NCBI GenBank assembly: GCA_963924565.1 | Contig: OZ004609.1 | Location: 17,918,001 to 17,982,000 of the forward strand | DNA length: 64,000 bases | DNA from: Ascidiella aspersa | Lineage: Eukaryota | Direction: 5' to 3' | Shown: positions 1 through 64,000 of the stretch, piece by piece | How positions within the stretch are numbered: position 1 is the first letter of the stretch | Layout of the letters: each line of letters opens with the position of its first letter | The notes under the pieces: generated by a model | Told to the model about the DNA's origin: nothing | The model's input: only the letters and a program-made list of their open reading frames with translations | Database searches by the model: none | Translations under genes and position numbers: made by a program

Positions 1-23
1 CGCCATACTCTGACGCTATAGAT

Positions 24-376
24 CAGGGGTGGCCAACCAATCAGATACCAAGAGCCGCATTTGGTACTTGGTTAACCGTAAAGAGCCAAACACATGAAAC
101 GAAATGAACGGCCCATCACTCCATTTCTTACTAACTCCACAAAGCGATCGCGCGAAGCGCGATAAAAGTGCCTTTATTTCGTTAGACAAAACTTTAATTT
201 AGAATGAATACAATGGCCTTCGGCAAACAGTCTGATTCGAAATCGAAGCTGACAATAATCCATAACTTAACCAAAGAAATCGAAAACAAATTATAAATAC
301 AACCTGAACGTAAGAGCCGCATATAACTGGGTATAGAGCCGCATGCGGCTCGCGAGCCGCAGTTTGGCCACCCCTG
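24..376. mobile_element. hAT-type MITE (non-autonomous DNA transposon)
   Basis: Terminal inverted repeats CAGGGGTGGCCAA (24-36) and TTGGCCACCCCTG (364-376), flanked by a perfect 8-bp target-site duplication CTATAGAT (16-23, 377-384). No coding capacity. Confidence 0.92.
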
Positions 377-519
377 CTATAGATAAACTAAGCCAACGAA
401 TTTGTTATTACGTTTGGAGTTGTGCCAAAACGTGAATTTAAGTCGAATTTAAAGAAAAGGCGACAAGACGTCGAAATTGCAACTTTTTTGTTTTAAAATG
501 CAAACTTTAATTTACTTAA

Positions 520-1020
520 GGTACATTGGCCATATTGCAAAGACGGTATAGATCTGGAGAAACACACAACATGGCATCAACTAAATTAGGGTGACAAAAT
601 ATGAATCGGTATATTTCAGATTTTAGAAAACGGTCGGCTTTTCTTTCATATTGTTAAGACGAATACATTCGACCGAAGCGCAAAATATGTCAATATTTGG
701 CTAAGTTTTTTAAACTTTCGTTGAAGAGAGTCCCATAGTGCAGAGGACGCCCTTTGTTTGTAAGGATGCCAAATCTCGTGGAACATACGAGAAAGACAAA
801 AGAGATTTAATTCTCTCTTCAAATCAAATTTCCATTTTAGTCTATAAAACTGGCTAAAAATAGAGTTTGGTGGGATCATGACTAGATACGTCCCTGGAAG
901 GAGTGTTTACGATACAACAAAACATGCAGAAACTAGCCCTTGTTTTCGTTTATGCATTTTAAGGAAAATAGGCCGCGGGCCGGATTATATTGCTTGGTGT
1001 GCCGTATGTTGCCCAGGTCA
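520..1020 (-). mobile_element. Diverged partial copy of the hAT-type element at 24475-25389, opposite orientation
   Basis: Shared blocks with the reverse complement of about 24480-24950, e.g. TACGAGAAAGACAAAAGAGATT, AATTTCCATTTTAGTCT(A/T)TAAAAC(T/A)GGCTAAAAAT and terminal GCCGCGGGCCGGAT...GCCCAGGTC. Boundaries approximate. Confidence 0.7.
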
Positions 1021-1732
1021 AACAATTTTACGTCATACCTAGACCAGTGTTACGCAGCGCATAGGCCGCAAACCAAAGTTGGATACCCTGAAAAATTTTC
1101 TAGGTTGCTTGTCAAAATTCAAAAGATCCTTAAAAATTATAAACAATGTTGAAAATGGTAAGCCTTCTGTTTTACGTACAGCATTATTACCGCATGGTTG
1201 TAATTTTCTCTACAAAAAATTCCTCTTGCAAATATGCCTTAACACGTGTGGATTGTGGAGTAATTTCATAAAGTAATACATTAAGACCGGTCTAACCTCC
1301 AAAAATCTGTTTTGTATTATGCTTTTCCGACATAAATAACGCATTTGATATGAATTACCTTTTCTGACTAATAATAGAAAATTTGTTTCCGTATTGAATT
1401 GTGCATTCCAATAATCTCTAATTAAAACATACTATAAAGGCACATACACACAATAACACATAAACTAATAAGTGTCTTTTAGAAATATAAATTTTTTCCG
1501 TAAATTTTGTAAGTCAAAAAATAAATTGTCAGTCTCTGAATATTTGGCAAGTACTAAAATAATAACATTAACATCTACATAGACGCGGTTTATTTCCCTA
1601 ACGAATCGCATGTCACAGTATTAATATCACTATAGCTACAATATTTATAAAAATACTATAGTTGGTTAAAGAAGTAAAATCAATTAGATGTCATAAAATC
1701 AAAAAAGCTATTGTTATCATTATCCTTTCCAG

Positions 1733-4252
1733 GGATCCGTAATGAACTACAACTGGGTGCCACACTATGTCGCAATGCAAGAAGCATCCGGGTATGTCAG
1801 TCCAGGTATGTTTGTTAGGTTAAGCTGTAAAGCCAACGTGGTTGACCTTCGGTTTGCGCTTTTTCGACAGCTAGCTTCTTATATACATTGTATATAAGTT
1901 TTTTAGGAAGTTTTGTGTGGTTGTTTACATTTGGCAATAAGGTCGGCCATGACGTTACTTGCAGAAAATTTCCAGACAAGCAGAAAATCTTACAATTGGT
2001 TTACCAGCATACGAACATAATCACATGCGATATGTGACGTATTTCTTAAAAAAATAGAGAAGGGTTTAAATATAGAAGATTGGCGGTGAGAAGAAACACG
2101 AAGAACATATTACCTGTTACTTTACACAAACTTCACTGCGTGCTATAATTTAATTGCCTAATACTATTATTAATTTCTAAGTAAAATAAAGGGTAAAACG
2201 TCATTAACGTTAATAACTCACTTAGGTACAATAAAACAAATTATTTGGTTGCAAATCACATGCTATTGGAAATATTATAATCCTGTAAGATTTTAATTTC
2301 CAAAACTTTCTCGCCATAACAACGTATGTGGAGGGATTCCAAACGCTGCTGGATACAATAAGGATTTTTCTGAACAATGTGCTTGGCGTAACCACCACGT
2401 CCAGGCACTTGCAGTCCGGCAGACCCAGTGCTTTAAACAAGTTATTTTGAAGTCCCAGTCAAGTCATTATTGGACCAAGTCATATCCATGTCAAATCACC
2501 CATTTTAAAATAAAACGATAAAGTATTAAAATTGATACACTCGTCCGAATGTAAGCAATAGGTAGCAAAACAAAATAAATCATATCACAATCTAATTGTT
2601 TCAAGTGCAAAACTTGAGATAAATAGCTTAACTTTTAATTTAACTTATTTTTAAGCCAAGTTGTTTAACTCTATGACTAAATTCCCATTCAACCCTTTTA
2701 TTCAAAGACTTGAGTCAAAGAATGTTATTCTACCAGAACGACATAAGTTATGTAAAGTTATTTAAAAACAGTGACTTAAGTGCAATTAACCCAAGTCATT
2801 ACAGCACTGGGCAGACGCATCACAAACGCGCAAGATTTTCGCCCCAGTGACGAAGATTTTGACACTCGTTTTGTTTCAGGCTATATTATCCACGAAAGCG
2901 CTGTGTGGAGCGACCTGCACAACTCTTGGTTCTTTCTGCCCAGAAGAGCAAGCCACGAGAAATATGATGAAAGTTTGGACGAACACAGGGCCACCAACCT
3001 CTTATTTAAATGTTCGGAGAACTTCAAAGACATCAAAGTTGTTCATGTTGGTAAGCAACAGGCTACTTAGACCTAAATCGCATGACCGCCATTTTTAACC
3101 TGTTTAATAAGAAGTTACTCTTACTTTTGCCTTAGATTTGTCAGTGATTTCTCTCAAATATATGTTTAGCTGGGCCAGAGTATTATCTGTACGGATTTAC
3201 GGATACTGTCCTATGGAAAAAGTTTGTTCTAGTTTGAATGGCCAATCAGGTTTTATCCATGTTATTATGCTATTTGGCAGATCATTCGGTATTTTTATCA
3301 TTTTCTGCCGCTCACACCATACAATTTAATGTGCGGAACCTTCTACTTGATTGTATTCATATTAGTTTAATGCTGTCATTTTTCTTTTGGCATTTAAACA
3401 GCCTTTGTCACATTTTCACGTTGTCGTTTCGTAGTCCACCGACGTATATTCATAATCTCAAAACCTTTTCCGCAAATGCCAACAAACTTGTAACTTGTAG
3501 TTTGAAAAGGAACAAAGGTGAGATTTTGCTAAAAACTTACATGTGCAAGCAAAAAGTTTCAGTTTAAGCAAATGGGTATTTTCTAAATACCTGTTTTGCT
3601 GTTCACAACATTCGTGATTGCTCAATTGCTGGTTTGCTTCCGATTGATAAGAATAATCAGTTTGCGGAAACATTTTTTCCATTGCGTCATTATAAATTTT
3701 ATGATATAAATTGTAAAATATTAAGCAGTAATAACGGTTGATACATTTGCAAATGGGTTACAATGTTTTTCAAGGTTCTGGGCTTTCTTTATTATACCCT
3801 TCAATAAAAATCCTGTACTCATTTTTTCATATAACCAATAAGGTAGATGCTAATTGAGTTGGCCAGCCTAGTACTCATTTTATTTTTAAGTGCTTGCCAA
3901 TTTGTCGATTTTTTCAAGGGCCTGTAACTGTCGTTAACTTTCTATTTTGAAACGTTGCATTTGGTGCATTTTGCAGTTGTCACATATCGTTTTGCGAAGA
4001 ACGAATATCGACTTATTTCGTATTTTCTATTTTTCGTCTGTCTTAGGAAAGCTTGAGAGTCTTACCCGTGGCTTCTCCTCGTTCAAGTTTGTGCCCGGAA
4101 GCGGAGATCGTGTAATCGTTGCACTGAAAACCGAAGAAGTCCTGGGTAAAACGAAGTCCTACATCACGGCCTTTACGATTGACGGTGACGTTATCTTTTC
4201 GGATAAGATGGTCTCCGACCGCTACAAATACGAGGGGGTCGAGTTTTTGTAA
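1733..4252 (+). CDS. CANT1: Soluble calcium-activated nucleotidase 1 (apyrase), last three coding exons; 5' part lies upstream of the window
   Basis: Exons 1733-1805, 2880-3050 and 4047-4252 with GT-AG boundaries and matching phases give [12 protein letters not shown]...[43 protein letters not shown]...[24 protein letters not shown]...KYEGVEFL*. This matches the CANT1 C-terminal signatures ([36 protein letters not shown]). Confidence 0.95.
2426..2809. mobile_element. hAT-type MITE with internal CAAGTC/GACTT repeats, in a CANT1 intron
   Basis: TIRs CAGTGCTTTAA and TTACAGCACTG; 8-bp TSD GGCAGACC / GGCAGACG (7 of 8). Related copy at 43065-43223. Confidence 0.75.
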
Positions 4253-5717
4253 ACGAAAATCGACTGGAAAACTATCACATTTTCGGCGCTTAAAGACCGC
4301 ATTGCGTATATACCTACCGGCGATTATACTTCTAAGCGTTCTTATTTCTTTTATACTTACGTACCTTTCTAGGCCAGTATTTATTTTTCATTTGTTTGTT
4401 GTACTTGTTTTCCGCAATACCGTTTACTGTAGTATTTCAACTTGCGACTAATTAATCCCTACTTAAATGCTCGATATGGTATTAAGCAACTGTGTCGTCA
4501 ACTATGACAGTTTGATTGTTTACAACGCACACTTTGCGCGGTCGGTAAATTCTATGCTGTAGGCGTGGCGGATCAATACTTTTATTTGCAGTTACGTTTG
4601 CCTGAATGTTTCAAGTGAAACGCTAAACATATCTGTTCTAAATTGTAGAATATATTTTTTTAAACAACAGGTGGCATTGTACAACAGTTTGTTCTAAATA
4701 AATATAACACGTTTACAGTCAGCGTCCAATTTAAACCAATCGTTAATGTGTTCTGCGTTTTTGTTGCGCCGCTCATTTTTGCACTAAAAAGTCCAATCTT
4801 TTTTGACGACCCCCGCCAATTGTCAGCGATGCATATCTGCTTTAAATCGCCCTGCCTTGTGGCATCTTTGGTCGTTCGCCATTTCTGCCGTATTACGGCG
4901 ATACTGTGTAGACCTAAACTATTTAACAGCGTTCTTTTGCGTGATTCGGTCCGCTTTCGGTGATTGCCGCAAGAGGGCGATGTGGTGCTGTACATATTAG
5001 CAACCTTTCTTGCTTAAAACCCGTTTAGTGCCACGCTTTTATATACAACCCAAGTGCTCAACGCACTCCAGACACGTTGGCAAATTATGTTTAAACAAAT
5101 GGTTGGTAGTACCTACTTTTGGTATTTAGGTTGCCAAGGCGCAGTTAAAAAGACAAAGATAAAACTGTATCTTTGTGTTGCGTTTGTTAAATGGTATTAA
5201 AACTAGTTTTGATCTGGTTGTCAACTTATTCCAACGATACATTACAAACGTGCAATACGTAATGAACATTTATCGACCTTGTTTACAATAAACGGCATGC
5301 TTTTTGATTGTGATGCGAGCATATGCTAAATGCACAGGGAAAAAGGTTAATGATATTTGCAAGCATTTTTTTGTCGCACTGAAGTTTAGGTACGAAACAA
5401 AATCATTGTGCAAATGCACTTGTAAAACGGTGCACCAAAGCGTAGCGACGCACAGTTCCTCTGGTTAGGAAATATCACTCAACCTCACTTGCCACAACAG
5501 AATTATATGAAAACCTATTAAATAACCAAGAAAACCACAGATATAGTTGTGTACTTTTTCTTGATTTAGCCAAGGCCTTTGATACCATAGACAACCAAAT
5601 ATTACTTAAAAAACTAAATCATTATGGTATCAGAGGCCCACCCCCAAACTAATAGAAAATTTTTTAAGGCAAAGGAAGCATAGTACAAAAGTAGGAAAAA
5701 CTCTTTCTAATCCGTCG

Positions 5718-6659
5718 ATGCCTGTATGCGGTGTCCCACAAGGTTGTATATTAGCACCTCTCCTGTTTCAAATTTACATTAATGACTTACCAATAAACTC
5801 AAATATAAATTGTAGTTTATACGCAGATGATACTGTCATTTACTCTTCTAACAAAGACATAAAACAGCTTCAAAAAATAATTCAAATAGATATAGAAAAA
5901 ATTGACCACTGGTTTCGGGCTAATAAATTATCAATTAATCATCCTAAAACACATTACTTGGTAACCAATTCAAATTTGGAAATAGAAAATCAATTCAGTA
6001 TTAAAATAAGGGATAATAAACTGAAACAGGTAAATTCAGCGAAATATTTAGGCCTCATCATAGATGATAAATTGTCATGGATACCTCATATTAAAATGAT
6101 TGAACAAAAGATATCTAGGGGAATTGGACTCTTATCAAAAATGAAATACTATTTGGACACTCATGCACTTCGCCTTTTGTATTATAGCTTAATCAATACT
6201 CATCTTCGATATTGTGTTGTAACCTGGGGTAGAGCTTATCCAACTAAATTAAAACATCTTGAAGTACTACAGAATAGGGCAATCCAAATTTTAAGCGGCA
6301 CCCCTCCTAAAACAAGATTACTTCCATTATATCATAACCACTCAATTTTAAAATTGCACGACCTAACCAAATTGGAAATATTGCAAATAATTCATAACTT
6401 TAAAAACAACAAATTACCAGAAACATTGGCAAATTTGATGGCCCCCCTAGAAATCTTACATTCCCATAATACAAGGCTGCGGGATAAACAAAACTATTTT
6501 CAAGTCGGCGCCTCCACCAACTCAGGAAGAAAAACCATAGGATTTTTAGGGCCAAAATATTGGGAGAATTTAGATATAAATATTAAACTATTACCATACA
6601 AGTCATTTGTTAAGGCAATTAAACTAATGTTGTTGAACTTTTACCACGAGGGAACGTAA
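5718..6659 (+). pseudogene. LINE reverse transcriptase ORF2, C-terminal fragment
   Basis: 313-aa ORF with GVPQG, YADD and YLG motifs. The upstream part of the RT domain is in another frame and is 5'-truncated. Confidence 0.88.
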
Positions 6660-6861
6660 ACACAAAATCAAAACAAACCCTAGGCAATTAAAAAGGTAAA
6701 ATTGGCTAATCTGCGAAACAGGGGTAATAATGAAGTATTTTAGATAAGAAAAAAAACACGAGTTGAAATTTTAGATAAAAAATACAGCGTGCAATCAGTT
6801 CTGCATCAATGATTATTATAAGTCATAGCATTTATTTACAATGGGGGCGCCGGCTTAGAAG

Positions 6862-7560
6862 TAAACTGTCAATTAAGTTTCCAAATGTAACTCTAATTGT
6901 GTCTAATATAATGTATTTTGTTTTATATTTTCGGTTAATCATGTACTTACGAACAGTTCTTTTTGTAATATATCTTGTTTCGTTTACTTTTCTTTTTCCT
7001 TGTAAATATGCTTAGCCGTTCCCTGGGGTCTACGGACTCTTTTTTTTTTTTTGGTGTTTGCATATAGGCCTATATACCGTTGTTCCAAAAGATTTATAAA
7101 TCTACTTATCTATCTATTCGCCGTGGGCTCGGCGGCGTACCAGTAAAGTGTTTAAATAGGTTTTCAAACTTAACGCTTATTGTGTTTAATATAATGTATT
7201 TTGTTTTGTCATTTCTGTTCTGGATGTACTTACGAATAGTTCTTTTTGTAAAGTATCATGTTTCGTTTTCATTCTCATTTTCTTTTTTTTCTTGTAAAAA
7301 TACTTAGCCGTTCCCTGAAATCTACGGACGGTTTTTTAGTTTTTGCATATAGGCCTATATACTGTTGTGCCGAAACAGTTTCACATCTATTTAAATTATT
7401 TAACTATCCTTCCACAGTAGGCTCGCTGCGTAACAGTAAAATGTTTAATAAGTTTTCAAATGTAAAGCTAATTGTGTTTAATATAATGTATTTGGTTTTG
7501 TATTTACGAATAGCCTTTTTGTTGTAGCCTATCTTAATTCGTATTGCTTTCTTTTATATG
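6862..7560 (+). repeat. Diverged tandem repeat of about 285 bp (about 2.5 copies) in the LINE 3' UTR
   Basis: Units start at about 6862, 7143 and 7436 and share TTGTGT(C/T)TAATATAATGTATTT. The first two end in CTTAGCCGTTCCCTG...CTACGGAC...GCATATAGGCCTATATAC. Confidence 0.85.
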
Positions 7561-10500
7561 AAAAAATAATGAACTTGAATTGAATCACAGCCAGGGGGCA
7601 GCTGACTAAATGACTTAACAGTCTTTCGCCGCCCCCTGGGAACTACGGACGCTTCTTTATTATTTCAAATTTTGCATGCATGGTACCGTTGTTCCGAAAT
7701 AAATTTAAATCTATCTATCTATCTATCTATAAAACATCAACGGAAAGATAAATAAATTAACGAGTCACAAAGGTTTTCAATAACCAGTCCTTCTTCAACT
7801 GTAAAACGTGTTCATATACGATATTTAGCCGAATATAACAGTAAAATATATACTTTTTGCTAATTGTTAACAAGTTTTGACATTTAAAAATCTGTTGTTG
7901 TTTTAAAACAGTGGTTTAATAATTTAACGTAAAAATGCGTTTAAAACCGACATTGTAAAATACTCTTGATCGATTTTTGGTAGTTTATTTGGCTGCCACA
8001 TATTGCAGCGACCATAAAACCACAGGGCAGGAAATAACCGTGCTTAACTTGTGTATATTTTGCCCACGTGTTATTGATCTTAAAAGGTAGCGTTGAGCGG
8101 TAAGACATGTGACAATAATCGGTGTGGTAAATCTTCAGTTTCCTCTTCAAAACCACGTAGCGATTCTCCCAGGCCTTTTGTATGACAACAAATACAGTGT
8201 TTCACGCTTGGGTAATTCGGTATTGTACGGCGTTCTTAGCGTGTTAAAAGTGCAATAGTTGATGTGAAAAAGGGTGTCCAACTGCTAATTCGCAACCTAT
8301 GAATACGAACTGCCCAGTATTTCCGTTGTTTGCAAAAATCGAAGTAGTAATTTCTCACTGCGCCTGTTTGTGTTACGGATAGCATTTTGTTTGATTAGTC
8401 GATAAGAAACACCTCTTAGTTTAAACTTCACGCCTTTGACAAAATCTTTTTTTGGGTTGCGATGGGACTTTGGTCGACTGACGGACGAGCATCGTGCAGT
8501 ATGCTCTTGTATCGAGTGCAAACACAGCTTTACTTTTATCTTATTCGATTGTAGGAGCATTTTGCGTTGGAAGGCAAATCGACCGCCATAAGATATCGGC
8601 CGAGTCGCATTACCAACAAACGGTTTTGTCAACCGAAAACGTACGCCCGCCGGCTCTTGCGATAAAACCGTAGCGAGGTTATGCCGCGAAAGAATTTAAT
8701 CAAACTGGACTGCCCACGCCTTTCGTGGATTTTCGCTATCAAGCTCGATCAAGTAACTGGGCCAAGTTTTTCAATGTTAAACATGTATCACTAAGCTTCA
8801 CCGTATTTGGGTTTTGCAGTTATGTGACTACTAATTTGAATTTAGTGAATTGTTGTACCGTTTTTTAGGAATTGATTTTTAAAAAGCACTAACCTAATAT
8901 ACCCAAAACGACATTCTGAATATACCGGAAACCGCATTCCGATAGTTGATGACAAAAAATAAATTATATCGCTACTTCATAAAGATTCTTAAATCACATG
9001 AATATTTTCCGGAAGTAGAAGGTAGGCATACTCTCTCACTGTCGAACTATCAATCTTCCAGCAGAGCAAAGAAGGTGATATGGTTCAAGATGATGCAAGC
9101 ACGTCTTATGTTATTTGCAGTTGAGAAACACATGTTCCATTCTGTTATGATGGGTGTTAACATCCATCCAACTTTTTAACACGTTTCAGGGGGCTCAATG
9201 CGAACCAATTTTTGCATATAGTAAAAACTTAGCAAAAATAGTTTGGGTGGGCATGTTCTGGTGCTTCCCATGAATCCACCCCTGAAGGTAGTTCTTTTTT
9301 TGCGATTCGCGCAGCCTAAATTAACATTTACTTGGGTTTTTGCAAACTAGTTTATTTGTAAATATCACGCTTCTTAAGATTACGTTAATAAGGTTACTCT
9401 GGTAATCATGTCTCAGTTAAATACCCGATTAAATTTGGATCCGCTCTGTAGCAATTCCGTGTTTTTAATATGTCTAAACAAATTACTACGTTAAATTGCA
9501 ATTGAAAATCGTTTAAAACCCGCTTCTGTAATTTTATATTGATTCGTACATCTGTATACACTTGCCAAAAGAAGTACCAGGCGTAATGCTGGATCAAGTC
9601 CCTCTGAAATGAAAACTATTATTGTGCATTCGCGGTTGTAGTACCTTAGAAAACAACTACATTTTTGACAATTTTTATTAATCGACAGAGCTCAAAATTT
9701 CGAGTTGTACTATTGAAAACAACAGCACGTAAAATAGACAAGCAAAATGCAAGAAAAATAATCTTCAAAGTAATTTCAGCGAATATCCCAATGCAAAAAG
9801 AACCAGAGTCAGAATCAGTGCTGTACAGTCTACAATGTAGACTCTACATCTACAGCAAACACTTCATTTATAAAAAACAGCCCACAGTCGTCTTGATGTC
9901 ACGCCTCATTGAAGCGGGCCAGCAAAAGTTCTTGACTCGTGTTCGGACTTCTTCAGTATGAATAGGTGACCAGAGTTCGTTCAGCAAATATCACTGAAGT
10001 TGAACGGAAATTGTCCTGTGAAAGGCACATTTCTTAGCCCTGGGTGCAGTAAAGGTAGTTGTAGACATATAAAGGTATACACAGTTTCAGCGCTCAGAAA
10101 GCAATTGGAAGGCAAATTGGGGCCACGCTAGCCGTCGATGTCTTAGCACCGGCTTTGGTGAACACTGTGTTTACGTTCAACGTAATATACTTGACCAGTC
10201 TGCAGCCACAGTGAGATATTTAGGTTTATAAGGCAGTTTATTTTTGTTAGTTTTTTGTAAAATTTATATTTTTTTATCTGTAAGTATTTTCGAAATTTCG
10301 AAGTTTATTTAAAATCCTTTTGAAACAAGTTTCTGCTTTATTTTAAGAAAATACTTTAAATGTGAGGTGTTCGTTTCTCTAAAAATACATACTGTTTAGG
10401 TAGTTTTCGTTATATTTAAAGAGTCCCTCCCGAAACAATCTGCAAATGTTCATCGTATTTGCAATTACAGAAAGCCAACATGCTATGTAGAAAATGAGAA

Positions 10501-10855
10501 ACCACCAGCAAAGTTTGTTGTTCAAAGTCACCAGCCCAACGTTGCGATCGGTTGTTAAAGACTTCCTTGTCCTACCAAGATTGCCTTGGAACGCAAAGCT
10601 GTTGTTTTGTTAGCGCTGAAAGTTCGCATAATTCTAAGGCAGCCGAACAAGCTGTTCCTCAATCTGTTTGCGTAGGCGCTGTGTTTGGTCAAACGACGAT
10701 AAACCTGCGGCCATCCTTGCTGCTTCGGCGGCCACCAGCGCGAAATAAGTCGGTAAAGGTGCGCACACAGACAAGTGTAACGTAGCAAGGCGTTTAGTTA
10801 TAAATTCAAATTGTATATTATTTATGTAAATCAATCTGATTACTATAGGAATAAT

Positions 10856-10970
10856 CAACTTGGCACAAACAAACCGAAATTTTGTCTTTTATTTGCTGTG
10901 TTCAAAACCATAACCAACTTGGTACAAATAATAGAAATTTTGTCTTTTATTTGCTGTGTTCACAGTCATT
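10856..10970 (+). repeat. Direct tandem duplication of about 59 bp
   Basis: CAACTTGG(C/T)ACAAA...GAAATTTTGTCTTTTATTTGCTGTGTTCA occurs twice in tandem. Confidence 0.7.
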
Positions 10971-11188
10971 GCAGTTTTTCTTCAAGCTGCCAGGATAGTT
11001 TATTGTATTAATAATCGCTGCGTAAACTAAACTTGAATCACTGATCTGTTCTGTTGTTGTCCGTATTTAATACCTATCCCTATGCTCGGTCAGCATTGTT
11101 TTGTTTTTTGTCGCTGTTATTACACAATGTTTTACTGGGTTTAGGTTTGTAGGGTTGCAAGGCATTACCAATCGGTTATCGTTGAACC

Positions 11189-14100
11189 ATGAGGCTTGTA
11201 TTTGTAGTGCTTGTGGTAGCTTGCTTTTGGCATACTACGCGTTCAATCACCACAATTTCACCAGGACTACCACCAGCGGAAAATTGCAAACACTACAAAT
11301 CTTTGATCACCGACCTTCTAGTGACAGTGTCTGCTTCGTTTCTAGCGGACAACCCTCGCGGCACTGACCCTGCCCTTAATCCGCAGCGTGTGCGCCCGCA
11401 CTCCCCAGATGGCCTGTTTCGGGCATATTATGGAGTCGGTGCATCGGCCGAAGAGTTCAAGAAGGCGATTCTCGACATGGTGTATCTGAAATTCGGCAAG
11501 ACCCAAAAAATGGATCGCAATCAATTGCGCAGAAACATTGCCCTTTATGTATCAGCTGGCAGCTTCAATCTAGCCCGACATACCATGGGACAACTGCTTT
11601 TTGCAATCACCGGCGACTATGCGGGGCTTGACAAGGCTTGGGTGACTGCGGCTTGCCTGGCTTTCAGTCGCGTTCAGACTGCAGAAACCGCTTTAGGCAT
11701 TGAGTTCTCTAGGTAAGGATTGTAGTTTAACTGAAACATTCGTTCTCGAGGAGACCACAGGTATTTGTGTCAAGTGTCCTCTTATAAAATAAGTATCCAC
11801 TCTTTAAAGCTGAACTAAGAATATTGACGTGTGCAAAATATTTCCTCATTTCAGGTTTGCGGTAAACCTCCTAAATTTAAACACGAAAGCTTCAAATAGA
11901 ATTTAAGTTGGTGTTTTAACAAAAACTCTTTCCTAAGTTTGCACGCATTTAGAATTGTGTAATAAATTAATAATGCTTGCAAGGTAAAAAAAAAATGCTG
12001 ACAAGCTATTTTCGATTCGGCGCCCACACAAATGTCATGTCACAGCAATACCGCCATTGGGTTAGTTAATCGAATCCAGCTAAGGTAAAAAAAAATTGTT
12101 GGTGACAGCTAATGTACAACATTCTTTCTAGTACAGTGGATCCCAACCTGGGAGTGTGCGGCCCCCAAAGAGGTCGCAATGGGTTGTCTGGAGGGTTGCC
12201 GTGTAGTATTTGATAAAGAAAAATGCATATGAAATAATAAAGATAAACAAAAAGTTTAGCAGTATAAAAGGAGAAAAAGAAACCGCCCGTCAAACATTTG
12301 TCTTTATGTGGCTTTCGCTGCAGTAAACCAGTTATGTTTATGACGTCACCATAACACTTTTCAATTATTGAATCAAGCGTAGCTACAGTCAAACGATGGC
12401 TAATAAAAATGAATGGACGCTCAAACCGTAACTTTAGCTTGTTGTGCATACTTAAATCCGAACATTTTAGCCAAATTTCGATGCAATCCGTCTAGATTTT
12501 TCCCAATTTGAATTTGCTAATTTTTAAATGTGTGTCGCGAGAACAAAAATTTGAGAACCAGTATCACTGTCCTAATAGTATTTCATCCAGTTTCCCTTCT
12601 GTGTTATGACATTGCACTTTCTACACTTAGGCTAAGAAACGAAGTTGGGGACTTGGAGTACGGCAGTTTTCTGGCTGTGGGAAGCGGAAAGACGCTGGCG
12701 TTTGTTATCGACGATACCGGAAGTATGGGAGGAGAGATACGGGATGCACAGCAGCGAGTCAACGTAACGTGTTTCTTATATATATCCGTATAAATCTATT
12801 TATATTAGCGAAACTGAGAATCAGTACAGATTAACATAGTGCTTTTCATTGTTCATTAATGAGCCAGAGAACCCTAGAAAATAACCTCGCAATGCCGTGT
12901 AATTGGATAGCGAACGAATGGCTGAATCCAGAGATACCTATTTCAAAATTTACCCAGTACTGTCAAAGGTGTTCACCATAAACAAATTGATCTTACCAAC
13001 TGTTAGTTGGTTGCCTTTTGCCTCATGTGTAATGGCGAGTGTTGCATATTGCCGCAAGATTCATTTCATAAATTTGTATACCAATATTGTAAAGGTTCTT
13101 TTCACGTCATGGTTTTATCTTGCTGTGAAATTTAACGATATCGTATAACCGATGTTTTTAAGCTGGGCTACATTTTGTCATAAGTATACAACAGTTTATC
13201 TTGTGTTACGTTTTGTTGCCATTGTCTTATTTCTTCTGTTTTATGTTGCTTGATTGGTATTTTAGTTGATCATTGATCATTTACAAAACTCGTTGGATCG
13301 ACCCCAGTCTTTCGTCCTCGTACCTTTCAACGATCCCAGGGTCGGTCCTCTCACTGTGACGAGGGATCCAAACACTTTTAAGGCTGCTATTAATAAGTAA
13401 TTGAATTTACTATTATTTTATGTAATTTATCTGCTATATATATAAATTTAGCCAAATTTACTTTATTTTGTATATTATTATATATTTTTTTTGTTTATAA
13501 GTAATACCCGACTAGAAAAACACATGACGTTGTTTATAGGTCGTATAATCGATTTTAATTGAATTCATGTTCTGATAGAAGATAGAGGATAAAACGCATG
13601 TGTAATAGGTATTTTGCAGGGCATAATACACTGACTAGAAGTAGTAATGGCTGGTCGATCATTCCCAGATCACTAGGATCTGATTGTAATAACAAATAGT
13701 TGGTTTCGGTTGGTTGGTGGGTTGTGTTGCGTTGTATATGGGAAACTGTTCTTCTCTTTTAACAAGATGATGAAATCCCTAAAAGCCCACTGCCCATAAC
13801 GAACGGGACACTTTTTGTTTAAAGCCGCCCTTTTGACAAATAAACACTTAAGGATATAAAGGGGCATACAAACCACGACAATAAAGACTACATTATACTT
13901 GTTTTGATTGTATAATTCTGTTTTGTAGACTGTTTGCATCTGGAGGCGGAGATGCCCCAGAATTATGTCTTCGCGGAATACAGATCGCATTGGAAAACTG
14001 TAGAGCTGGTTCCATTGTTTATGTCATAACCGATGTCCATGCGAAGGATTATCATTTACAGGTGAAACATGCATAAGTTTTTCTTATTACAAAATTATGC

Positions 14101-17100
14101 ATCGTTGTTGTTGTAAATCTCGCCATCTGATTTGTGGTTGGGTATTTTAGAACACCAGACAAATGTTGTTATTTTGTTGCTTTGTGAGAATAACAAAAAA
14201 AGAAGATACCGGTAAATAAAACATCCAATTCAAAGACCTGAAACCCATGAAGGTTGGACAACTATGGAGGCTCTTTAAATAGAATCGCCGTACCAAAATT
14301 TTGTTTAGTTAGTAAACAATTTATTTTTTCCGCGTTGATTCCACGGTTACTCTATTAGTGAAGGAATGTTGTCGTTCAGCAACCTAAATTTTACTATTAG
14401 GTGTTGTTGAAAGCCTATACGTTTCAAACCGAACCAAAAGCTATTGCACACCAATATTATGTCTAGAGTTGACTCGAATTTGAACGATATGACCCACTTC
14501 GTTGCTTTTGGCTGAATTTTTCCTTTACGTAGGAAAGTATTTTCAATTACTAGCTTGGTATTGCATATGCCGCAGACTACTTCGAAAATCAGGTTGCCTG
14601 ATATGTTTTAGCCAATCCGACTTCAAAAACTCTGCTATAAGACTAGAACATTTCTAAATGGCTTTATGAAGAAATGAAAAAAAGGTATTTTTAGTATGGT
14701 CACGTGATCTTCTAGGATTTGCTTCTGGCGGCAAACCTCTTTAACTTTTTTAGTAACTGTAATTCTACTTCTAACAATGTGGTACTGTTGTTTTTATCTG
14801 CACAGGACGCCGTTATTGCCCAGGCCAAACAACGTAAAATTAGTATCGTATTTATGCTAACCAACGACTTGGCGTACTGTTCCCCTGTTCCAGACCAAAG
14901 ATATTCACAATGTCAAGAGCTGTATAAGCGCATCGCACAAGAGACTGGCGGAAAAGTAAGTAGGTTTGGTATTATTTAAAAATAACTTTTTTCTATAATC
15001 AATACCTTTTTTAGAAACAAATTTTTTTAAAACAAAGTTTTAATTTTACTTTGTCTGCCTAAAAGCAAAATATTTTTCCTTGTTGAAGTTGACATAGTTT
15101 AAAAGGTGGACTATATGAATAGTGAATACCGTTTTGCCATGGCGGCGTTAATAGCCCGTATACATGTGAAACCGGACCTTTGGCTTTCAGGTTTTTGTCA
15201 CTTCAAAGCACTCATTTTTCAAGGCCACAGAAATCGTTCAAAACAACGTAAAGCAAGGAATTGTTGTGCTCAAACAAGTATCTTTGGAGCGCACCACAGG
15301 TAGGCAATAGATTACACGATAAATCAAAAAATTACTTATGTTAGTATTATATCCGACACGACTGTCAACCTTTGTTTATGGGGGTCTCTATTTTTTTTTT
15401 TTTTTATAAAAAAGATAAAAAGTAACTTCTCAAATGCCAACTGTTTTCTGCAACCAGGTGCCAACCACCGCGTATACTTCGACGTGGATAGCAGCGTCAG
15501 CGAATTGTTCATCGAAGCTGTTGGAGGTTGTGGTGAAAATGGACCTATCATTCGACAGCCGGGATCGAGCAATCAAACTCAGATGTGGACGTACGTACGA
15601 TATTTTTAGATCAATGTCGTGTTTTATTTGCAATGGCGAGGCGATATGTTTTTATAAACATTTATAGTTCGCGTTTACCTAGATTTGGTTTTCCTATTTT
15701 ACATTTGAGAGAGCAACATAATCCCGTTGGCCATTATAACGGGTGAGAATATTCCCTCGAAGCCGTATAACAGATTCTTCGAACCAAAATAAAAATAGTA
15801 TTTTGAAATAAAAGTTGAAAACTTATTGTTTTAGTGATATTGTTTGCAACCTGGGGTCGCGATCTCCAAGGGGTCAGAGCTTATATTGAGGGATCGCCAT
15901 GTACTATTTGGTAAAGGAAAACTTATCTGGAAATACTCATATAAACTTACATTAAACCATTGCCCAAGAACAAAGGCACCCGGCGATATGACTTTTGTAT
16001 TTATGCCATTTTATGTCAGGTGAACTAATCGTGTTTATGACGGAAACATTAGTGTAATGTCAATCAATGGAAGGATCCCGAAGACATTTTTTGCGACAAT
16101 CGACAAAATGTCTTTAACAACATTACACGTAATTAATATCTTTGTTACAACAAATTACCCACTTAAAAAATTCATCTAAAAATTAAAAAAATCTAAAAGA
16201 AAACAATGTACAGGTATAAAACAGTAAAGTGTTGTTCTTGAACAGGCCTCTGTTATATTAGATTTGCATGATGATCGATTCGATCTTATACATCCTTTTG
16301 CAAAGGGGATTTGTTGACCGAGACAAGGTTTTCATTTTACGGGCTAATAGCGCGAGCGTTACCTCACTTGAGAGAGGGTTTGTTTTAAACCACTTGCGTG
16401 ACACTGGTATGCCACTGGTCCCTATATAAATATCTGGATGAGACCACACACAGAAATTGATGGTAATCTATCACTTATGGCTGATAATGCTTGGCAGGTG
16501 AAAAACGAATACTCTTAAGCTACTGCAAATTGTTGTAAACAGTGCAAACTTCTCAAGGTATGACAATTGTACAGAGGGATGCCATGCTCGCAAAGCAATT
16601 AAATATCCTTTACTGGTAATTGGCAGATCAGCACGCTCCACTATTATATTATTTTTAGAAAATCAATGTTTAAGAGCGAATTAACCAAACGTAAATAAAC
16701 CATGACTTATGAAAATAATAACATACCATATAAACTTGGCCAAACAAGCGTCACACTCGTGCCCACTGCTTGATGTCCGGTGGGTCCTTGACACGGCAGA
16801 ACGCGGCCCAAAAGGCGGCACAAACTTCACTGAGAAGAAGCTTAGGTGTACTAAGGCGTGACGACTCTTGACTTTGAAACAATCGCGCCCCAAAAGCGGG
16901 AGTTTGGCGCGGGCCGCACAATTGCCACTTGATTCCGGCCGTAGTCGCGCTTACCGATTCAGGGTTGTGTGTCGTGACAATGGCCTGTTGTAGAGCAAAA
17001 TACACGTTGTCAGGACAGCGGATAATCCGAGAGTAAAGTCATTTGCTTGGTTTGCTTTCTTGTCTGCGGTCTGCCTCATGAAATCTCTTGTCGTTTGATG

Positions 17101-20100
17101 CGCCTCTTTATAAACAGTGGTCCGTGGGCCTATCAAACACGTCGTTATTGAAGACTAAGGGTAGTGTTATCGACTTCAAGATTTTAAGGTAATGTCAAAC
17201 GGATTTACGGGCTATCATTAGCGTTCTTCCAGTTCAAAATTTTAAACATAACATCAAACTTGCCCAGCTTTCGCACAAATTACCGGTTGAAGGTTTTTTT
17301 TGATGCAAAAGAAAAGGAAACAGTTGCCGTTTTTGATTCACGATTACATAAAAGTTCTTTACACCTGTTACATTTACATCGTTTAATAACAGATCTACGT
17401 GTTGCCAAATGCTACCCGCGACCTACGAAGAATAGTTCTCATGCTTGTCGCATGATTATGATGCATTGCTCCACTTTAGTTGATGCAATTGAAAGCTGGT
17501 GTTAATTATTGCGATAATATCACTTCACATTAAGTAAAACATAAGGCAGGGAATCACTACAAAATGAGCTTTAAGTAATTGCACACATCTGCAATCGCAC
17601 AAAAGCCTATTATTTGTTTTCTAAATCTATTTTGTGAAATAAGTTGCTGGACCTTAAAAATTCGCATCGCCCACCTTAAATTATACGTTAAGAATGGTGC
17701 AAATCAACTGGCCAACTTCTCCTTTGAAACTGCATTCTGCGAGTACAAATATTTGGCCAGCATCGAATTCAGTCATCGCGCTTTCCAATGTTTTACCTTT
17801 CACGTCGGTGCTTCTGACGCGGCCACATAAGAAGATGCAGCACAGTCAGTGGCGGCTGGCCTTTGAAGCTATATTGACTTGCCAATAAAATTATCTTCCG
17901 TTGCTCGATCAGGCGTTACCGCACACTAAAAAACCACGTGAGGAAAGTTGCACGCGTTTGTTGTGGTTCTTGTTAAGCTGACTGGCGGTCTGAGGTTCTA
18001 TCCGCTAAAACCAAACACTGTGTTACGCTACCTTTTTGTGCAGTGAAATTGGAAACATCGTGTGTACAGGTGCACTCTCGCAAAGTAATCCTTGTTCAAA
18101 CAGACGGACAGTCGGACAGGTTGTTATTCTCTCACCTACGATAAGGCCTTACTTTCTAAATCTCAGTATGCTACAGGGTGGAAAATTCATTTACGAACTA
18201 TTTAGAAGTGCTCGTGAAATTTGTCCGTTTCAAGATGTGCTTTACGAAAATACACCTGCGGATTAACTTCATCTGTATTGGCTGGAATATTTTAGGCCTA
18301 ATGTTAATAATTCGATTCTATGTTTTTGCAATCGGACACAAAGCTTGCACACGAGAAAAAAAAACGCCTGCAAGTTTTTTCGCTGTATTTTTTTGTCGGC
18401 TGATCTGAGATCCTGCATGAATAGAATCGAAATCGAAAGCATCTTACTTGGCGTCAATGTGCTTTTCGAAATGCGCCGTGTGTGGCGGAAGTAAACAACA
18501 AGCAAGCAAAACACGAGAGGCTCCCTCCGCGTCTAGCTGACCCAGAACTCAGTGACCTATTAAAACAAGAGTTAACCCTGGCACGGAGTTTGCGTCTGGC
18601 GTTTTGCTGCCCTAAAGCTTCTAAACGGAAACCGACACCTTAGATCGATTTTAGATTTCGCCAGGCGAATCGCTAACCTTGACCACCTGTCCTCGTAAGC
18701 TCTTGCAGTTGATTTTAAAATACGAACATCAGTCGCTCACCAACCGAAAAAGAAACTGTGTTAGCATATATTTCCTATACGTATCGCGTGTCGACAGACT
18801 GTCCACAAAACCGTTTATGAGGAATTTAGCGTTACTTTTCAGAAGCAAGTGAATGCTTCTCAGATGATGCGCCGGTGAAAATCGAAACACTTGTTTTTCA
18901 TGGTCATTTAACCATGCTACTGTCATTGGTATATGGCCCCTGTATGCCTTGTAACGCGTAATTCACCAAGCAAAACACGTGTGTCGTGTTGGCCTAAGTT
19001 GCGAAAGTTATCTTTTATTTATTGTAGTATTGTATACACCTCACAAGTTGTAATGCCATTAACACAAAATAAAAATAACTTTTATTTTCCTATTTACTTA
19101 TAACCGTTAAAAATAAATTATCGCAAACCTATTTTTTTATAATATTTCTATTGATTCCCGTTTAGCGTCGGTGACCTCTATTCAGCTTCTGTGGACGTGT
19201 CGGGTAACTTCGGCAAATGGTTTCTTGTGGTCGGCATCGTAAACAACTGCGACATCACCATATCAGGAAGGTCAACGTTCGGTTTCTTGAGCAACTCATT
19301 TGTCAAAGTTGGCGGAGAAGGAATATCCTCGTTTGAGGTATATGGTTCAACTAAAAAAAAAAACAAGTAGACGTATTTGTCAATGGAACTTGACTATCAT
19401 TTGTATTTGTTCCAAAACAGTGGATACTTGTAATTTACCAGGGTATAAGCAATGATCTAGGTGTTTTTAAACCAATAAGAGTGTAAATTTACATAATCTA
19501 AGCGAAAAAAATGACATTGGTTGGGTATAAAACGCAAAAAACATTTTGGACGTAACCGCTTACGTTTGGCGATGTGTTGTTATTCAGCGAGTTTGTGAGA
19601 TACTGTTGATTAAACTAAAAATATACATTTATCGTATAACATCTAAAGTTTTAAACAAACTGATTTTTGCTTTACTAAGTTTTGTACTTGGTTTGATCCA
19701 TATCATTGATGTGCAACCGGAATCGTTTCGAATATTAGTATTCCTGACAAATGCCCGATATACTGGATACGAAACAGGCCATTGTGTCGCAAATTGTCTA
19801 ACTTAATGTTTTTTAGCGTTTCAGTTATCACAATAATAGGCTTGTTTAAACGATCCTAACCGAACCTATATAATCCCTAAATTGGTTGTAGATAAAATTA
19901 AATGTTAAGAATAATTTACCAGGTCGCAAACGTCCCGCTTAAAGTTGTCAAATCAGCGGCTTATTGAACAGCCAGGGCTATATGCCGTTTCCAAACATTC
20001 AACCATGACTTAGTTTAAACTTTTGCCAACTCTCGGGGTCTTATGTCTATCATGTTTCATGCGGTATGGTAATCGCCCTTTGTGGATGACGTCAGTGCTT

Positions 20101-23100
20101 TCAGGTAGAAGAGAGTTATATATCAATCACAAAAACATGGCAACATTACGATGGCCACGTTTAAATGTTAGCGTATTTATTACAAAACAAGGAAAATACT
20201 TAAATACCTGTTTTGCATGAGATCCGTTCAGTTTATAAATCTAACATGTAGGTGTTTAAACTTACGAAACGTGGCAAGGTGACATTAAAAGCTTTACCAA
20301 CCGCCAAATAAACAACAACTTTAATTGTGTTTGACAACTGAAATCATTTCGAATGGTTTCTTAGTATTGCCGCCCGCACCTTGTATCAATATTGCTGTAG
20401 GACTAAGTATATTATGTGGCAAACCATCATTCCAAATTGTACGCCACGTCGTTCTTATAGTGCAAAAACTATTTTTATTTGCTTCATGGGGCCAGAAGTA
20501 TGTGTTGTTGCCTGGGTATATTTAGTTCTTGTTTGCCTAGCAATGCTTACTCGCTCAAATAGGTACAACGAGGCCAAGTAGTTGTGAATGACCACGCCAA
20601 ATGGCACGATTGAGGACTGTTTGTCACGTCTCAGGCAACAGGTCCAATGCCAATAGCGATCTCGTAATGCCATTTACTTAGCCATTAGCGATGCGGGTAG
20701 CTTATTCAGGGTCCAACGACTGCTAATACAATCGATGTTTTTATCGTGCCGTATCTTGTTTAATGTGAAGTGCTGGTAGCGAATGTGTTAGTTTTTCTGC
20801 TAATATAATGTCCGCCATGGCGTCGGATAATCTCGCGTCCGGCGCCACCACGCACTGACCTTAACTAGGTCTCTCGTGGTTTGTGCCTTTTGAAGGTTGT
20901 TTTCCTACTCTTGACCTGTCTTAGATTATAGCCTTTAGAGTTAGACGGTTGACGCGCCTATTTGAGCGAAACGACCGCTCGCGTTCAAATTGCTGTTTGA
21001 GGGTCGTGGCCTCATGCGTACACAATGGCCGTGGACACACGAGCAACTCCGACAATGGTGACCCTTGAAGGGTATGACCAAAAAAATAGCGTGGCCACAT
21101 TGTTTGAGGCTTTAGATAAAAACACGAATCACCATGTAAATAGAATTGACAAATATAAAGAGTAAATACGTTTGTATTTGTCCTACTCTCGTTAAATATG
21201 ATTTGTGACACTATTTAACCTAATTATTTAATGTTGGTATAAAATACGTCTGTGGTATTGCAATTTATTTACCGGTCAACAAGTTGTGGGTCTAAATTGA
21301 TTACCTTGATTTAATTGTGGTATAAGTTACCTATCAAGAAATTATTTTTTTGCCTTTATTCGAGTGTAAATCAAGTGCGTGGGTATGATCTACCAATACG
21401 ACATTACCATAACGGTCCAACAGCATGTAAGTGCGAATCTTACAAAATATACGCACCAAAAAACTCCAGAACACGACCCAAAGCCACACTACGTCGAATG
21501 TTAATTTATACTAGTACAGAAAGATTTATAACAAATTGCCGTTGCTTGTTCGCCTAATACTTTTACAGATGCCTGTTGGCAGTATCAGAGCTCGTCCGAT
21601 TCCAAGGTGGTATCAAATTAGTATGGGAATTTCAGCCATAATTTGCAATAGAACGCAATGGTTCTTCCTTGAAAGGTAAATTCATTGTAAGATAGCAGGT
21701 TAATAACCAATTAACCAATGTTAAATGAACCTCTTAACGCGAAATCAAATATTGGCCCAATTACCTGGGGAAATTACCTTTGAAAAAATGCCTATCATCC
21801 AAGAGAGTTCACTAAAGTGTCTACCGCAAATCTGGTATGTTATAAACTATATTTATTAATTTTTTGATATATATCTTATTAAGGTAATGAGTGTCCAGTG
21901 TCACCTGAGTGGTTCACTTTTATTTATCGACATATGTACTCAAGACATCTATCTTCCATTTCTAGTTAGATAATCTTGTGCGAAACACTTGCAGCGACTA
22001 GACGGCATTCCATCTGCAGCCGACCAAGTCATGATAATACTGGACGCTTATGGATCCGGAGGTAACCGGACTGGAGTGGTGGACAGGGTGCGTTTCATGG
22101 ATAGCAATGGACGCAAAGAGATCGGCGTTCTTCCGGTGGAAAGTCAAAGTCTGTCAGACCTCTCGTACAAGATCGGGGTTCAAGGACCACCCCACCCCTT
22201 CAGTATGGTGGTTGAGGGACATGAAATTTTAAGTAAGCAGGCGTGTTTAAAGAAAATACGTTAGGATAAATACATAACAATTTGATTGAATCTCTCGCAG
22301 ACAATATGCTTAAAGAGAGATGTTCGTGTTGTAAATTCTTTCAATTTAAAAACGAAAAAACCAGATTACCAAATGCAGAAGTGGGTTGTTTGAAACAACA
22401 CACATACGCACACAGATTATTTGAATAAAAAAAGATGAACAAATTCAAAATGGCGATCGTTTAAAAATATCACTTTCGCATGAAGTATGAAACGTATTTG
22501 TTTGTGGCGACATATTGTTTAAGGCCGTTCTCCCACTTGGAACTATCACAACCAACAAACGCATACAGTTGATGATAGCCAAACATTGTGGTAGACCTAT
22601 CGACACACACGCTGCACAAGTCCAATTCGCGGAACTGGGTAAACAAACCGATGCGCGGCAGCCCAGGGGAATTTACAATCCCAGCAATGTATTTTAAACA
22701 GGGCGCAAGTTTGTCGGCTGCCAATTAATCTGTCGATTTTGAAGGTTTAGCCAGCGTAGATGATTTATGTGAAAAACACCAACTGCTTTGCGTATGGATT
22801 GGTAATATACGTGACGATTTCGGTGTGCTGCCTATATGCCCGTTTTTATATTTTTTTTAAGAAAAAGAAGCGGTGTCATTTTTTTTCGTTCAACATTCAA
22901 TCCACTATACGTACGCTTAACGCTCATCTCTCATTTAATGACAACTGAGAAGTTTAGTAAAGAAGCCTCATTTACACGCTATATATCGCCCCTATCAAGA
23001 ACCCACCTTGTTTTGGAATCACACCGGTTATATAGTGTTTGGAATATTTTGTGACAATGTGATATTGACCGAATTAACAGAAAAAATATTTAAAATCGCT

Positions 23101-26100
23101 GTCGACACTTTATGCTTTTATTGCTTTAATACTACCAAATTAGCTTTATTTTTACGGGGCGCAAAACATATGGTTAAACTTTGTTGAATTATATTGTCAA
23201 AATAACGTTTTCGGTTGTGTGTATGCTCTCCCCTTATTCGATTCTATTTGCTTTGATGTCCGCTATTCCTGGATTTTCATATCGCGAGTTGTATTTATGA
23301 GTGCCAGAGCCGTTAATATCGGAATTTGGCCACCAACGACTTAGGGAGTAACTATACATATATTTTGGTTTACCGCTTTGAGAAAGAACTACCCCAACGT
23401 ACAATCTGTATAATGTAACTTCAGCTGTATAGTCTAAGTAGCTTCCGTTTGTAAAATATCCTAGTTATTTTGAAGCACGTTATGTATGACTTTAGATTGA
23501 AGTAGCACAACAATATACGGCTCTTTGGTGAAAATTTAACAAGAAATATTGATTTTTTGTTTTACTAAATGATATCTATTAAGTTTATTCACATTACGAA
23601 ATGTAACGAACGTTCCCCTATAAATACTAAAAAAAACTTTTTACCTCCATATTTTATATAACTATAACCAAAATGACGATCATTCCATAATAAAAAAACT
23701 TTTTATAATTTGCGATTTATGCCGAATATGTAGCACGCACTGGAACACACACGGCTCTTGACTTGTGCGGCGGCGATTCACACCGTATCGCCACCAGCCG
23801 GGGTACAACTTGGCGAAAGTCGACACCTCCTGCCAACGCCCGCTTTGTAATAGGACACAGTGCGGTTGAGAGCAATCGATTCGACCTGGCAAGTCAAGCG
23901 TACTCTGGCGCTCCGGACGAAAGCATTCCCACGCTCGCTTTGTTTGTTGTTTAAACGCGCTTGTACCTTGGCCGTGCCTTTTGGCTCCCCATAGATAAAG
24001 AAAATGCCCAATGTTGTTTTCCACTGTGAGATTCATTTGTGGATGATCGCGTTTAATTTGGACACAATGGGCTGTAATTAGAATTTGGTAAGTATTTTAG
24101 GATGCAGACTGTCTGGCCTTTACTTATTGTACCCCGTTTGCAATATAACCCCCCTAGCTGAGTGTGAATGAATTATCTGTTTACAGGTTAAATACGCCTA
24201 CATATTATTTCCATTTTATACATAAACTTTTACCAGTAATGCATTGCGACAATATTGTAAACTTACATTTTTATAGGTCAAAATCAGAAAATTTAAGCCA
24301 AGGGATCTTGTTTTGTGATTCGCTTTACAAATTCATGATTTTACAGGTTTTGTGAATTTTAATTTGATTTTTACCTTTTTACAAAACTGCTCAGAGTGTA
24401 CTTATTTTTTTGCTATTTTTATCTGGAGTACTATTTGAAAACCATGCGTACATATACTACACAACTGTTTAGGCCAGACCTTGGGCGGCCCGCCAAGCGT
24501 TTCAATCCGGCCCGCGGCTCATTTTTCTTAAAATACAAACCAGGGCGACCTTCTACATGTTTGTTGAAATATAAATATCCACTCTTTTCCAGTGGATCTA
24601 TGTCCCCGCAAAACTCCATTTTTAGCCTGTTTTAAAGACTAAAATGGAAATTGTTTTCGCGTTCCGCGCGAATCTCTTTTGTCTTTCTCGTAAGTTCCAC
24701 GTGTTTTTGAGCATCTTTACAGACAAATTTCGCCCCGCACTGTGACACTCTTTCAAACGAAAATTTACTTAGCTTATTATTTGCAAAACAATTTGTTGCG
24801 CTTCGATCGAATATATTCCGTCTTCAAAATATGAACGAAATAGCGGCCGTTTTCCAACCTCTGAAACATACCGATAAACATTTCGACAACCTAATTTGGT
24901 TAATGCCATGTTTGTGTTTCTACCGATTTATACTATCTTTGCGATAAGGCCATTGTGAGAAACACATCGACAACTTTTTAGCTTTGAAAAGCAAAAAAAG
25001 GCATTATAAGTTGGTGTGTGTAAGATTTTCACGTATTTTAACCTTTAGTTGATGGGTTAATTCCCACAGCCACTTGATAATGCCAACCTATGAAGGAATG
25101 CACATATATATTTTTGTGCTCAATGCGTCACATCTCCCTCTAAATTCGAATTAAAGTTAACACCCGCGATTTTTTGCTATGCCTTTTTGTCTGCTTTTCT
25201 ACAGATCGACTTTATTTTCGCATTTGCGCACAACTTCCAACATAATAGCATGTATTTAGCTTACTTGTTTTATAGCGTCAAAGTATGGCGTCATATGGCG
25301 TGTATTTTAGATACTATTTTTGACTCAGCCCGCCACAACATTTTATGTTTCTTATGCGGCCCACGGAAAAAAATAATTGCCCAACCCTGGTTTAGGCTAT
25401 AAGTGTGTTAACACTTGGTTCACAATAAACAAAAAAAATATATTTTATTTTCTATTAAATTTCAATTTGCTGTACACATGTTGCATACGTAGTGTACAAG
25501 TTTAACGAGCAGCACCTGGCTCTAAGTAAATATACTGACTCCAGCTGTGCAACCCTTGGTGCGCCCAGGTATCAAGGACATATTTCCGGCGATGTTAACA
25601 AAAAAGCTATAACGGTAATAAATCTGGCACGTTGCTGTGTTTGGCCAGTCAGGTTTTTTCCCTGCTTAACTGCCAATTATTTTCAACATGCGTACACCGC
25701 TGGGTGAAAGCATTTTAGAAACCCTTGTTGAGTTACGAAGCTAGTACGACTAGCTTTTCTGCCTCTTGCGACATTTACTGTCACGGTGCTCCTGCGCAAT
25801 GTCTTTGAATTATGGCTTGAAACGCCGCTTTGCCATTATGCTAATGCCGCAAACTGGCAAAACAAGCGCACTGAAATCGTTTGAAGTTTCGTCTCTCGTT
25901 CGCTTTCCGGTGACTTTAACGTGTTGACAAGATTGAAATTTATTTTTAAATTAGCCATGACTGAGTTAATAATATACGCATATCAGTCATATCACGTTGT
26001 CGAGGGATGAATATAGTGTGATTGTAAAACTTTTGTGTGATGTTTGTAATGGTTGTTTGATTGTATAAGTATAGTCATAACCTGCTTCGAACAACATGCT

Positions 26101-28180
26101 GACGCAGTTGTGTATCATTTACTGTCAAAATCTCGTACGTCATTACATTGTAATCACGTCACATGCTACTGTGTTTTAAGGTAACTGTTATGCAACAAAC
26201 TTTTTTTGTAATTTAGAGCTGTGAGATCGCACATCTCTGGCGCCGGCGATTCCTGCAATTGAGTTTAACGACTGCGAAAGCTGTACATTTCGTGGCTCTT
26301 CAGGCCCAATTTGAACTTTTCGTAAACAAACCGCGAGACGAATCAAGGCACGCCGCAATCGTACTCGGTAGCATTTTAATGGTCGGAACTTGTCTGGCTA
26401 GTTCAGATTTGTGCATGGAATTTCGCCTTTTGTGCAATAAAAGAGCCAATAAACAGAGCTTTCTGAGTAACATTTCCCTCGAACTGTTATTATTTCCCTT
26501 GAACTGAATCATTCTACTGAACTCTGTGTCAAGGTAAATACATTTAAATTGATGATGGTTTCCTGGGATTTATTGTATCAGTCAGTTGGTAGTTTTTCCT
26601 TTTTCAAATACGTCCAAAATTTCACATAATTTTCATTAAAATATTTTTTATTTCTCAGGTATCATGTTTTAATATTTAGCTCCCATGTATCGAGACTTCC
26701 CTTACCGCCATTTTATTAAACTGCCTTCTCCAATTTTAGGCGAATCTTTAGACGGACAAGACCGAATCAAAAGGGATTTGGAGCAAGGTGTGTTGTATAA
26801 AGTGTTCGACGATATATATTTTTATTGTAATTAATAGCAAGGAACTTTTTTATCGAAGAAAACATAATATTGTCATTAAACCACCGAAATTTCTCTGCTT
26901 CACTGAATTTATGTTGAAATATTATCAAATCTTTGATTTATATTAATTGTTAAACATTAGAATTATGATTTGTTATAAACCTGTTGGGATGGACTTTTCT
27001 ACAAGTATTATTTTAAATTACATCACGTTTTTTTATCTGTTTCCTAGTCGTGGTGACACACATTTATAAGATGCCGCGCTTATTTGCACGCTTGTATTGC
27101 TTAATTAAAATAAATATTCAATATTCTATTATTCACCTCTCCTTATCTATTTATAATACTTCTTTAAGATGTATTATATGTGGAATTGGAATAACACGTA
27201 TTTTAACTATAGTCAAAAAACTTGCTTTCACCTAGTCATCAAAAGCGTTATACTCATCTAGAATATGTTTTTTTTTTATAAGTTCCAGCTTAAATTTTGA
27301 TTGATTGTACAGGACAAGGACGACCATTCAGTAGAGTGGTCGGTGGCACAATCAGCACATCTAATGTCACAGTGTCGTGCAACCTATCAGAGGTCGTTTT
27401 TCGTCCCGGAGTGATCGTTGCATTCAAAGTGGCGGTGACAAACTTCGGCGCAAATGTAAGATTACGCAGTCATAGGGTTTACTTGTTTTTCAATGTTCAC
27501 GATTTTCCGGTTTTAAGCGCCTAACGTGCCTTCCAATGCATATAGAAAAAAAATAGCTAAGTAAAACAACACTGTGGCCTACATATACTGCCATGAAAAA
27601 AGTTGCTTTATCCTTTTGTTTTGTAGGACTCTTTTCTAGTCAGTGCTACCGACACCATGGGATTTGTTAGCCTGTTGTCACATGCACAAGTTCGCATTGC
27701 TCATGGACAAACCAAGTTCTTTAATCTTCATATGTTGGCTCCGGGAAAAACCAAAGAGGGAGTCGCAACGGATGTCACCTTTACCGGTCAGTAAAGGGAC
27801 CCAGATTATAATTTTTTTTTTTAATTTTTATGTGGAAACTATAGTTAAATATCTGCGCCTGACTATAAATTTAACATTTTTATTTGCGCATTTACTAAAA
27901 TTCATTAATTATGAATGAAACATACTTAGGAGTTGTAAAATAGCGACACACAATAAGAAAATAGTTGTGTTGCTCCGTTATTTTATTTAATTTCGTTGAA
28001 AAAGGACTGAGAACTCATCGGCATGACGAAAAATTACCTACATAAGATAACGCCAAATACGCATTTATTAAGTAAAACTAACTGCTGATAGACATACTGT
28101 CCATTCACTGTGTTTTTGTTACAGCCAAGGGAAACTCACCAGGGTCCTTTCAATACAGCACCTGTACAGCAGTTGTTGGC
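11189..28180 (+). other. VWA7/hemicentin-like half of the chimeric gene (shortened N-terminal domain, vWA, beta-rich domains)
   Basis: LFRAYYG...F(K)KA and LARHTMG, then LAFVIDDTGSMGGEI, FVLVPFNDPRVGP, GGGDAPELCLRGIQIAL, YKRIAQETGGKV, FDVDSSV, GKW and PFSMVVEG. The order follows VWA7-family proteins as I recall them. Confidence 0.8.
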
Positions 28181-31100
28181 CAGAAAAGCAAACCAAGAGT
28201 GGATTCGCTTTCCATTAATGGACTTATTAACTCTAGGTAAATATAAGCTCGTAGATCACATCTATATGTTCTAATTTGTTAGATTGTATTGCGTAACACA
28301 AAGAAGATGTCGGTCTGGGCATTTGATAGAAGTTTATGTCATTGAAAGTCTTGCTGCCAAATTGCTAAAATACTATGTACATAAAGAAAACAGCTAAATA
28401 TTTATATTTCCGTGTACTATAAAACCGAAATTGTGCTACAGATTTGCAGAAACAGTGGTGACGTCGATAGTTACCAATGACGCAAACGTTGCTCGCGAGG
28501 CTAAATTTGACGTTATCCTCCCGGTGGATGCCTTTATTATCAACGTAACAATGCATTTGGATAACGAAACCATTGTGGGCCAGATAGAGGAAAAAGAGAA
28601 GGCAAAGAAGATTTATGATCAGGTAGCCTACGTTTCTGTCTGTTTGCTGTAATCGGTTTTTAACATATAATTTTGCACCATGCCACAAATTGGCAGTTAA
28701 AATTATGCATCATTCCCTCTTTTTTGACAAGTGTGAGTGACAAAATAAGGACTTATTACTTACAGATGCATATTTGCACATGGGTTTGCTAGAAAACAAG
28801 AGATGTTTTTAAGATTAATTGTTTGTGACGTCATTATATCCCTAAATCTTTCATGTTTCCCCAAAAATAAATCCGGGATCCGCCCAGCTTTAAAGACAAA
28901 CAGAGGTGAACGAAACTGACACTGAGTGAAAATTTGGGGTTCGACGAAAGCTTGCCGAATAACATAGGGGTTCGACAGGGTAGCAAAGGTTAAGAACCAC
29001 TGGTATAATATAATAGGAATATTACCTCACAATGGTCAGTGAGAGGCGGCAAAGTAACTGCAATTAGACAGCTAGTTATCGGCCTATTGTCATGCGTTCT
29101 CTGGTACACCCCTGTAGGCTACACCCCATCAAGGTGGTACACCCTTTAAAAATTATGGTACACCCTGAGGTCTACGATACACACGATTGAAAAGCACTGA
29201 TTTAAAGCTTTCGGCGATTTTTCTCTGCATTATGCCTAACCATAAAGCATCAATATACAAAGGGTTGCGGAGTCGAATAAAAAAAACGAGTCCGACCCCG
29301 ACTCAACCAAATGTGCGATAGAGTCCCGAGTCCGGCTCTGACTCTACAGGGACTCTATAACAGAGCAACGGTCCCGGTATTACCGGAGGTCATGGGTTCT
29401 TCCTCACTGCAGGCCAGGGCTGCCACTCTGATTTTCAATTTATCCCAAGGTTTCTTGTCTAAAAATCCCAAGAATTGGAAAAAAATCCCAAGATTAAAAA
29501 AGCTGAAATATAAGAGACTGTGGCGGACTTTGTGGTGCGCACCTATGTTTGTTGAATCCTTTTTCTAGTCGCGGGCCAACAGAGAAAGTCTCTATGGGCC
29601 GCACAAAATGTTAACTAAGAAATGTGTTAATAAAATGTTAGAACAACTGTGAATCAGGCAGGCCTCGGACTTTTTGCACCATTACATTTAAGGAGGCGGT
29701 AAATGTTTTTTGGAGTCCACACCTCGTCATTCATACTGCTAATGAAAAGTGTGATACACCTACTTAGAAACGCGATAACTTTATTAATCTAATTTAGTCT
29801 AATCTAATTTATTAATCTAATTTAGTCCGATTAATCTAATTTAGTCCAGGCGCACCTGTCGAGCAAGGACAGCGCAATTTATTTGGTATACGGCTATTTT
29901 TAAAATTTTTTGTAAGTTTTTATTACATTGCCAAAAAACTAAAAAGTTAAAAATGCATGTCTAATATTTTTGTTTTCGTTTGTCCGCGACGCACTTGTCA
30001 GCCTTCCACGCCGCAACGGTAAAGAAGCGCTGTTCTACAGATTAAAAGAGAGCATCAAAGCGTAAACAAACCGAATGTACAAGGATGATTCGCGCGAAGC
30101 GCGACACTTTTTCGCACTTAAGTAATGTAAAATAGTCAAAAAGTAGGTAAAATTGACTCGTGTCTTGTTTGTCAAATGGGCGACGGGCCGGATGAATTAC
30201 ATTTGCGGGCCGAATCCGACCGTAGGTTGCCGAACCATGCTATAATAGCTATCATTATTATCCTTGATTGGGTCTGGAATGGACCCTGGAGCATTTAGGG
30301 CTAGGCTGTCGCATAAGCTAATAAATGAACGGTTTCGTCACACAAGCAAGTAAATAGCATTGTTACGTCACAGAAGTAAACGCACAGAAAGCAAACCAAG
30401 TTTCTCGCTCTGAGTCCAGCTCTGACTCTACACTACAGCCTGTATTTTACCCAATTACGCAACTAAATTAAGGTGGATTTTCTGCAATCCACAAATATTG
30501 GTGTCATAATTGATCCACTCGCATTACATGGTTGAAAAACATTTCACCATTTGCTATTACACTTTTACAACTTACATTTTGCCGCCTTAACAGTTTTAAA
30601 AGTTGATAATGCGCATGCGCACGTTGGACTCGGGACTCGGTTAGTTGTACGCGGTCTTACTCGAGTCCCGAGTCTTCACAATTGAGGCATGCCTCAAATC
30701 ACACATTAAATATACGATTTGTGAACTGGTTTCGCAAAAAACGGCGATTCTCGCGAAGCGCGAAGTTTCGGCATTACCTATACAGGGATGGCGAAACCTT
30801 TTATCGCGCGGGTCACAAACACGACCTTAATCCTTACAAAATGCACAAGTTGGTGGAATATTTAACTATATTCTAATTTTACGTGTAACTTTGCTTCTGC
30901 GTCGTTTTAAATTTTATTGCCTGTTTGGTAATTCAAGCTTTTTGGATGATTTTCCAAATTCGGATTCCGCAAATTTTCCCTAAAGTATCGCCCCCTTTAC
31001 GTTTACAGCGATAAACAAAATGCTTTTAGTTGCTTTTCTTCGCGCATCGAAGTGCAGTTAATGTAGGCCTACTCGTCACCCTAAAATAAATTTGCACGAC

Positions 31101-34100
31101 CCACACATTTGCCAGTCCTGATTTAAAGAGTATATTACTATCTAACGAAGAACTGTTCTTTTTTACATTTATTATTTCATGAAAATGATTGATAACATTT
31201 CGGTATTTCTAGAGAGACAAATAGGTCATTAAAAATCTCTGGTGGGTCACATCGTGACTCGCGGGACAGTGGTTCGCCATCCCTGACCTAGTAACTAGTT
31301 AATACAGCCAGAAAGTTTACTGTTAGCCTAAACGAGTTGTCATAAAATCAATGCAAGTCTAGAAATATACTTGAGATTTAAACTAACAAAGTAGGCTTTA
31401 GTGTGATCGGAATTGAGTTATGTAGATTTAATGCTCTATAATGGCTTTACTTACAACTACATTAAATTTAAAACTGTTCAGTGCGTAGGCCAAGCGTCGC
31501 GGATTTGTCTCAATAAGCTTTTCTCGTCTCGTAAAGATCCGGATGGCTAACGTATGACATTAAATTAGAAGCATGATTTTTTAAGCAATTGTTTTTTGTG
31601 TATCGCCGAAACGGACTATTCGTTTTTGCCGGACGTGTTGTTAAGTTGAATGTGGTTTGTGCCAGCCTTGTTTACCATGGTTTCTAAATCCTTATTTGAG
31701 ATTTTTGTTTTAAAGGCCAAGAAGAAAGGCAAGGCTGCTGGCCACGTAGCAGTCCGTGACAAGTCAGTGAAGACTTATCGTACAAGCATGTTCGTTGAAC
31801 CCAGGAAGAAGATAACATTTCAACTTACTTATCAACAGCTGCTCAGAAGAGTAAGTAAAAGCAGGGCCAACTGTAAAAAAATCAATGTTTAAAATACATA
31901 ACCACTTCAAATAAATCGTAACATAAAATGTTGATGAGCGATTATACTACGGGTTATGTCTATAAGCCCACCAGTTAAATTATATAAAAATCCCAGATTG
32001 AAAACTTTGAATATTGTTTCAGGGAGGCGTTTATTGAGGTTACACTTGCGTGGCTGTAACGAAGTTCCCAAAAAAATTTTAGCCGCGTCGAATAGTCCAA
32101 CGTACGGGTCCTATTTTTCTATCTGGTCTTTTTCGCAAGTGCTCTTTCAGTGAATTTGCGGAACTTAGCGCGCAAATTCACTTTGGCAAAGTTTTTCAGA
32201 GTGTAATATCTCGGACGTTATGCTCCTACTGAGCTAATAATCCGTACAACCCGTTTATTGGCCTAAGCTATTCACACACACAGAGCAGCAGCATATAATA
32301 GTTACGTCAGAGCAGTGTTTTTTAAGCTTTTACTCTGCTGCACCCCATTAAATCACCAACCAATTCACACACCCGATTTAGAACTGCTTAAATATCAAAA
32401 CCATTGTAATTTAAATATCAAGTAACTGACAGTAACACAATACCAAAATGTGAGTTAGTTTACATTTAAAAGAAACCCTGCGTTAGAGATACAAAATTTT
32501 CGATCATTTGTTGTATTTGCTTCAGCAATCCAACACACACACTTTTAGAAAAAATACGCTAAATCTGAACCGCTGGAATATATACAATCACTTTCCTGTT
32601 AAACTAGACTTAAAAATAAAATCAACCAGAATAATCACTGAATACCCCATAGGAATAAGACAAAAGATAACTGGATTAAAGCCTAATTTAGAAGCTGGCT
32701 ATGGCTTGATGTTTTTTAAACGATCTTGTCTTATTGCTGTGAATGTGTGTGTCCACTCCTGTAAGTTCCGGTTTCTGGCTACTTTAACGAGGTTGGATAA
32801 TATTTATTTAGCTTATTTATAAGTTTTAACAATATCTATATGGGGTTTTTTACAAGTATTTTGGTGGCCCCCAAATAGCTTGGTTTGACTATTCTTTCTG
32901 GACAAAATTAATACAGCGTTATACGGCCCCGGTATGACAGGAGGTCGTGAGTTCAAACCTCACTGTAGCCTAGTTGTTTTTGTAGCCTGCCTTGCTTGCA
33001 TCATTGATCGACAGATTCGTTAAGTCGCGATTGGTTGTGTTGTACTACAGCGTTATATATAGTTTTGCAGTTGTTATATAAAAACGTTTGAGTCGAATTT
33101 ATATTGTTTGATAAAAGCGCTTCAAACTTTATCAAAATTTTTCTTTTTTCTAAGCATGCGTTAGATTCAGTCGAACGTTGTTTGAATCTTTAAAACCAGT
33201 ACACGAAAACAACTAGAGATTCGTCGTGTGACTTGTTACCGAATAGCAACATGACGTCGCTCGTGCTTTAGTACAATTTCTTTCCTGTTGACGCCGTATG
33301 TAAACTTGTCAGTACACCTTAGCCGACATACAAAACAGGAACGAGGTAGCCCAGTCCAGCATTCATCCTTAGTCGGTAAACATATTGAACATTTATGTGT
33401 GTGTGCTTATCGCACAGGACAACCTGATCTTACTGGAAATAATGTCTCCAGCTTATCGGCAAGGTGAACGACAGAGTTTACTAGCCTACACAGAAAATTA
33501 AAATTCCTTTCCAGTCGCCCACGCTATCGAAACACTTCGTATGTTCCGTTGTTATAAACTTACCCTGTATTTTGCCATTTTTCTAAATTTAGGCCTGAAG
33601 TGTAGCCTAAAGGTATTTCATTATTTAAAAACACCATCTGCCGCCAGCTGGCTGAATGTTTCGAGATAGACCATTTTCGTTTCAAAACTTTACTTTGCCT
33701 GTTCCTAATTGTTACGGACACAAATCAGTCTTTACTTTTAAATGCGTTAACCTGCCTATATTTTATATTTGTAAAGGTAAGGGGCAAGTATGATTATGTG
33801 ATCTCCATCAGCCCACACGCGCCCGTGAAACGTCTCACGGTGAACGTTCACATCGTAGAGGACAACCCGATCCACTTTGTTGAAGTGTTGCCCTTCCTTA
33901 CGAAACAGACGAACGTTAAGGAAACGGGGTCACCTCCTGGAACCCAAGTTACGCTAAAGTAAGTGTTTTTATCTCCAAACACTACACGACGTTTCACTTG
34001 AAAGAAATTTCCCATGCTATCGTATTTAAAAATTAGCTTAAAAAATAAATACGATCAATACAACGAGGGGGTTGGCCAATAGGACTTATACGACAAATAT

Positions 34101-37100
34101 CTAATAACTTGCCCCCTCCCCCCCAAAAAAAATAATTCGTGTCCGATTACACAAAATACTATCTTTCCTTTTCATATGTTAATATTAAAGTTTATTTACC
34201 AAAACCCGGTTGTGTAACCGGTGTAAACAAATTGTTATCTTAAAGTGGCAGCGATTATTTTAAGTTGACGAATCGCTGACTGAGGCACATGATGCTCTAA
34301 AAGACGCGGTTGATAACCACTCTGTTCCCCTTTGTATCGGTTATCATCCTGTGAATGGAACCCAAAATCTGTCGTTGAATTCTGCTTTCAAAATATCTTG
34401 CGTTCTGTTTACTACACCCTTGGCCCACACTTTACCAAATTACCGCCCCAAAGTTCAATGCTGTGATGCAAAATTTAAAACAATCTCGCACTGCGAAAGA
34501 AATATTTCGGACAGGGGTCGTGAGGCATAATCCAACGATTCACAACAAACCCGCAAACCCGCGACGCACGTAATGAGTCGTGACACGGACCACCCTTTTA
34601 GCGTCTCCTGTAATTGACGTTGACCCATTAGGCTTCTCAAACGTGTCACTGCTGAAGAGATATAACTTTCGTTCCATCTCCCAAGAACAATGATGACAGA
34701 TATTTTACAAGGAGGGGCCACGTACAACTGTGTAGCAATAAAACGTGCCTTTGTTAACTTTGACGACCCTAGTTTTGGTTCGAATGTCAATGCGAAAGTT
34801 GGTTATTGAAAAAAATAAAAATTAGCCCGTTAGAACAAACAGCTTCACAATATTTTTATTTTAACACATTTCTTTAAATTTAGCCATTGGTTTTCAGACT
34901 TACGTCATTTCCTAGTAGTGGGCTAGAAGAAGAATTTATTTATGTTAATAAAAAGTATACACCGATTTTTTAAAAATATCTTTCCAGTTAGATCGCTGTG
35001 GCAAACCGCTTACCATGGTGAAACAATAACACCTTTTTTCTATCGGATAGGCACATGTGCCACCACAACAGGGGTTAAGTAGGAATACTACGACATGGAA
35101 AAGTTGGCAAAAAAGTTGCGGGCAGAAGCGGTTCTTTGTAGTAGCGTGAGAGTCGATCGCGCACTGTTTACCAATTTGCGTTCTTTCCATCTCTTGGGAA
35201 AATAATGCGTTAAAGACGTGGGAGGAAACAAAACTATTCCGAGGTTTTTCACGGAGCTAAAGGTCAAACACAGGTTCCTGTTAAAACCAAGTCTCACCAG
35301 TCAATATAAATGAGTGATCCAACAATACAAAATCGTAGACCGTACCCAATAGTACTTAACAATCTTGGATTCTAACTATGTCATGAAAACATTGTTAATT
35401 CGTAAAACAACATGGAGTAGTATTGGAACAACGGGAGCAATCTAAATTAATGTATTAGACCAGTGGTTACCTATTTTTTTTGCTTGGCCGTCCTCTTTTT
35501 CTTCCTTGAAACTAACGAAGACCCGTTAATCCTTAAACAAATTACCTAATATTATGAATAAAACTTATTAGGGATATATTCAAGCTAATAGTTACTTATC
35601 AGTCAAAATACTAAAAGACGTTTTGCAGACATCTTTTTTTATGCAAAGACGTTTTTTGTTAAATCTAACTTTATAAATATGCGAAAGCTTGAGTTGAATA
35701 CAGATAAATGTGGTCAAGTCGTTACTGATTCTTACCTGATTTCCGTAATCGTGACAACTCTTATCGTGTTTTAAACATTCGGCCATGCTCATGTGGCAAA
35801 TGTATATCTCAGCACTTTCTCCTTTTTCAGCAAGCACGATCGTCGCTCGGCACACATCAGATACACGCCAAACCTGAGCCAGCAGACCACCTACTCGCCC
35901 CTTGGCTTGTCCGGAACCTATCGCATACAATACGACGTGGAACGCAGCTACGCATTTGGCGATATAGTGACATCTGGCGGGTACGATTGTTACATTGATT
36001 TTAAAAGTTGTACTAATGTGGTGGCGGGCTTTTTCTAGTTTGCGGGGCGCTCATTAGAACAGACGTTTTTGGCAGACATTTTACATCATTTGATAGATCG
36101 GAATATAGAAATACAATTTTGCACCAGTTATACGTTTTTACCAGCAGTGTCAAAGGAATCATGGAATAACACCTAGTGTAAACCGGCACATGAAATTAGA
36201 CTGTACTTTGTTGTTCGTATGTGCAGTTACTTTGCTCATTTCTACTCGGCGCCGACGTTGACACCTATCCCTAAGTTGGTGGTTTTTGTGATCGACACCT
36301 CGGGATCCATGAGCGGACACAAAATTAGTCAAACGAAAAAAGCGTTCAGCGCCATTCTACGCACCCTTAACCCGGACGTATGTATTGTTAATTATATCAT
36401 AGGGCTACATTTGAGGTTTCTTTCATTTTGAACCTATGTGGATTAAAAATGTCATTAGTAAAAAATCCTTTTCTAACCTGTTTAGTGTACTTCCGTCATA
36501 TCTATAAAAACGATTTTGTTAAATTAATAGGCAATTACACCCACCTGGTTTATTTTTAATTTCCTGAAAAGCTGTTATACCTTTTTACCCGATTAAAATT
36601 ATTGACGGAAATTATATTTTAATAGGATTATTTCAACATGGTATTTTTTGACTCACGACCGGTTGCTTGGGTTAGCGACGTAATGTCCCCCGCGACACCA
36701 ACGAGTATAGAAGATGCTATTGTATACTTGAATCAACAAAACGCCGGTGGCTCTACTGGCATGACTGCAGCTATTGAGATGGCTTACGATTTACTGGGAC
36801 CGTTTTTAGTCAAACCTGGTGGTATGAAAAGTCTATTTTTTAGTTGTTTTTACAATTGTGTTTTATGAAACCTGTACCATTTTTTATGTTTTATTTAAGC
36901 TAGAAATGCCATAATTTGTAAATAATATATATTTATGTATTCAAACTTTGTACAGCATGGGGTACTCAGTTAAATTAATATATTGTCGGTTAGAGTTGGT
37001 CTGCTCTTGACTACAAGTTCCGATAATCTAATCATTAAGCTTATCAAACAAGCAAAATAAGTTGCTTTATTTGATTGGTTCTGTGCGAAATGTTAACATT

Positions 37101-40100
37101 ATTTTAGACACTTTTTTACAATTGTATTATGTGCACTTTGTGTAAGTGAACCTTTATTTTCATGTCAAGTAACTACCACGGCAAACCCTCGAATCCCATC
37201 AAATTCCCGTCGCATCCGCAAGAGGGAAGCAGAGCTCAACGAGGATCTGTCGGATTACATGAAAATGATTGTTCTAATGTCTGATGGACAGTAAGACGCC
37301 GAATAGTAAGCACTCAACATTGGCAACAGAACTTTATTTCCTTTTTTCTGACAGGCCAGACAGCAGAACCAGAGTGACGAGTCTTGCGGAGGAGCGTGCG
37401 CGACAATATGCTGACCAAGTGAAGGTGCACACGATCGGGTTCGGCAGCGGAGCCGACATGACGTTTCTCAAGAAGTTGGCGCTGATCAACGGAGGGGAGT
37501 CGAGGCGCGTGTTCGAAGATCTCAATGCTGTCGCCCAGGTATTATACGTTTGAGTGTGGGTATATAGAAAAATGAGCGCTGCGGAGTCGGATAAAAACAA
37601 CTCTCGAGTTCAACTCCAACTCAATCCCCACTCGAATCCCTAATCCGACTCCTACTCTGACCTAAAAAAAAATAAACTCGAGTTCGAGTCCCGAGTTCGA
37701 CTCCGTAGGATCCCGTATCCCATTTACGTAACTAAAATAGTGTGGATTTACAGCAATCAACTCATAGGCTTGCCAAATAACTCTTCCACACACAATACGT
37801 CTTTTAAAAACATTCCACCTTTGTGCTATTTCACGTTTACGATTTACAGTGTGCGGTTCCATCAGTTCAGAATTCGGTACTGCGCACGTCGGACTGGGGA
37901 CTAGTCATACGAATTCTTATTCGAGTCCATAATCCCGAGTCCGATTTCAGCGAAAAAACGAATCCGTCGAATCCTGAGTCCCGGGCCTGACAGCTCCGCA
38001 TCCCTGATCAAAATTATTCGCAACTATCCACTCCTCTTTCAGGTGTTCAACTTTTTCGAAGAGGTGGCCAACGCGTTGGTCAAAAACCTGGTGATCGAAT
38101 ATCCTCCAGAGAAGGTGAAAGACCTAACTGTTAATAGCTTCAGCATACTCACCAGTGGATCAGAGGTTGTGCTTGCTGGAAGATTCGAGAAGGATCTACT
38201 TGACGCCACCGGCGACGATCCTCTTGCTCTCCCCTTCCGTGGCCAGGTAGGAAATACAGGTTTACTAAAGAATTTTTAGAGAGACTATAGCCTGATCTAG
38301 TCCACTCTTATGCTTAAATAGTAATGAGCCGGCAAATATTTTAAGACATTTAAAAGTCTTAATCAATAAAAAAGGTGTCCCTTCTATAAAACGTTTCTAT
38401 AACATATGTTTGGAAGCAATTTGTTTAAAACATGTAAGTGTTTATATAAAGCATCTTATATCTAACATATTTACATTTTAAATTAAGATTGCTTTTTAGT
38501 ATCCACTTAAATCACTGTTTTCAAACAACTTAACTAAAACGTTTTTTGCGAAATAACTGGACTTGGTGAAAGTCATTTCGAACAAATAAACGTAACGTTT
38601 TTGATTTAACAAACCATGGTTAAAGGTAATTTTTGTCTTTATTTCCCACATTGTTCACGTAAAAATAGTTTGTTGCGAAAATGTTTAGGTTTTAGTGTTT
38701 TTCATACGAAATACCGGATAAAATAAATTCGCCAATTGTAATAGGCAAGCATTGCTGTTTTTGTTGCCAGTCACTTTAGAAATAAAATTGCTACAGCTAC
38801 GGAAATGACTTGGACTAGAACACAACTTCAAACCGACTTAGTTTGGCTTAGTCAGGTGCTTTGTTTATAGAATAGTGCAAAAATATCATTTGCAGATAAC
38901 TGGCGACACGTTGGACAGCGCCATTACACTGGACTTCGATGTTGATCCAAAAACCGAGTCACGGGTAGCTCGTTCAACGCATAAAGTAAGATATAAAGCT
39001 AAACGGTTAAAATAAGGGTTTGTTTAAGTAAAGTTCGTCCTTTACCAACATTTTTTTTTTAAATACGCATTACAATTCTTAAACAGCATTGGTTATGTTA
39101 AAAATTGTACCTTATCTTAGATTTGCTGTAACTAATTCTTAAATTATGCAGCTTTAGTTGATATGAACTAATATTACAACTATAACACTAAATAAGCTTT
39201 TTCCTTCGCAATATTCTAATTGCAAAGTTTTATGATTTCATGACAACTTCTAAAGATCTTTGCACGTTTCAATCTATTTTTGTGGTAATATTAAACTTTT
39301 ACAGGAAATAAATATTTTTTTATTACTTACCCCACCACGCCGAGATACAAATTAATCAAAAAAAAAATTAAACTTTACAGAATAGTCATCAAAACAAAAC
39401 AGACATTTTTACCCGACCTTACAGATTGACCAATTCACTGAGCGTCTTTGGGCATTCCTCAAGATAAAGGAGCTTTTAAACGCGGCAGCACTTGCCGATG
39501 AAGCGAACAAAACTCTATTCAACGAACAAGCTCTCAACATGTCGCTCAAGTGGGTTGTAATAAGTTTTGACTTGCGTTTTATTTTGCATAAACGACAAAA
39601 TATATTATATTTTAGACTTGATACCATCAGATCTATTTTAAGAGGCAGTTTTGAAAGCTCGCGTACGATAAGCTTCCGATGTTTTGGCTATAACAGACAT
39701 TTTCCCTTAAAATTAAAATAATATTTCATTTCTAATGACAGGCTTTATATTAATTTCATATTATGCTCTCGTGTTGCACGAGACATGGACAAATGTGTAC
39801 CAAAGGGAAATCATTAAATCATTCAGCGTTAACAAAACTATAGTAATTTACAGAACCTTGAATCTTATTTATAAAATTGATACATAACAACAATGTTTTT
39901 TTTTGGTTTTACGTTCTGTAAATAAAATTCAATATTGGTTGATAGTCGTATATTTATCTTATTCATAAATTGAAAACAAGCGGCACTGTTGACAAATTGT
40001 ATTATACTGTTGACGAGCTTTCGCTCAAACGAGCTTCATCAGGTCAGAGTAAGAAAATAATAAGAACGTTGAAAATCAAGCCAAAGTAAAAGGTGGTAAA

Positions 40101-43100
40101 AGGTAGGAAGTCTAATAGTTAGTTCAACAGGCGCACGTTCGCTAAACTTAGACCGCCTCAAGGGCGTGCGTAGCAGCGCATAATTGTTGGTTGGATGTAT
40201 GGCTGCATTTTATATGGTGTATACGTTTTCTTATAGTTTGTCCGTATGCACGTTTGAACCGGTGCAGAAGTGAAATACGTCTTGATCTTATCGACAGACC
40301 GGTTGGTGCACATTTTATGAAACATCACACATTTAAAAGATATCTGAGTCTCGGTAATTTAAAAATTACACTACGCCACCCACAAGAGACTCGCTTTTGG
40401 ACAACACGTTATAAAAAAGTTTAATGACTTAAACGCCGGACTCAATCGTAATTTTGGTTTCATGAAACATTACGCGCTGTTTTAGCGAACGTGCGCCTTT
40501 GGAACTGTTAGAAATGAAACATCCTACCTTTTATCACCTTTTACTTTAGCTTGTTTTAACCGTTATTTTTCTTTTCTTACTTTGACCTGATAAAGCACGG
40601 TTGTGCGAAAGCTCGTCAGCAGTATAATACAATTTGTCAACATCGCCACTTGTTTTAAAATTCGATAAAATAACTTGAAATTGTTCTATGCATACAACAA
40701 ACTACAAAAAACCTGAAACAACTTCTTGATCACAGACTACCTATGTTTGTCCCTATTTTCCGTTTTTTTTACTTCGTCATTGACTCAGATACAACTTCGT
40801 GACCCCACTGACCTCGCTGGTGGTGATCCGCTCCGAGGACCGGAAACAAATCGAGGAAGATCTGAAAGATGCGGAGAAGCTGCGGAAGCAGGAGGAGCAG
40901 GAGGGACTCCGGTCGATCGCGGCGATCTGGACGACGACGACCACCACGCGTGCTCCTCCTCCTCCTCCCATGCGACATCTCGCCTATGACGGCTCTCGTT
41001 CAGGAGGAGGTGGATTTTACGGCGACCCTCACTTCGTTGTTCCTCTTCGGGAGGACACGAAACTTTGCTTCAACTGGGACGGGAAAGACAACGAGGTGGG
41101 AAACTCCATCGGTTTCTTCTCCAAAAAAATAAAAAATAAAAAAATCGCACGGATTTTATAATTTTCGACGTAAATTGTATCAGTGCTTTTCAACCGGGTG
41201 TATCGTACACCCCAGGGTGTACCAGATTTTTTGAAGGGTGAACCACGTTGGCGGGGTGTTGTGGGGTGCAAAAGATACCGCATTACAATAAAGTCTATGA
41301 TCATAATAAATAAACAGGTGTTTTACCAGTCTGACTTGAGTGTACAATACATGGCACAACCTGTATTTAAGCGTACGTAGCTTGTAAGATACTATTTTTT
41401 ATTTGTGTCATCATAACCATTATTTCCTGGGGTGTACAAGTTCTTTAGTAAACGTAAAAGTGTGTACTGTTCCAAAAAAGGTTGACAAGCACCGAATTAT
41501 ATTACATTTTCCTTACAAGGTACCTACAAAGGTAGATTATAAACAGCAATTAATGACTAAACTGTATTTAAAACTCTGCTGCAGATCTACAACTTGTTCT
41601 ACAATCCCGTCAGCCGCGTCACGGTTAATGGTTTGCTTATCGTCAGGGACGTTGCCAAGCTTAAAAAGCCGGGATCCTTCATTTCAAAATTGGCTATCTA
41701 TCTGCCTGAGAGGAACTTTCGAATTATTGTAAGTTTATGTTCGTATCTTATATTTCCTGTGATTCTTTGGTAAAACCAGTTAGAATTCTGCATTTGTGTG
41801 CCAATTAACATCAAATTCTAATACGCGTGTTATGAGTGAAATGCCCTTGCAAGAACGGCGTGCCTAAGAAGCAAAAATTGTAACAAATTTTAAAATTTCC
41901 TAAATGTTCTGGCGTTTATGTTAAGCTCCGGACATGGCCCAAGATACATTACGGGATATAACGTATCCGAAGTACAACAAGCTTCACAACTTTTAACCTT
42001 CCCTACCCTATCAGAGGCATTGCGTCCGGAGCGTTGTTCCGAATACCTACTGGTGGATGTTTGAAAATAATTTTCTCCATTGTTCAAAGCTTCAGAATGC
42101 AAACTCTTAGGAACTTTAGTGTAACCCTTTCAGTACAAACTTATTTTGTTTTTTTTACGAACGTAAAGTGCTTGTAAAGAAATGCCCAACTTCTGACTAA
42201 CGAATTACAGAAACTTGTCGACAATGGATGCACCCGGCAGTCTAAGCCATAAATATTCAAATTGTTTCGTTTGAGTTGGGCGATTTTTTTTAAATGATGG
42301 TGAAACGTCATCCTATCTATATGAAGACCGTTCCACTTTAGGCCTGGATCTGACTTTTAATTAATATTTAAAAAACACTGTAACATTTTATAGGTTACCC
42401 CTTATAACGTGACGATTTGGCGCAACGATTATTCCAAACCACTGATATTCAACGTCACCTACCTAATGACCTTCACCAGAAAAGGAATTAGCGTGAAATT
42501 TCTTCGCGCAACTCACAGCACCGCGAAGATACAAGTTTTCTGCTACGGTTTAATATTTAACGTAAGTTCAAGATTGGAAACTGGTTTAAAGTTAAATTTG
42601 TGTGCGTTAAATCGAATCCAATTTTCGCTTCTTTGTATAGATCACTTCATACAGTAAGTGCTGTATAAACTATACACAATTTGAATAATAACAAGTGATG
42701 CAGAAATGAGTTGCAAAGTTTGCCTGGCTACTGTTTTTTTGCTCATGACGAACTCGTTTGCGATGATTTGAATGGTATATACAAGTTAAGATTTTTTATT
42801 TAAAGCGGATCCGTAACGCCGTTTTATCTTGGTAATATACTTCAAGAAAGCCTTGCAAGTGACATGTCAACTTACAGGAATATGCAGGTAAATGCCGCCG
42901 GCGTTTATCCATTCCTAATTTCTGAAACCGTGTAGCATACCACGGCGCACGTAAATTATGTGCCATAGTACAGCTTAAGCATAAGACTATGCTTTATCTG
43001 GATCTCGGAAAAGTTCATCGTTGGCTAACTACTGTACATTTTGTGGATTTGTTTATGTAATAGGCAGCGTTGTAAACTAGTCATTTTGAAATGACTCAAT

Positions 43101-46100
43101 ATCCAGTCAAGTCATTCGTAAAATAACTTATTCAAGTCAGGTCTTTTGCAAAAAATAACAAGTGAAGTCCCAGTCCAACTTAATTGCACTTAAGTCAAGT
43201 CATTCTTTACAACTACAACACTGATAATAGGTAAAACAATCGTGGTACGAAGAATGTTTTTTATAATGTCACTTTCGCCTTTTAGAGTAGTTTGCATCTA
43301 TAACGAACCTGTGCAAGAATATTCTAATGTTTTGACCACTTTAAAAGGTTTAAAATAAATATGTTTTATTAATAAATACATTTAACGAAAACATAACAAT
43401 AGAGTGTAATGGCCATTTACGAATAAATATGCACGTAGAAACACAACAAATGCTCGAAAAGAATCACAATAGAAACAAAAATGTTGAATCGGACATGTTT
43501 AAGCAGCTCTTGGTATAAATATTAAAAAAGGAACGTCAAGAAATAACAAAAAAGAGCGACGAACTACAAACTCTGTGGAATGAGGTATGTTGCAAAAGAT
43601 AAAAACGATGAACTTTAGTTTAGTACCAGCAACGAGAGCGGCACATGCCGCAGGTAATCCTCACTCCGCGGATGCGCGCGTTCTGATATCTCCACTTTCT
43701 TCTACGGCGCATTGTTCCTCGTCGTTTTCTTGTCATTCCGCTCTTTGTTGCTCTTTTGGTGCGAGAAAATTCTAAAGGAAAAAAGAAATACGTGATTGGT
43801 GACGAAGGCATAATTTATTTACGGCAGGCGCTAGAACTCTGCACAGTGTGACTCGCACAGACATTCCCAGCACAGAAATAATCAGATTAACCACAAACCC
43901 GAGCGAAAGTTCCGAAAATAAACACGACATATACATCAAGTTACTTGTTTTGAGCGGCTTTCACACGACTTAATGCGATGATTATCCGGCGGTGAATTCC
44001 ACCGTATAGCTATTATTTCATTCGCTTTTAAGTCATCTTATCTTCAAGTGTAATTGTAAATATACCTTCTTCGTCCGAGATGCTTCTCTTTGTCAACACG
44101 CCAGTGTGGCAGCGGTGTACCAACAGGTTACACTTCATCTTAACAATAAAGCCGCATCGTTGCTGCAATTGTTTCTTAACATGTTTCCTAAAAAGAAGAA
44201 GAAAACATTCGTTTTAGACTTGATTTACCCAAATTAAGCAACCTGACTGCGTGTTTAGCATTGCTTTAAACGTCAGGGTACTATATAAATTCATTGCATA
44301 TACAGTACTTACTTTGAAAATATTTTATCCGGCTTTCCCACTCTTCTTGTCACAAGGGATCCAGTTGGGGTTTTGCCTCTTCTGCGACGCCTGGCTTCCC
44401 CAGGCATGACAAGGAACAGCAAGGCAAGTACAAGGCATAATAACACGCATTGACTAATTCCGGACATGACAGTGTTTTACGTATTCTTATAATCGCGTAA
44501 AGGTTTGCTGTGGCATTCCCGGCGAGTCTATGTTGCCACGTGGTGCCAAACGTCTTTTATAGCCACCGCCTTTTTTCTCACCGGTTCAAAATCGATCGCC
44601 CGGGGAATTTCGTACTGCGACCGTAAAAAAGCGCGTCAAATCGATAGGTTGTCGTTTCAAAGGCCATTTCCGCCTAAATAATTACAAAAAAATTGTTTTT
44701 CGATTAGCTTTATTGCTTTGGCAAAGAGTAGCTAAAAGGCCGAATTAACTTTGGGGAAATCAGTTATCTTTGCCAGAATTCGCACAAATACGAATTCTCA
44801 AGTAAACCAAGTGGCAAATTTACTTACATTCGATGGTAAGTCCAACATATAATAGTCATGGATTATTAGATGATGTGGTACAAAGTTTGTTTCTTCGTTC
44901 TAAGTTGATATACGTTAGCAATTATACATTTTATTCTGTAACTTGTCTGGTTTGCATCATTGATCTACTGAGTCGCTTATTCTGTCGAAGGCTTTCGGTG
45001 TACAATTATGTTTTTTAATTATTCTTTTGAACGTAGCCACTCTACAGCAAATCTACTGTGAGTTTGTGGAAAAACTCAATTGATCTTTAATTTGTCAGCA
45101 TGACGTAGTTTGCTGGGTAATATAATGACCAATAAGGCCCTTTGGAATGTGTGCACCCTCATTTAATGCGACATTTTTACGCATTAGATCAACACGCATC
45201 AGGGCAAAAATCCAATTAGTTTGGGGTTTGCGTCACTGGAGAGCGTTATTCGACAAATCAATCTTTGTTTGATATTGCTAACATCCAATGTGGTTACGTA
45301 AAATGTCGAATGGAGCGTTTTGCTTCGTTTGTTTGCACAGAAAACAAAAGAGCTTACTCACACAAGGCACAAACAAAGGCGACGTAATTAGGGTCTTCCC
45401 CCGAAGGTGTCGTCAAACCGTTCCGCGTGAACTTGAATCCCATAGTTTCCTTCGAAGAACAAAGCTGGCAGCAGCACTTTCTCTTTTATACGTTGGTGGT
45501 GATTAATTATAGGTTGTTTCACTATAGGTAGGGCGGGCGAAAAAGTTGTTTTTACCTCGTTCGATCTTCGTGACCTGCTTAAGCACATGCTTTGTCAAGC
45601 ACAACAAAGAATCACACAATGTTTTTACCGATGACTGGTTTGATTGCGAAACTTGCGCGTATCAAAAACGAACACAAAATAAAATTTAGCCAAAGCTACA
45701 GATTTAACGTGGCATGACCAGCATACGAAGCTTATCGCGCTGCCGATATACTTTCGTTAAAAATTTCGCAAGTCCAGAAATTAGTCACCCAGCATTTCGT
45801 CAGATTTCCCATAAAGCTTTGTTATACGTCACTGATGTTGGCAGCTGCCCTGTACATTAGTAACGTATGCTTTGTTGGTTTTGCCTTGGGCACTCAGAGA
45901 TATAGTATGTGGCAAAAAAAGCTTGTACTCCACTGCGTATAGTGGTTTTGCGATTTAAGCGATGCCTGGTTTCATTAAAAAGGCATTTGTTTATCCTATA
46001 CCGTAATGTAATTTACCTGAAAATAACTCAACCGTATTTCACGAATAGCAACATTTCATGATATTTAAATCATTATAGGAAAAAGTTATGAGAAATACAC

Positions 46101-49100
46101 ATTTGCGGACTTTGTACAGCAAACGGCCTAAAAGCCCGAAGCTTTCCTGTTAAAATAACATAGGTTATATATAGATTTTACCGTTGTGTTTTGTCCGTTC
46201 GTTCAGGGGCTAAAAAGTGTGATGCTGTACCTTTAAAGATGCTTTTACCGATTTAATGATGTTTAAACAGCTTTTATCAAAAGCAATACGAGTGCACTTA
46301 TCTTTCCTTCCAATCAAACCCCTAAGGAACCGTGAACGCTACCGATTGAGTTTTGTGTGCCTTAAAAGCTCTGTCGTTATATCGCGCAAAATATATGGTC
46401 GTGATTTTCAACCTTTCATGACTGATGAAAAACTGAAATGAAAGCTATATTTTTGCACTCTCGCTTAAACAAATTAAAAAAAACGATGGACGACAATGGA
46501 CGCTGGAGATATAGGACTTGTTGGCATTATGTCTGATGTTATTCAGATTTCTAAATCACAGAGCCTTTAGGTTTTTCTATCTACCTCAACCCCTGTTAAA
46601 CGCTTTGTCGCTAGAAATGGTAGACCCTACAGTGTATGAATTATAAAGTAGAATAAGCACATTTTTGAAATTCGAACTTCACATCAACGAAGTTGTATGC
46701 AAACTAATTTTTTTGTTATACAATTGCCACGATTAATCTCTAATGATAAAACAAAAGTTATGGGATCAACTGGGCCTTTCATATACTAAACGGTCTTTCC
46801 CTGCTTTCCGGGAACCGGTTTCTAAGCCATAAACATATCTAACCATCTCAGGCCAACCGTTGCAAAAAGTTAAAATGTAAGTAAAGAAATAGAAACCTTA
46901 AAATCATTTGTTTCTTTACAACTTAGAAAAGTTCATTTATATTATTTTAGTTTAGAAATAAACTCGTCGGTTTAACTTTTTATTGTTTTTTGTCGCATTT
47001 AAAAAAATCACCTGTCGTCAAAAAAGTATACAATGGTATTAGGTGCTCATAAAACTAATATAAAGTTATTGTATTAACCTAAGAAAAGCGCACCTTCGGC
47101 ATTCATTTAATTGGTCATCTTGTTTGCTATGCTATATGTTGTTGAATAAGTTTGCAATACTTTTAGATTTGTTGATTAACTTTTGTCACGCAAACGACAT
47201 ACATATTTTTAAACTTTGAACGTTTCTCGAGGTGGAAATGGATTGCAGACTTATTTGAGCGATAACAAACATAGATCTGCGTTAGATGTATTAAAAATAC
47301 TATTGAACCGACGTTTCAATATTAATAAATAAGGCCTTTATCCGTAAACGAACCCAAGAATAGTAGAGATGTGAGATTGGCTATGTATATAAAAACTAGC
47401 AGAAGCCAATCATTTTCAAGGCTCGACTAGCAGAAGCACGCTCGAACGTGTACTTAGCGCCTGCACGGCATACCGGAGCACCGGCTTATACCGACGTTTG
47501 TTGCTGTTAGCCACAACTTGCCAGTCCGCATTTTTTCCGTTCAACTTTCGTAGCGTCCTGCTGGTGAGAGTCATGATGAATTGCAACTCCCCCTTGACAT
47601 AATATCGGCTTGAACATGAGTAAATGTCGCATTGTATGCGGAACAAACTAGTGGTAATATTACTATTAAAAAATCGTGCACCTAAAAGTCATATTTCAAT
47701 AGTTTCCTAAAATGTTAAAATGCATTTTTTTGCGTTTGTTGTTTTGTTGCTTTCCCGTATTTTTTATTTATTTATTTGAATAATTTACATTACAAATAAA
47801 TTCTGAAATGGCTTTGTTAAACTGTATTGAAAATCTTTGATATTTTAAAGGAGCGATGCATTCTACTATTAAAGTGTTTGTGAAGGATCTGTAAAAATAA
47901 AGAGTAAGCAATATTCCAGGCGGACGTAAAGAATTTCTCCTTGAGCTTAGTTTACTTGAAATGTGTTTACATGACGTATGATTTGTACTTAAAACAGCAC
48001 CTGTTCTGATTGACAGATGTTGTGCAATTTTTCTTGTTCTTGGTTGAATGCTTTTCACTCGTCCGCGAATAGTGAGTTTCTCATTGGTCATTCAGTCACA
48101 TTCCGGAGAAAATGGGTTGTCAAAAAAATGTTGTTTTTTTCTGATGACAAACTGCACGTTTGTTAGTTAATTTAGGGAAGCCAAGAAAAAAATTTACGTG
48201 TTTTTTTATCAAGTTAAATAGGTGACGTTACAAACTTTGTTGTGTAACTTTGGATTTTTTCACAAATATGTGTTGGACAACAGATTCTGCCCTATGACGG
48301 AATATAACTGTTGCATAACGCAGACAAAAGGCTGGGCCTTTATGTTTTACCTGACAAACTTATTTCACTGTGACTTTTTCGCGCTTTATATTTCAATAAT
48401 TCGTAGAAGTCTGCTATAAAAACATCTATAGTTTAATTTACGCATGGGCAGAATACAAATCTTATATTTAGTTTGTTTTCACCAGACTATTACTCACAAG
48501 ACGTGTTTAGTCTGTATCTTGTAAGACTTATAAGAGAAAATGCACTCTGAGAAAAAATATCAGTGTGATTTAACACCTAACGGTTATAGAAAAAGCTACA
48601 CAAATTATCACAACCAACAGACAAATCGATATAATGTAACTTTTGATACGTTACTTTTTGTTAAATGGTAGAACAAATAATATGTTGCTGTTTAAAAATT
48701 TAACACGACCTTAACGAACCGAAATTTCAGTAAATTTATTTGTAGTTTTTAGTTTTTAATACAAATATTTCAAATTATTATGATAAAGCGTGAAATTAGC
48801 CCTATATAACCAACTTGGTAGTTTCAAACAGTGTGGAAAAGACGACATTTAAAAAAAAAATTAATGAAAATAACCATTCCTTCAGTCCTAATAAGTTTAT
48901 CTTTTCAATTGTTTAGATGAAGCTGGTTCGGCGGCGACCGAATATGGTAGACCACCTCGATTTCTCTATGACGACCCATCACATTTCGGAGGAGCCGTCG
49001 GACGGTGTCATAGGTCAATTTTTAAACGCTGATGTTCGACTTGAGGAAGGCGATCAGGATATGGCATACATGGAAATTAAGTAAGTTTCAAAACAATCTT

Positions 49101-51539
49101 ATTTTGCCATGCGAAAAATAAATATTTTATGTGTTACACTGTCTTAAATTTTAGCGATGTTATACCTTTTTAGAAAAGTTTACCATTTTTTGGTGTTTGA
49201 TTGTACTTACACAAACGCCAACTCCTATTTTACGATCTAAACGCATGTTTTTAAATTGAATTTTGTTAAAAGGCATACCCAGTCTCGTATGTTCAGTAAT
49301 TAAGCAAGAGGTTGTATGAATCGTCCATTCGTTCGGCTTTCGCCCACACAGTTATTTTTAGGCCTGGGCATTTTTCAAAAATAAGTTGTCTCTGTGTGTA
49401 AGTGTTAGTGTTTAGTGTTTCTATAAACTGGAAAGACGATGCAACTTAACGTCACTCACAAAGAAAATAGATCAAAAGAAAAAGTTCCACTTTATGGCGA
49501 CTGTGATGATTGCTGATTGCGTTTCTACGAAAAAATTCCTGGCCTCTCTTTCTCTCTCTCTTTTCTTTTCTCTCCGTTGATCTTTTTCGGTAGACCACCA
49601 TGATCTTGACATAAACCGGATGTTTTTTTAAAAGCGTTATTAAAAGTTTTTAACACTATATTTCGCTTTTGTTTACGGGTATGATAACTGTTACCAGTTT
49701 TCAATTATGTTTTATTATTGATTTTGACATGAACCATTTTCGCATAGGAATTTAGTGTTTTTTTTTAACTGAAAATGTCGAGCCTTGTTTCTGTTATGTT
49801 TGACGTTTGAACATACAGAGCAAATGGTAACACTTCTGTTATCCGTATCGTTTGGCATTTGAACACCAGTTATTGGCCACCAAACTAAAATGATCCGAGT
49901 TTTCTTGTCGGCATCGTTTCCGCCTGGGCGGTTAACGAGCTTTTCTCTTCTTAATGTGACATAAAAGCTGTTACGTTTATCCGTACAAAGTTCCTGCCCG
50001 ATGGCGTTGTTTTGTTCTTCGCCACGCCAGTATGTGACGCAATTCGAAACGTTCAGATTGCACAGGAAAAGTTGACGCCCCTGGCACCGGTATTTTGCTA
50101 GCCTCAGACACCCGTAGCTTTGAAGCACTAATATTAATATACAGTGTCGCGTTGGTGTAATCAAAAGCATGGCTGTAAGCAACAAAGCATAGGCTACTGC
50201 CGCAAGGTAATATAAAGCACTATTTAAAGTTATCTTGTTCTATTTGCTTAATAAATCTCCTAATCCACAGTAACGGTATTATTTGATATAATCATCTCTT
50301 GTAATATAGTTTTTGTGTTTTAATTCAAGCGAAGTCTATATTCGGTCTACGAACAATTTCTGCTGTTCGATATGCCACCAATAAGCGACACTGCAAACTT
50401 GTCATTATGTTTTCGAGCGTGATATGTACACGTAAAAAATCATAAAGCAATGCAATAAGCAACTAAGGGCGGAAAAAAAGTAACCGTTGCTATAAGTGCA
50501 AGACAACACAACCGTTAATCTTTTTTTGGTACTTCCAACAATCCAAACCTTAGCATTAATGACAATGGCGCTCGCAAGCCTGAAACCACCGAATAGCATT
50601 GAAGTTTGCAAAGACACGCAGTGATTGCCGCAAAGCGGTTGCCGCTGAGATTTAATATCTTTGGACTTTGGAATTTCCGTTTGTTAAACCGACCGAATTT
50701 ATCCGCGCTATACCTTTTGTATAGTTTATTGTACCTTGGCGTTATACCGGTAGCAAAATTCAATCTTAGTACTTGTGTTTTATGATTTACTGGTAATAGA
50801 GTTATCGCGTTTTATTAATAACTTTTTATCAAGAAGATTGACTATATTAACCTATTTTCAACTATAGATTCGATCATGTGGTGAAGATCTTGGCACGAAG
50901 CCGATCAGGGAATTTCCATTTAAAACTGATAAATCATAAAACATTCAATGCTGACAAAGGGGTCTTACGCTATTTCGTTTATATATATTTGTCTGAGGAG
51001 TTATAGATGTGGAATTCAAGATCGCAAATCAAATGCTAAAATTTGGAGTCGTTATCAGTAGATTGGAATGCAGCAGTTTAAGGGACTTTTAGTTGTTTTA
51101 ACTATTTAGCTGGGCTAAGGTTTACGAAAGCGAAATTAGCCTTAGGCTGAACACCTTGTAGAATGGCGAGGAAACCGACCGTGCCGTCGGTATTAAACTT
51201 AACCAGAATTGTGCTGATGTTAAGACCGTGTAAAAACATATTTGTCTCGGTGAACTTATTCTACTTACCTTATCTGGTCGTGCTATGATAAAAAAATATT
51301 CAAATGTAAAAATTGCGATTAAAAAATATATTCTATTGCCATCGTTTTTATTTTTCAGTTCTTGCTTTGGTATGGTCAGCAAGGCAGTTCGACGTGATCC
51401 GGTTACAGATACCCGTCTCACATGTTGGTTTTCCTATGGCAACGCTCGCGACCTTATAAGAGGCAATCATCAGCGCTATCTGGTGGAAGAACTTTTCGAA
51501 ATTCCGCAGTACCAAACTTCCACAAGGGGGCAATGCTAG
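11189..51539 (+). CDS. Secreted VWA7-like / inter-alpha-trypsin inhibitor heavy chain (ITIH)-like chimeric protein, 29 coding exons, about 1622 aa
   Basis: Exons, all GT-AG and phase-consistent, total 4869 nt: 11189-11712, 12631-12763, 13266-13396, 13929-14061, 14806-14955, 15191-15299, 15458-15590, 19166-19337, 21995-22232, 26740-26787, 27313-27455, 27627-27786, 28125-28236, 28442-28622, 31716-31850, 33777-33958, 35831-35980, 36227-36377, 36626-36821, 37170-37290, 37355-37538, 38043-38246, 38896-38985, 39425-39549, 40789-41095, 41585-41728, 42394-42561, 48917-49080, 51359-51539. Signal peptide MRLVFVVLVVACFW. vWA-1: FVIDDTGSMG, VLVPFNDP, GGGDAPELC, ITD. VIT: SRFAETVVTS...LTYQQLLRR. vWA-2: FVIDTSGSMSG, SDG. 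Then ERLWAFLKIKELL, YNFVTPLTSLVV, GDPHFVV, CFNWDG, GVIGQF and CWFSYGN...LIRG. Confidence 0.88.
24475..25389. mobile_element. hAT-type non-autonomous element, 915 bp
   Basis: Perfect 8-bp TSD GTTTAGGC (24467-24474, 25390-25397), imperfect TIRs CAGACCTTGGGC and GCCCAACCCTG, subterminal GGCCCGC motifs. Second copy at about 520-1020. Confidence 0.82.
29370..29415 (+). mobile_element. Degenerate tRNA-derived SINE-like fragment
   Basis: GGTCCCGGTATTACCGGAGGTCATGGGTTCTTCCTCACTGCAGGCC aligns with 32925-32970, which retains a B-box-like GAGTTCAAACC. Confidence 0.45.
29783..29848 (+). repeat. Short tandem repeat (TAATCTAATTTAGTC-like, about 4 copies)
   Basis: TAATCTAATTTA is repeated four times in tandem. 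Confidence 0.75.
30783..31285. mobile_element. hAT-type MITE
   Basis: TIRs CAGGGATGGCGAA (30783-30795) and TTCGCCATCCCTG (31273-31285). Flanks ACCTATA / ACCTAGTA resemble a decayed TSD. Confidence 0.78.
32925..32970 (+). mobile_element. tRNA-derived SINE-like fragment
   Basis: GGAGGTCGTGAGTTCAAACCTCAC resembles a tRNA T-arm/B-box. Homologous copy at 29370-29415. No complete cloverleaf. Confidence 0.45.
37578..38006. repeat. GAGTC/GACTC-rich dispersed repeat family (MITE-like)
   Basis: TGCGGAGTCG start, ...CTCCGCATCCCTG end and many internal GAGTC/GACTC units. Related segments at about 29261-29350, 30405-30435 and 30618-30675. Confidence 0.65.
39965..40665. mobile_element. Foldback/MITE element with inverted arms of about 190 bp
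   Basis: Left arm (about 39968-40157) TGTTGACAAATTGTATTATACTG.TGACGAGCTTTCGC...AGGCGCACGTTCGCTAAA is the reverse complement of the right arm (about 40473-40662) TTTAGCGAACGTGCGCCT...GCGAAAGCTCGTCA.CAGTATAATACAATTTGTCAACA. Confidence 0.88.
41181..41494. mobile_element. hAT-type MITE
   Basis: TIRs CAGTGCTTTTCAACC and GGTTGACAAGCACCG; TSD AATTGTAT / AATTATAT (7 of 8). A related end occurs inverted at about 29156-29199. Confidence 0.78.
43065..43223. mobile_element. Short hAT-type MITE (CAAGTC family)
   Basis: TIRs CAGCGTTGTA and TACAACACTG; TSD GTAATAGG / ATAATAGG. Shares GAAGTCCCAGTC and CAAGTCATT with 2426-2809. Confidence 0.72.
43620..44467 (-). CDS. Nested antisense gene: secreted, highly cationic six-cysteine pro-peptide, 142 aa, 3 exons, family unknown
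   Basis: Minus-strand exons 44467-44313, 44187-44066 and 43771-43620, with canonical donors (GTAAGT, GTATAT), pyrimidine-rich acceptors and compatible phases (2, then 1). Translation: MSGISQCVLLCLVLALLFLVMPGEA RRRRRGKTPTGSLVTRRVGKPDKIFSKKHVKKQLQQRCGFIVKMKCNLLVHRCHTGVLT KR SISDEEEFS RTKR ATKSGMTRKRRGTMRRRRKWRYQNARIRGVRITCGMCRSRCWY*. TATAAAA at 44561-44555 and AATAAA at 43370-43365. Confidence 0.8.
44555..44611 (-). promoter_or_regulatory. Putative core promoter of the nested peptide gene: TATA box plus kappaB-like site
   Basis: GGCTATAAAAG on the minus strand about 90 nt upstream of the ATG; GGGGAATTTC at 44602-44611. Confidence 0.5.
49715..50170 (-). CDS. Nested antisense ORF, 151 aa, cysteine-rich, possibly secreted; candidate paralog of the 43620-44467 peptide
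   Basis: Longest unexplained ORF in the window. Acceptor CTTTGTTGCTTACAG is directly followed by CC-ATG (50170). Hydrophobic N-terminus MLLITPTRHCILILVLQSYG; contains RCQGRQLFLCNLNVSNCVT, a KR site, ITGVQM and TICSVC. Confidence 0.55.
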   Translation of the reverse strand: MLLITPTRHCILILVLQSYGCLRLAKYRCQGRQLFLCNLNVSNCVTYWRGEEQNNAIGQELCTDKRNSFYVTLRREKLVNRPGGNDADKKTRIILVWWPITGVQMPNDTDNRSVTICSVCSNVKHNRNKARHFQLKKNTKFLCENGSCQNQ

Positions 51540-54500
51540 TTCAAATGAATTTGTTTTTTCTTTTTTTATTGATCGAGCTTGACCGGTTAGGGCCACACAC
51601 AAAATCAACATTTTACAAAAATATTTACAAAATTTATTTGCATGCATGTGTTATACTTTTTTGTGTATGTGTGCCGTGTACAGAATTTACAGACTGTAAA
51701 CATGGACTTGGCAGTATGACACATCTTGTTTCGTCGTTAAAGTTCGTAATTTCGTAACAAAAGTTTTGCGTCCTCATAATTTTAGTATTGATTACAGTAA
51801 GATTGACATTTGATACATTTTTACGTCTCTTAGTTTAGGATGCTACCTATTAATTTCCTTCAGGTTTTTTATCCAAAGTATTTCTTCTTGCTTTTAAAAA
51901 AACGCCTCAATTGCGGAAAAACTCCGTTGCTTTGTTTTATGTCTAATTTGTTGCCAATCTGTCACGTTCTTTTAAAACCACATCGCCACAAATTGTTCAA
52001 GCTTTATATGTCATTGTTCATTTTCAATGAAAATCTTTGGTTTCCAAGGTGTTTTATCTTGTCCATTTGCGTTAGCTTAATGTAATGGTGAGTTGTTATC
52101 GCATTGTTGATTTCTTAAAACCCTATCGCATTCAGCATAATCTACAAGGAAATCTTGGTGCAACGTCATATTGCAATTACGTAACAAAGATGCTTTACAA
52201 ATGTTCACTTTTGCAAAATAAACCGTAATGTTTCATCTTTAAGCAATAGCCCTTACAAGTACGTTTTGATGGCACCTTTTTAGAATACCGGCTACTATAG
52301 TAGATTATAAACATGGCAAATCGTTCAACAGTTAATGACAGTAAGTGTTTGTTGTGTTTTGTGAAGTCCAATCATTGCGTCACCTTATTCGTTGCATGGG
52401 CGTCGATCACAATAATATCTATCTCTACTTATGTCTGTTAGCTTGTCCAAATAAAAAATGTAAATAGCTGTTTCGCCCTTTTCGTAATTACGACGAACAA
52501 CATATTTGTATTTTGATGCATAGATCCTTTTAGCAAGTGTTAAAACAAAGAACAAAAAGTGGTCAACGCTTATAACAGTCAGCTTCATGTTTTAAACGAT
52601 TAGAAATGCCTTAATGGTAATGTTGCTTTAATTAGGTTTAAAAATTAGGTTTTAATCAGGAATTTTACAAAAAAAAAATGTTATGGGCGACGTTCGTGTC
52701 GGGATAATTTGGTTATATGTTTGAAATAGGACATAGGAGTTGCTGCAGTCGTCAAACGCAAAGTAAACACGACGTCTATCTCAATATTGCGATGTAAACA
52801 TCCTAAGTAACATTCTTTGGTCACAGAAGGGGGCCCAACCCCGTCTTTGCGACATGCCCCGTGACTGCCTAGCCCCAGCTAAGCGGGGTGTCCACTCGAC
52901 GACCCTTGAAGCTTCCTATTCAAGGCTCGGGAATGGCAGAGGCTTTAGGTGTGTCCGCTGTTATTGTTGTATAGTTAAACATGAGATGGGAATTCCCTCG
53001 AACATTTACAATGCACTGCTTGGTGCTTTTGTTACGATTACGACGCGCCACGAATGTTGATTGCTGTGTCGGTGCAGTCGTTGACATATTTTGGAAATGA
53101 ATTGAAATAACGAGCCATGTTGTTACGGTTAAAATTTAATATAATAATTTCGATTTCCTAACATTTTTTTTTATTTTGAGATTACTTAAACGTGTTTTAA
53201 ACAAATTTTGTTTATTTGTTTACTAAAATCTTCGCCAATGTTTAGTTTGTAATCCGTGAAAAACGTAACAACTGCGCTACACGCCTACACGCACGTCGCA
53301 CGCCCATCATTCCTGCATTGTAGTGTCATATCGGTGTTGGATAAACCCGAACTACTCGCATTATGGTCGACCCGAATAGTTTAGGAGCCTACAGGAATAA
53401 AGCGAGGTGCGAGGTGATATTACAGGAAAAACATGGAAAATTTATATAATTTACAATCAACAAATTTGTGTTACCTTTAATACGCCCTCTCTACAAACCC
53501 GAATTTCAAGAAAAAGTGTATTTTTTAGGGGTTAAGATGCATTTATAGTTTAGGGTATATTTTAAAAACCGTCATCGTCTGATGTCAGGGAGAGTATTTT
53601 TAAATTAAATTACCCAGATTTGCATTTTATTGTGATTCATACCCTTACCCAGAAATGTATGTCATAATCAGTTTATGTTCGTCGGCCGGTAGAATCATTG
53701 ATACTAATATCATTTGGACAACGGCATCTATATATCTGCTGGTAAGTATGACAAAAGATCATTTTAACCCGGCTTAAAACCATCTAATGTCATATTGCCT
53801 GTCTTTAAGCTATGTCATCTAAACCAATTACACGTATAACTGCGTAGGTCATTTTGGGTGAGTAATTTTGGCGTCACCTGGGATATAAGGTTTCAGTGTC
53901 GAACTCAAATAGCGGAAGTGCTTAGTTCACAACCAAGTGCGAAACTACCTTTGGATTTGGTTGCAAGAACATCTGTTAGCATTCTTTGAAAAAAATAGTC
54001 ACTGATTCAATTGCATTACGAGTTGCTTGTTTATACATTATCTCGCAGTTGGACATATTTTCAAGGTTGTTTCTATTAGAACGTAAACAAGCTAAACTTC
54101 AAACTTATTCGTTTTTGCAGATTTAAAAATGTGCACCCCCCCGCATTTTATACCAAAAGTAGGCGTAAAACCCCTGGTTTATGGCAAATTAGATGATTAA
54201 AATACTTGCTCTCCCAGATAAGTAGATGTTAAAAAAGCTGGTCTAGAACCCTATTAATGACGTTAAACCCTATGAATGTGACACAAAGTTACGTACCGCC
54301 TTAAATATTTGTTATTTCTCCGCTATACTATGTGTTTCGCTAGGATGCTTTTGAATCGCGTGATTTACCAATTTTTTGTACTCGTAATGTTGATGAATAT
54401 GTATGCGATTGCGATTATTACTTCTTTAAAAGTTGTGGCGTACTTGGTATTTTTAATCCGTGAGATTTCGTGAATTACTATTAAATTAAGTATATTGTAG

Positions 54501-57500
54501 GTTAGATAAAAAATTCGGAAAAGCTTGACATGCATAAGGCACGGCATCCCTAAAATCCTAAGGGCTTTTTTTAAGAATGCATACAAACATGACATTTTCA
54601 AGGCCACTGAAAAACGCATCGGTGTATAGCTTGCAATCAACTTGCCGTGCATACTATTGGCAGTTCTTACCGAGCAACAACTCTGCTAAAAAGACGAACG
54701 GCAATCCTAACTGGTGTATTTTTATTGCCTTCGAAACGATTTTTGTAAAAAAACATGTAGATTCACACTAACAACGAGCAACTTACAATCCTAGTATATG
54801 GCCGAAATGAAACTTCCTGGAGACGTCGAATGTGTACAAATGTATCGGTTCGCCACCATGGGTTCATTGTGTAACGTATTGTACAAAACCGTGTCCCTCT
54901 AGAACTTTCATGTTTCTCACGCTTTCACAACGAGACCAATTTGGAGAGACTGAATATAAAAAGAGCTAATCTGTATGAAAGATGGCCTTTTCAAAACTTG
55001 AGGAAGCATAAATTTTCCCAAAATTTCTTCAATCCATTTAAAGATTCTGTCATACAGTTACTGATACAACTTAGTATTATTGTCTATTCACTCAGTTTCT
55101 ACGTAAGTCCCAATGAAAATGGGAAGCTCTGTGTTGGCCGCCATTGCGACATCACAATTCCGTGTTGAACGTGTTGAACGCGTTGGCATGTTTAATCATC
55201 CTACGTTACGACCCAATCTCCAGTTACTGTTGACGGTTGCAACAAAGCAGACAATAGCAAACATGCGAAACTAGAAATTTAGCGGATGCTAAAAACGAAA
55301 GCCTATCCCACTTGTTTTTGTGATAGATTGTTTTGTTTTACAAAGGTGTCCGTCTGGTAAAAGAAAGACCTTTGGGCTTGTCTAGTTTGCTTCGGTCTCC
55401 TGTATAGCTTTTTTCTCTCTAGCGTTTCGTGACTTTATTTATTTGCCCTAAATGTGCAGAGTATATTATTTTGGTTTTTTGACATAGTACTTTTAACAAC
55501 CAAGTTTTTATTTTGCTTTTGAAGAAGACTATTGTCAGCCAGTTATAATGTTCTTTATTTAATCGACAGGGATTTGTGGATTACGTTTGTTTTGGTTTGT
55601 TAATATTATACCTAGAAAACACACTAAAATATTTTGCCGTTTTTTTGTGTAAAATTTTGCTATAAAATGTTGTTAATTTATTATAGTAGAGGCAGTCCTA
55701 AAAAAAGGATACATTTCCAGTCCTAGCAAATCAGGATTTAGATTTTTTATCCAAACTAAGTATATTGTTTTCCGAAGATAAAAGCTGATAACATTTATTT
55801 GCAACTAAACTTATATTACGTTTGCTGCTAATCAGCAAATAAAAGTAATTTAAAGTAAAACATAGAACTCTAAGTTACGAAAATAAACCTCGGGTAAGTT
55901 AGTAAAGTTAAATTCATTAGAAGAGATCTAACTGAAGGTTCGCCTCGAAGTAAAACGGTTTTGGAATGGTATTGCTAAGCATGATCCTGATTGTAATATA
56001 TCTTTTTTCAGTTTAAGCCCTAATTGTTGTCTGCTGAAAGACAAAGTTTTTATTTAAGAGCGTTATTAATACGTACGTGGTAATTTAAGTACCTATATTA
56101 AATTATAATGTCCTAACGTTTATCAAAATTAATTATAAACGCCTACAATAACACTTCTATTTCTCTTAACTGACCAAAGTCGTAACCATTTCAAGAACAA
56201 GTGTCTCAAACGGGCCTACTATGGCTTGGAGCGTGGTTGGAATCAACTTTTAAAAACAATCCATATCCGATTTCAGAGGTTATGCTTTGCTGTTATTGGT
56301 AGTGGACCACCTAAGTTGTGTTTTTTACTGGATGCCCACGTTTTAGTACGGCATTCCAGCAAATACTTTTCGCCTCGTGTAGACATCGTGTTAACGCGGT
56401 TGCCTTTCGCCGTCGGCGCCACCACAAGGGTCCACGAGAGTACTGCCACCAGCGTTGAAACAATGGGCAATAATTCCGAGTGCCCTTACCGCATAAAAGG
56501 ATAAGTCGGTTAAGCTCCATAGACCCCATTGGCTGTCGCTCACGATAAACACATACCACGGGTCCGAATGTTTACAACTGATCATGGTCCTTAGAAACCT
56601 AAGAGGAGGGGCGGCACAGCGCCCCTACGAGCGTCATCAGTGCGTCAAAGGGACATGAGCAGGTTGCAACAATGCATGGGAACTGAACGGCAATGGGGGA
56701 AATGCTACGTCGTGCATTCAAAGAACCATAACTTTCGCAGTCATTATCCTGCGCTTATCTTAATGTTTTGTGTAAAATTAGAAAAAAGTAAATATGCTTA
56801 ATTCACCTCCCAACTGATAAATGTTGTCGTCAAAGCAAATGTTTTTTTTTTGTTTTTTTTAACTAACCATGTCATAGATGTTATAAAACCATCTAATGGG
56901 CTCGCTTGTAAGAATTAATTGTTGTCATACAATGTACTATACCTTGAAGATAATTCCAACTTTTTGGGCCACTAAGATTTGTAAGGATCATATATATGGC
57001 TTGTTATATTTGTTAACCAATTTTTTAAAAAGAGCACTTGCGACAACGTATTTCTAGCTATGGTTACAAATGCCTCAATATCGGCTGCGCGTAGACGGTC
57101 CGATTGAGAAGCCTATATGCAGCGTCGCATTGTTCGAGATTTGTATGTAGTATCGGTGTAGTTATTCCTGAACCCTTTTTTGTTATCCTGGCTTGTAAAT
57201 ATTTTTTTTACGTTTTTAATTTTTTTGCAATTTTTTTTGCTATGTGTCGTGTTACTGATTTTAAATCCAACTGATATGCCTTGACGTAGTATGGCGGTTT
57301 TGAAGTGCATCTAGGAAAAAAATGTCAAGTTACAATGTGTGTTTTCGTCCAAAGTGCACTTTAGGTTGTCATAATTAAAAGAAACGAGAAAACTGAACGC
57401 CTCTATAATACCGATAGAGAAAGGGATTTCAATTAGGTGACTACTGTGTAGGCCTACGACTACTAAAGAAAGAAAGATTAGGTGAGTTGTGTTGAACGTA

Positions 57501-58623
57501 TCATTTCAAAACGTAGTAAGCAACTCGCTGCATCACGGGGTGCAAACCAGATACAGGAAAAAAGGCGAACGAAATACCAGATGGTGGTACATCGGGCGCG
57601 CGTTGTACCTGTATATTGCCCCAATGTAGTCGTGTATGAGGGAAAGGGCTGTTTACCGAAGGGCTTGCGCAAGATCTAATCAGAAGGCGGCGAACGTTAT
57701 CTTAATTTATCTCAGGATTTTTCTCCCGTCGTTCTGTTGCAGATTGACTTAGTGTGAGGAAAGTAGAATACCGGATTTCGTTGATGAAGAGGGATTTTGT
57801 TTCTCCGGGGTTTCTAACGTGAGACATAAATGTATAACAGCCGAGTTGTTTGATGATATGCTTTTGTGCCATGTGTTACTTTAAGAAATATTAAATATTC
57901 TACGGTGGTTATTTAATGTTAGGAAATCGTTCTGTCTACCTGAAAATGTATATATACTGTTAATTAACTGCTGTAGGACTACGTTTTAAAATAGATGTGT
58001 ATGAACAACTTTGGAAAAGTATAGGTCATGAAAAAATTATGTTGGTTGAACACAAGAAGTAAAAACGGGAAGTTGTTTTTACATGTAATACGTTGCTATA
58101 GTCACTTATATAAATAACGATTTTACAGTTAAGGTTAGACAAGTGAATAATTTCGCGATGAAATATTCTTGAGACTTGGTGTTCCTCAGAATTTAAAAAA
58201 TTCATTATTTCACGAAGGCGTGTCAAGTAGTCGCAGGCTGTAGCAAAAGTTGCAAGTTGTGTAAGGTCAAATACAAGTGCTCTATAATGCGCCTGCAGCC
58301 GTTAGGCAAAACAACCTCACACGTCGTTTTGGTGCAGTTCGACATGCTAACTTTTCTACAATTTAAACTTTGCACTTGTGTCTTTACTTTCACATTTAAT
58401 TTCAACCGAACAAATGCGAGTCTTTAAGAATACGAAAAGCTTTTGCCCTTAAAATGCACAATATATAAGTTCTCACTTTCTATTTATACGGATTTGTTCA
58501 GGTGACACCGACTTGGGGCTATGCCCTGTATAGCGAAGTGACGTTTGTTTAATTTAATAAATCAAAAACAATTACAAGCAAATTATTGAATATTTTCGAA
58601 ATAAACATAAGTTGTGTTTAACG

Positions 58624-61600
58624 ATGGAAAATCGTCGAATGGTCGGATTTCTCGTTTTTGCCTATTTTGCTGCCATCACCGCAACGACAACGGCCAGTAC
58701 TCACAAGCCGACTAAATTAGTGATGTCACCAAAAATGACGTCATCTACTGAGAAGCGATGGCGCTGCCCGCGAAAGTGTTCTTGCAATTCGACGACACGG
58801 GAGGTGCGCTGTGTTTACCAGAAGTTGGATCGCGTTCCATTTGGTAAGACATACTTAACGTAAAAGTTTTGCACTATCTACGCCAAACACTAAGAGGAAA
58901 CATGAAAATATTTAAGATGTTATCTTACGCATAACTTTCCTACATTAGTGAAACTAACTCAAATTGCCTGCATTTTCGGGATACCTGTGCTTTGTATTGT
59001 TTTTATTTTACGACCAATTATATTTTTTGCAATGTATAGGGCAAATGCTTTCCTTTCGCATTTTCCAACATTGTTTCGTTCACCATTTTATGTAGATATT
59101 GTAACTTGTTCGTCGGAAAAATGACGAACTTAGAGTGACGCAGGTAGCGATCTTGGTAATCTTGTGGTGCATCATCGGAAGTGGGGCGTTAGGCAACGTG
59201 TAATTTTTTCGGATGGGGCGTATTGGGTTAAAACTTTAAAACATCACTTTTAGGTGTCAATTTGGTTAAAAAAATAACTTTGCCAGTAGCGCGGTGTGAG
59301 TTGAAATATGACACAAAAAGCTTGGCTAAAGCCTTTTGTAAGCGACCCTACACAGATATTTTTTATTTTGTTAAAGCGAAAGGTAAAATAAATTATCACA
59401 GTAATTTACCAAACCACAGGTCCATCGTTTTTTATGTGCTTTTATTATCTTTTATATTTTGGTGAAAAGTATCGCTAAATACCAATAAAAAGTTGTAACC
59501 TTTTGATAAAGTATAACCTACGCTTTGATCAAGCAATATAGGCGACCCAGCATTTTTGTTGGAAACGAGGGCGAAATAGTTCCCCTTATACTAAAGTGAC
59601 TCTCCGTGCGGTACTTGGCATTTCAAAAGCAATATCAAAAGCGCCGAGTGGCTCTCCATTCGATGGCTTAAAATATTTTCTTTGACACAATACACACCAA
59701 TATCCAACGTAAGCTATCTCATTGAACCAAACATTGTATATATTAAGTCTATCGAACTGTTTAAAATCGTACTATATAGGATTCGTCAGACATACATGAA
59801 GGAAGGAACCAACCAAGTAAGACGCATAACTTCGCGCATGTTTAAGAAATGTCAATTTTAGTTTCCAGCGGGAAACGAAAAACTGTGTTTGGTAGGACAA
59901 CCGTTGATCACTGACAAGTGACAGTCGGTAATGGACTATGATGAGATAATGAAAATTATTGTACTTTTGAAAGTAGTATGCATCGAGAACGACAACGTAA
60001 AAATTCTTACGAAAGCATTGACTTTCACATGTTTGTTATCCATTCAAATTATTGATAAAAAAATAGATCAAGTTGCCTTAATTCCTACGCAAAATAACAA
60101 ATATTACATTAAGTATTTGTAATTTAATTTGCGAAGTGTTATGAGTCTACATTAGGTAAAGCGTTTCGGAGTCGAACATTTTCGCACATTGCACGTTATC
60201 TATAGCAATTAACCAAATAACCTCATTGTCCCTTAACCCTTTCTGCGTTGCATTCTCACGCAATAAAGTTGGGGCTCGTGTTTGTTCCTTGAAAGTGTGA
60301 GAATGTGAGTGGACACATCGGGAAAACGTCACGTTATCGCGTGCTGACCGCCGTAGAACTCGATGGACACTTACCGGTCAAATCGGTCAGCCCCAAGGTG
60401 TGTCGTCATGGTATGTTCAAACGGGGTATTGCGTCGTATGTCGCTGCCCCCACCCTCAGCCTTATTTACAACCCCCCGCGTTAAACCGTCCAATGTTGCT
60501 GTTGCTTATAGACTAGCACTTGTGGATGCTCATTGGCATGAGGAATTTCGATGGCTCTCTCCGTTTGTTCGACTGCATATTGAAGGTCATGGATTAAAAT
60601 ATTTAAGGGCTATATAGGTAAACCTGATTTAGTGTAATTCCGATAGTAAGTAAAATAGCTATGCCGTTTTTTTAGCAATCGCTCCAAGCAACCCATAGAC
60701 GATATATGCACTTACACACGACACATTAACATTCGTGCTCTTCCAACTGTTTTGACAGCGAAGAGCACCCTGGCAATATGGCAAAAATGGAAGCTAGGTA
60801 ACCACAAAGAGTTGATAGCGTGACGATGCAAACCCGCCATGACAACATCTGTCCGTTTGCTCATTTGCCCATCAGCGCCTTAACGGCGAACCGTGAGCAA
60901 AGCGTACTAAAACGGCACGCTGGAAATTCTTTGAACCCCTTTGTGCCTTAAGCGCTTGCGAGCTTCACCGATGAACTGTAAGCCTGCATTCCGAGAAAAC
61001 GAGAAGGTTATCGGGTTCGTCATCCCGCAATACTGGTCGTTGCGGTTTTGATTGACATCCGGAAAAGCGTCGGAGTTTCTTTGTGCCACTGAGGTCCAGT
61101 TAATGTAAAATTCATACTTATTCAACAATGCGTATTGTTGTTCGTCTACGTCCGGTCTGACATAGCGGTTAGCAAATACAACCCTGCGCACGGGCGATCT
61201 CAATATGCCACTCAGACCCCTTGGCTGAAATCGGGTTACGCGAAAATGAATAAAGCGCCGCTATGAAGCGATTTAGGAGGCTTAGAACTTGTTTACGAAA
61301 ATTGCCAAACGCCAACTGCAATCCGAGATGCTCAACGTCAATTGACGTCACGCTTGGAAAGCTGTCAATCAACGTTGATCGAAGGCTGCTTAACGTTGAA
61401 TGAAAAGCGATGCACCGGGGACTTGACGTTACCACACTAATTGGCCCGTCTTGTTGAGCAGCATATTTCCAGTTCATAAACATGTTCACAGAGATATTTT
61501 TAATACAAATTTGCACAGGCTTTAGGCTTTTTATTCTTTTACCTCACTACAGTGTAGTTTGATTTATCACCATTCTAGCGATACAATGTTTCGAATAATA

Positions 61601-63602
61601 TACTTTGTTATCACAGATATTCCCAAAGCAACGAAGCACCTTATTCTAAAAGGCAACCATATCATTTATCTACCGAGGCGCCTTAGAAGATTGGTGAACT
61701 TGGAAACGCTTGACCTTAGCTCAAATGAACTGGATTCTATTCCTGATAGGTAAAACATGTAAAACATAGTACTGGCGGTTAACGCTTTTAATTGTAAAGA
61801 CAACGGTATATTTCATTTCGAATTTTTAACTGTATTAAACTGCTATTACCAATACCAAGCAAAGCAAAACTAGTAAAACAAGCAGATTTATTTTAGGAAA
61901 AGTAACCAATTTGCCATCGTTAATTCTCGGAAAATATGTATCGCGTTATAATACAAGTTTTGGTATTTTTGTTTGATGACGTTGCAGATCAAAAGCGTTT
62001 ATATGACATGGTGACAAGTCAGAACCTAGTTATGTGGGTAATGCTAAACTCTTTTTAAAAAGACTTTGTCTTTTTCGACTCAGATATTTTACGAAGATGA
62101 GGGAACTGCGGAAACTCGATGTTTCATCAAACCTGCTCGAGTACTTGCCGCGATCGTTACGTAAACTCACCAAGCTCAAGATTCTACTGGCACGAAACAA
62201 CAAGCTCGGAAAGCTCCAAATTGACTCATTTCAAGGTCTCACTCAAGTCAAGGAGGTCAATAAATTAAAACAATCTCTTTAAAATGTTTTAAACACAGTA
62301 ATATCTATCTTGAAGTTACTTTTTTATCGGGTGCAGTTTTTTACGCATGAAAACCTTAATGATGTGAAATTACTTTTTATGTGAAAATAGCTTTTGAATT
62401 GGGATAAATTAAAATATTTATGTGATATAAGTTAAAAGCAGAGCATAGTGTATAATTATGAAAAACTTTTTCTCTAATGAGAAAGAATCCTTATATTTTT
62501 TGTTTCCACAGCTCGACTTAAGCGACAACCTTCTGCAAACTCTTGAGCTGGCTATGTTCTCAGATCTTGGCAATCTGGAAGAAATTTACCTACAGGAAAA
62601 TCTTCTTCACTGCGACTGCGAACTAAAAAACCTGGAAATGTACTTTCATCAAAATAATATTAAATCCGGGTAAGAGCAAGCATAATAGGTTGTTGAACCT
62701 TAGCAGTTACTTTTCCTTTTACGATTGTGGTTCAACATTTGGATTTAAATAGGCTATACCGTACCTATATAGTTTGTATTTTTCATAATCGTGTGTATTT
62801 CGGGAAGAGTTAAGTGCCAAAAGAAGTAAAATACTGATATTGTAGACTGTTAGGGCTATTCGCAATGAACCAAGGACAATTAAATCATTAATATTATGGT
62901 TCAAATCATTTAGTATCGGTGATTTTTATAATGCGTTGCCGCAAGAATATTCAAGTTTGGTAAAAAAACCATGGTTGCTATAATTCCCTTTGGTACTACA
63001 TATTTGTGTTCGTCAGGATTTTCATCCTTAAAACTTCGATTTAAATTAAAGGATGACATGCGTGTTGCTTAAAATAGATTCACGAAAACAAAATAATTTA
63101 AAATATATTTCTTAACAGATACATTGTTTGTGATTCACCATCGGACATAACTGGAAAACATTTAGCTAAGCTTTACACCAAAGACCTTTGTCCCCCGAAG
63201 CACAGCGTGCTTGTGTCTATCCTACTGGGAGAGTTTTTCGGCCTTATGGCGATTCTTTTTGCCATTTACATGTGTCGCCGTCGAAGCGCGGCTGAGCTTG
63301 AGATGCGTCGTAATTTTTGGCCAGAAAAAGAGCTTTCTAACCCCTCCAAATTGCCAAAAAACTTCTCTGAATCTAGCGTATTCGGTAACGACGTGGCCGA
63401 TTCGAAATCGAGTGGCGGTATAGTAGTTTCTGGAAACCAAATAATCAGCGAAAACGTGCCTTTAACCTGCCACCTTGCGGATGACGAAAAGGGCTCTGTC
63501 GTCACGTTGGTGCCGTGCATTCAAACGAACGCACCCGACAAAATCGAGTATGAAAGAGAAGACACGTTAGTGGACGTGCTGGACTCCTACTGCGACAAAT
63601 AA
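58624..63602 (+). CDS. Single-pass type I leucine-rich repeat membrane protein (LRRNT, 6 LRRs, LRRCT, TM, cytoplasmic tail), 388 aa
   Basis: Exons 58624-58843, 61617-61749, 62084-62255, 62512-62669 and 63119-63602 (1167 nt, phase-consistent). Signal peptide; LRRNT CPRKCSCNSTTREVRC; LxxLxLxxN repeats; LRRCT NLLHCDC...VCDSP...LC; TM VLVSILLGEFFGLMAILFAIYMC followed by RRR. Confidence 0.92.
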
Positions 63603-64000
63603 CTTTCCGCCTGTACTTAAAGTGACAACGCTCTGTGCGTAAACGTGAATTTCGTTAGGATTATCACGTGACCTTATAGTTGCCAAAATGCCGAGGTGGT
63701 TTGAGAGGATTTTTTCACTGTAGCCTTCGTGTTTCTGTGTTTCGACAAAGTGTTACCACTTAACTTATTGTTTGTTTTTGCAGCAATGCAACTTATTAAT
63801 GTTGTTAAGCATATATTACCGAAGAAAGGCGCCTTAAAGAAACGCTTATATTTAAATTAAATCATTCGGATTGTTTTTTATTTGCTACGGAAAAATTGCA
63901 GGTTGTTTCGTGATAACAGAATCAACATACACCTTTGAGTGTTTAATATTTGTTTTCATGCAAAATTGCTTTATTTTCGTTATAAGTAGATTTTAAAGTC

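What the first reader, a model, noticed from the sequence alone, without database searches (positions are those of the whole stretch)
11189..51539. Single-chain VWA7-ITIH chimera with two MIDAS vWA domains and a GDPH site
Seen: 29 exons splice without a stop into one ORF of about 1622 aa with one signal peptide. The first about 710 aa are VWA7/hemicentin-like and the rest is a full ITIH heavy chain. Both vWA domains keep MIDAS residues (DDTGS...TD and DTSGS...T...SDG). Known: in vertebrates VWA7 and ITIH1-6 are separate genes with their own signal peptides. I do not recall this architecture being described. Inference: a lineage-specific bivalent extracellular-matrix, adhesion or immune cross-linker.
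Basis: partly seen in the sequence, partly recalled or inferred. Interest (0 to 1): 0.85.

Follow-up and report, generated by a model that had tools for sequence, protein, structure and literature searches.

The report
Sea-squirt VWA7–ITIH fusion gene

Summary
I rebuilt the model independently: 29 GT-AG exons (11189-51539, + strand), 4,869 nt, 1,622 codons, one N-terminal hydrophobic signal and no other. The motifs are DDTGS (aa 202), DTSGS (968), SDG (1098) and GDPHF (1380).

The critical join, exon 12 (ends 27786) to exon 13 (starts 28125), is present in RNA. One spliced 2,419-nt contig crosses it, and so does a raw RNA-seq read from a second study.

The same intron position and phase occur in seven paralogues on another chromosome. 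All 8 ITI_HC_C loci in this genome lie downstream of a VWA_4 domain.

Full-length proteins with the same architecture (about 1,590-1,730 aa) exist in Ciona, Clavelina, Styela and Phallusia. The Phallusia protein is 50% identical and collinear with 27 of 29 exons. A 5.8-kb metatranscriptome contig carries the same architecture as a single open reading frame.

Outside tunicates, VWA7-like proteins (amphioxus, fish, hagfish, shark, coral) and ITIH-like proteins (hemichordate, mollusc) are separate.

So this is a tunicate-specific gene fusion that is already annotated, under ITIH names, but that I found discussed in no paper. Function is inferred: a secreted heavy chain with two metal-binding sites, cleaved at GDPH and attached to matrix glycans.

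The parts
11189..11712 (+). Exon 1: start codon, signal-peptide-like N-terminus (MRLVFVVLVVACFW...) and the VWA7-type N-terminal domain (aa 1-174)
   Evidence: phmmer found the N-termini of the Ciona and Clavelina 1,586/1,602-aa proteins. Weak matches to the N-termini of amphioxus and hagfish VWA7.
12631..12763 (+). Exon 2: start of the VWA_4 domain with the MIDAS motif DDTGS (12710-12724)
   Evidence: Pfam VWA_4
13266..13396 (+). Exon 3: VWA_4
   Evidence: Pfam VWA_4, E 2.5e-11
13929..14061 (+). Exon 4: VWA_4 with GGGDAPE (13942-13962) and VITDV (14023-14037)
   Evidence: Pfam VWA_4, E 2.3e-13
14806..14955 (+). Exon 5: end of VWA_4
   Evidence: Pfam VWA_4, E 3.4e-6
15191..15299 (+). Exon 6
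   Evidence: tblastn of the ascidian fused proteins
15458..15590 (+). Exon 7: region matching GBD_Hemicentin in the orthologues
19166..19337 (+). Exon 8
   Evidence: tblastn with P0029, 59% identity
21995..22232 (+). Exon 9: the most divergent part
   Evidence: The 5' loose end of the X3 spliced contig matches its 3' end
26740..26787 (+). Exon 10: a 48-nt micro-exon
   Evidence: RNA joint 26787>27313 in X3 and in 2 X5 reads
27313..27455 (+). Exon 11: first part of the Ig_VWA7-type domain
   Evidence: RNA joint 27455>27627, 4 X5 reads plus the X3 contig; tblastn
27627..27786 (+). Exon 12: last VWA7-type exon. Donor ACCG|GTCAGT, phase 1. An in-frame TAA at 27792-27794 lies in the intron.
   Evidence: RNA joint 27786>28125
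28125..28236 (+). Exon 13: first ITIH-type exon. Conserved linker (AKGNSPGSFQYSTC..VVGQ..PRV) and start of VIT. No signal peptide.
   Evidence: The same intron position and phase occur in the C1 paralogues. T-A is invariant at this junction in 6 ascidian proteins.
28442..28622 (+). Exon 14: VIT domain
   Evidence: Pfam VIT, E 4e-16; RNA joints
31716..31850 (+). Exon 15: end of VIT
   Evidence: Pfam VIT; RNA joint 28622>31716 and the loose end into exon 16
33777..33958 (+). Exon 16
   Evidence: The RNA loose end GGGCAAGTATG... fixes its start
35831..35980 (+). Exon 17
36227..36377 (+). Exon 18: start of the ITIH vWA domain with the MIDAS motif DTSGS (36294-36308)
   Evidence: Pfam VWA/VWA_3
36626..36821 (+). 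Exon 19: vWA, GGST (36743-36760)
37170..37290 (+). Exon 20: vWA, LMSDGQ (SDG at 37280-37288)
37355..37538 (+). Exon 21: end of vWA
   Evidence: Pfam VWA
38043..38246 (+). Exon 22
38896..38985 (+). Exon 23. Start chosen at 38896; 38842 is also in frame.
   Evidence: This is the least certain boundary.
39425..39549 (+). Exon 24
40789..41095 (+). Exon 25: Thr/Pro-rich linker (40931-40969) and the GDPHF site (41021-41035)
   Evidence: G-D-P-H is invariant in 14 ascidian proteins.
41585..41728 (+). Exon 26: start of ITI_HC_C
   Evidence: Pfam ITI_HC_C, weak
42394..42561 (+). Exon 27: ITI_HC_C
48917..49080 (+). Exon 28: ITI_HC_C
   Evidence: Pfam, E 9.8e-6; 28.2 bits, over the cut-off, in the genome search
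51359..51539 (+). Exon 29: C-terminus and stop codon (51537-51539). The first AATAAA downstream is at 52217.
27593..27638 (+). Decoy. An ATG plus 15 hydrophobic codons (MKKVALSFCFVGLFS) lies in the polypyrimidine tract of intron 11 and overlaps the start of exon 12. With the GT at 27639 it would be in frame with exon 13.
   Evidence: No such joint was listed in RNA. It cannot exist in the C1 paralogues, where exons 11 and 12 are one exon.

Best explanation
One protein-coding gene of an ascidian (tunicate) genome encodes a secreted 1,622-residue precursor. A VWA7-type module occupies aa 1-691: signal peptide, N-terminal domain, VWA_4 domain with DDTGS/GGGD/TD metal-site residues, and beta-sandwich and Ig_VWA7-type domains. 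It is spliced in frame, through a conserved phase-1 intron, to a complete ITIH heavy chain at aa 692-1622. That half holds a conserved Cys-containing linker, VIT, a vWA domain with DTSGS...T...SDG MIDAS residues, a Thr/Pro-rich linker, GDPHF and an ITI_HC_C propeptide.

Shown here:
- the gene structure;
- the fusion splice in RNA;
- conservation of the fusion in 8 loci of this genome and in at least four other ascidian genera;
- absence of the fusion from the non-tunicate VWA7 and ITIH relatives that the searches found.

Inferred from what is established for vertebrate ITIH1-3 and other GDPH proteins, at about 40-50% confidence:
- The precursor is cleaved between Asp1381 and Pro1382.
- This releases the roughly 240-residue ITI_HC_C propeptide.
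- The new C-terminal Asp of the roughly 1,360-residue heavy chain becomes ester-linked to a glycosaminoglycan or other matrix glycan.
- A unit with two metal-dependent ligand-binding vWA sites is thereby anchored in the extracellular matrix, tunic or blood.

The fusion most likely arose in a tunicate ancestor. Splicing would have run from a VWA7 donor into the second exon of a downstream ITIH gene, with loss of the VWA7 tail and of the ITIH signal-peptide exon. This origin is an inference.
For: Gene model: 29 GT-AG exons and one ORF of 1,622 codons.

Domains, exon by exon.

RNA:
- A 2,419-nt intron-less contig in run X3 (depth 78.5) joins exons 9-10-11-12-13-14-15-16, including 27786>28125.
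- Raw stranded RNA-seq reads of X5, from a different study, show 27455>27627 (4 reads), 27786>28125 (1), 26787>27313 (2) and 28622>31716 (1). All are in the orientation expected for a + strand RNA.
- X5 depth is 0 at 27800-27999, so no 3' UTR follows the intronic TAA.
- The DNA run X1 shows none of these joints.

Paralogues:
- All 8 ITI_HC_C loci of the genome have VWA_4 and VIT upstream on the same strand.
- The seven C1 copies are about 40% identical in protein to the window gene.
- They carry the donor TCAG|GTGAGT and the acceptor ...ggcag|CG at the same codon and phase, giving S-A-K against T-A-K here.

Orthologues:
- Ciona XP_009859948.1, Clavelina XP_076800117.1, Styela XP_039265384.2 and Phallusia CAB3257361.1 all have VWA_4 + (GBD_Hemicentin) + Ig_VWA7 + VIT + VWA + ITI_HC_C.
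- The Phallusia protein is collinear with 27 of 29 exons at 50% mean identity.
- A 5,761-nt JGI metatranscriptome contig carries the architecture as one 1,709-codon ORF with UTRs and an AATAAA.
- Junction residues T-A, the linker Cys, VGQ and P, and G-D-P-H are invariant among ascidian proteins.

Outgroups:
- VWA7-like proteins of amphioxus, fish, hagfish, shark and coral lack the ITIH domains.
- ITIH-like proteins of a hemichordate and a mollusc lack VWA_4.

Against: Short reads and a de Bruijn contig cannot prove that a single molecule runs from exon 1 to exon 29.

Raw-read support for the 12>13 join is one read with a 22-nt side.

X5 depth on exons 13-14 is far lower than on exons 12 and 15. 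The tool warns that such dips are not findings, because conserved stretches are filtered and exon 13 is shorter than a read.

A minor ITIH-only or VWA7-only isoform is not excluded.

No evidence here bears on cleavage at GDPH, on the acceptor glycan, or on what either MIDAS site binds.

Pfam VWA7_N, GBD_Hemicentin and Ig_VWA7 are not detected in the window's own short exons. They are detected only in paralogues and orthologues.
Confidence: 0.85

Rival explanations
1. There are two tandem genes. The VWA7-like gene ends at the TAA at 27792-27794. An ITIH-like gene starts at ATG 27593 with a 15-residue signal-peptide exon (MKKVALSFCFVGLFS, donor at 27638|GT) spliced to exon 13.
For: The alternative is arithmetically in frame, and the peptide looks like a signal sequence. 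The TAA lies only two codons past the exon-12 donor.
Against: - The 27786>28125 joint is present in a spliced contig and in a raw read, while no 27638>28125 joint was listed.
- There is no read depth after the TAA.
- The hydrophobic ORF is the polypyrimidine tract of intron 11.
- In the C1 paralogues exons 11 and 12 are a single exon, so the decoy has no counterpart, yet the 12>13 intron is conserved in place and phase.
- All orthologous proteins read straight through the junction, with invariant T-A.
- The partial Ciona model P0020 also spans the junction.
Confidence: 0.04
2. The fused mRNA is only a minor read-through ('conjoined gene') product of two otherwise independent genes, and database models in other ascidians repeat the same annotation error.
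For: Gene predictors do merge neighbours, and raw-read numbers here are small.
Against: - No alternative terminal exon or first exon is visible.
- The X3 contig is unbranched across the junction at depth 78.5.
- A metatranscriptome contig holds the whole fused ORF in one intron-less piece.
- Junction residues and the linker are conserved across proteins 33-50% identical overall. Such conservation is not expected of an untranslated or accidental join.
- 8 of 8 ITIH-type loci keep the arrangement after duplication.
Confidence: 0.05
3. The gene is real, but the ITIH-like chemistry is lost. GDPH is not cleaved and no covalent glycan link forms, so the protein acts as a soluble or matrix-bound multidomain adhesion or opsonin-like protein through its vWA sites alone.
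For: - Vertebrate ITIH4 is not coupled to bikunin.
- No bikunin or TSG-6 orthologue was demonstrated here. Only three Link-module exon hits were found in the genome.
Against: G-D-P-H is invariant in all 14 aligned ascidian fused proteins, and ITI_HC_C is retained. This argues for selection on the cleavage site and propeptide.
Confidence: 0.3

Closest known systems
[quoted passage not shown]
   Same: - Same length class and same domain order: VWA_4, Ig_VWA7, VIT, VWA, ITI_HC_C.
- Same junction residues, and invariant MIDAS and GDPH motifs.
- The Phallusia protein is collinear with 27 of 29 exons at about 50% identity.
   Different: No database protein is closer than about 50% identity, so this species' copy is not in the protein collections searched. 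This genome also has seven further recently duplicated copies on another chromosome.
Vertebrate ITIH1-ITIH4 heavy chains (solved: ITIH4 9c4f, ITIH1 6fpy/6fpz)
   Same: - VIT + vWA (MIDAS) + DPHF-type site + ITI_HC_C.
- The closest homologue P0027 matches ITIH4 and ITIH1 at E 2e-96 and 8e-86.
   Different: - Vertebrate (and hemichordate and mollusc) ITIHs are stand-alone precursors of about 900 aa with their own signal peptide (for the invertebrates; established knowledge for the vertebrates).
- Here the signal peptide is replaced by a 691-residue VWA7 module.
VWA7 (vertebrate VWA7/G7c; amphioxus and coral VWA7-like proteins)
   Same: - VWA_4 with the DDTGS/GGGD/TD residues, followed by beta-sandwich and Ig_VWA7 domains at the same positions as in amphioxus P0036.
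- The N-terminal domain is weakly similar.
   Different: - The N-terminal domain is shorter: about 190 aa before the vWA domain, against about 270-300 in fish.
- Pfam VWA7_N does not recognise it.
- The C-terminal part that follows Ig_VWA7 in VWA7 proteins is replaced by ITIH. In amphioxus that part is EGF plus a C-type lectin; in fish it is a tail of about 125-145 aa.

Membership tests
[quoted passage not shown] | VIT domain N-terminal to the vWA domain | tested here: met
   Pfam VIT, E 4e-16 on exon 14; it continues in exon 15.
[quoted passage not shown] | vWA domain with MIDAS residues DxSxS...T...D | tested here: met
   Pfam VWA on exons 18 and 21. DTSGS, GGST and SDG are present.
[quoted passage not shown] | ITI_HC_C C-terminal domain | tested here: met
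   Exon 28 scores 28.2 bits, over the 27-bit cut-off, in the genome search. Exons 26 and 28 give weaker hits. Orthologues score 69-131 bits.
[quoted passage not shown] | Asp-Pro-His-Phe processing and ester-link site before the C-terminal propeptide | tested here: met
   GDPHF at aa 1380-1384. GDPH is invariant in 14 ascidian proteins. This shows the sequence only; cleavage was not tested.
[quoted passage not shown] | Stand-alone precursor of about 900 aa with its own signal peptide directly before VIT | tested here: not met
   Exon 13 has no hydrophobic start and is spliced to exon 12.
[quoted passage not shown] | Covalent coupling to bikunin chondroitin sulphate and transfer to hyaluronan by TSG-6 | not testable with these tools
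   Only three Link-module exon hits were found in the genome. No biochemical data are available.
VWA7 | VWA_4 (hemicentin/VWA7-type vWA) domain | tested here: met
   Pfam VWA_4 on exons 2-5, up to 50.5 bits per exon.
VWA7 | VWA7_N N-terminal domain (PF25107) | tested here: inconclusive
   Exon 1 gave no Pfam hit. phmmer of exon 1 against 10 VWA7 proteins gave E 3e-6 to 2.6e-5 to the hagfish and amphioxus N-termini. The ascidian profile aligns to amphioxus P0036 from position 37 onwards.
VWA7 | Ig_VWA7 and GBD_Hemicentin beta-sandwich domains after the vWA domain | tested here: inconclusive
   Neither is detected in the window's own split exons 7-12. Ig_VWA7 scores over the cut-off in the C1 paralogues (30-32.5 bits), in Clavelina (29.5 bits) and in Styela P0027 (28 bits). 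GBD_Hemicentin scores only 22-24 bits in orthologues. Exons 11-12 align to the Ig_VWA7 region of P0029.
VWA7 | Stand-alone protein of about 900-1,100 aa ending after the Ig-like region and tail | tested here: not met
   The reading frame continues into ITIH.

The most novel reading that the evidence does not exclude
This is a 'Rosetta-stone' reading. In ascidians the only detectable Ig_VWA7-bearing genes and all ITI_HC_C-bearing genes are one and the same fused gene family. The orphan vertebrate protein VWA7 may therefore work with, or physically bind, ITIH heavy chains in the same matrix-stabilising or inflammatory pathway. In tunicates the fusion would create a heavy chain with two MIDAS sites that is covalently anchored to tunic or blood glycans.

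A fold test of the two halves of the Phallusia protein gave only weak support for an interface:
- ipSAE 0.41, against 0.00 for the best of 3 controls.
- The pass mark was reached by 51 of 78 solved complexes and 2 of 108 mismatched pairs.
- At scores of 0.60 or under, only 5 of those 78 solved complexes passed, as did all 4 mismatches that passed.
- The runs agree in at least 58% of their contacts, and the partner's pLDDT is at least 70.
- The two chains are neighbours in one polypeptide, which by itself favours contacts.
Probability: 0.2. Interest if true: 0.6.

Novelty: new member of a known kind. Interest (0 to 1): 0.4.

Why it matters
The gene fusion is real, transcribed and old. It is shared by phlebobranch, aplousobranch and stolidobranch ascidians, so it predates their divergence. 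It joins two extracellular families that are separate genes in vertebrates, amphioxus, hemichordates, molluscs and corals.

It matters in two modest ways:
- Database names such as 'ITIH3-like' hide a 690-residue VWA7 module. Comparative studies of ITIH or VWA7 that include tunicates will mis-assign orthology and domain content.
- The fusion gives a testable functional hint for VWA7, whose function is unknown to my knowledge: it may act in the ITIH and matrix-glycan pathway.

It is not a new kind of protein. The architecture is already present in public protein sets.

Tried and rejected
- **Hidden signal-peptide exon (ATG 27593).** I considered it seriously because it is in frame with exon 13. 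I rejected it on RNA joints, paralogue gene structure and orthologue continuity.
- **An exon in 34264-34527 or 16262-16426.** There is no Pfam or homologue support, and neither is needed for the frame.
- **Exon 23 starting at 38842.** This is in frame but adds 18 hydrophobic residues with no counterpart in homologues, so I chose 38896. This boundary stays uncertain.
- **Pfam on the single exons 1, 6-13, 16-17, 19-20, 22-25, 27 and 29.** No significant family was found, because the exons are too short or too divergent.
- **Rfam scan of the window.** Nothing reached the gathering score.
- **Earlier scan notes.** None is near this place, and the genome-wide notes shown were unrelated.
- **Literature.** Five of the ten allowed full-text searches (VWA7+ITIH; ITIH+Ciona; inter-alpha-trypsin inhibitor+ascidian; two broader tunicate queries) found no paper that describes the fusion.
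- **Complex prediction of the two halves.** It gave weak support only. I use it only for the novel case.
- **X5 read depth on exons 13-14.** It is very low, but by the tool's own warning it cannot be interpreted.
- I gave the spliced 1,622-aa model to no search, family, fold or complex tool. All searches were run exon by exon by window reference, or with database proteins. The joined translation was computed only inside local scripts, to check frame continuity, motif positions and hydropathy.
Full report
**What is in the sequence**

The window has 38% G+C, no N, and belongs to contig C3 of a 308.6-Mb, 75-contig assembly. Between 11189 and 51539 on the + strand it carries a chain of short coding pieces.

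- Ambiguous junctions were inspected by eye.

The result is 29 exons, every one flanked by AG and GT. The CDS is 4,869 nt, or 1,622 codons, with a single stop at 51537-51539.

The only strongly hydrophobic 15-residue window is the N-terminus (MRLVFVVLVVACFW...). The protein therefore has one signal-peptide-like segment and no membrane span. It has 16 Cys and 12 N-glycosylation sequons.

**Domains, tested exon by exon**

- VWA_4 (PF25106, the hemicentin/VWA7 type of vWA domain) runs through exons 2-5, with up to 50.5 bits per exon.
- VIT is on exons 14-15 (E 4e-16).
- VWA is on exons 18 and 21.
- ITI_HC_C is on exons 26 and 28. Exon 28 scores 28.2 bits, over the cut-off, in the genome search.
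  - DDTGS, GGGDAPE and VITDV in the first vWA domain;
  - DTSGS, GGST and SDG in the second.
- A Thr/Pro-rich linker and GDPHF at aa 1380 come before the C-terminal domain.

**The critical point: one gene or two?**

Exon 12 ends at 27786 (ACCG|GTCAGT, phase 1). Exon 13 begins at 28125 (ttgttacag|CC). The join gives ...DVTFT-A-KGNSPG... in frame.

Two things made a rival plausible:
- An in-frame TAA lies two codons past the donor.
- An ATG at 27593 opens a 15-residue hydrophobic ORF that, with the GT at 27639, would also be in frame with exon 13.

RNA decides between them.
- In run X3, a 2,419-nt contig of depth 78.5 lacks five consecutive GT..AG introns. It joins 26740-26787, 27313-27455, 27627-27786, 28125-28236, 28442-28622 and 31716-31850.
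- Its loose ends read into exon 9 and exon 16. It therefore carries about 430 nt of the VWA7 half and nearly 2 kb of the ITIH half.
- Intronic contigs in X3 have depth of only about 2, and the DNA run X1 (48x) shows none of the joints. The contig is therefore cDNA, not a retrocopy.
- Raw stranded RNA-seq reads of the same species from another study (X5) show:
  - 27455>27627 (4 reads);
  - 27786>28125 (1 read);
  - 26787>27313 (2 reads);
  - 28622>31716 (1 read).
- All have the first mate on the minus strand, as expected for a + strand mRNA.
- X5 depth is zero at 27800-27999, so nothing reads on past the TAA.
- No 27638>28125 joint was listed.

Caveats:
- Only about 6% of X5 was read.
- The 12>13 read has a 22-nt side.
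- Depth on exons 13-14 is very low, but the tool states that such dips are not findings.
- Short reads cannot show one molecule from exon 1 to exon 29.

**Paralogues**

Genome-wide six-frame searches found 8 ITI_HC_C loci: the window and seven on contig C1 at 5.93-6.17 Mb. Each of the seven has VIT and VWA_4 hits upstream on the same strand, and the copies alternate in orientation. Ig_VWA7 is detected in this genome only in those copies.

One copy, fetched in full, is about 40-60% identical to the window gene in the alignable exons, from the N-terminal exon to ITI_HC_C. The seven copies are 95-99% identical to one another at the junction, so they count as one old paralogue lineage that was recently amplified.

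In all of them the last VWA7-type exon ends ...ATATCAG|GTGAGT (phase 1). The next exon begins ...ttccttggcag|CGAAGAGC, giving S-A-K against T-A-K in the window. The intron position and phase are therefore the same.

In these copies exons 11 and 12 are a single exon. The 'hidden signal peptide' of the window therefore has no counterpart there.

**Orthologues**

A full HMMER scan with exon 1 found 17 relatives. Two are long: Ciona intestinalis XP_009859948.1 (1,586 aa) and Clavelina lepadiformis XP_076800117.1 (1,602 aa), both named ITIH3(-like). Both have VWA_4, GBD_Hemicentin, Ig_VWA7, VIT, VWA and ITI_HC_C in that order.

Word-indexed searches with the VWA7 half, with a profile of six fused proteins, and with the ITIH half added:
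- Styela clava and Phallusia mammillata proteins;
- four unnamed metatranscriptome proteins of the same architecture.

One of the metatranscriptome proteins lies on a 5,761-nt contig as a single 1,709-codon ORF, with UTRs and an AATAAA near the end. That is a full-length fused mRNA.

The best match to the window is Phallusia CAB3257361.1 (1,617 aa). It is collinear with 27 of 29 exons at a mean 50% identity, including straight across exons 12-13. This suggests, as an inference only, a phlebobranch-like ascidian.

Across 6 and 14 aligned ascidian proteins, the junction T-A (6-protein alignment) and GDPH (both alignments) are invariant. The linker Cys, VGQ and P and the MIDAS residues are invariant in the 6-protein alignment and invariant or nearly so in the 14-protein one.

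**Outgroups**

The same profile search returned VWA7-like proteins of amphioxus, teleosts, hagfish, shark and a coral. They are about 920-1,360 aa and have no VIT or ITI_HC_C.

The ascidian profile aligns to these proteins from the vWA domain to just before the junction. For amphioxus it aligns from the N-terminal domain onward.

Amphioxus P0036 has VWA_4, GBD_Hemicentin, VWA7_4 and Ig_VWA7 at the same positions as the ascidian proteins. It then continues with EGF and a C-type lectin.

From the ITIH side, the nearest non-tunicate hits are a hemichordate protein (920 aa) and a mollusc protein (919 aa) without VWA_4. The closest solved structures are human ITIH4 and ITIH1.

The parsimonious reading is a fusion in the tunicate lineage, before the ascidian orders split.

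**How it probably works**

Shown: it is a secreted multidomain precursor with two vWA domains that keep metal-site residues, a conserved GDPH, and a retained ITI_HC_C.

Inferred from the established chemistry of vertebrate ITIH1-3 (my knowledge, not tested here):
- The precursor is cleaved between Asp and Pro of DPHF.
- The new C-terminal Asp is esterified to a glycosaminoglycan.
- A heavy chain of about 1,360 residues carrying both vWA sites is thereby anchored in matrix.

A Ciona tunic proteome lists 'ITIH3' (PMC7401272). A Botryllus preprint reports an 'ITIH4' transcript in neural-gland cells. Whether either is a fused family member was not checked. Three Link-module exon hits exist in the genome, so a TSG-6-like transferase is neither shown nor excluded.

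**Do the two halves touch?**

A fold test of residues 185-672 against 673-1180 of the Phallusia protein gave weak support:
- ipSAE was 0.41, against 0.00 for the best of 3 controls.
- The pass mark was reached by 51 of 78 solved complexes and 2 of 108 mismatched pairs.
- At scores of 0.60 or under, only 5 of those 78 solved complexes passed, as did all 4 mismatches that passed.
- The runs agree in at least 58% of their contacts, and the partner's pLDDT is at least 70.

Because the two chains are adjacent in one polypeptide, I give this little weight.

**Novelty**

The architecture is in RefSeq and UniProt for at least four ascidian genera, under ITIH names. The sequence kind is therefore known, and this gene is a new member of it.

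Five of the ten allowed full-text searches found no paper that mentions a VWA7-ITIH fusion. The fusion as such seems undescribed, but absence from this library is not proof.

Searches were run exon by exon by reference, or with database proteins. The joined translation was used only in local scripts for frame, motif and hydropathy checks.

Noticed in passing
G000:C1:5930000-6174000 (loci L001-L010): Seven copies of the same VWA7-ITIH fused gene lie in alternating orientation within about 245 kb. They are 95-99% identical to one another at the junction exons but only about 40-60% identical to the window gene in the alignable exons. This is a recent inverted or tandem amplification of an old paralogue.
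   Followed up: partly
window 2780-4249 (+): These are the last exons of an apyrase (CANT1-type, Pfam PF06079, E 1e-25 and 2e-21). This is the upstream neighbour gene.
   Followed up: partly
window 5610-6656 (+): A 349-codon open frame has a reverse-transcriptase domain (RVT_1, E 2.6e-18), so it is a non-LTR retrotransposon fragment. A 283-bp tandem repeat (2.3 copies) follows at 6860-7505.
   Followed up: partly
window 58561-63599 (+): The downstream neighbour is a leucine-rich-repeat type I membrane protein. It has a signal-like start and a Cys-rich cap at 58.6 kb, LRR exons at 61.5-62.7 kb, and a predicted membrane span plus cytoplasmic tail at 63.1-63.6 kb.
   Followed up: partly
window 28800-31400 (intron 14): This is very high-copy repeat DNA. 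Summed contig word depth in the DNA run X1 rises from about 48 to 4,000-82,000, with a peak at 30400-30600. RNA reads from both strands also fall here. The element family was not identified.
   Followed up: no
window 27593-27640: An ATG followed by a signal-peptide-like ORF is encoded by the polypyrimidine tract of intron 11 and is in frame with exon 13 through a GTCAGT donor. It is a good example of a decoy first exon, and neither RNA nor conservation supports it.
   Followed up: yes
window 28125-28622 (exons 13-14): Raw RNA-seq depth in X5 is about 20-fold lower on these two exons than on exons 12 and 15. It may be an artefact of the filter for conserved or human-like reads and of the 112-nt exon length. 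Skipping both exons would shift the frame.
   Followed up: no
run X4 (organism B) on window 26000-31999: A second organism's run holds 24% of the 31-mers of the junction stretch at 95-100% identity, including intronic pieces. A closely related species or population therefore carries the same locus.
   Followed up: no

What the first reader, a model, noticed from the sequence alone, without database searches (positions are those of the whole stretch)
43620..44467. Hidden 3-exon antisense gene for a polycationic two-chain six-Cys pro-peptide
Seen: only exon 3 shows in the ORF track. Splicing gives a 25-aa signal peptide and a 117-aa pro-region with 39 Lys/Arg and 5 Asp/Glu. Four of the acidic residues sit in a spacer flanked by convertase sites (KR-SISDEEEFS-RTKR). 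Three Cys lie before the spacer (C-x7-C-x6-C) and three after (C-x2-C-x3-C). TATA box and AATAAA are correctly placed. Known: a removable connecting peptide is insulin-like logic, but the Cys spacing is not insulin; acidic pro-pieces are typical of antimicrobial peptide precursors. Inference: a new disulfide-linked antimicrobial, glycosaminoglycan-binding or signalling peptide.
Basis: partly seen in the sequence, partly recalled or inferred. Interest (0 to 1): 0.85.

Follow-up and report, generated by a model that had tools for sequence, protein, structure and literature searches.

The report
Ascidian two-chain six-cysteine peptide gene
This is a real, transcribed three-exon gene of a sea squirt; it encodes a secreted, very basic pro-peptide of an undescribed family found across ascidians, whose conserved cleavage sites and six cysteines predict a disulfide-linked two-chain peptide of unknown role.

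Summary
The minus strand carries three exons (44467-44313, 44187-44066, 43771-43620) with GT-AG introns, a TATA box and an AATAAA signal. The product is 142 aa: a 25-aa signal peptide and a 117-aa pro-region with 39 K/R, 5 D/E and 6 Cys. Both predicted junctions appear in a transcriptome-like assembly and in stranded raw RNA reads, and all reads give a minus-strand RNA.

The gene is not an orphan. The same genome holds eight paralogous loci. A profile of them finds about 15 clusters of 106-185 aa proteins in Ciona, Phallusia, Clavelina and Styela, all named "uncharacterized". Invariant features are C-x7-C-x6-C, a KR six residues later, and C-x2-C-x3-C-W at the C-terminus. Between them lie a variable acidic spacer and a second dibasic site. 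The three-exon structure (intron phases 2 and 1) is shared by Ciona, Styela and Clavelina.

No Pfam family, solved structure or fold matches. The cysteine spacing fails the insulin, centrocin and turgencin tests. However, the intron plan equals that of Dilp7-type insulin genes.

Best reading: a convertase-processed two-chain peptide, more likely a signalling ligand than an antimicrobial. The role is unproven.

The parts
44555..44561 (-). TATA box (TATAAAA), 88-94 nt upstream of the ATG
   Evidence: RNA cover ends inside bin 44419-44519
44313..44467 (-). Exon 1, coding part: ATG at 44467, 51 codons plus 2 nt (ends in phase 2)
   Evidence: the joint to exon 2 is seen in RNA
44393..44467 (-). Predicted 25-aa signal peptide (hydrophobic core, G-E-A before the cut)
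   Evidence: cleavage site inferred from the -3/-1 rule, not computed
44188..44312 (-). Intron 1, 125 nt, GT..AG, phase 2
   Evidence: skipped in an X2 contig (depth 132) and one X5 read; same phase in Ciona, Styela and Clavelina homologues
44066..44187 (-). Exon 2, 122 nt: basic lead-in, chain 1, KR and start of the acidic spacer
44091..44156 (-). Chain 1 core: C-x7-C-x6-C plus six residues (22 aa, net +3)
   Evidence: the homologous segment is a helix with pLDDT about 80 in AlphaFold2 models of relatives
44085..44090 (-). First dibasic site KR; R invariant and K in at least 90% of the family
43764..44084 (-). Acidic spacer SISDEE-E-FS, split by intron 2 (coding parts 44084-44066 and 43771-43764)
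   Evidence: the spacer is variable in length and sequence across the family
43772..44065 (-). Intron 2, 294 nt, GT..AG, phase 1, inside the spacer
   Evidence: skipped in an X2 contig (depth 108) and one X5 read; same position and phase in Ciona, Styela and Clavelina and in paralogue L008
43620..43771 (-). Exon 3, coding part: end of the spacer, RTKR, chain 2, stop TAA (43622-43620)
43752..43763 (-). Second cleavage motif RTKR. A common allele (43762 C>G, 43765 G>A) gives FFPTKR, which keeps the KR
43623..43751 (-). Chain 2 region, 43 aa. It has internal polybasic sites (RKRR, RRRRK); RKRR aligns with the family's second dibasic site. It ends in the Cys motif
43626..43652 (-). C-x2-C-x3-C-W motif, invariant in the family, followed here by Y and the stop
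43365..43370 (-). AATAAA poly(A) signal, about 250 nt after the stop
   Evidence: RNA reads reach at least about 43422

Best explanation
The locus is a working gene for a secreted prepropeptide. It belongs to an unnamed family found across ascidians. After the signal peptide is removed, the pro-protein is probably cut by subtilisin-like proprotein convertases at two places: the invariant KR six residues after the third Cys, and a second dibasic or polybasic site downstream of the acidic spacer (RTKR and/or RKRR/RRRRK in this copy). The variable acidic spacer is discarded. This leaves chain 1, an amphipathic helix with three Cys, and chain 2, which ends in C-x2-C-x3-C-W. The two chains are held together by disulfides formed in the pro-form, as in proinsulin. 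The polybasic tracts would serve as processing sites and perhaps as glycosaminoglycan anchors. The conserved helix and CW core would be the part that a partner recognises. I take the mature product to be an extracellular signalling ligand (hormone- or neuropeptide-like) rather than a membrane-active antimicrobial. Shown: the gene, its splicing, its strand, the family, the invariant residues and the shared gene structure. Inferred: the signal-peptide cut, convertase cleavage, inter-chain disulfides and the role.
For: Gene and transcript. Family: there are eight loci in the same genome, with signal-peptide first exons read in L007 and L003 and candidate ones found by pattern in L004, L008, L009 and L010. 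A profile search of 1.84 billion proteins gave 16 hits, 15 of them true. They are 106-185 aa long, and the match ends at or within a few residues of the C-terminus. Named members come from Ciona intestinalis, C. savignyi, Phallusia mammillata, Clavelina lepadiformis and Styela clava, which covers all three ascidian orders by my knowledge of ascidian taxonomy. Invariant columns are the six Cys, the R of KR and the final W. Chain 1 is net +2 to +6 in all but one member, the spacer is -16 to 0, and chain 2 is +4 to +23. Mean pairwise identity is 0.31 in chain 1 and 0.44 in the last 14 residues of chain 2, against 0.08 in the signal/pro part and 0.07 in the spacer. This is the prohormone pattern. 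Centrocin antimicrobial precursors show the opposite: the pro-pieces are conserved and the chains vary (PMC4805251). Some chain-2 cores behind the last basic cluster are neutral or acidic (P0009, P0015), so charge is not the conserved feature. Subtypes are shared between orders: L004 resembles Ciona P0006 and Clavelina P0007/P0008, and the 'CG' type unites the window gene with P0005, P0013 and P0014. The gene structure, with a phase 2 intron before chain 1 and a phase 1 intron inside the spacer, is the same in the window gene, L008, Clavelina, Styela and Ciona. AlphaFold2 models of two relatives give a helix over chain 1 and a short helix over the CW motif. In the L003 model both have pLDDT about 80 and the spacer is below 50. 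In the Ciona P0006 model chain 1 is about 78-79, the CW end 59-67 and the spacer about 50.
Against: No peptide has been observed: cleavage, disulfide pairing and secretion are all inferred. The pro-region of this copy is extremely cationic (39 K/R of 117). There are recent tandem copies on contig C2. An ascidian cationic six-Cys antimicrobial, turgencin, shares the C-x2-C-x3-C half-pattern. All three points fit a defence peptide. No tissue or cell type of expression is known. The Cys spans of the two chains (15 against 7 residues) do not allow a simple three-rung helix-helix ladder, so the pairing is unclear. The complex prediction gave no answer, and the structure models have only middling confidence.
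Confidence: 0.45

Rival explanations
1. Host-defence peptide. The same two-chain (or hairpin) disulfide-stabilised product acts as a cationic antimicrobial or microbe-binding effector, and the acidic spacer neutralises it until it is processed.
For: The chains are strongly cationic and the spacer anionic in nearly all members; this copy is the extreme case. There are recent tandem duplicates on C2 at 7.27-7.37 Mb, and Clavelina and Styela each have several copies on one contig. Two-chain antimicrobials made from one precursor with an excised inter-chain piece exist in sea urchins (centrocins, PMC4805251). An ascidian six-Cys cationic antimicrobial ends in the same C-x2-C-x3-C spacing (turgencin A, PMC7024374).
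Against: Conservation lies in the chains, and the pro-pieces are hypervariable; centrocins show the opposite pattern. Some chain-2 cores are not cationic. Subtypes are kept across ascidian orders. The KR position and the terminal W are invariant, which suggests specific recognition. No expression or activity data are available.
Confidence: 0.25
2. Uncleaved single-chain basic Cys protein. The dibasic sites are not used, and the whole pro-region works as a glycosaminoglycan-, tunic-, nucleic-acid- or metal-binding secreted protein.
For: This copy has very high basic content. C-x2-C and C-H motifs gave weak zinc-ribbon noise hits. The genome is from an ascidian. That ascidians have sulfated-glycan-rich tunic and metal chemistry is my own background knowledge, not tested here.
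Against: An invariant KR at a fixed distance from Cys3 and a second dibasic site after a spacer of freely varying length (8-66 aa) are hard to explain without cleavage. The spacer is predicted to be disordered. The zinc-ribbon hits are far below threshold.
Confidence: 0.12
3. A radically remodelled member of the insulin/relaxin superfamily (Dilp7-type), with chain 1 as the B chain, the spacer as the C-peptide and chain 2 as the A chain.
For: The precursor logic is the same. [quoted passage not shown] Several members have Gly after Cys1, as in insulin B7-B8 (the insulin comparison is from my own knowledge).
Against: The Cys framework is 3+3 with different spacing. Pfam Insulin (PF00049) hits no member at E up to 10 and no family locus in the genome. 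There is no PDB sequence or fold match. Two matching intron phases have a chance of roughly 1 in 9.
Confidence: 0.1
4. A chance ORF assembly or a dead gene.
For: None found.
Against: The spliced, stranded RNA has both exact junctions. The frame is intact. The family and its gene structure are conserved across ascidian orders. The two motifs occur only once in six frames of the 64 kb window.
Confidence: 0.01

Closest known systems
Insulin/relaxin superfamily precursors, especially Dilp7-type genes
   Same: The order is signal peptide, first Cys chain with a central helix, excisable connecting piece flanked by basic sites, then second Cys chain at the C-terminus. There are six Cys in total. A phase 1 intron lies inside the connecting piece, and a phase 2 intron lies between the signal peptide and the first chain (PMC11863921).
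   Different: The Cys are distributed 3+3 (C-x7-C-x6-C and C-x2-C-x3-C), not 2+4 (C-x11-C and CC-x3-C-x8-C). There is no PF00049 signal and no fold or sequence match to solved insulins. The family has polybasic tracts and an invariant C-terminal Trp.
Centrocins (sea-urchin heterodimeric antimicrobial peptides)
   Same: One precursor carries signal peptide, pro-piece, cationic chain, excised inter-chain piece and second chain. The chains are joined by disulfide. The source is a deuterostome invertebrate (PMC4805251).
   Different: Centrocins have one disulfide, not six Cys. Their pro-piece and inter-chain piece are conserved and their chains vary, which is the reverse of this family. The profile search found no sequence similarity.
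Turgencins A/B (six-Cys antimicrobial peptides of the ascidian Synoicum turgens)
   Same: They are ascidian, cationic and have six Cys, and the last three are spaced C-x2-C-x3-C. Their gene is unknown, so a link cannot be excluded.
   Different: They are single 35-36 aa chains with C-x3-C-x4-C in the first half, an 8-residue loop instead of a spacer with cleavage sites, and an amidated C-terminus without CW (PMC7024374).

Membership tests
Unnamed ascidian 6-Cys 'KR...CW' prepropeptide family (e.g. Ciona LOC100181000, Phallusia protein A0A6F9DIP0 (named after Ciona LOC100187420), Styela LOC120332693/120332736/120337889, Clavelina LOC143451389/143451510) | N-terminal signal peptide | tested here: met
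   A hydrophobic N-terminus is read in the window gene, in paralogues and in database members. This is by inspection only, without SignalP.
Unnamed ascidian 6-Cys 'KR...CW' prepropeptide family | C-x7-C-x6-C, followed six residues later by K-R | tested here: met
   Window exon 2. These columns are invariant in alignments A5 and A7. The derived C2 copies have C-x2-C-x6-C.
Unnamed ascidian 6-Cys 'KR...CW' prepropeptide family | Acidic spacer of variable length ending in a dibasic site, then a basic segment ending in C-x2-C-x3-C-W at or next to the C-terminus | tested here: met
   The window copy ends in CWY.
Unnamed ascidian 6-Cys 'KR...CW' prepropeptide family | Three coding exons with intron phases 2 and 1, the second intron inside the spacer | tested here: met
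   Window gene, L008, and Clavelina, Styela and Ciona. The C2 copies lack intron 2.
Unnamed ascidian 6-Cys 'KR...CW' prepropeptide family | Significant profile match | tested here: met
   Exon 2 alone finds paralogue L003 at E 1.2e-4. The paralogue-based profile finds ascidian proteins at E 8e-11 to 4e-4 in 1.84 billion sequences. The window exons are part of that profile.
Insulin/relaxin superfamily | B chain C-x(10-12)-C and A chain CC-x(3-4)-C-x8-C | tested here: not met
   The spacing is C-x7-C-x6-C and C-x2-C-x3-C in all members. The insulin spacing is from my own knowledge.
Insulin/relaxin superfamily | Match to Pfam PF00049 or to solved insulin-like structures | tested here: not met
   No PF00049 hit in 18 members at E up to 10 or at family loci. 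No PDB sequence or fold match. The models have only middling confidence.
Insulin/relaxin superfamily (Dilp7-type) | [quoted passage not shown] | tested here: met
   Searches compared with PMC11863921. This may be coincidence.
Centrocins | Heavy and light chain with one inter-chain disulfide; conserved prepro and inter-chain regions | tested here: not met
   This family has six Cys, and its pro and spacer regions are the least conserved parts (PMC4805251).
Turgencins | Single chain with C-x3-C-x4-C-x8-C-x2-C-x3-C and an amidated C-terminus | tested here: not met
   Only the last half of the pattern is shared. This gene has no Gly amidation signal at its C-terminus.
Any Pfam family (defensins, ShK, zinc ribbons and others) | Score above the gathering threshold | tested here: not met
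   only noise hits with E of 0.019 or more.

The most novel reading that the evidence does not exclude
The family is the tunicate remnant of the Dilp7-type branch of the insulin/relaxin superfamily, a branch reported as lost in chordates. It would have kept the ancestral gene plan (phase 2 and phase 1 introns, B-C-A order, convertase sites) but rebuilt its disulfide framework to 3+3 cysteines. That would make it a new structural class of two-chain hormone with its own receptor.
Probability: 0.1. Interest if true: 0.8.

Novelty: new variant of a known kind. Interest (0 to 1): 0.58.

Why it matters
Tunicates are the closest living relatives of vertebrates, yet their peptide hormones and defence peptides are only partly catalogued. 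This locus exposes a family present in all three ascidian orders. It has several copies per genome, no Pfam model, no solved structure, and no description in the papers I searched. Its invariant features read like a processing blueprint: two cysteine-bearing chains, an excised spacer and a fixed C-terminal Trp. If it is a ligand, it adds an orphan signalling system to the chordate stem. If it is an antimicrobial, it adds a new disulfide scaffold. Either reading can be tested directly in Ciona with existing tools. The match to the Dilp7-type gene plan also raises a testable question about how insulin-like precursors evolve.

Tried and rejected
- **Joined protein not searched.** All searches used single exons by reference or contiguous paralogues and homologues. 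The counts were made piece by piece.
- **Pfam:** nothing on the exon products, on paralogues or on 18 family members at E up to 10.
- **PDB sequence profile search:** only ribosomal-protein noise at E above 0.5.
- **Foldseek against PDB:** no match for either AlphaFold2 model.
- **VIA-align wide search:** no match with Z of 2 or more.
- **ESM Atlas:** no hit of 0.8 or more; a DUF4543 row at 0.76 was not reproduced by Pfam.
- **Complex prediction**, chain 1 against chain 2 of the window gene: no answer (score 0.02). This is not evidence either way.
- **The search for homologous proteins** with the family alignment returned only four members already known, a limit of its word index.
- **The look-up of encoding contigs** for the 63-aa exon-3 ORF: not on record.
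- **Paper searches** for the gene and protein accession numbers and for run DRR09068x found nothing. Topical searches on ascidian antimicrobials and tunicate neuropeptides found no description of this family.
- **The search of earlier findings:** nothing near the locus and nothing by words.
- **Rejected readings:** vanabin (those have 18 Cys; from my own knowledge), zinc ribbon (noise hits only) and protamine-like nuclear protein (a signal peptide is present).
Full report
**1. The observation**

On the minus strand, an ATG at 44467 opens a frame that runs through three exons: 44467-44313, 44187-44066 and 43771-43620. An in-frame TAA lies upstream at 44479. Both introns are canonical. Intron 1 reads AAA|GTAAGT ... 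TTTTCTTCTTCTTTTTAG|G, and intron 2 reads AAG|GTATAT ... TTTCTTTTTTCCTTTAG|A.

I counted residues piece by piece, adding the two split codons (K and E). The product is 142 aa. It has a 25-aa hydrophobic signal-like N-terminus and a 117-aa remainder with 39 K/R, 5 D/E and 6 Cys.

The rest of the description also holds. The Cys lie as C-x7-C-x6-C before the stretch KR-SISDEEEFS-RTKR and as C-x2-C-x3-C after it. TATAAAA is at 44561-44555 and AATAAA at 43370-43365.

Every search used exon references or contiguous relatives.

**2. RNA evidence**

- Run X2 behaves like a transcriptome. Its contig depth is about 117-188 on the exons, low in the introns, and zero in the immediate flanks. One of its contigs joins 44066-44186 to 44312-44424, which is intron 1 with the cut shifted by one base. 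Another joint runs from 43771 to 44066, which is intron 2. Both joints have CT..AC ends, that is GT..AG on the minus strand.
- The stranded raw RNA run X5 shows one read across each joint. Only about 6% of that run was read. Its cover is confined to 43409-44519 and is zero in the middle of intron 2. Every first mate lies on +, as expected for a minus-strand RNA in a usual stranded library.
- No plus-strand RNA overlaps the gene, so 'antisense' means only 'on the minus strand'.
- X5 and a minor X2 contig carry 43762 C>G and 43765 G>A. These change FSRT to FFPT. The RTKR motif loses its P4 Arg but keeps the KR.

**3. It is one of a family**

- Exon 2 alone finds a second locus in the same 308.6-Mb genome at E 1.2e-4.
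- That locus (L003) carries both Cys groups in one open exon.
- Further searches with L003 and with a profile find eight loci in all:
  - the window gene, at C3:17.96 Mb;
  - C3:26.49 Mb (L008);
  - five on C2: 7.274, 7.282, 7.289, 7.365 and 7.585 Mb;
  - C7:20.09 Mb (L004).
- L008 has the same three exons and the same intron phases.
- The C2 copies have a signal-peptide exon ending in phase 2 and a single second exon, so they have lost intron 2.
- The two motif patterns occur once only in six frames of the 64-kb window.

**4. Relatives elsewhere**

A profile of the paralogues (A4) was scored against 1.84 billion representative proteins and gave 16 hits. One (P0004) is a repeat artefact.

The other 15 are 106-185 aa long. 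The match ends at the C-terminus or within a few residues of it.

Their names are all 'uncharacterized protein' or 'unnamed protein product', from these species:
- Ciona intestinalis (LOC100181000);
- Phallusia mammillata (named after Ciona LOC100187420);
- Clavelina lepadiformis (several);
- Styela clava (four loci).

There is also a Ciona savignyi entry misnamed 60S ribosomal protein L34. Four more come from unnamed Logan or JGI contigs.

Together with a cellulose-synthase hit in the genome, this places the window in an ascidian. By my knowledge of ascidian taxonomy, the named species cover all three ascidian orders.

In the alignment the invariant columns are the six Cys, the R of the first KR and the terminal W. 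The K is present in at least 90% of members.

**5. Anatomy of the family**

In almost every member the parts follow the same plan:
- chain 1, from Cys1 to the KR, is 22 aa and net +2 to +6;
- the spacer is 8-66 aa and net -16 to 0;
- a second dibasic site follows the spacer;
- the last part is net +4 to +23 and ends in [ST]-C-x-[LM]-C-x3-C-W.

Mean pairwise identity is 0.31 in chain 1, 0.38 in the four residues after the KR, and 0.44 in the last 14 residues. It is only 0.08 in the signal/pro part and 0.07 in the rest of the spacer.

In the window copy, RKRR aligns with the family's second site. RTKR, RKRR and RRRRK are therefore all candidate cuts. The mature chain 2 may be as short as about 24 residues.

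**6. Gene structure**

I mapped three database proteins onto their genomic loci: Clavelina P0005, Styela P0014 and Ciona P0006. Each has three coding exons. Intron 1 is in phase 2, a few residues before chain 1. Intron 2 is in phase 1, 4-12 residues after the KR.

This is the structure of the window gene and of L008, so it is ancestral for ascidians.

[quoted passage not shown] It also states that this type was lost in chordates (PMC11863921). The match is striking, but by phase alone it could arise by chance about once in nine.

**7. Structure and database comparisons**

AlphaFold2 was run on L003 (81 aa, 25-row alignment) and on Ciona P0006 (26 rows). The models have mean pLDDT 62.5 and 63.5. 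Both show a helix over chain 1 and a short helix over the CW motif.

- L003 model: pLDDT is about 80-84 over chain 1 and about 80 over the CW motif, and the spacer is below 50.
- P0006 model: pLDDT is about 78-79 over chain 1 and only 59-67 over the CW end, and the spacer is about 50.

None of these comparisons gave a match:
- Foldseek and VIA-align;
- the PDB sequence profile;
- Pfam;
- the ESM Atlas.

PF00049 (Insulin) does not hit the family loci. The complex prediction of chain 1 with chain 2 returned 'no answer', so I do not use it.

**8. How it most likely works**

Shown:
- a transcribed, spliced gene;
- a conserved family;
- invariant Cys, KR and W;
- a shared intron plan.

Inferred, from established knowledge of the secretory pathway:
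- the signal peptide is removed;
- disulfides form in the pro-form;
- proprotein convertases cut after the KR and after the second basic site;
- carboxypeptidase trims the basic residues;
- the spacer is lost;
- a two-chain peptide results.

I put two-chain processing at about 0.65.

On the role, I lean towards a specific extracellular ligand, for four reasons:
- the chains are the conserved parts and the pro-pieces are not;
- some chain-2 cores carry no net positive charge;
- subtypes persist across orders;
- the ends are fixed.

Centrocin antimicrobial precursors show the opposite conservation pattern (PMC4805251).

A defence role remains a serious rival, for three reasons:
- the extreme charge of this copy;
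- the tandem duplicates;
- the ascidian antimicrobial turgencin, which shares the C-x2-C-x3-C half-pattern (PMC7024374).

**9. Novelty and verdict**

It is not an orphan, and it is not hidden in other ascidians, where annotation pipelines already predict it. However, the family has no name, no Pfam model and no solved relative, and I found no paper describing it.

It fails the membership tests for insulin, centrocins, turgencins and every Pfam family, although it works by the same precursor logic as the first two. I class it as a new variant of a known kind: a convertase-processed, disulfide-linked two-chain secreted peptide.

Noticed in passing
window 43064-43180: A very high-copy short repeat lies about 200-300 nt beyond the gene's poly(A) signal. 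Summed contig depth is about 100,000 in the DNA-like run X1 and 2,400 in X2. Many contigs break there, and RNA reads occur on both strands. It is probably a SINE- or MITE-like element.
   Followed up: no
window 43762 and 43765: A common two-base variant in exon 3 (C>G and G>A on +) turns FSRT into FFPT. It removes the P4 Arg of RTKR but keeps the KR. It is seen in 6 of 7 X5 RNA reads and in a minor X2 contig. It is an allele or individual difference.
   Followed up: partly
G000 C2:7.274, 7.282, 7.289, 7.365 Mb (L010, L011, L009, L007): Four near-identical copies of the family lie within about 90 kb; L010 and L011 encode the same second-exon peptide. All lack intron 2, and all have C-x2-C instead of C-x7-C in chain 1. 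This is a recent, derived expansion.
   Followed up: partly
P0013 (UniRef H2ZPD3, Ciona savignyi): A member of this family is named '60S ribosomal protein L34' in UniRef. This is evidently a mis-annotation caused by its basic composition.
   Followed up: partly
L022, L023 (JGI samples 3300019010 and 3300018969): Two family members sit on short contigs of 1-2 kb in which the coding frame is not interrupted, so they look like mRNA. They come from environmental JGI samples. Both have a Gly before the first basic site (GRKRR, GRPAKR). The source organisms are unknown. They could extend the family to pelagic tunicates or come from larvae.
   Followed up: no
window 5718-6659 (+): A 313-aa ORF with a reverse-transcriptase-like YADD motif. 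It is probably a non-LTR retrotransposon fragment.
   Followed up: no
window 40799-41161 (+): An open exon-like frame with a Thr/Pro-rich stretch and a GDPHF motif, which recalls the autocleavage sites of RGM or inter-alpha-trypsin-inhibitor heavy chains. Pfam gave no hit at E up to 1. Plus-strand RNA reads at 42500-42600 may belong to the same gene.
   Followed up: partly
window 11189-11716 (+): A 175-aa ORF with a signal-peptide-like start and no Pfam match.
   Followed up: partly
G000 C8:17719295-17719375: This is the only PF00049 (Insulin) match in the genome at E up to 1. It resembles an A chain and lies in a 308-aa open frame.
   Followed up: no

Follow-up and report, generated by a model that had tools for sequence, protein, structure and literature searches.

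The 64,000-nt stretch of Ascidiella aspersa DNA analysed here (the window) carries on its plus strand an ITIH-like gene, recognized from Pfam matches to VWA and to the C-terminal domain of ITI heavy chains; with single exons scanned one by one, each match fell under the curated cut-off. Two minus-strand features lie in neighbouring introns of this host, as a reading made from the sequence only had stated. The first, gene 1 (43620-44467), is a spliced and transcribed three-exon gene within the penultimate intron (42562-48916); the second, ORF2, is an ATG-initiated frame of 151 codons within the last coding intron, and was present as that reading had described it. An Rfam scan of positions 43000-52000 gave no match. 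The features of the locus and the further genomic loci of the family to which gene 1 belongs are collected in Table 1.

Table 1. Features of the host locus and genomic loci of the gene 1 family (window coordinates unless a contig is given).
Feature	Position	Strand	Evidence or remark
Third exon of gene 1, coding for a basic linker and the A part, whose C-x2-C-x3-C-W stands right before the stop	43620-43771	-	RNA joint 43771/44066
Second exon of gene 1, coding for the B part (C-x7-C-x6-C, then KRS site)	44066-44187	-	
First exon of gene 1, coding for a predicted signal peptide plus a basic pro-piece	44313-44467	-	Splice model; RNA joint 44186/44312
Host exon matching the C-terminal domain of ITI heavy chains	48917-49080	+	PF06668, E 1e-5, 25.7 bits, under 27-bit cut-off; RNA
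Last coding intron of ITIH-like host, contains ORF2	49081-51358	+	8 X5 raw reads; X3 depth 152
Minor host-strand transcript piece over most of ORF2	49442-50206	+	One X3 contig, depth 4.5 vs ~150 at normal junction
ORF2, flagged 151-codon frame, likely non-coding, single copy	49715-50170	-	ORF scan, profile tests, genome search, RNA
ORF2 C-x7-C-x6-C stretch resembling gene 1	50033-50089	-	
AG before ORF2 ATG, acceptor-like, weak	50173-50174	-	2.7 bits; no junction seen
Last coding exon of ITIH-like host	51359-51539	+	
Four close family copies (L014, L016, L017, L018)	G000:C2:7274160-7365229		
Family paralog	G000:C2:7585017		
Family paralog	G000:C7:20087139, last exon near 20084549		
Family paralog	G000:C3:26494552		

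Elsewhere in the window, a high-copy short repeat lies just downstream of gene 1 (about 43060-43210; X1 contig depth >17,000), and similar AAGTCAAGTC units occur at 48845 and in locus L036. A 313-aa ORF at 5718-6659 (+) contains a partial reverse transcriptase domain and resembles a LINE-like remnant, while a 175-aa ORF at 11189-11716 (+) has a signal-like N-terminus and belongs to no Pfam family; on length alone, the latter outranks ORF2 as a candidate orphan secreted gene. Exons at 58561-63602 (+), which open with a signal-like start and a weak LRRNT match and include a cytoplasmic-tail-like ORF at 63246-63602, likely encode an LRR membrane protein.

Four RNA runs were mapped on positions 42800-51800. 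About 6/100 of the raw X5 run was read, reaching gene 1 at just 2-4x, and the X3 run, of unrecorded kind, gave spliced contigs that show presence, not absence. Both predicted introns of gene 1 were found spliced, each in one X5 raw read and in X3 contigs at depths of 108 and 132, and the orientation of the X5 reads over gene 1 was opposite to that over the host. A genome search with gene 1 exon 2 found two further loci, and these two found five more, so that the family comprises eight loci in the genome (gene 1 and seven paralogs) together with three outside relatives, the locus counts being lower bounds. Six full gene models were built, exon 1 being left unmodelled for two identical copies on contig C2. 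In all six, the N-terminus was hydrophobic and the B part was preceded by a phase-2 intron (RNA-confirmed in gene 1 only); three had a phase-1 intron in the spacer. The family layout consists of the hydrophobic N-terminus, the phase-2 intron, a three-Cys B part, a [KR]RS[IV] site, an acidic patch, a basic run and an A part ending in C-x2-C-x3-C-W, with a spacer of 25-55 aa between the halves that contains dibasic sites, and a net charge of +11 to +33. The [KR]RS[IV] site stands 6-8 residues past the third Cys in 10/10 family sequences, and the terminal C-x2-C-x3-C-W within two residues of the stop in nine; the sole sequence missing it, P0004, was likely read into an intron. The B part has C-x7-C-x6-C in seven of the ten and C-x2-C-x6-C in the other three. 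No C-terminal Gly amide donor was seen in the family alignment. The small uncharacterised family that the sequence-only reading had proposed thus exists and has C-x7-C-x6-C in its signature, but membership of ORF2 was not shown, as set out below.

The four close copies on C2 lie within 91 kb, carry the B and A parts in one exon, are 91-100% identical over exon 2 and have C-x2-C-x6-C in the B part. Exon 1 of L017 and L018 runs into a short Lys/Cys repeat, where no splice model was accepted, and L018 was excluded from the profiles, its exon 2 protein being identical to that of L017. Beyond this genome, a profile of three B parts matched six of 1.84 billion representative proteins, comprising three members and three repetitive sequences (P0002, P0005 and P0006) that were dropped, P0002 being judged from the results table alone. 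P0004 is a metagenome-derived protein with a B part most like that of gene 1 and is possibly its orthologue from another ascidian. Metagenome scans with P0004 were empty, as were homologue searches with gene 1 exon 2 and with the family alignment. The full family layout is found within 108 aa in Ciona intestinalis LOC100181000 (XP_002129225; H2XNB6), an uncharacterized protein with no function, name or Pfam family, which in the A. aspersa genome matches the C7 paralog best, at 45% identity across the B part (E 4e-8), and does not detect ORF2. Three extra matches of this search (L035-L037) were dropped for absence of the motifs; at L035 (about 1500-1630; G000:C6:24825994-24826122, +), a stretch that is broken by stops, has just one Cys and is similar to the B part of the Ciona protein (E 0.014) is either a decayed copy or a chance match. 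The 3+3 cysteine precursor layout matched no Pfam family, and a family model with helical B and A parts (pLDDT 49, too weak for Cys connectivity) had no PDB match at E<=0.001.

ORF2 had been proposed as a diverged paralog of gene 1 on the strength of a shared Cys motif. The two 19-mers concerned (50089-50033 and 44159-44103) are identical at 8 of 19 positions, three Cys included, as reported. In shuffle controls, the alignment of ORF2 with the gene 1 protein (the spliced model, 142 aa) was not significant, giving a local BLOSUM62 score of 30 where shuffles averaged 29.0 (p=0.39) and p=0.28 for the global alignment, and ORF2 fell outside the 15 best scores when the gene 1 protein was compared with 2204 stop-free stretches of the window. 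Of 3000 shuffles, 106 reached 8/19 identities or more at any place; when the three Cys had to be aligned as well, one of 3000 shuffles and none of 40 simulated windows did so, which favours the paralog claim through a test defined only once the match had been seen. Taken together, these pairwise tests make the case one that rests on the cysteines. The DNA of the two loci showed no similarity (140/200 shuffles aligned as well), with 23/57 positions identical across the motif. The downstream words put forward as collinear, ITGVQM/IRGVRI and a CxxC, do exist, but they are out of register and I-x-G-V is absent from other family members. A KR site was said to occur in both; gene 1 has KRS, but ORF2 contains no [KR]RS[IV]. 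The shared CNL-x-V letters proved peculiar to gene 1 and are no family trait.

With seven paralogs and a Ciona relative of gene 1 available, membership of ORF2 in the family could be tested directly. In leave-one-group-out profiles, 7/7 held-out members scored 32.9-54.9 bits, a range reached by 0/500 shuffles, whereas ORF2 scored -3.5 to 0.0 bits on all six family profiles, with 167-466 of 500 shuffles as high. A profile including the outside relatives gave ORF2 -3.4 bits (417/500 shuffles as high), or 2.4 bits without composition correction (199/500). On an ungapped PSSM built without gene 1 and P0004, ORF2 scored -7.1 bits, a value reached at 160 positions in 149 kb, against 22.0 for gene 1; with gene 1 included, ORF2 rose to 0.5 bits and was beaten by two chance positions. 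The hhalign probability of ORF2 against the family was 0.5%, none of eight family-query genome searches returned ORF2, and the reverse search of the genome with ORF2 did not return gene 1. A MAFFT alignment placed the three Cys of ORF2 on those of the family, right after the hydrophobic stretch and with the CxxC later. ORF2 shares with the family the C-x7-C-x6-C of the B part and, by the hydropathy proxy, a hydrophobic signal-like N-terminus. The [KR]RS[IV] site kept by all ten members, the Ciona protein included, is absent; so is the C-x2-C-x3-C-W end, in place of which a single CxxC lies 33 residues from the ORF2 terminus; and ORF2 runs on uninterrupted at the place of the phase-2 intron that separates the signal exon of the family from its B part. 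Its K+R content is 0.15 vs 0.18-0.32 in the family. The claim of a diverged paralog did not withstand these comparisons, since ORF2 fails the leave-one-out profile and lacks two defining features as well as the conserved intron; on sequence grounds, we would not file ORF2 in the gene 1 family, membership being not shown. Of the outcomes that the sequence-only reading had named as refuting its claim, two were obtained within the reach of the data: a pairwise alignment at the level of shuffled controls and the absence of an antisense transcript from the RNA described next.

The RNA data over ORF2 gave no read on either strand and no antisense transcript, in thin sampling. X5 depth was 0 on both strands across 49121-50324, compared with depths of 2-4 on gene 1 and 6-11 on exons of the host. 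An X3 contig starting at 49442 runs unbroken through ORF2 and the supposed acceptor and joins, through a GT..AG plus-strand junction at 50206, to the last host exon; a stop lies four codons ahead of this junction, and no long frame enters the last exon. This piece represents a rare host-strand splice with a strong donor at 50207, non-coding so far as seen and antisense over ORF2. The splice acceptor proposed 2 nt before the ORF2 ATG is present as an AG, but the site is ordinary and no junction was seen in RNA: its score of 2.7 bits was reached by 213/1268 intronic AGs, an acceptor at least as good lies within 30 nt of 109/438 intronic ATGs, and 16 of the 20 acceptors used for the matrix (some chosen automatically) outscored it when held out. 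Relative to the reference, the X3 contig that spans ORF2 lacks one base. Two X1 contigs break in a T-run at 49765-49766 (ORF2 codon 135), a hint of a variant there. At least two X1 differences lie inside ORF2, at codons 106 and 147, both residue-changing, two SNPs being too few to judge selection.

The frequency with which chance produces such a frame was estimated in 375 simulated windows, using a Markov null that is imperfect in that it yields 4.6 ORFs of 100 or more codons per window where 12 are seen, and scoring features of ORF2 that were chosen post hoc. ORFs of at least 151 codons occurred 88 times, or in about one window in five; three of those reaching 151 aa had a start as hydrophobic as that of ORF2 and one contained C-x7-C-x6-C, while the two features together occurred in none, whatever the length threshold. 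Overall, we find it somewhat probable that ORF2 is a chance open frame, antisense in the last intron of the ITIH-like gene, and that its three-Cys spacing matches gene 1 by coincidence. ORF2 would then make no protein, its DNA being transcribed only as host pre-mRNA and in the rare host-strand splice form.

ORF2 may alternatively be a genuine orphan gene unrelated to gene 1, whose one coding exon specifies a small, Cys-rich, secreted protein made in an unsampled tissue or stage; as this protein has 10 Cys, its spacing would agree with that of gene 1 by coincidence. We regard this as rather unlikely. Its 151 codons, its Cys content and an N-terminus with a hydropathy proxy (best 8-residue mean) of 2.99, close to the 3.01-3.61 of six family members, argue for such a gene, as do the rarity of long ORFs with hydrophobic starts in the simulation and a GC content of 0.42 vs 0.37 in the background. 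In the atlas, its neighbours (0.81-0.85) are arthropod proteins that are small, secreted and rich in Cys; this is a lead only, all atlas matches being below 0.9. A tissue-restricted gene would be missed by the thin RNA sampling. Against an orphan gene stand the lack of RNA reads and the ordinary acceptor, together with a GC3 of 0.42, unlike the 0.51-0.72 of family exons, and a frame that does no better than the other frames of ORF2. Codon usage does not decide the matter either way, the ORF2 score being equalled by 10.5% of intronic controls and 2/12 true host exons scoring lower. Protein- and DNA-level searches of the 309 Mb assembly returned ORF2 itself as the sole match, no Pfam match was obtained, and no relatives were found in the protein collection or metagenomes, the silence of the protein collection being weak evidence, as that search was equally empty for the family alignment and for gene 1 exon 2. 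A single-sequence fold of ORF2 was uninformative (pLDDT 34.8).

More improbable still is an origin of ORF2 from gene 1 by an old tandem duplication or retrocopying event: the signal peptide and the B-part Cys would have been retained, the two introns, the processing site and the final Cys of the A part would have disappeared, and the protein would now adopt a different single-chain fold. In favour of such a copy, ORF2 has its elements in the order of the family, with a signal-like stretch followed by basic residues, C-x7-C-x6-C, an acidic patch and, further on, a CxxC; their key combination is as rare in the shuffles and simulated windows as described above, and the family is seen to duplicate locally and to lose introns, as in the four C2 copies. 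Such a copy is opposed by the absence of any profile signal beyond the Cys and of DNA similarity, by the lower K+R content, and by the loss of features kept by 10/10 and 9/10 members and of an intron found in 6/6 modelled genes. The rarity of the feature combination, the imperfect post hoc null and the weakness of the homologue-search silence are the reasons for which both the orphan gene and the old copy are retained with some probability. By extension, the ITIH-like gene would house two nested antisense peptide genes, ORF2 being an intronless and remodelled offshoot in which the Cys scaffold of the B part survives and processing has been dropped, a new secreted protein family at birth. We give this proposal little credence; if ORF2 were a true offshoot, it would provide a clear-cut example of divergence past profile detection in a nested gene. 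A repeat or transposon origin of ORF2 was unsupported, the DNA search returning ORF2 alone.

While ORF2 is probably a chance frame, the gene 1 family is conserved between A. aspersa, with its eight loci, and Ciona, and the novelty lies in the family, not in ORF2. Its members are small, strongly basic and likely secreted peptide precursors of ascidians. The precursor would be secreted and cut by a convertase after KR and at the basic run, with loss of the spacer; the mature product may consist of two helical chains with three disulfides between them, perhaps in a turgencin-like ladder order (PMC7024374). Our guess leans slightly towards host defence as the function, favoured because of the high charge, the local gene expansion and the acidic piece behind a cationic helix, as in the Ciona linear peptides (PMC7387483). 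A receptor ligand, for which the conserved orthologous sequence and the invariant terminal Cys-Trp leave room, is a more doubtful guess. A literature search with the Ciona identifiers, three short sequence pieces and topics found no description of the family, supplements with KH/KY ids being outside its scope, and the family is provisionally considered undescribed. It offers tunicate immunologists and peptide biologists synthesisable candidates and one Ciona gene to test.

Several known systems resemble the family in part. Insulin and relaxin precursors have a signal-B-C-A order, dibasic sites and six Cys, the insulins carrying two Cys in B (C-x11-C) and CC-x3-C-x8-C in A. The family shares this order, the dibasic sites, the six Cys and, in three of six modelled genes, a phase-1 spacer intron; assignment to insulin/relaxin was nevertheless rejected, as the 3+3 Cys are spaced otherwise than in the insulin pattern and no Pfam insulin match was obtained. 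The terminal C-x2-C-x3-C spacing also ends the turgencins. Turgencins A and B of the ascidian Synoicum turgens are cationic, helix-loop-helix-like peptides with six Cys connected C1-C6, C2-C5 and C3-C4; they are single chains of ~36 aa with an amidated end, whose genes were not cloned in that study (PMC7024374). Their connectivity is a plausible model for the 3+3 Cys of the family, which differs from a single amidated chain in that its six Cys are divided between halves by the dibasic spacer and no Gly amide donor is seen in the alignment. The Ci-MAM/Ci-PAP group comprises small secreted Ciona precursors in which an acidic piece comes after an Arg-rich cationic helix, and is Cys-free by definition; the published Ciona antimicrobial screen removed Cys-containing sequences and therefore could not have listed the gene 1 family (PMC7387483). 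In the centrocins of sea urchins, one precursor yields a signal peptide, a pro-piece, a cationic heavy chain, an excised interchain and a light chain, the two chains being disulfide-joined (PMC4805251). Centrocins are echinoderm peptides with one disulfide (PMC4805251), whereas the family would have three, and a sequence relation is not expected; the dibasic sites and strong positive charge of the family are consistent with two-chain antimicrobial peptides of the centrocin-like type.
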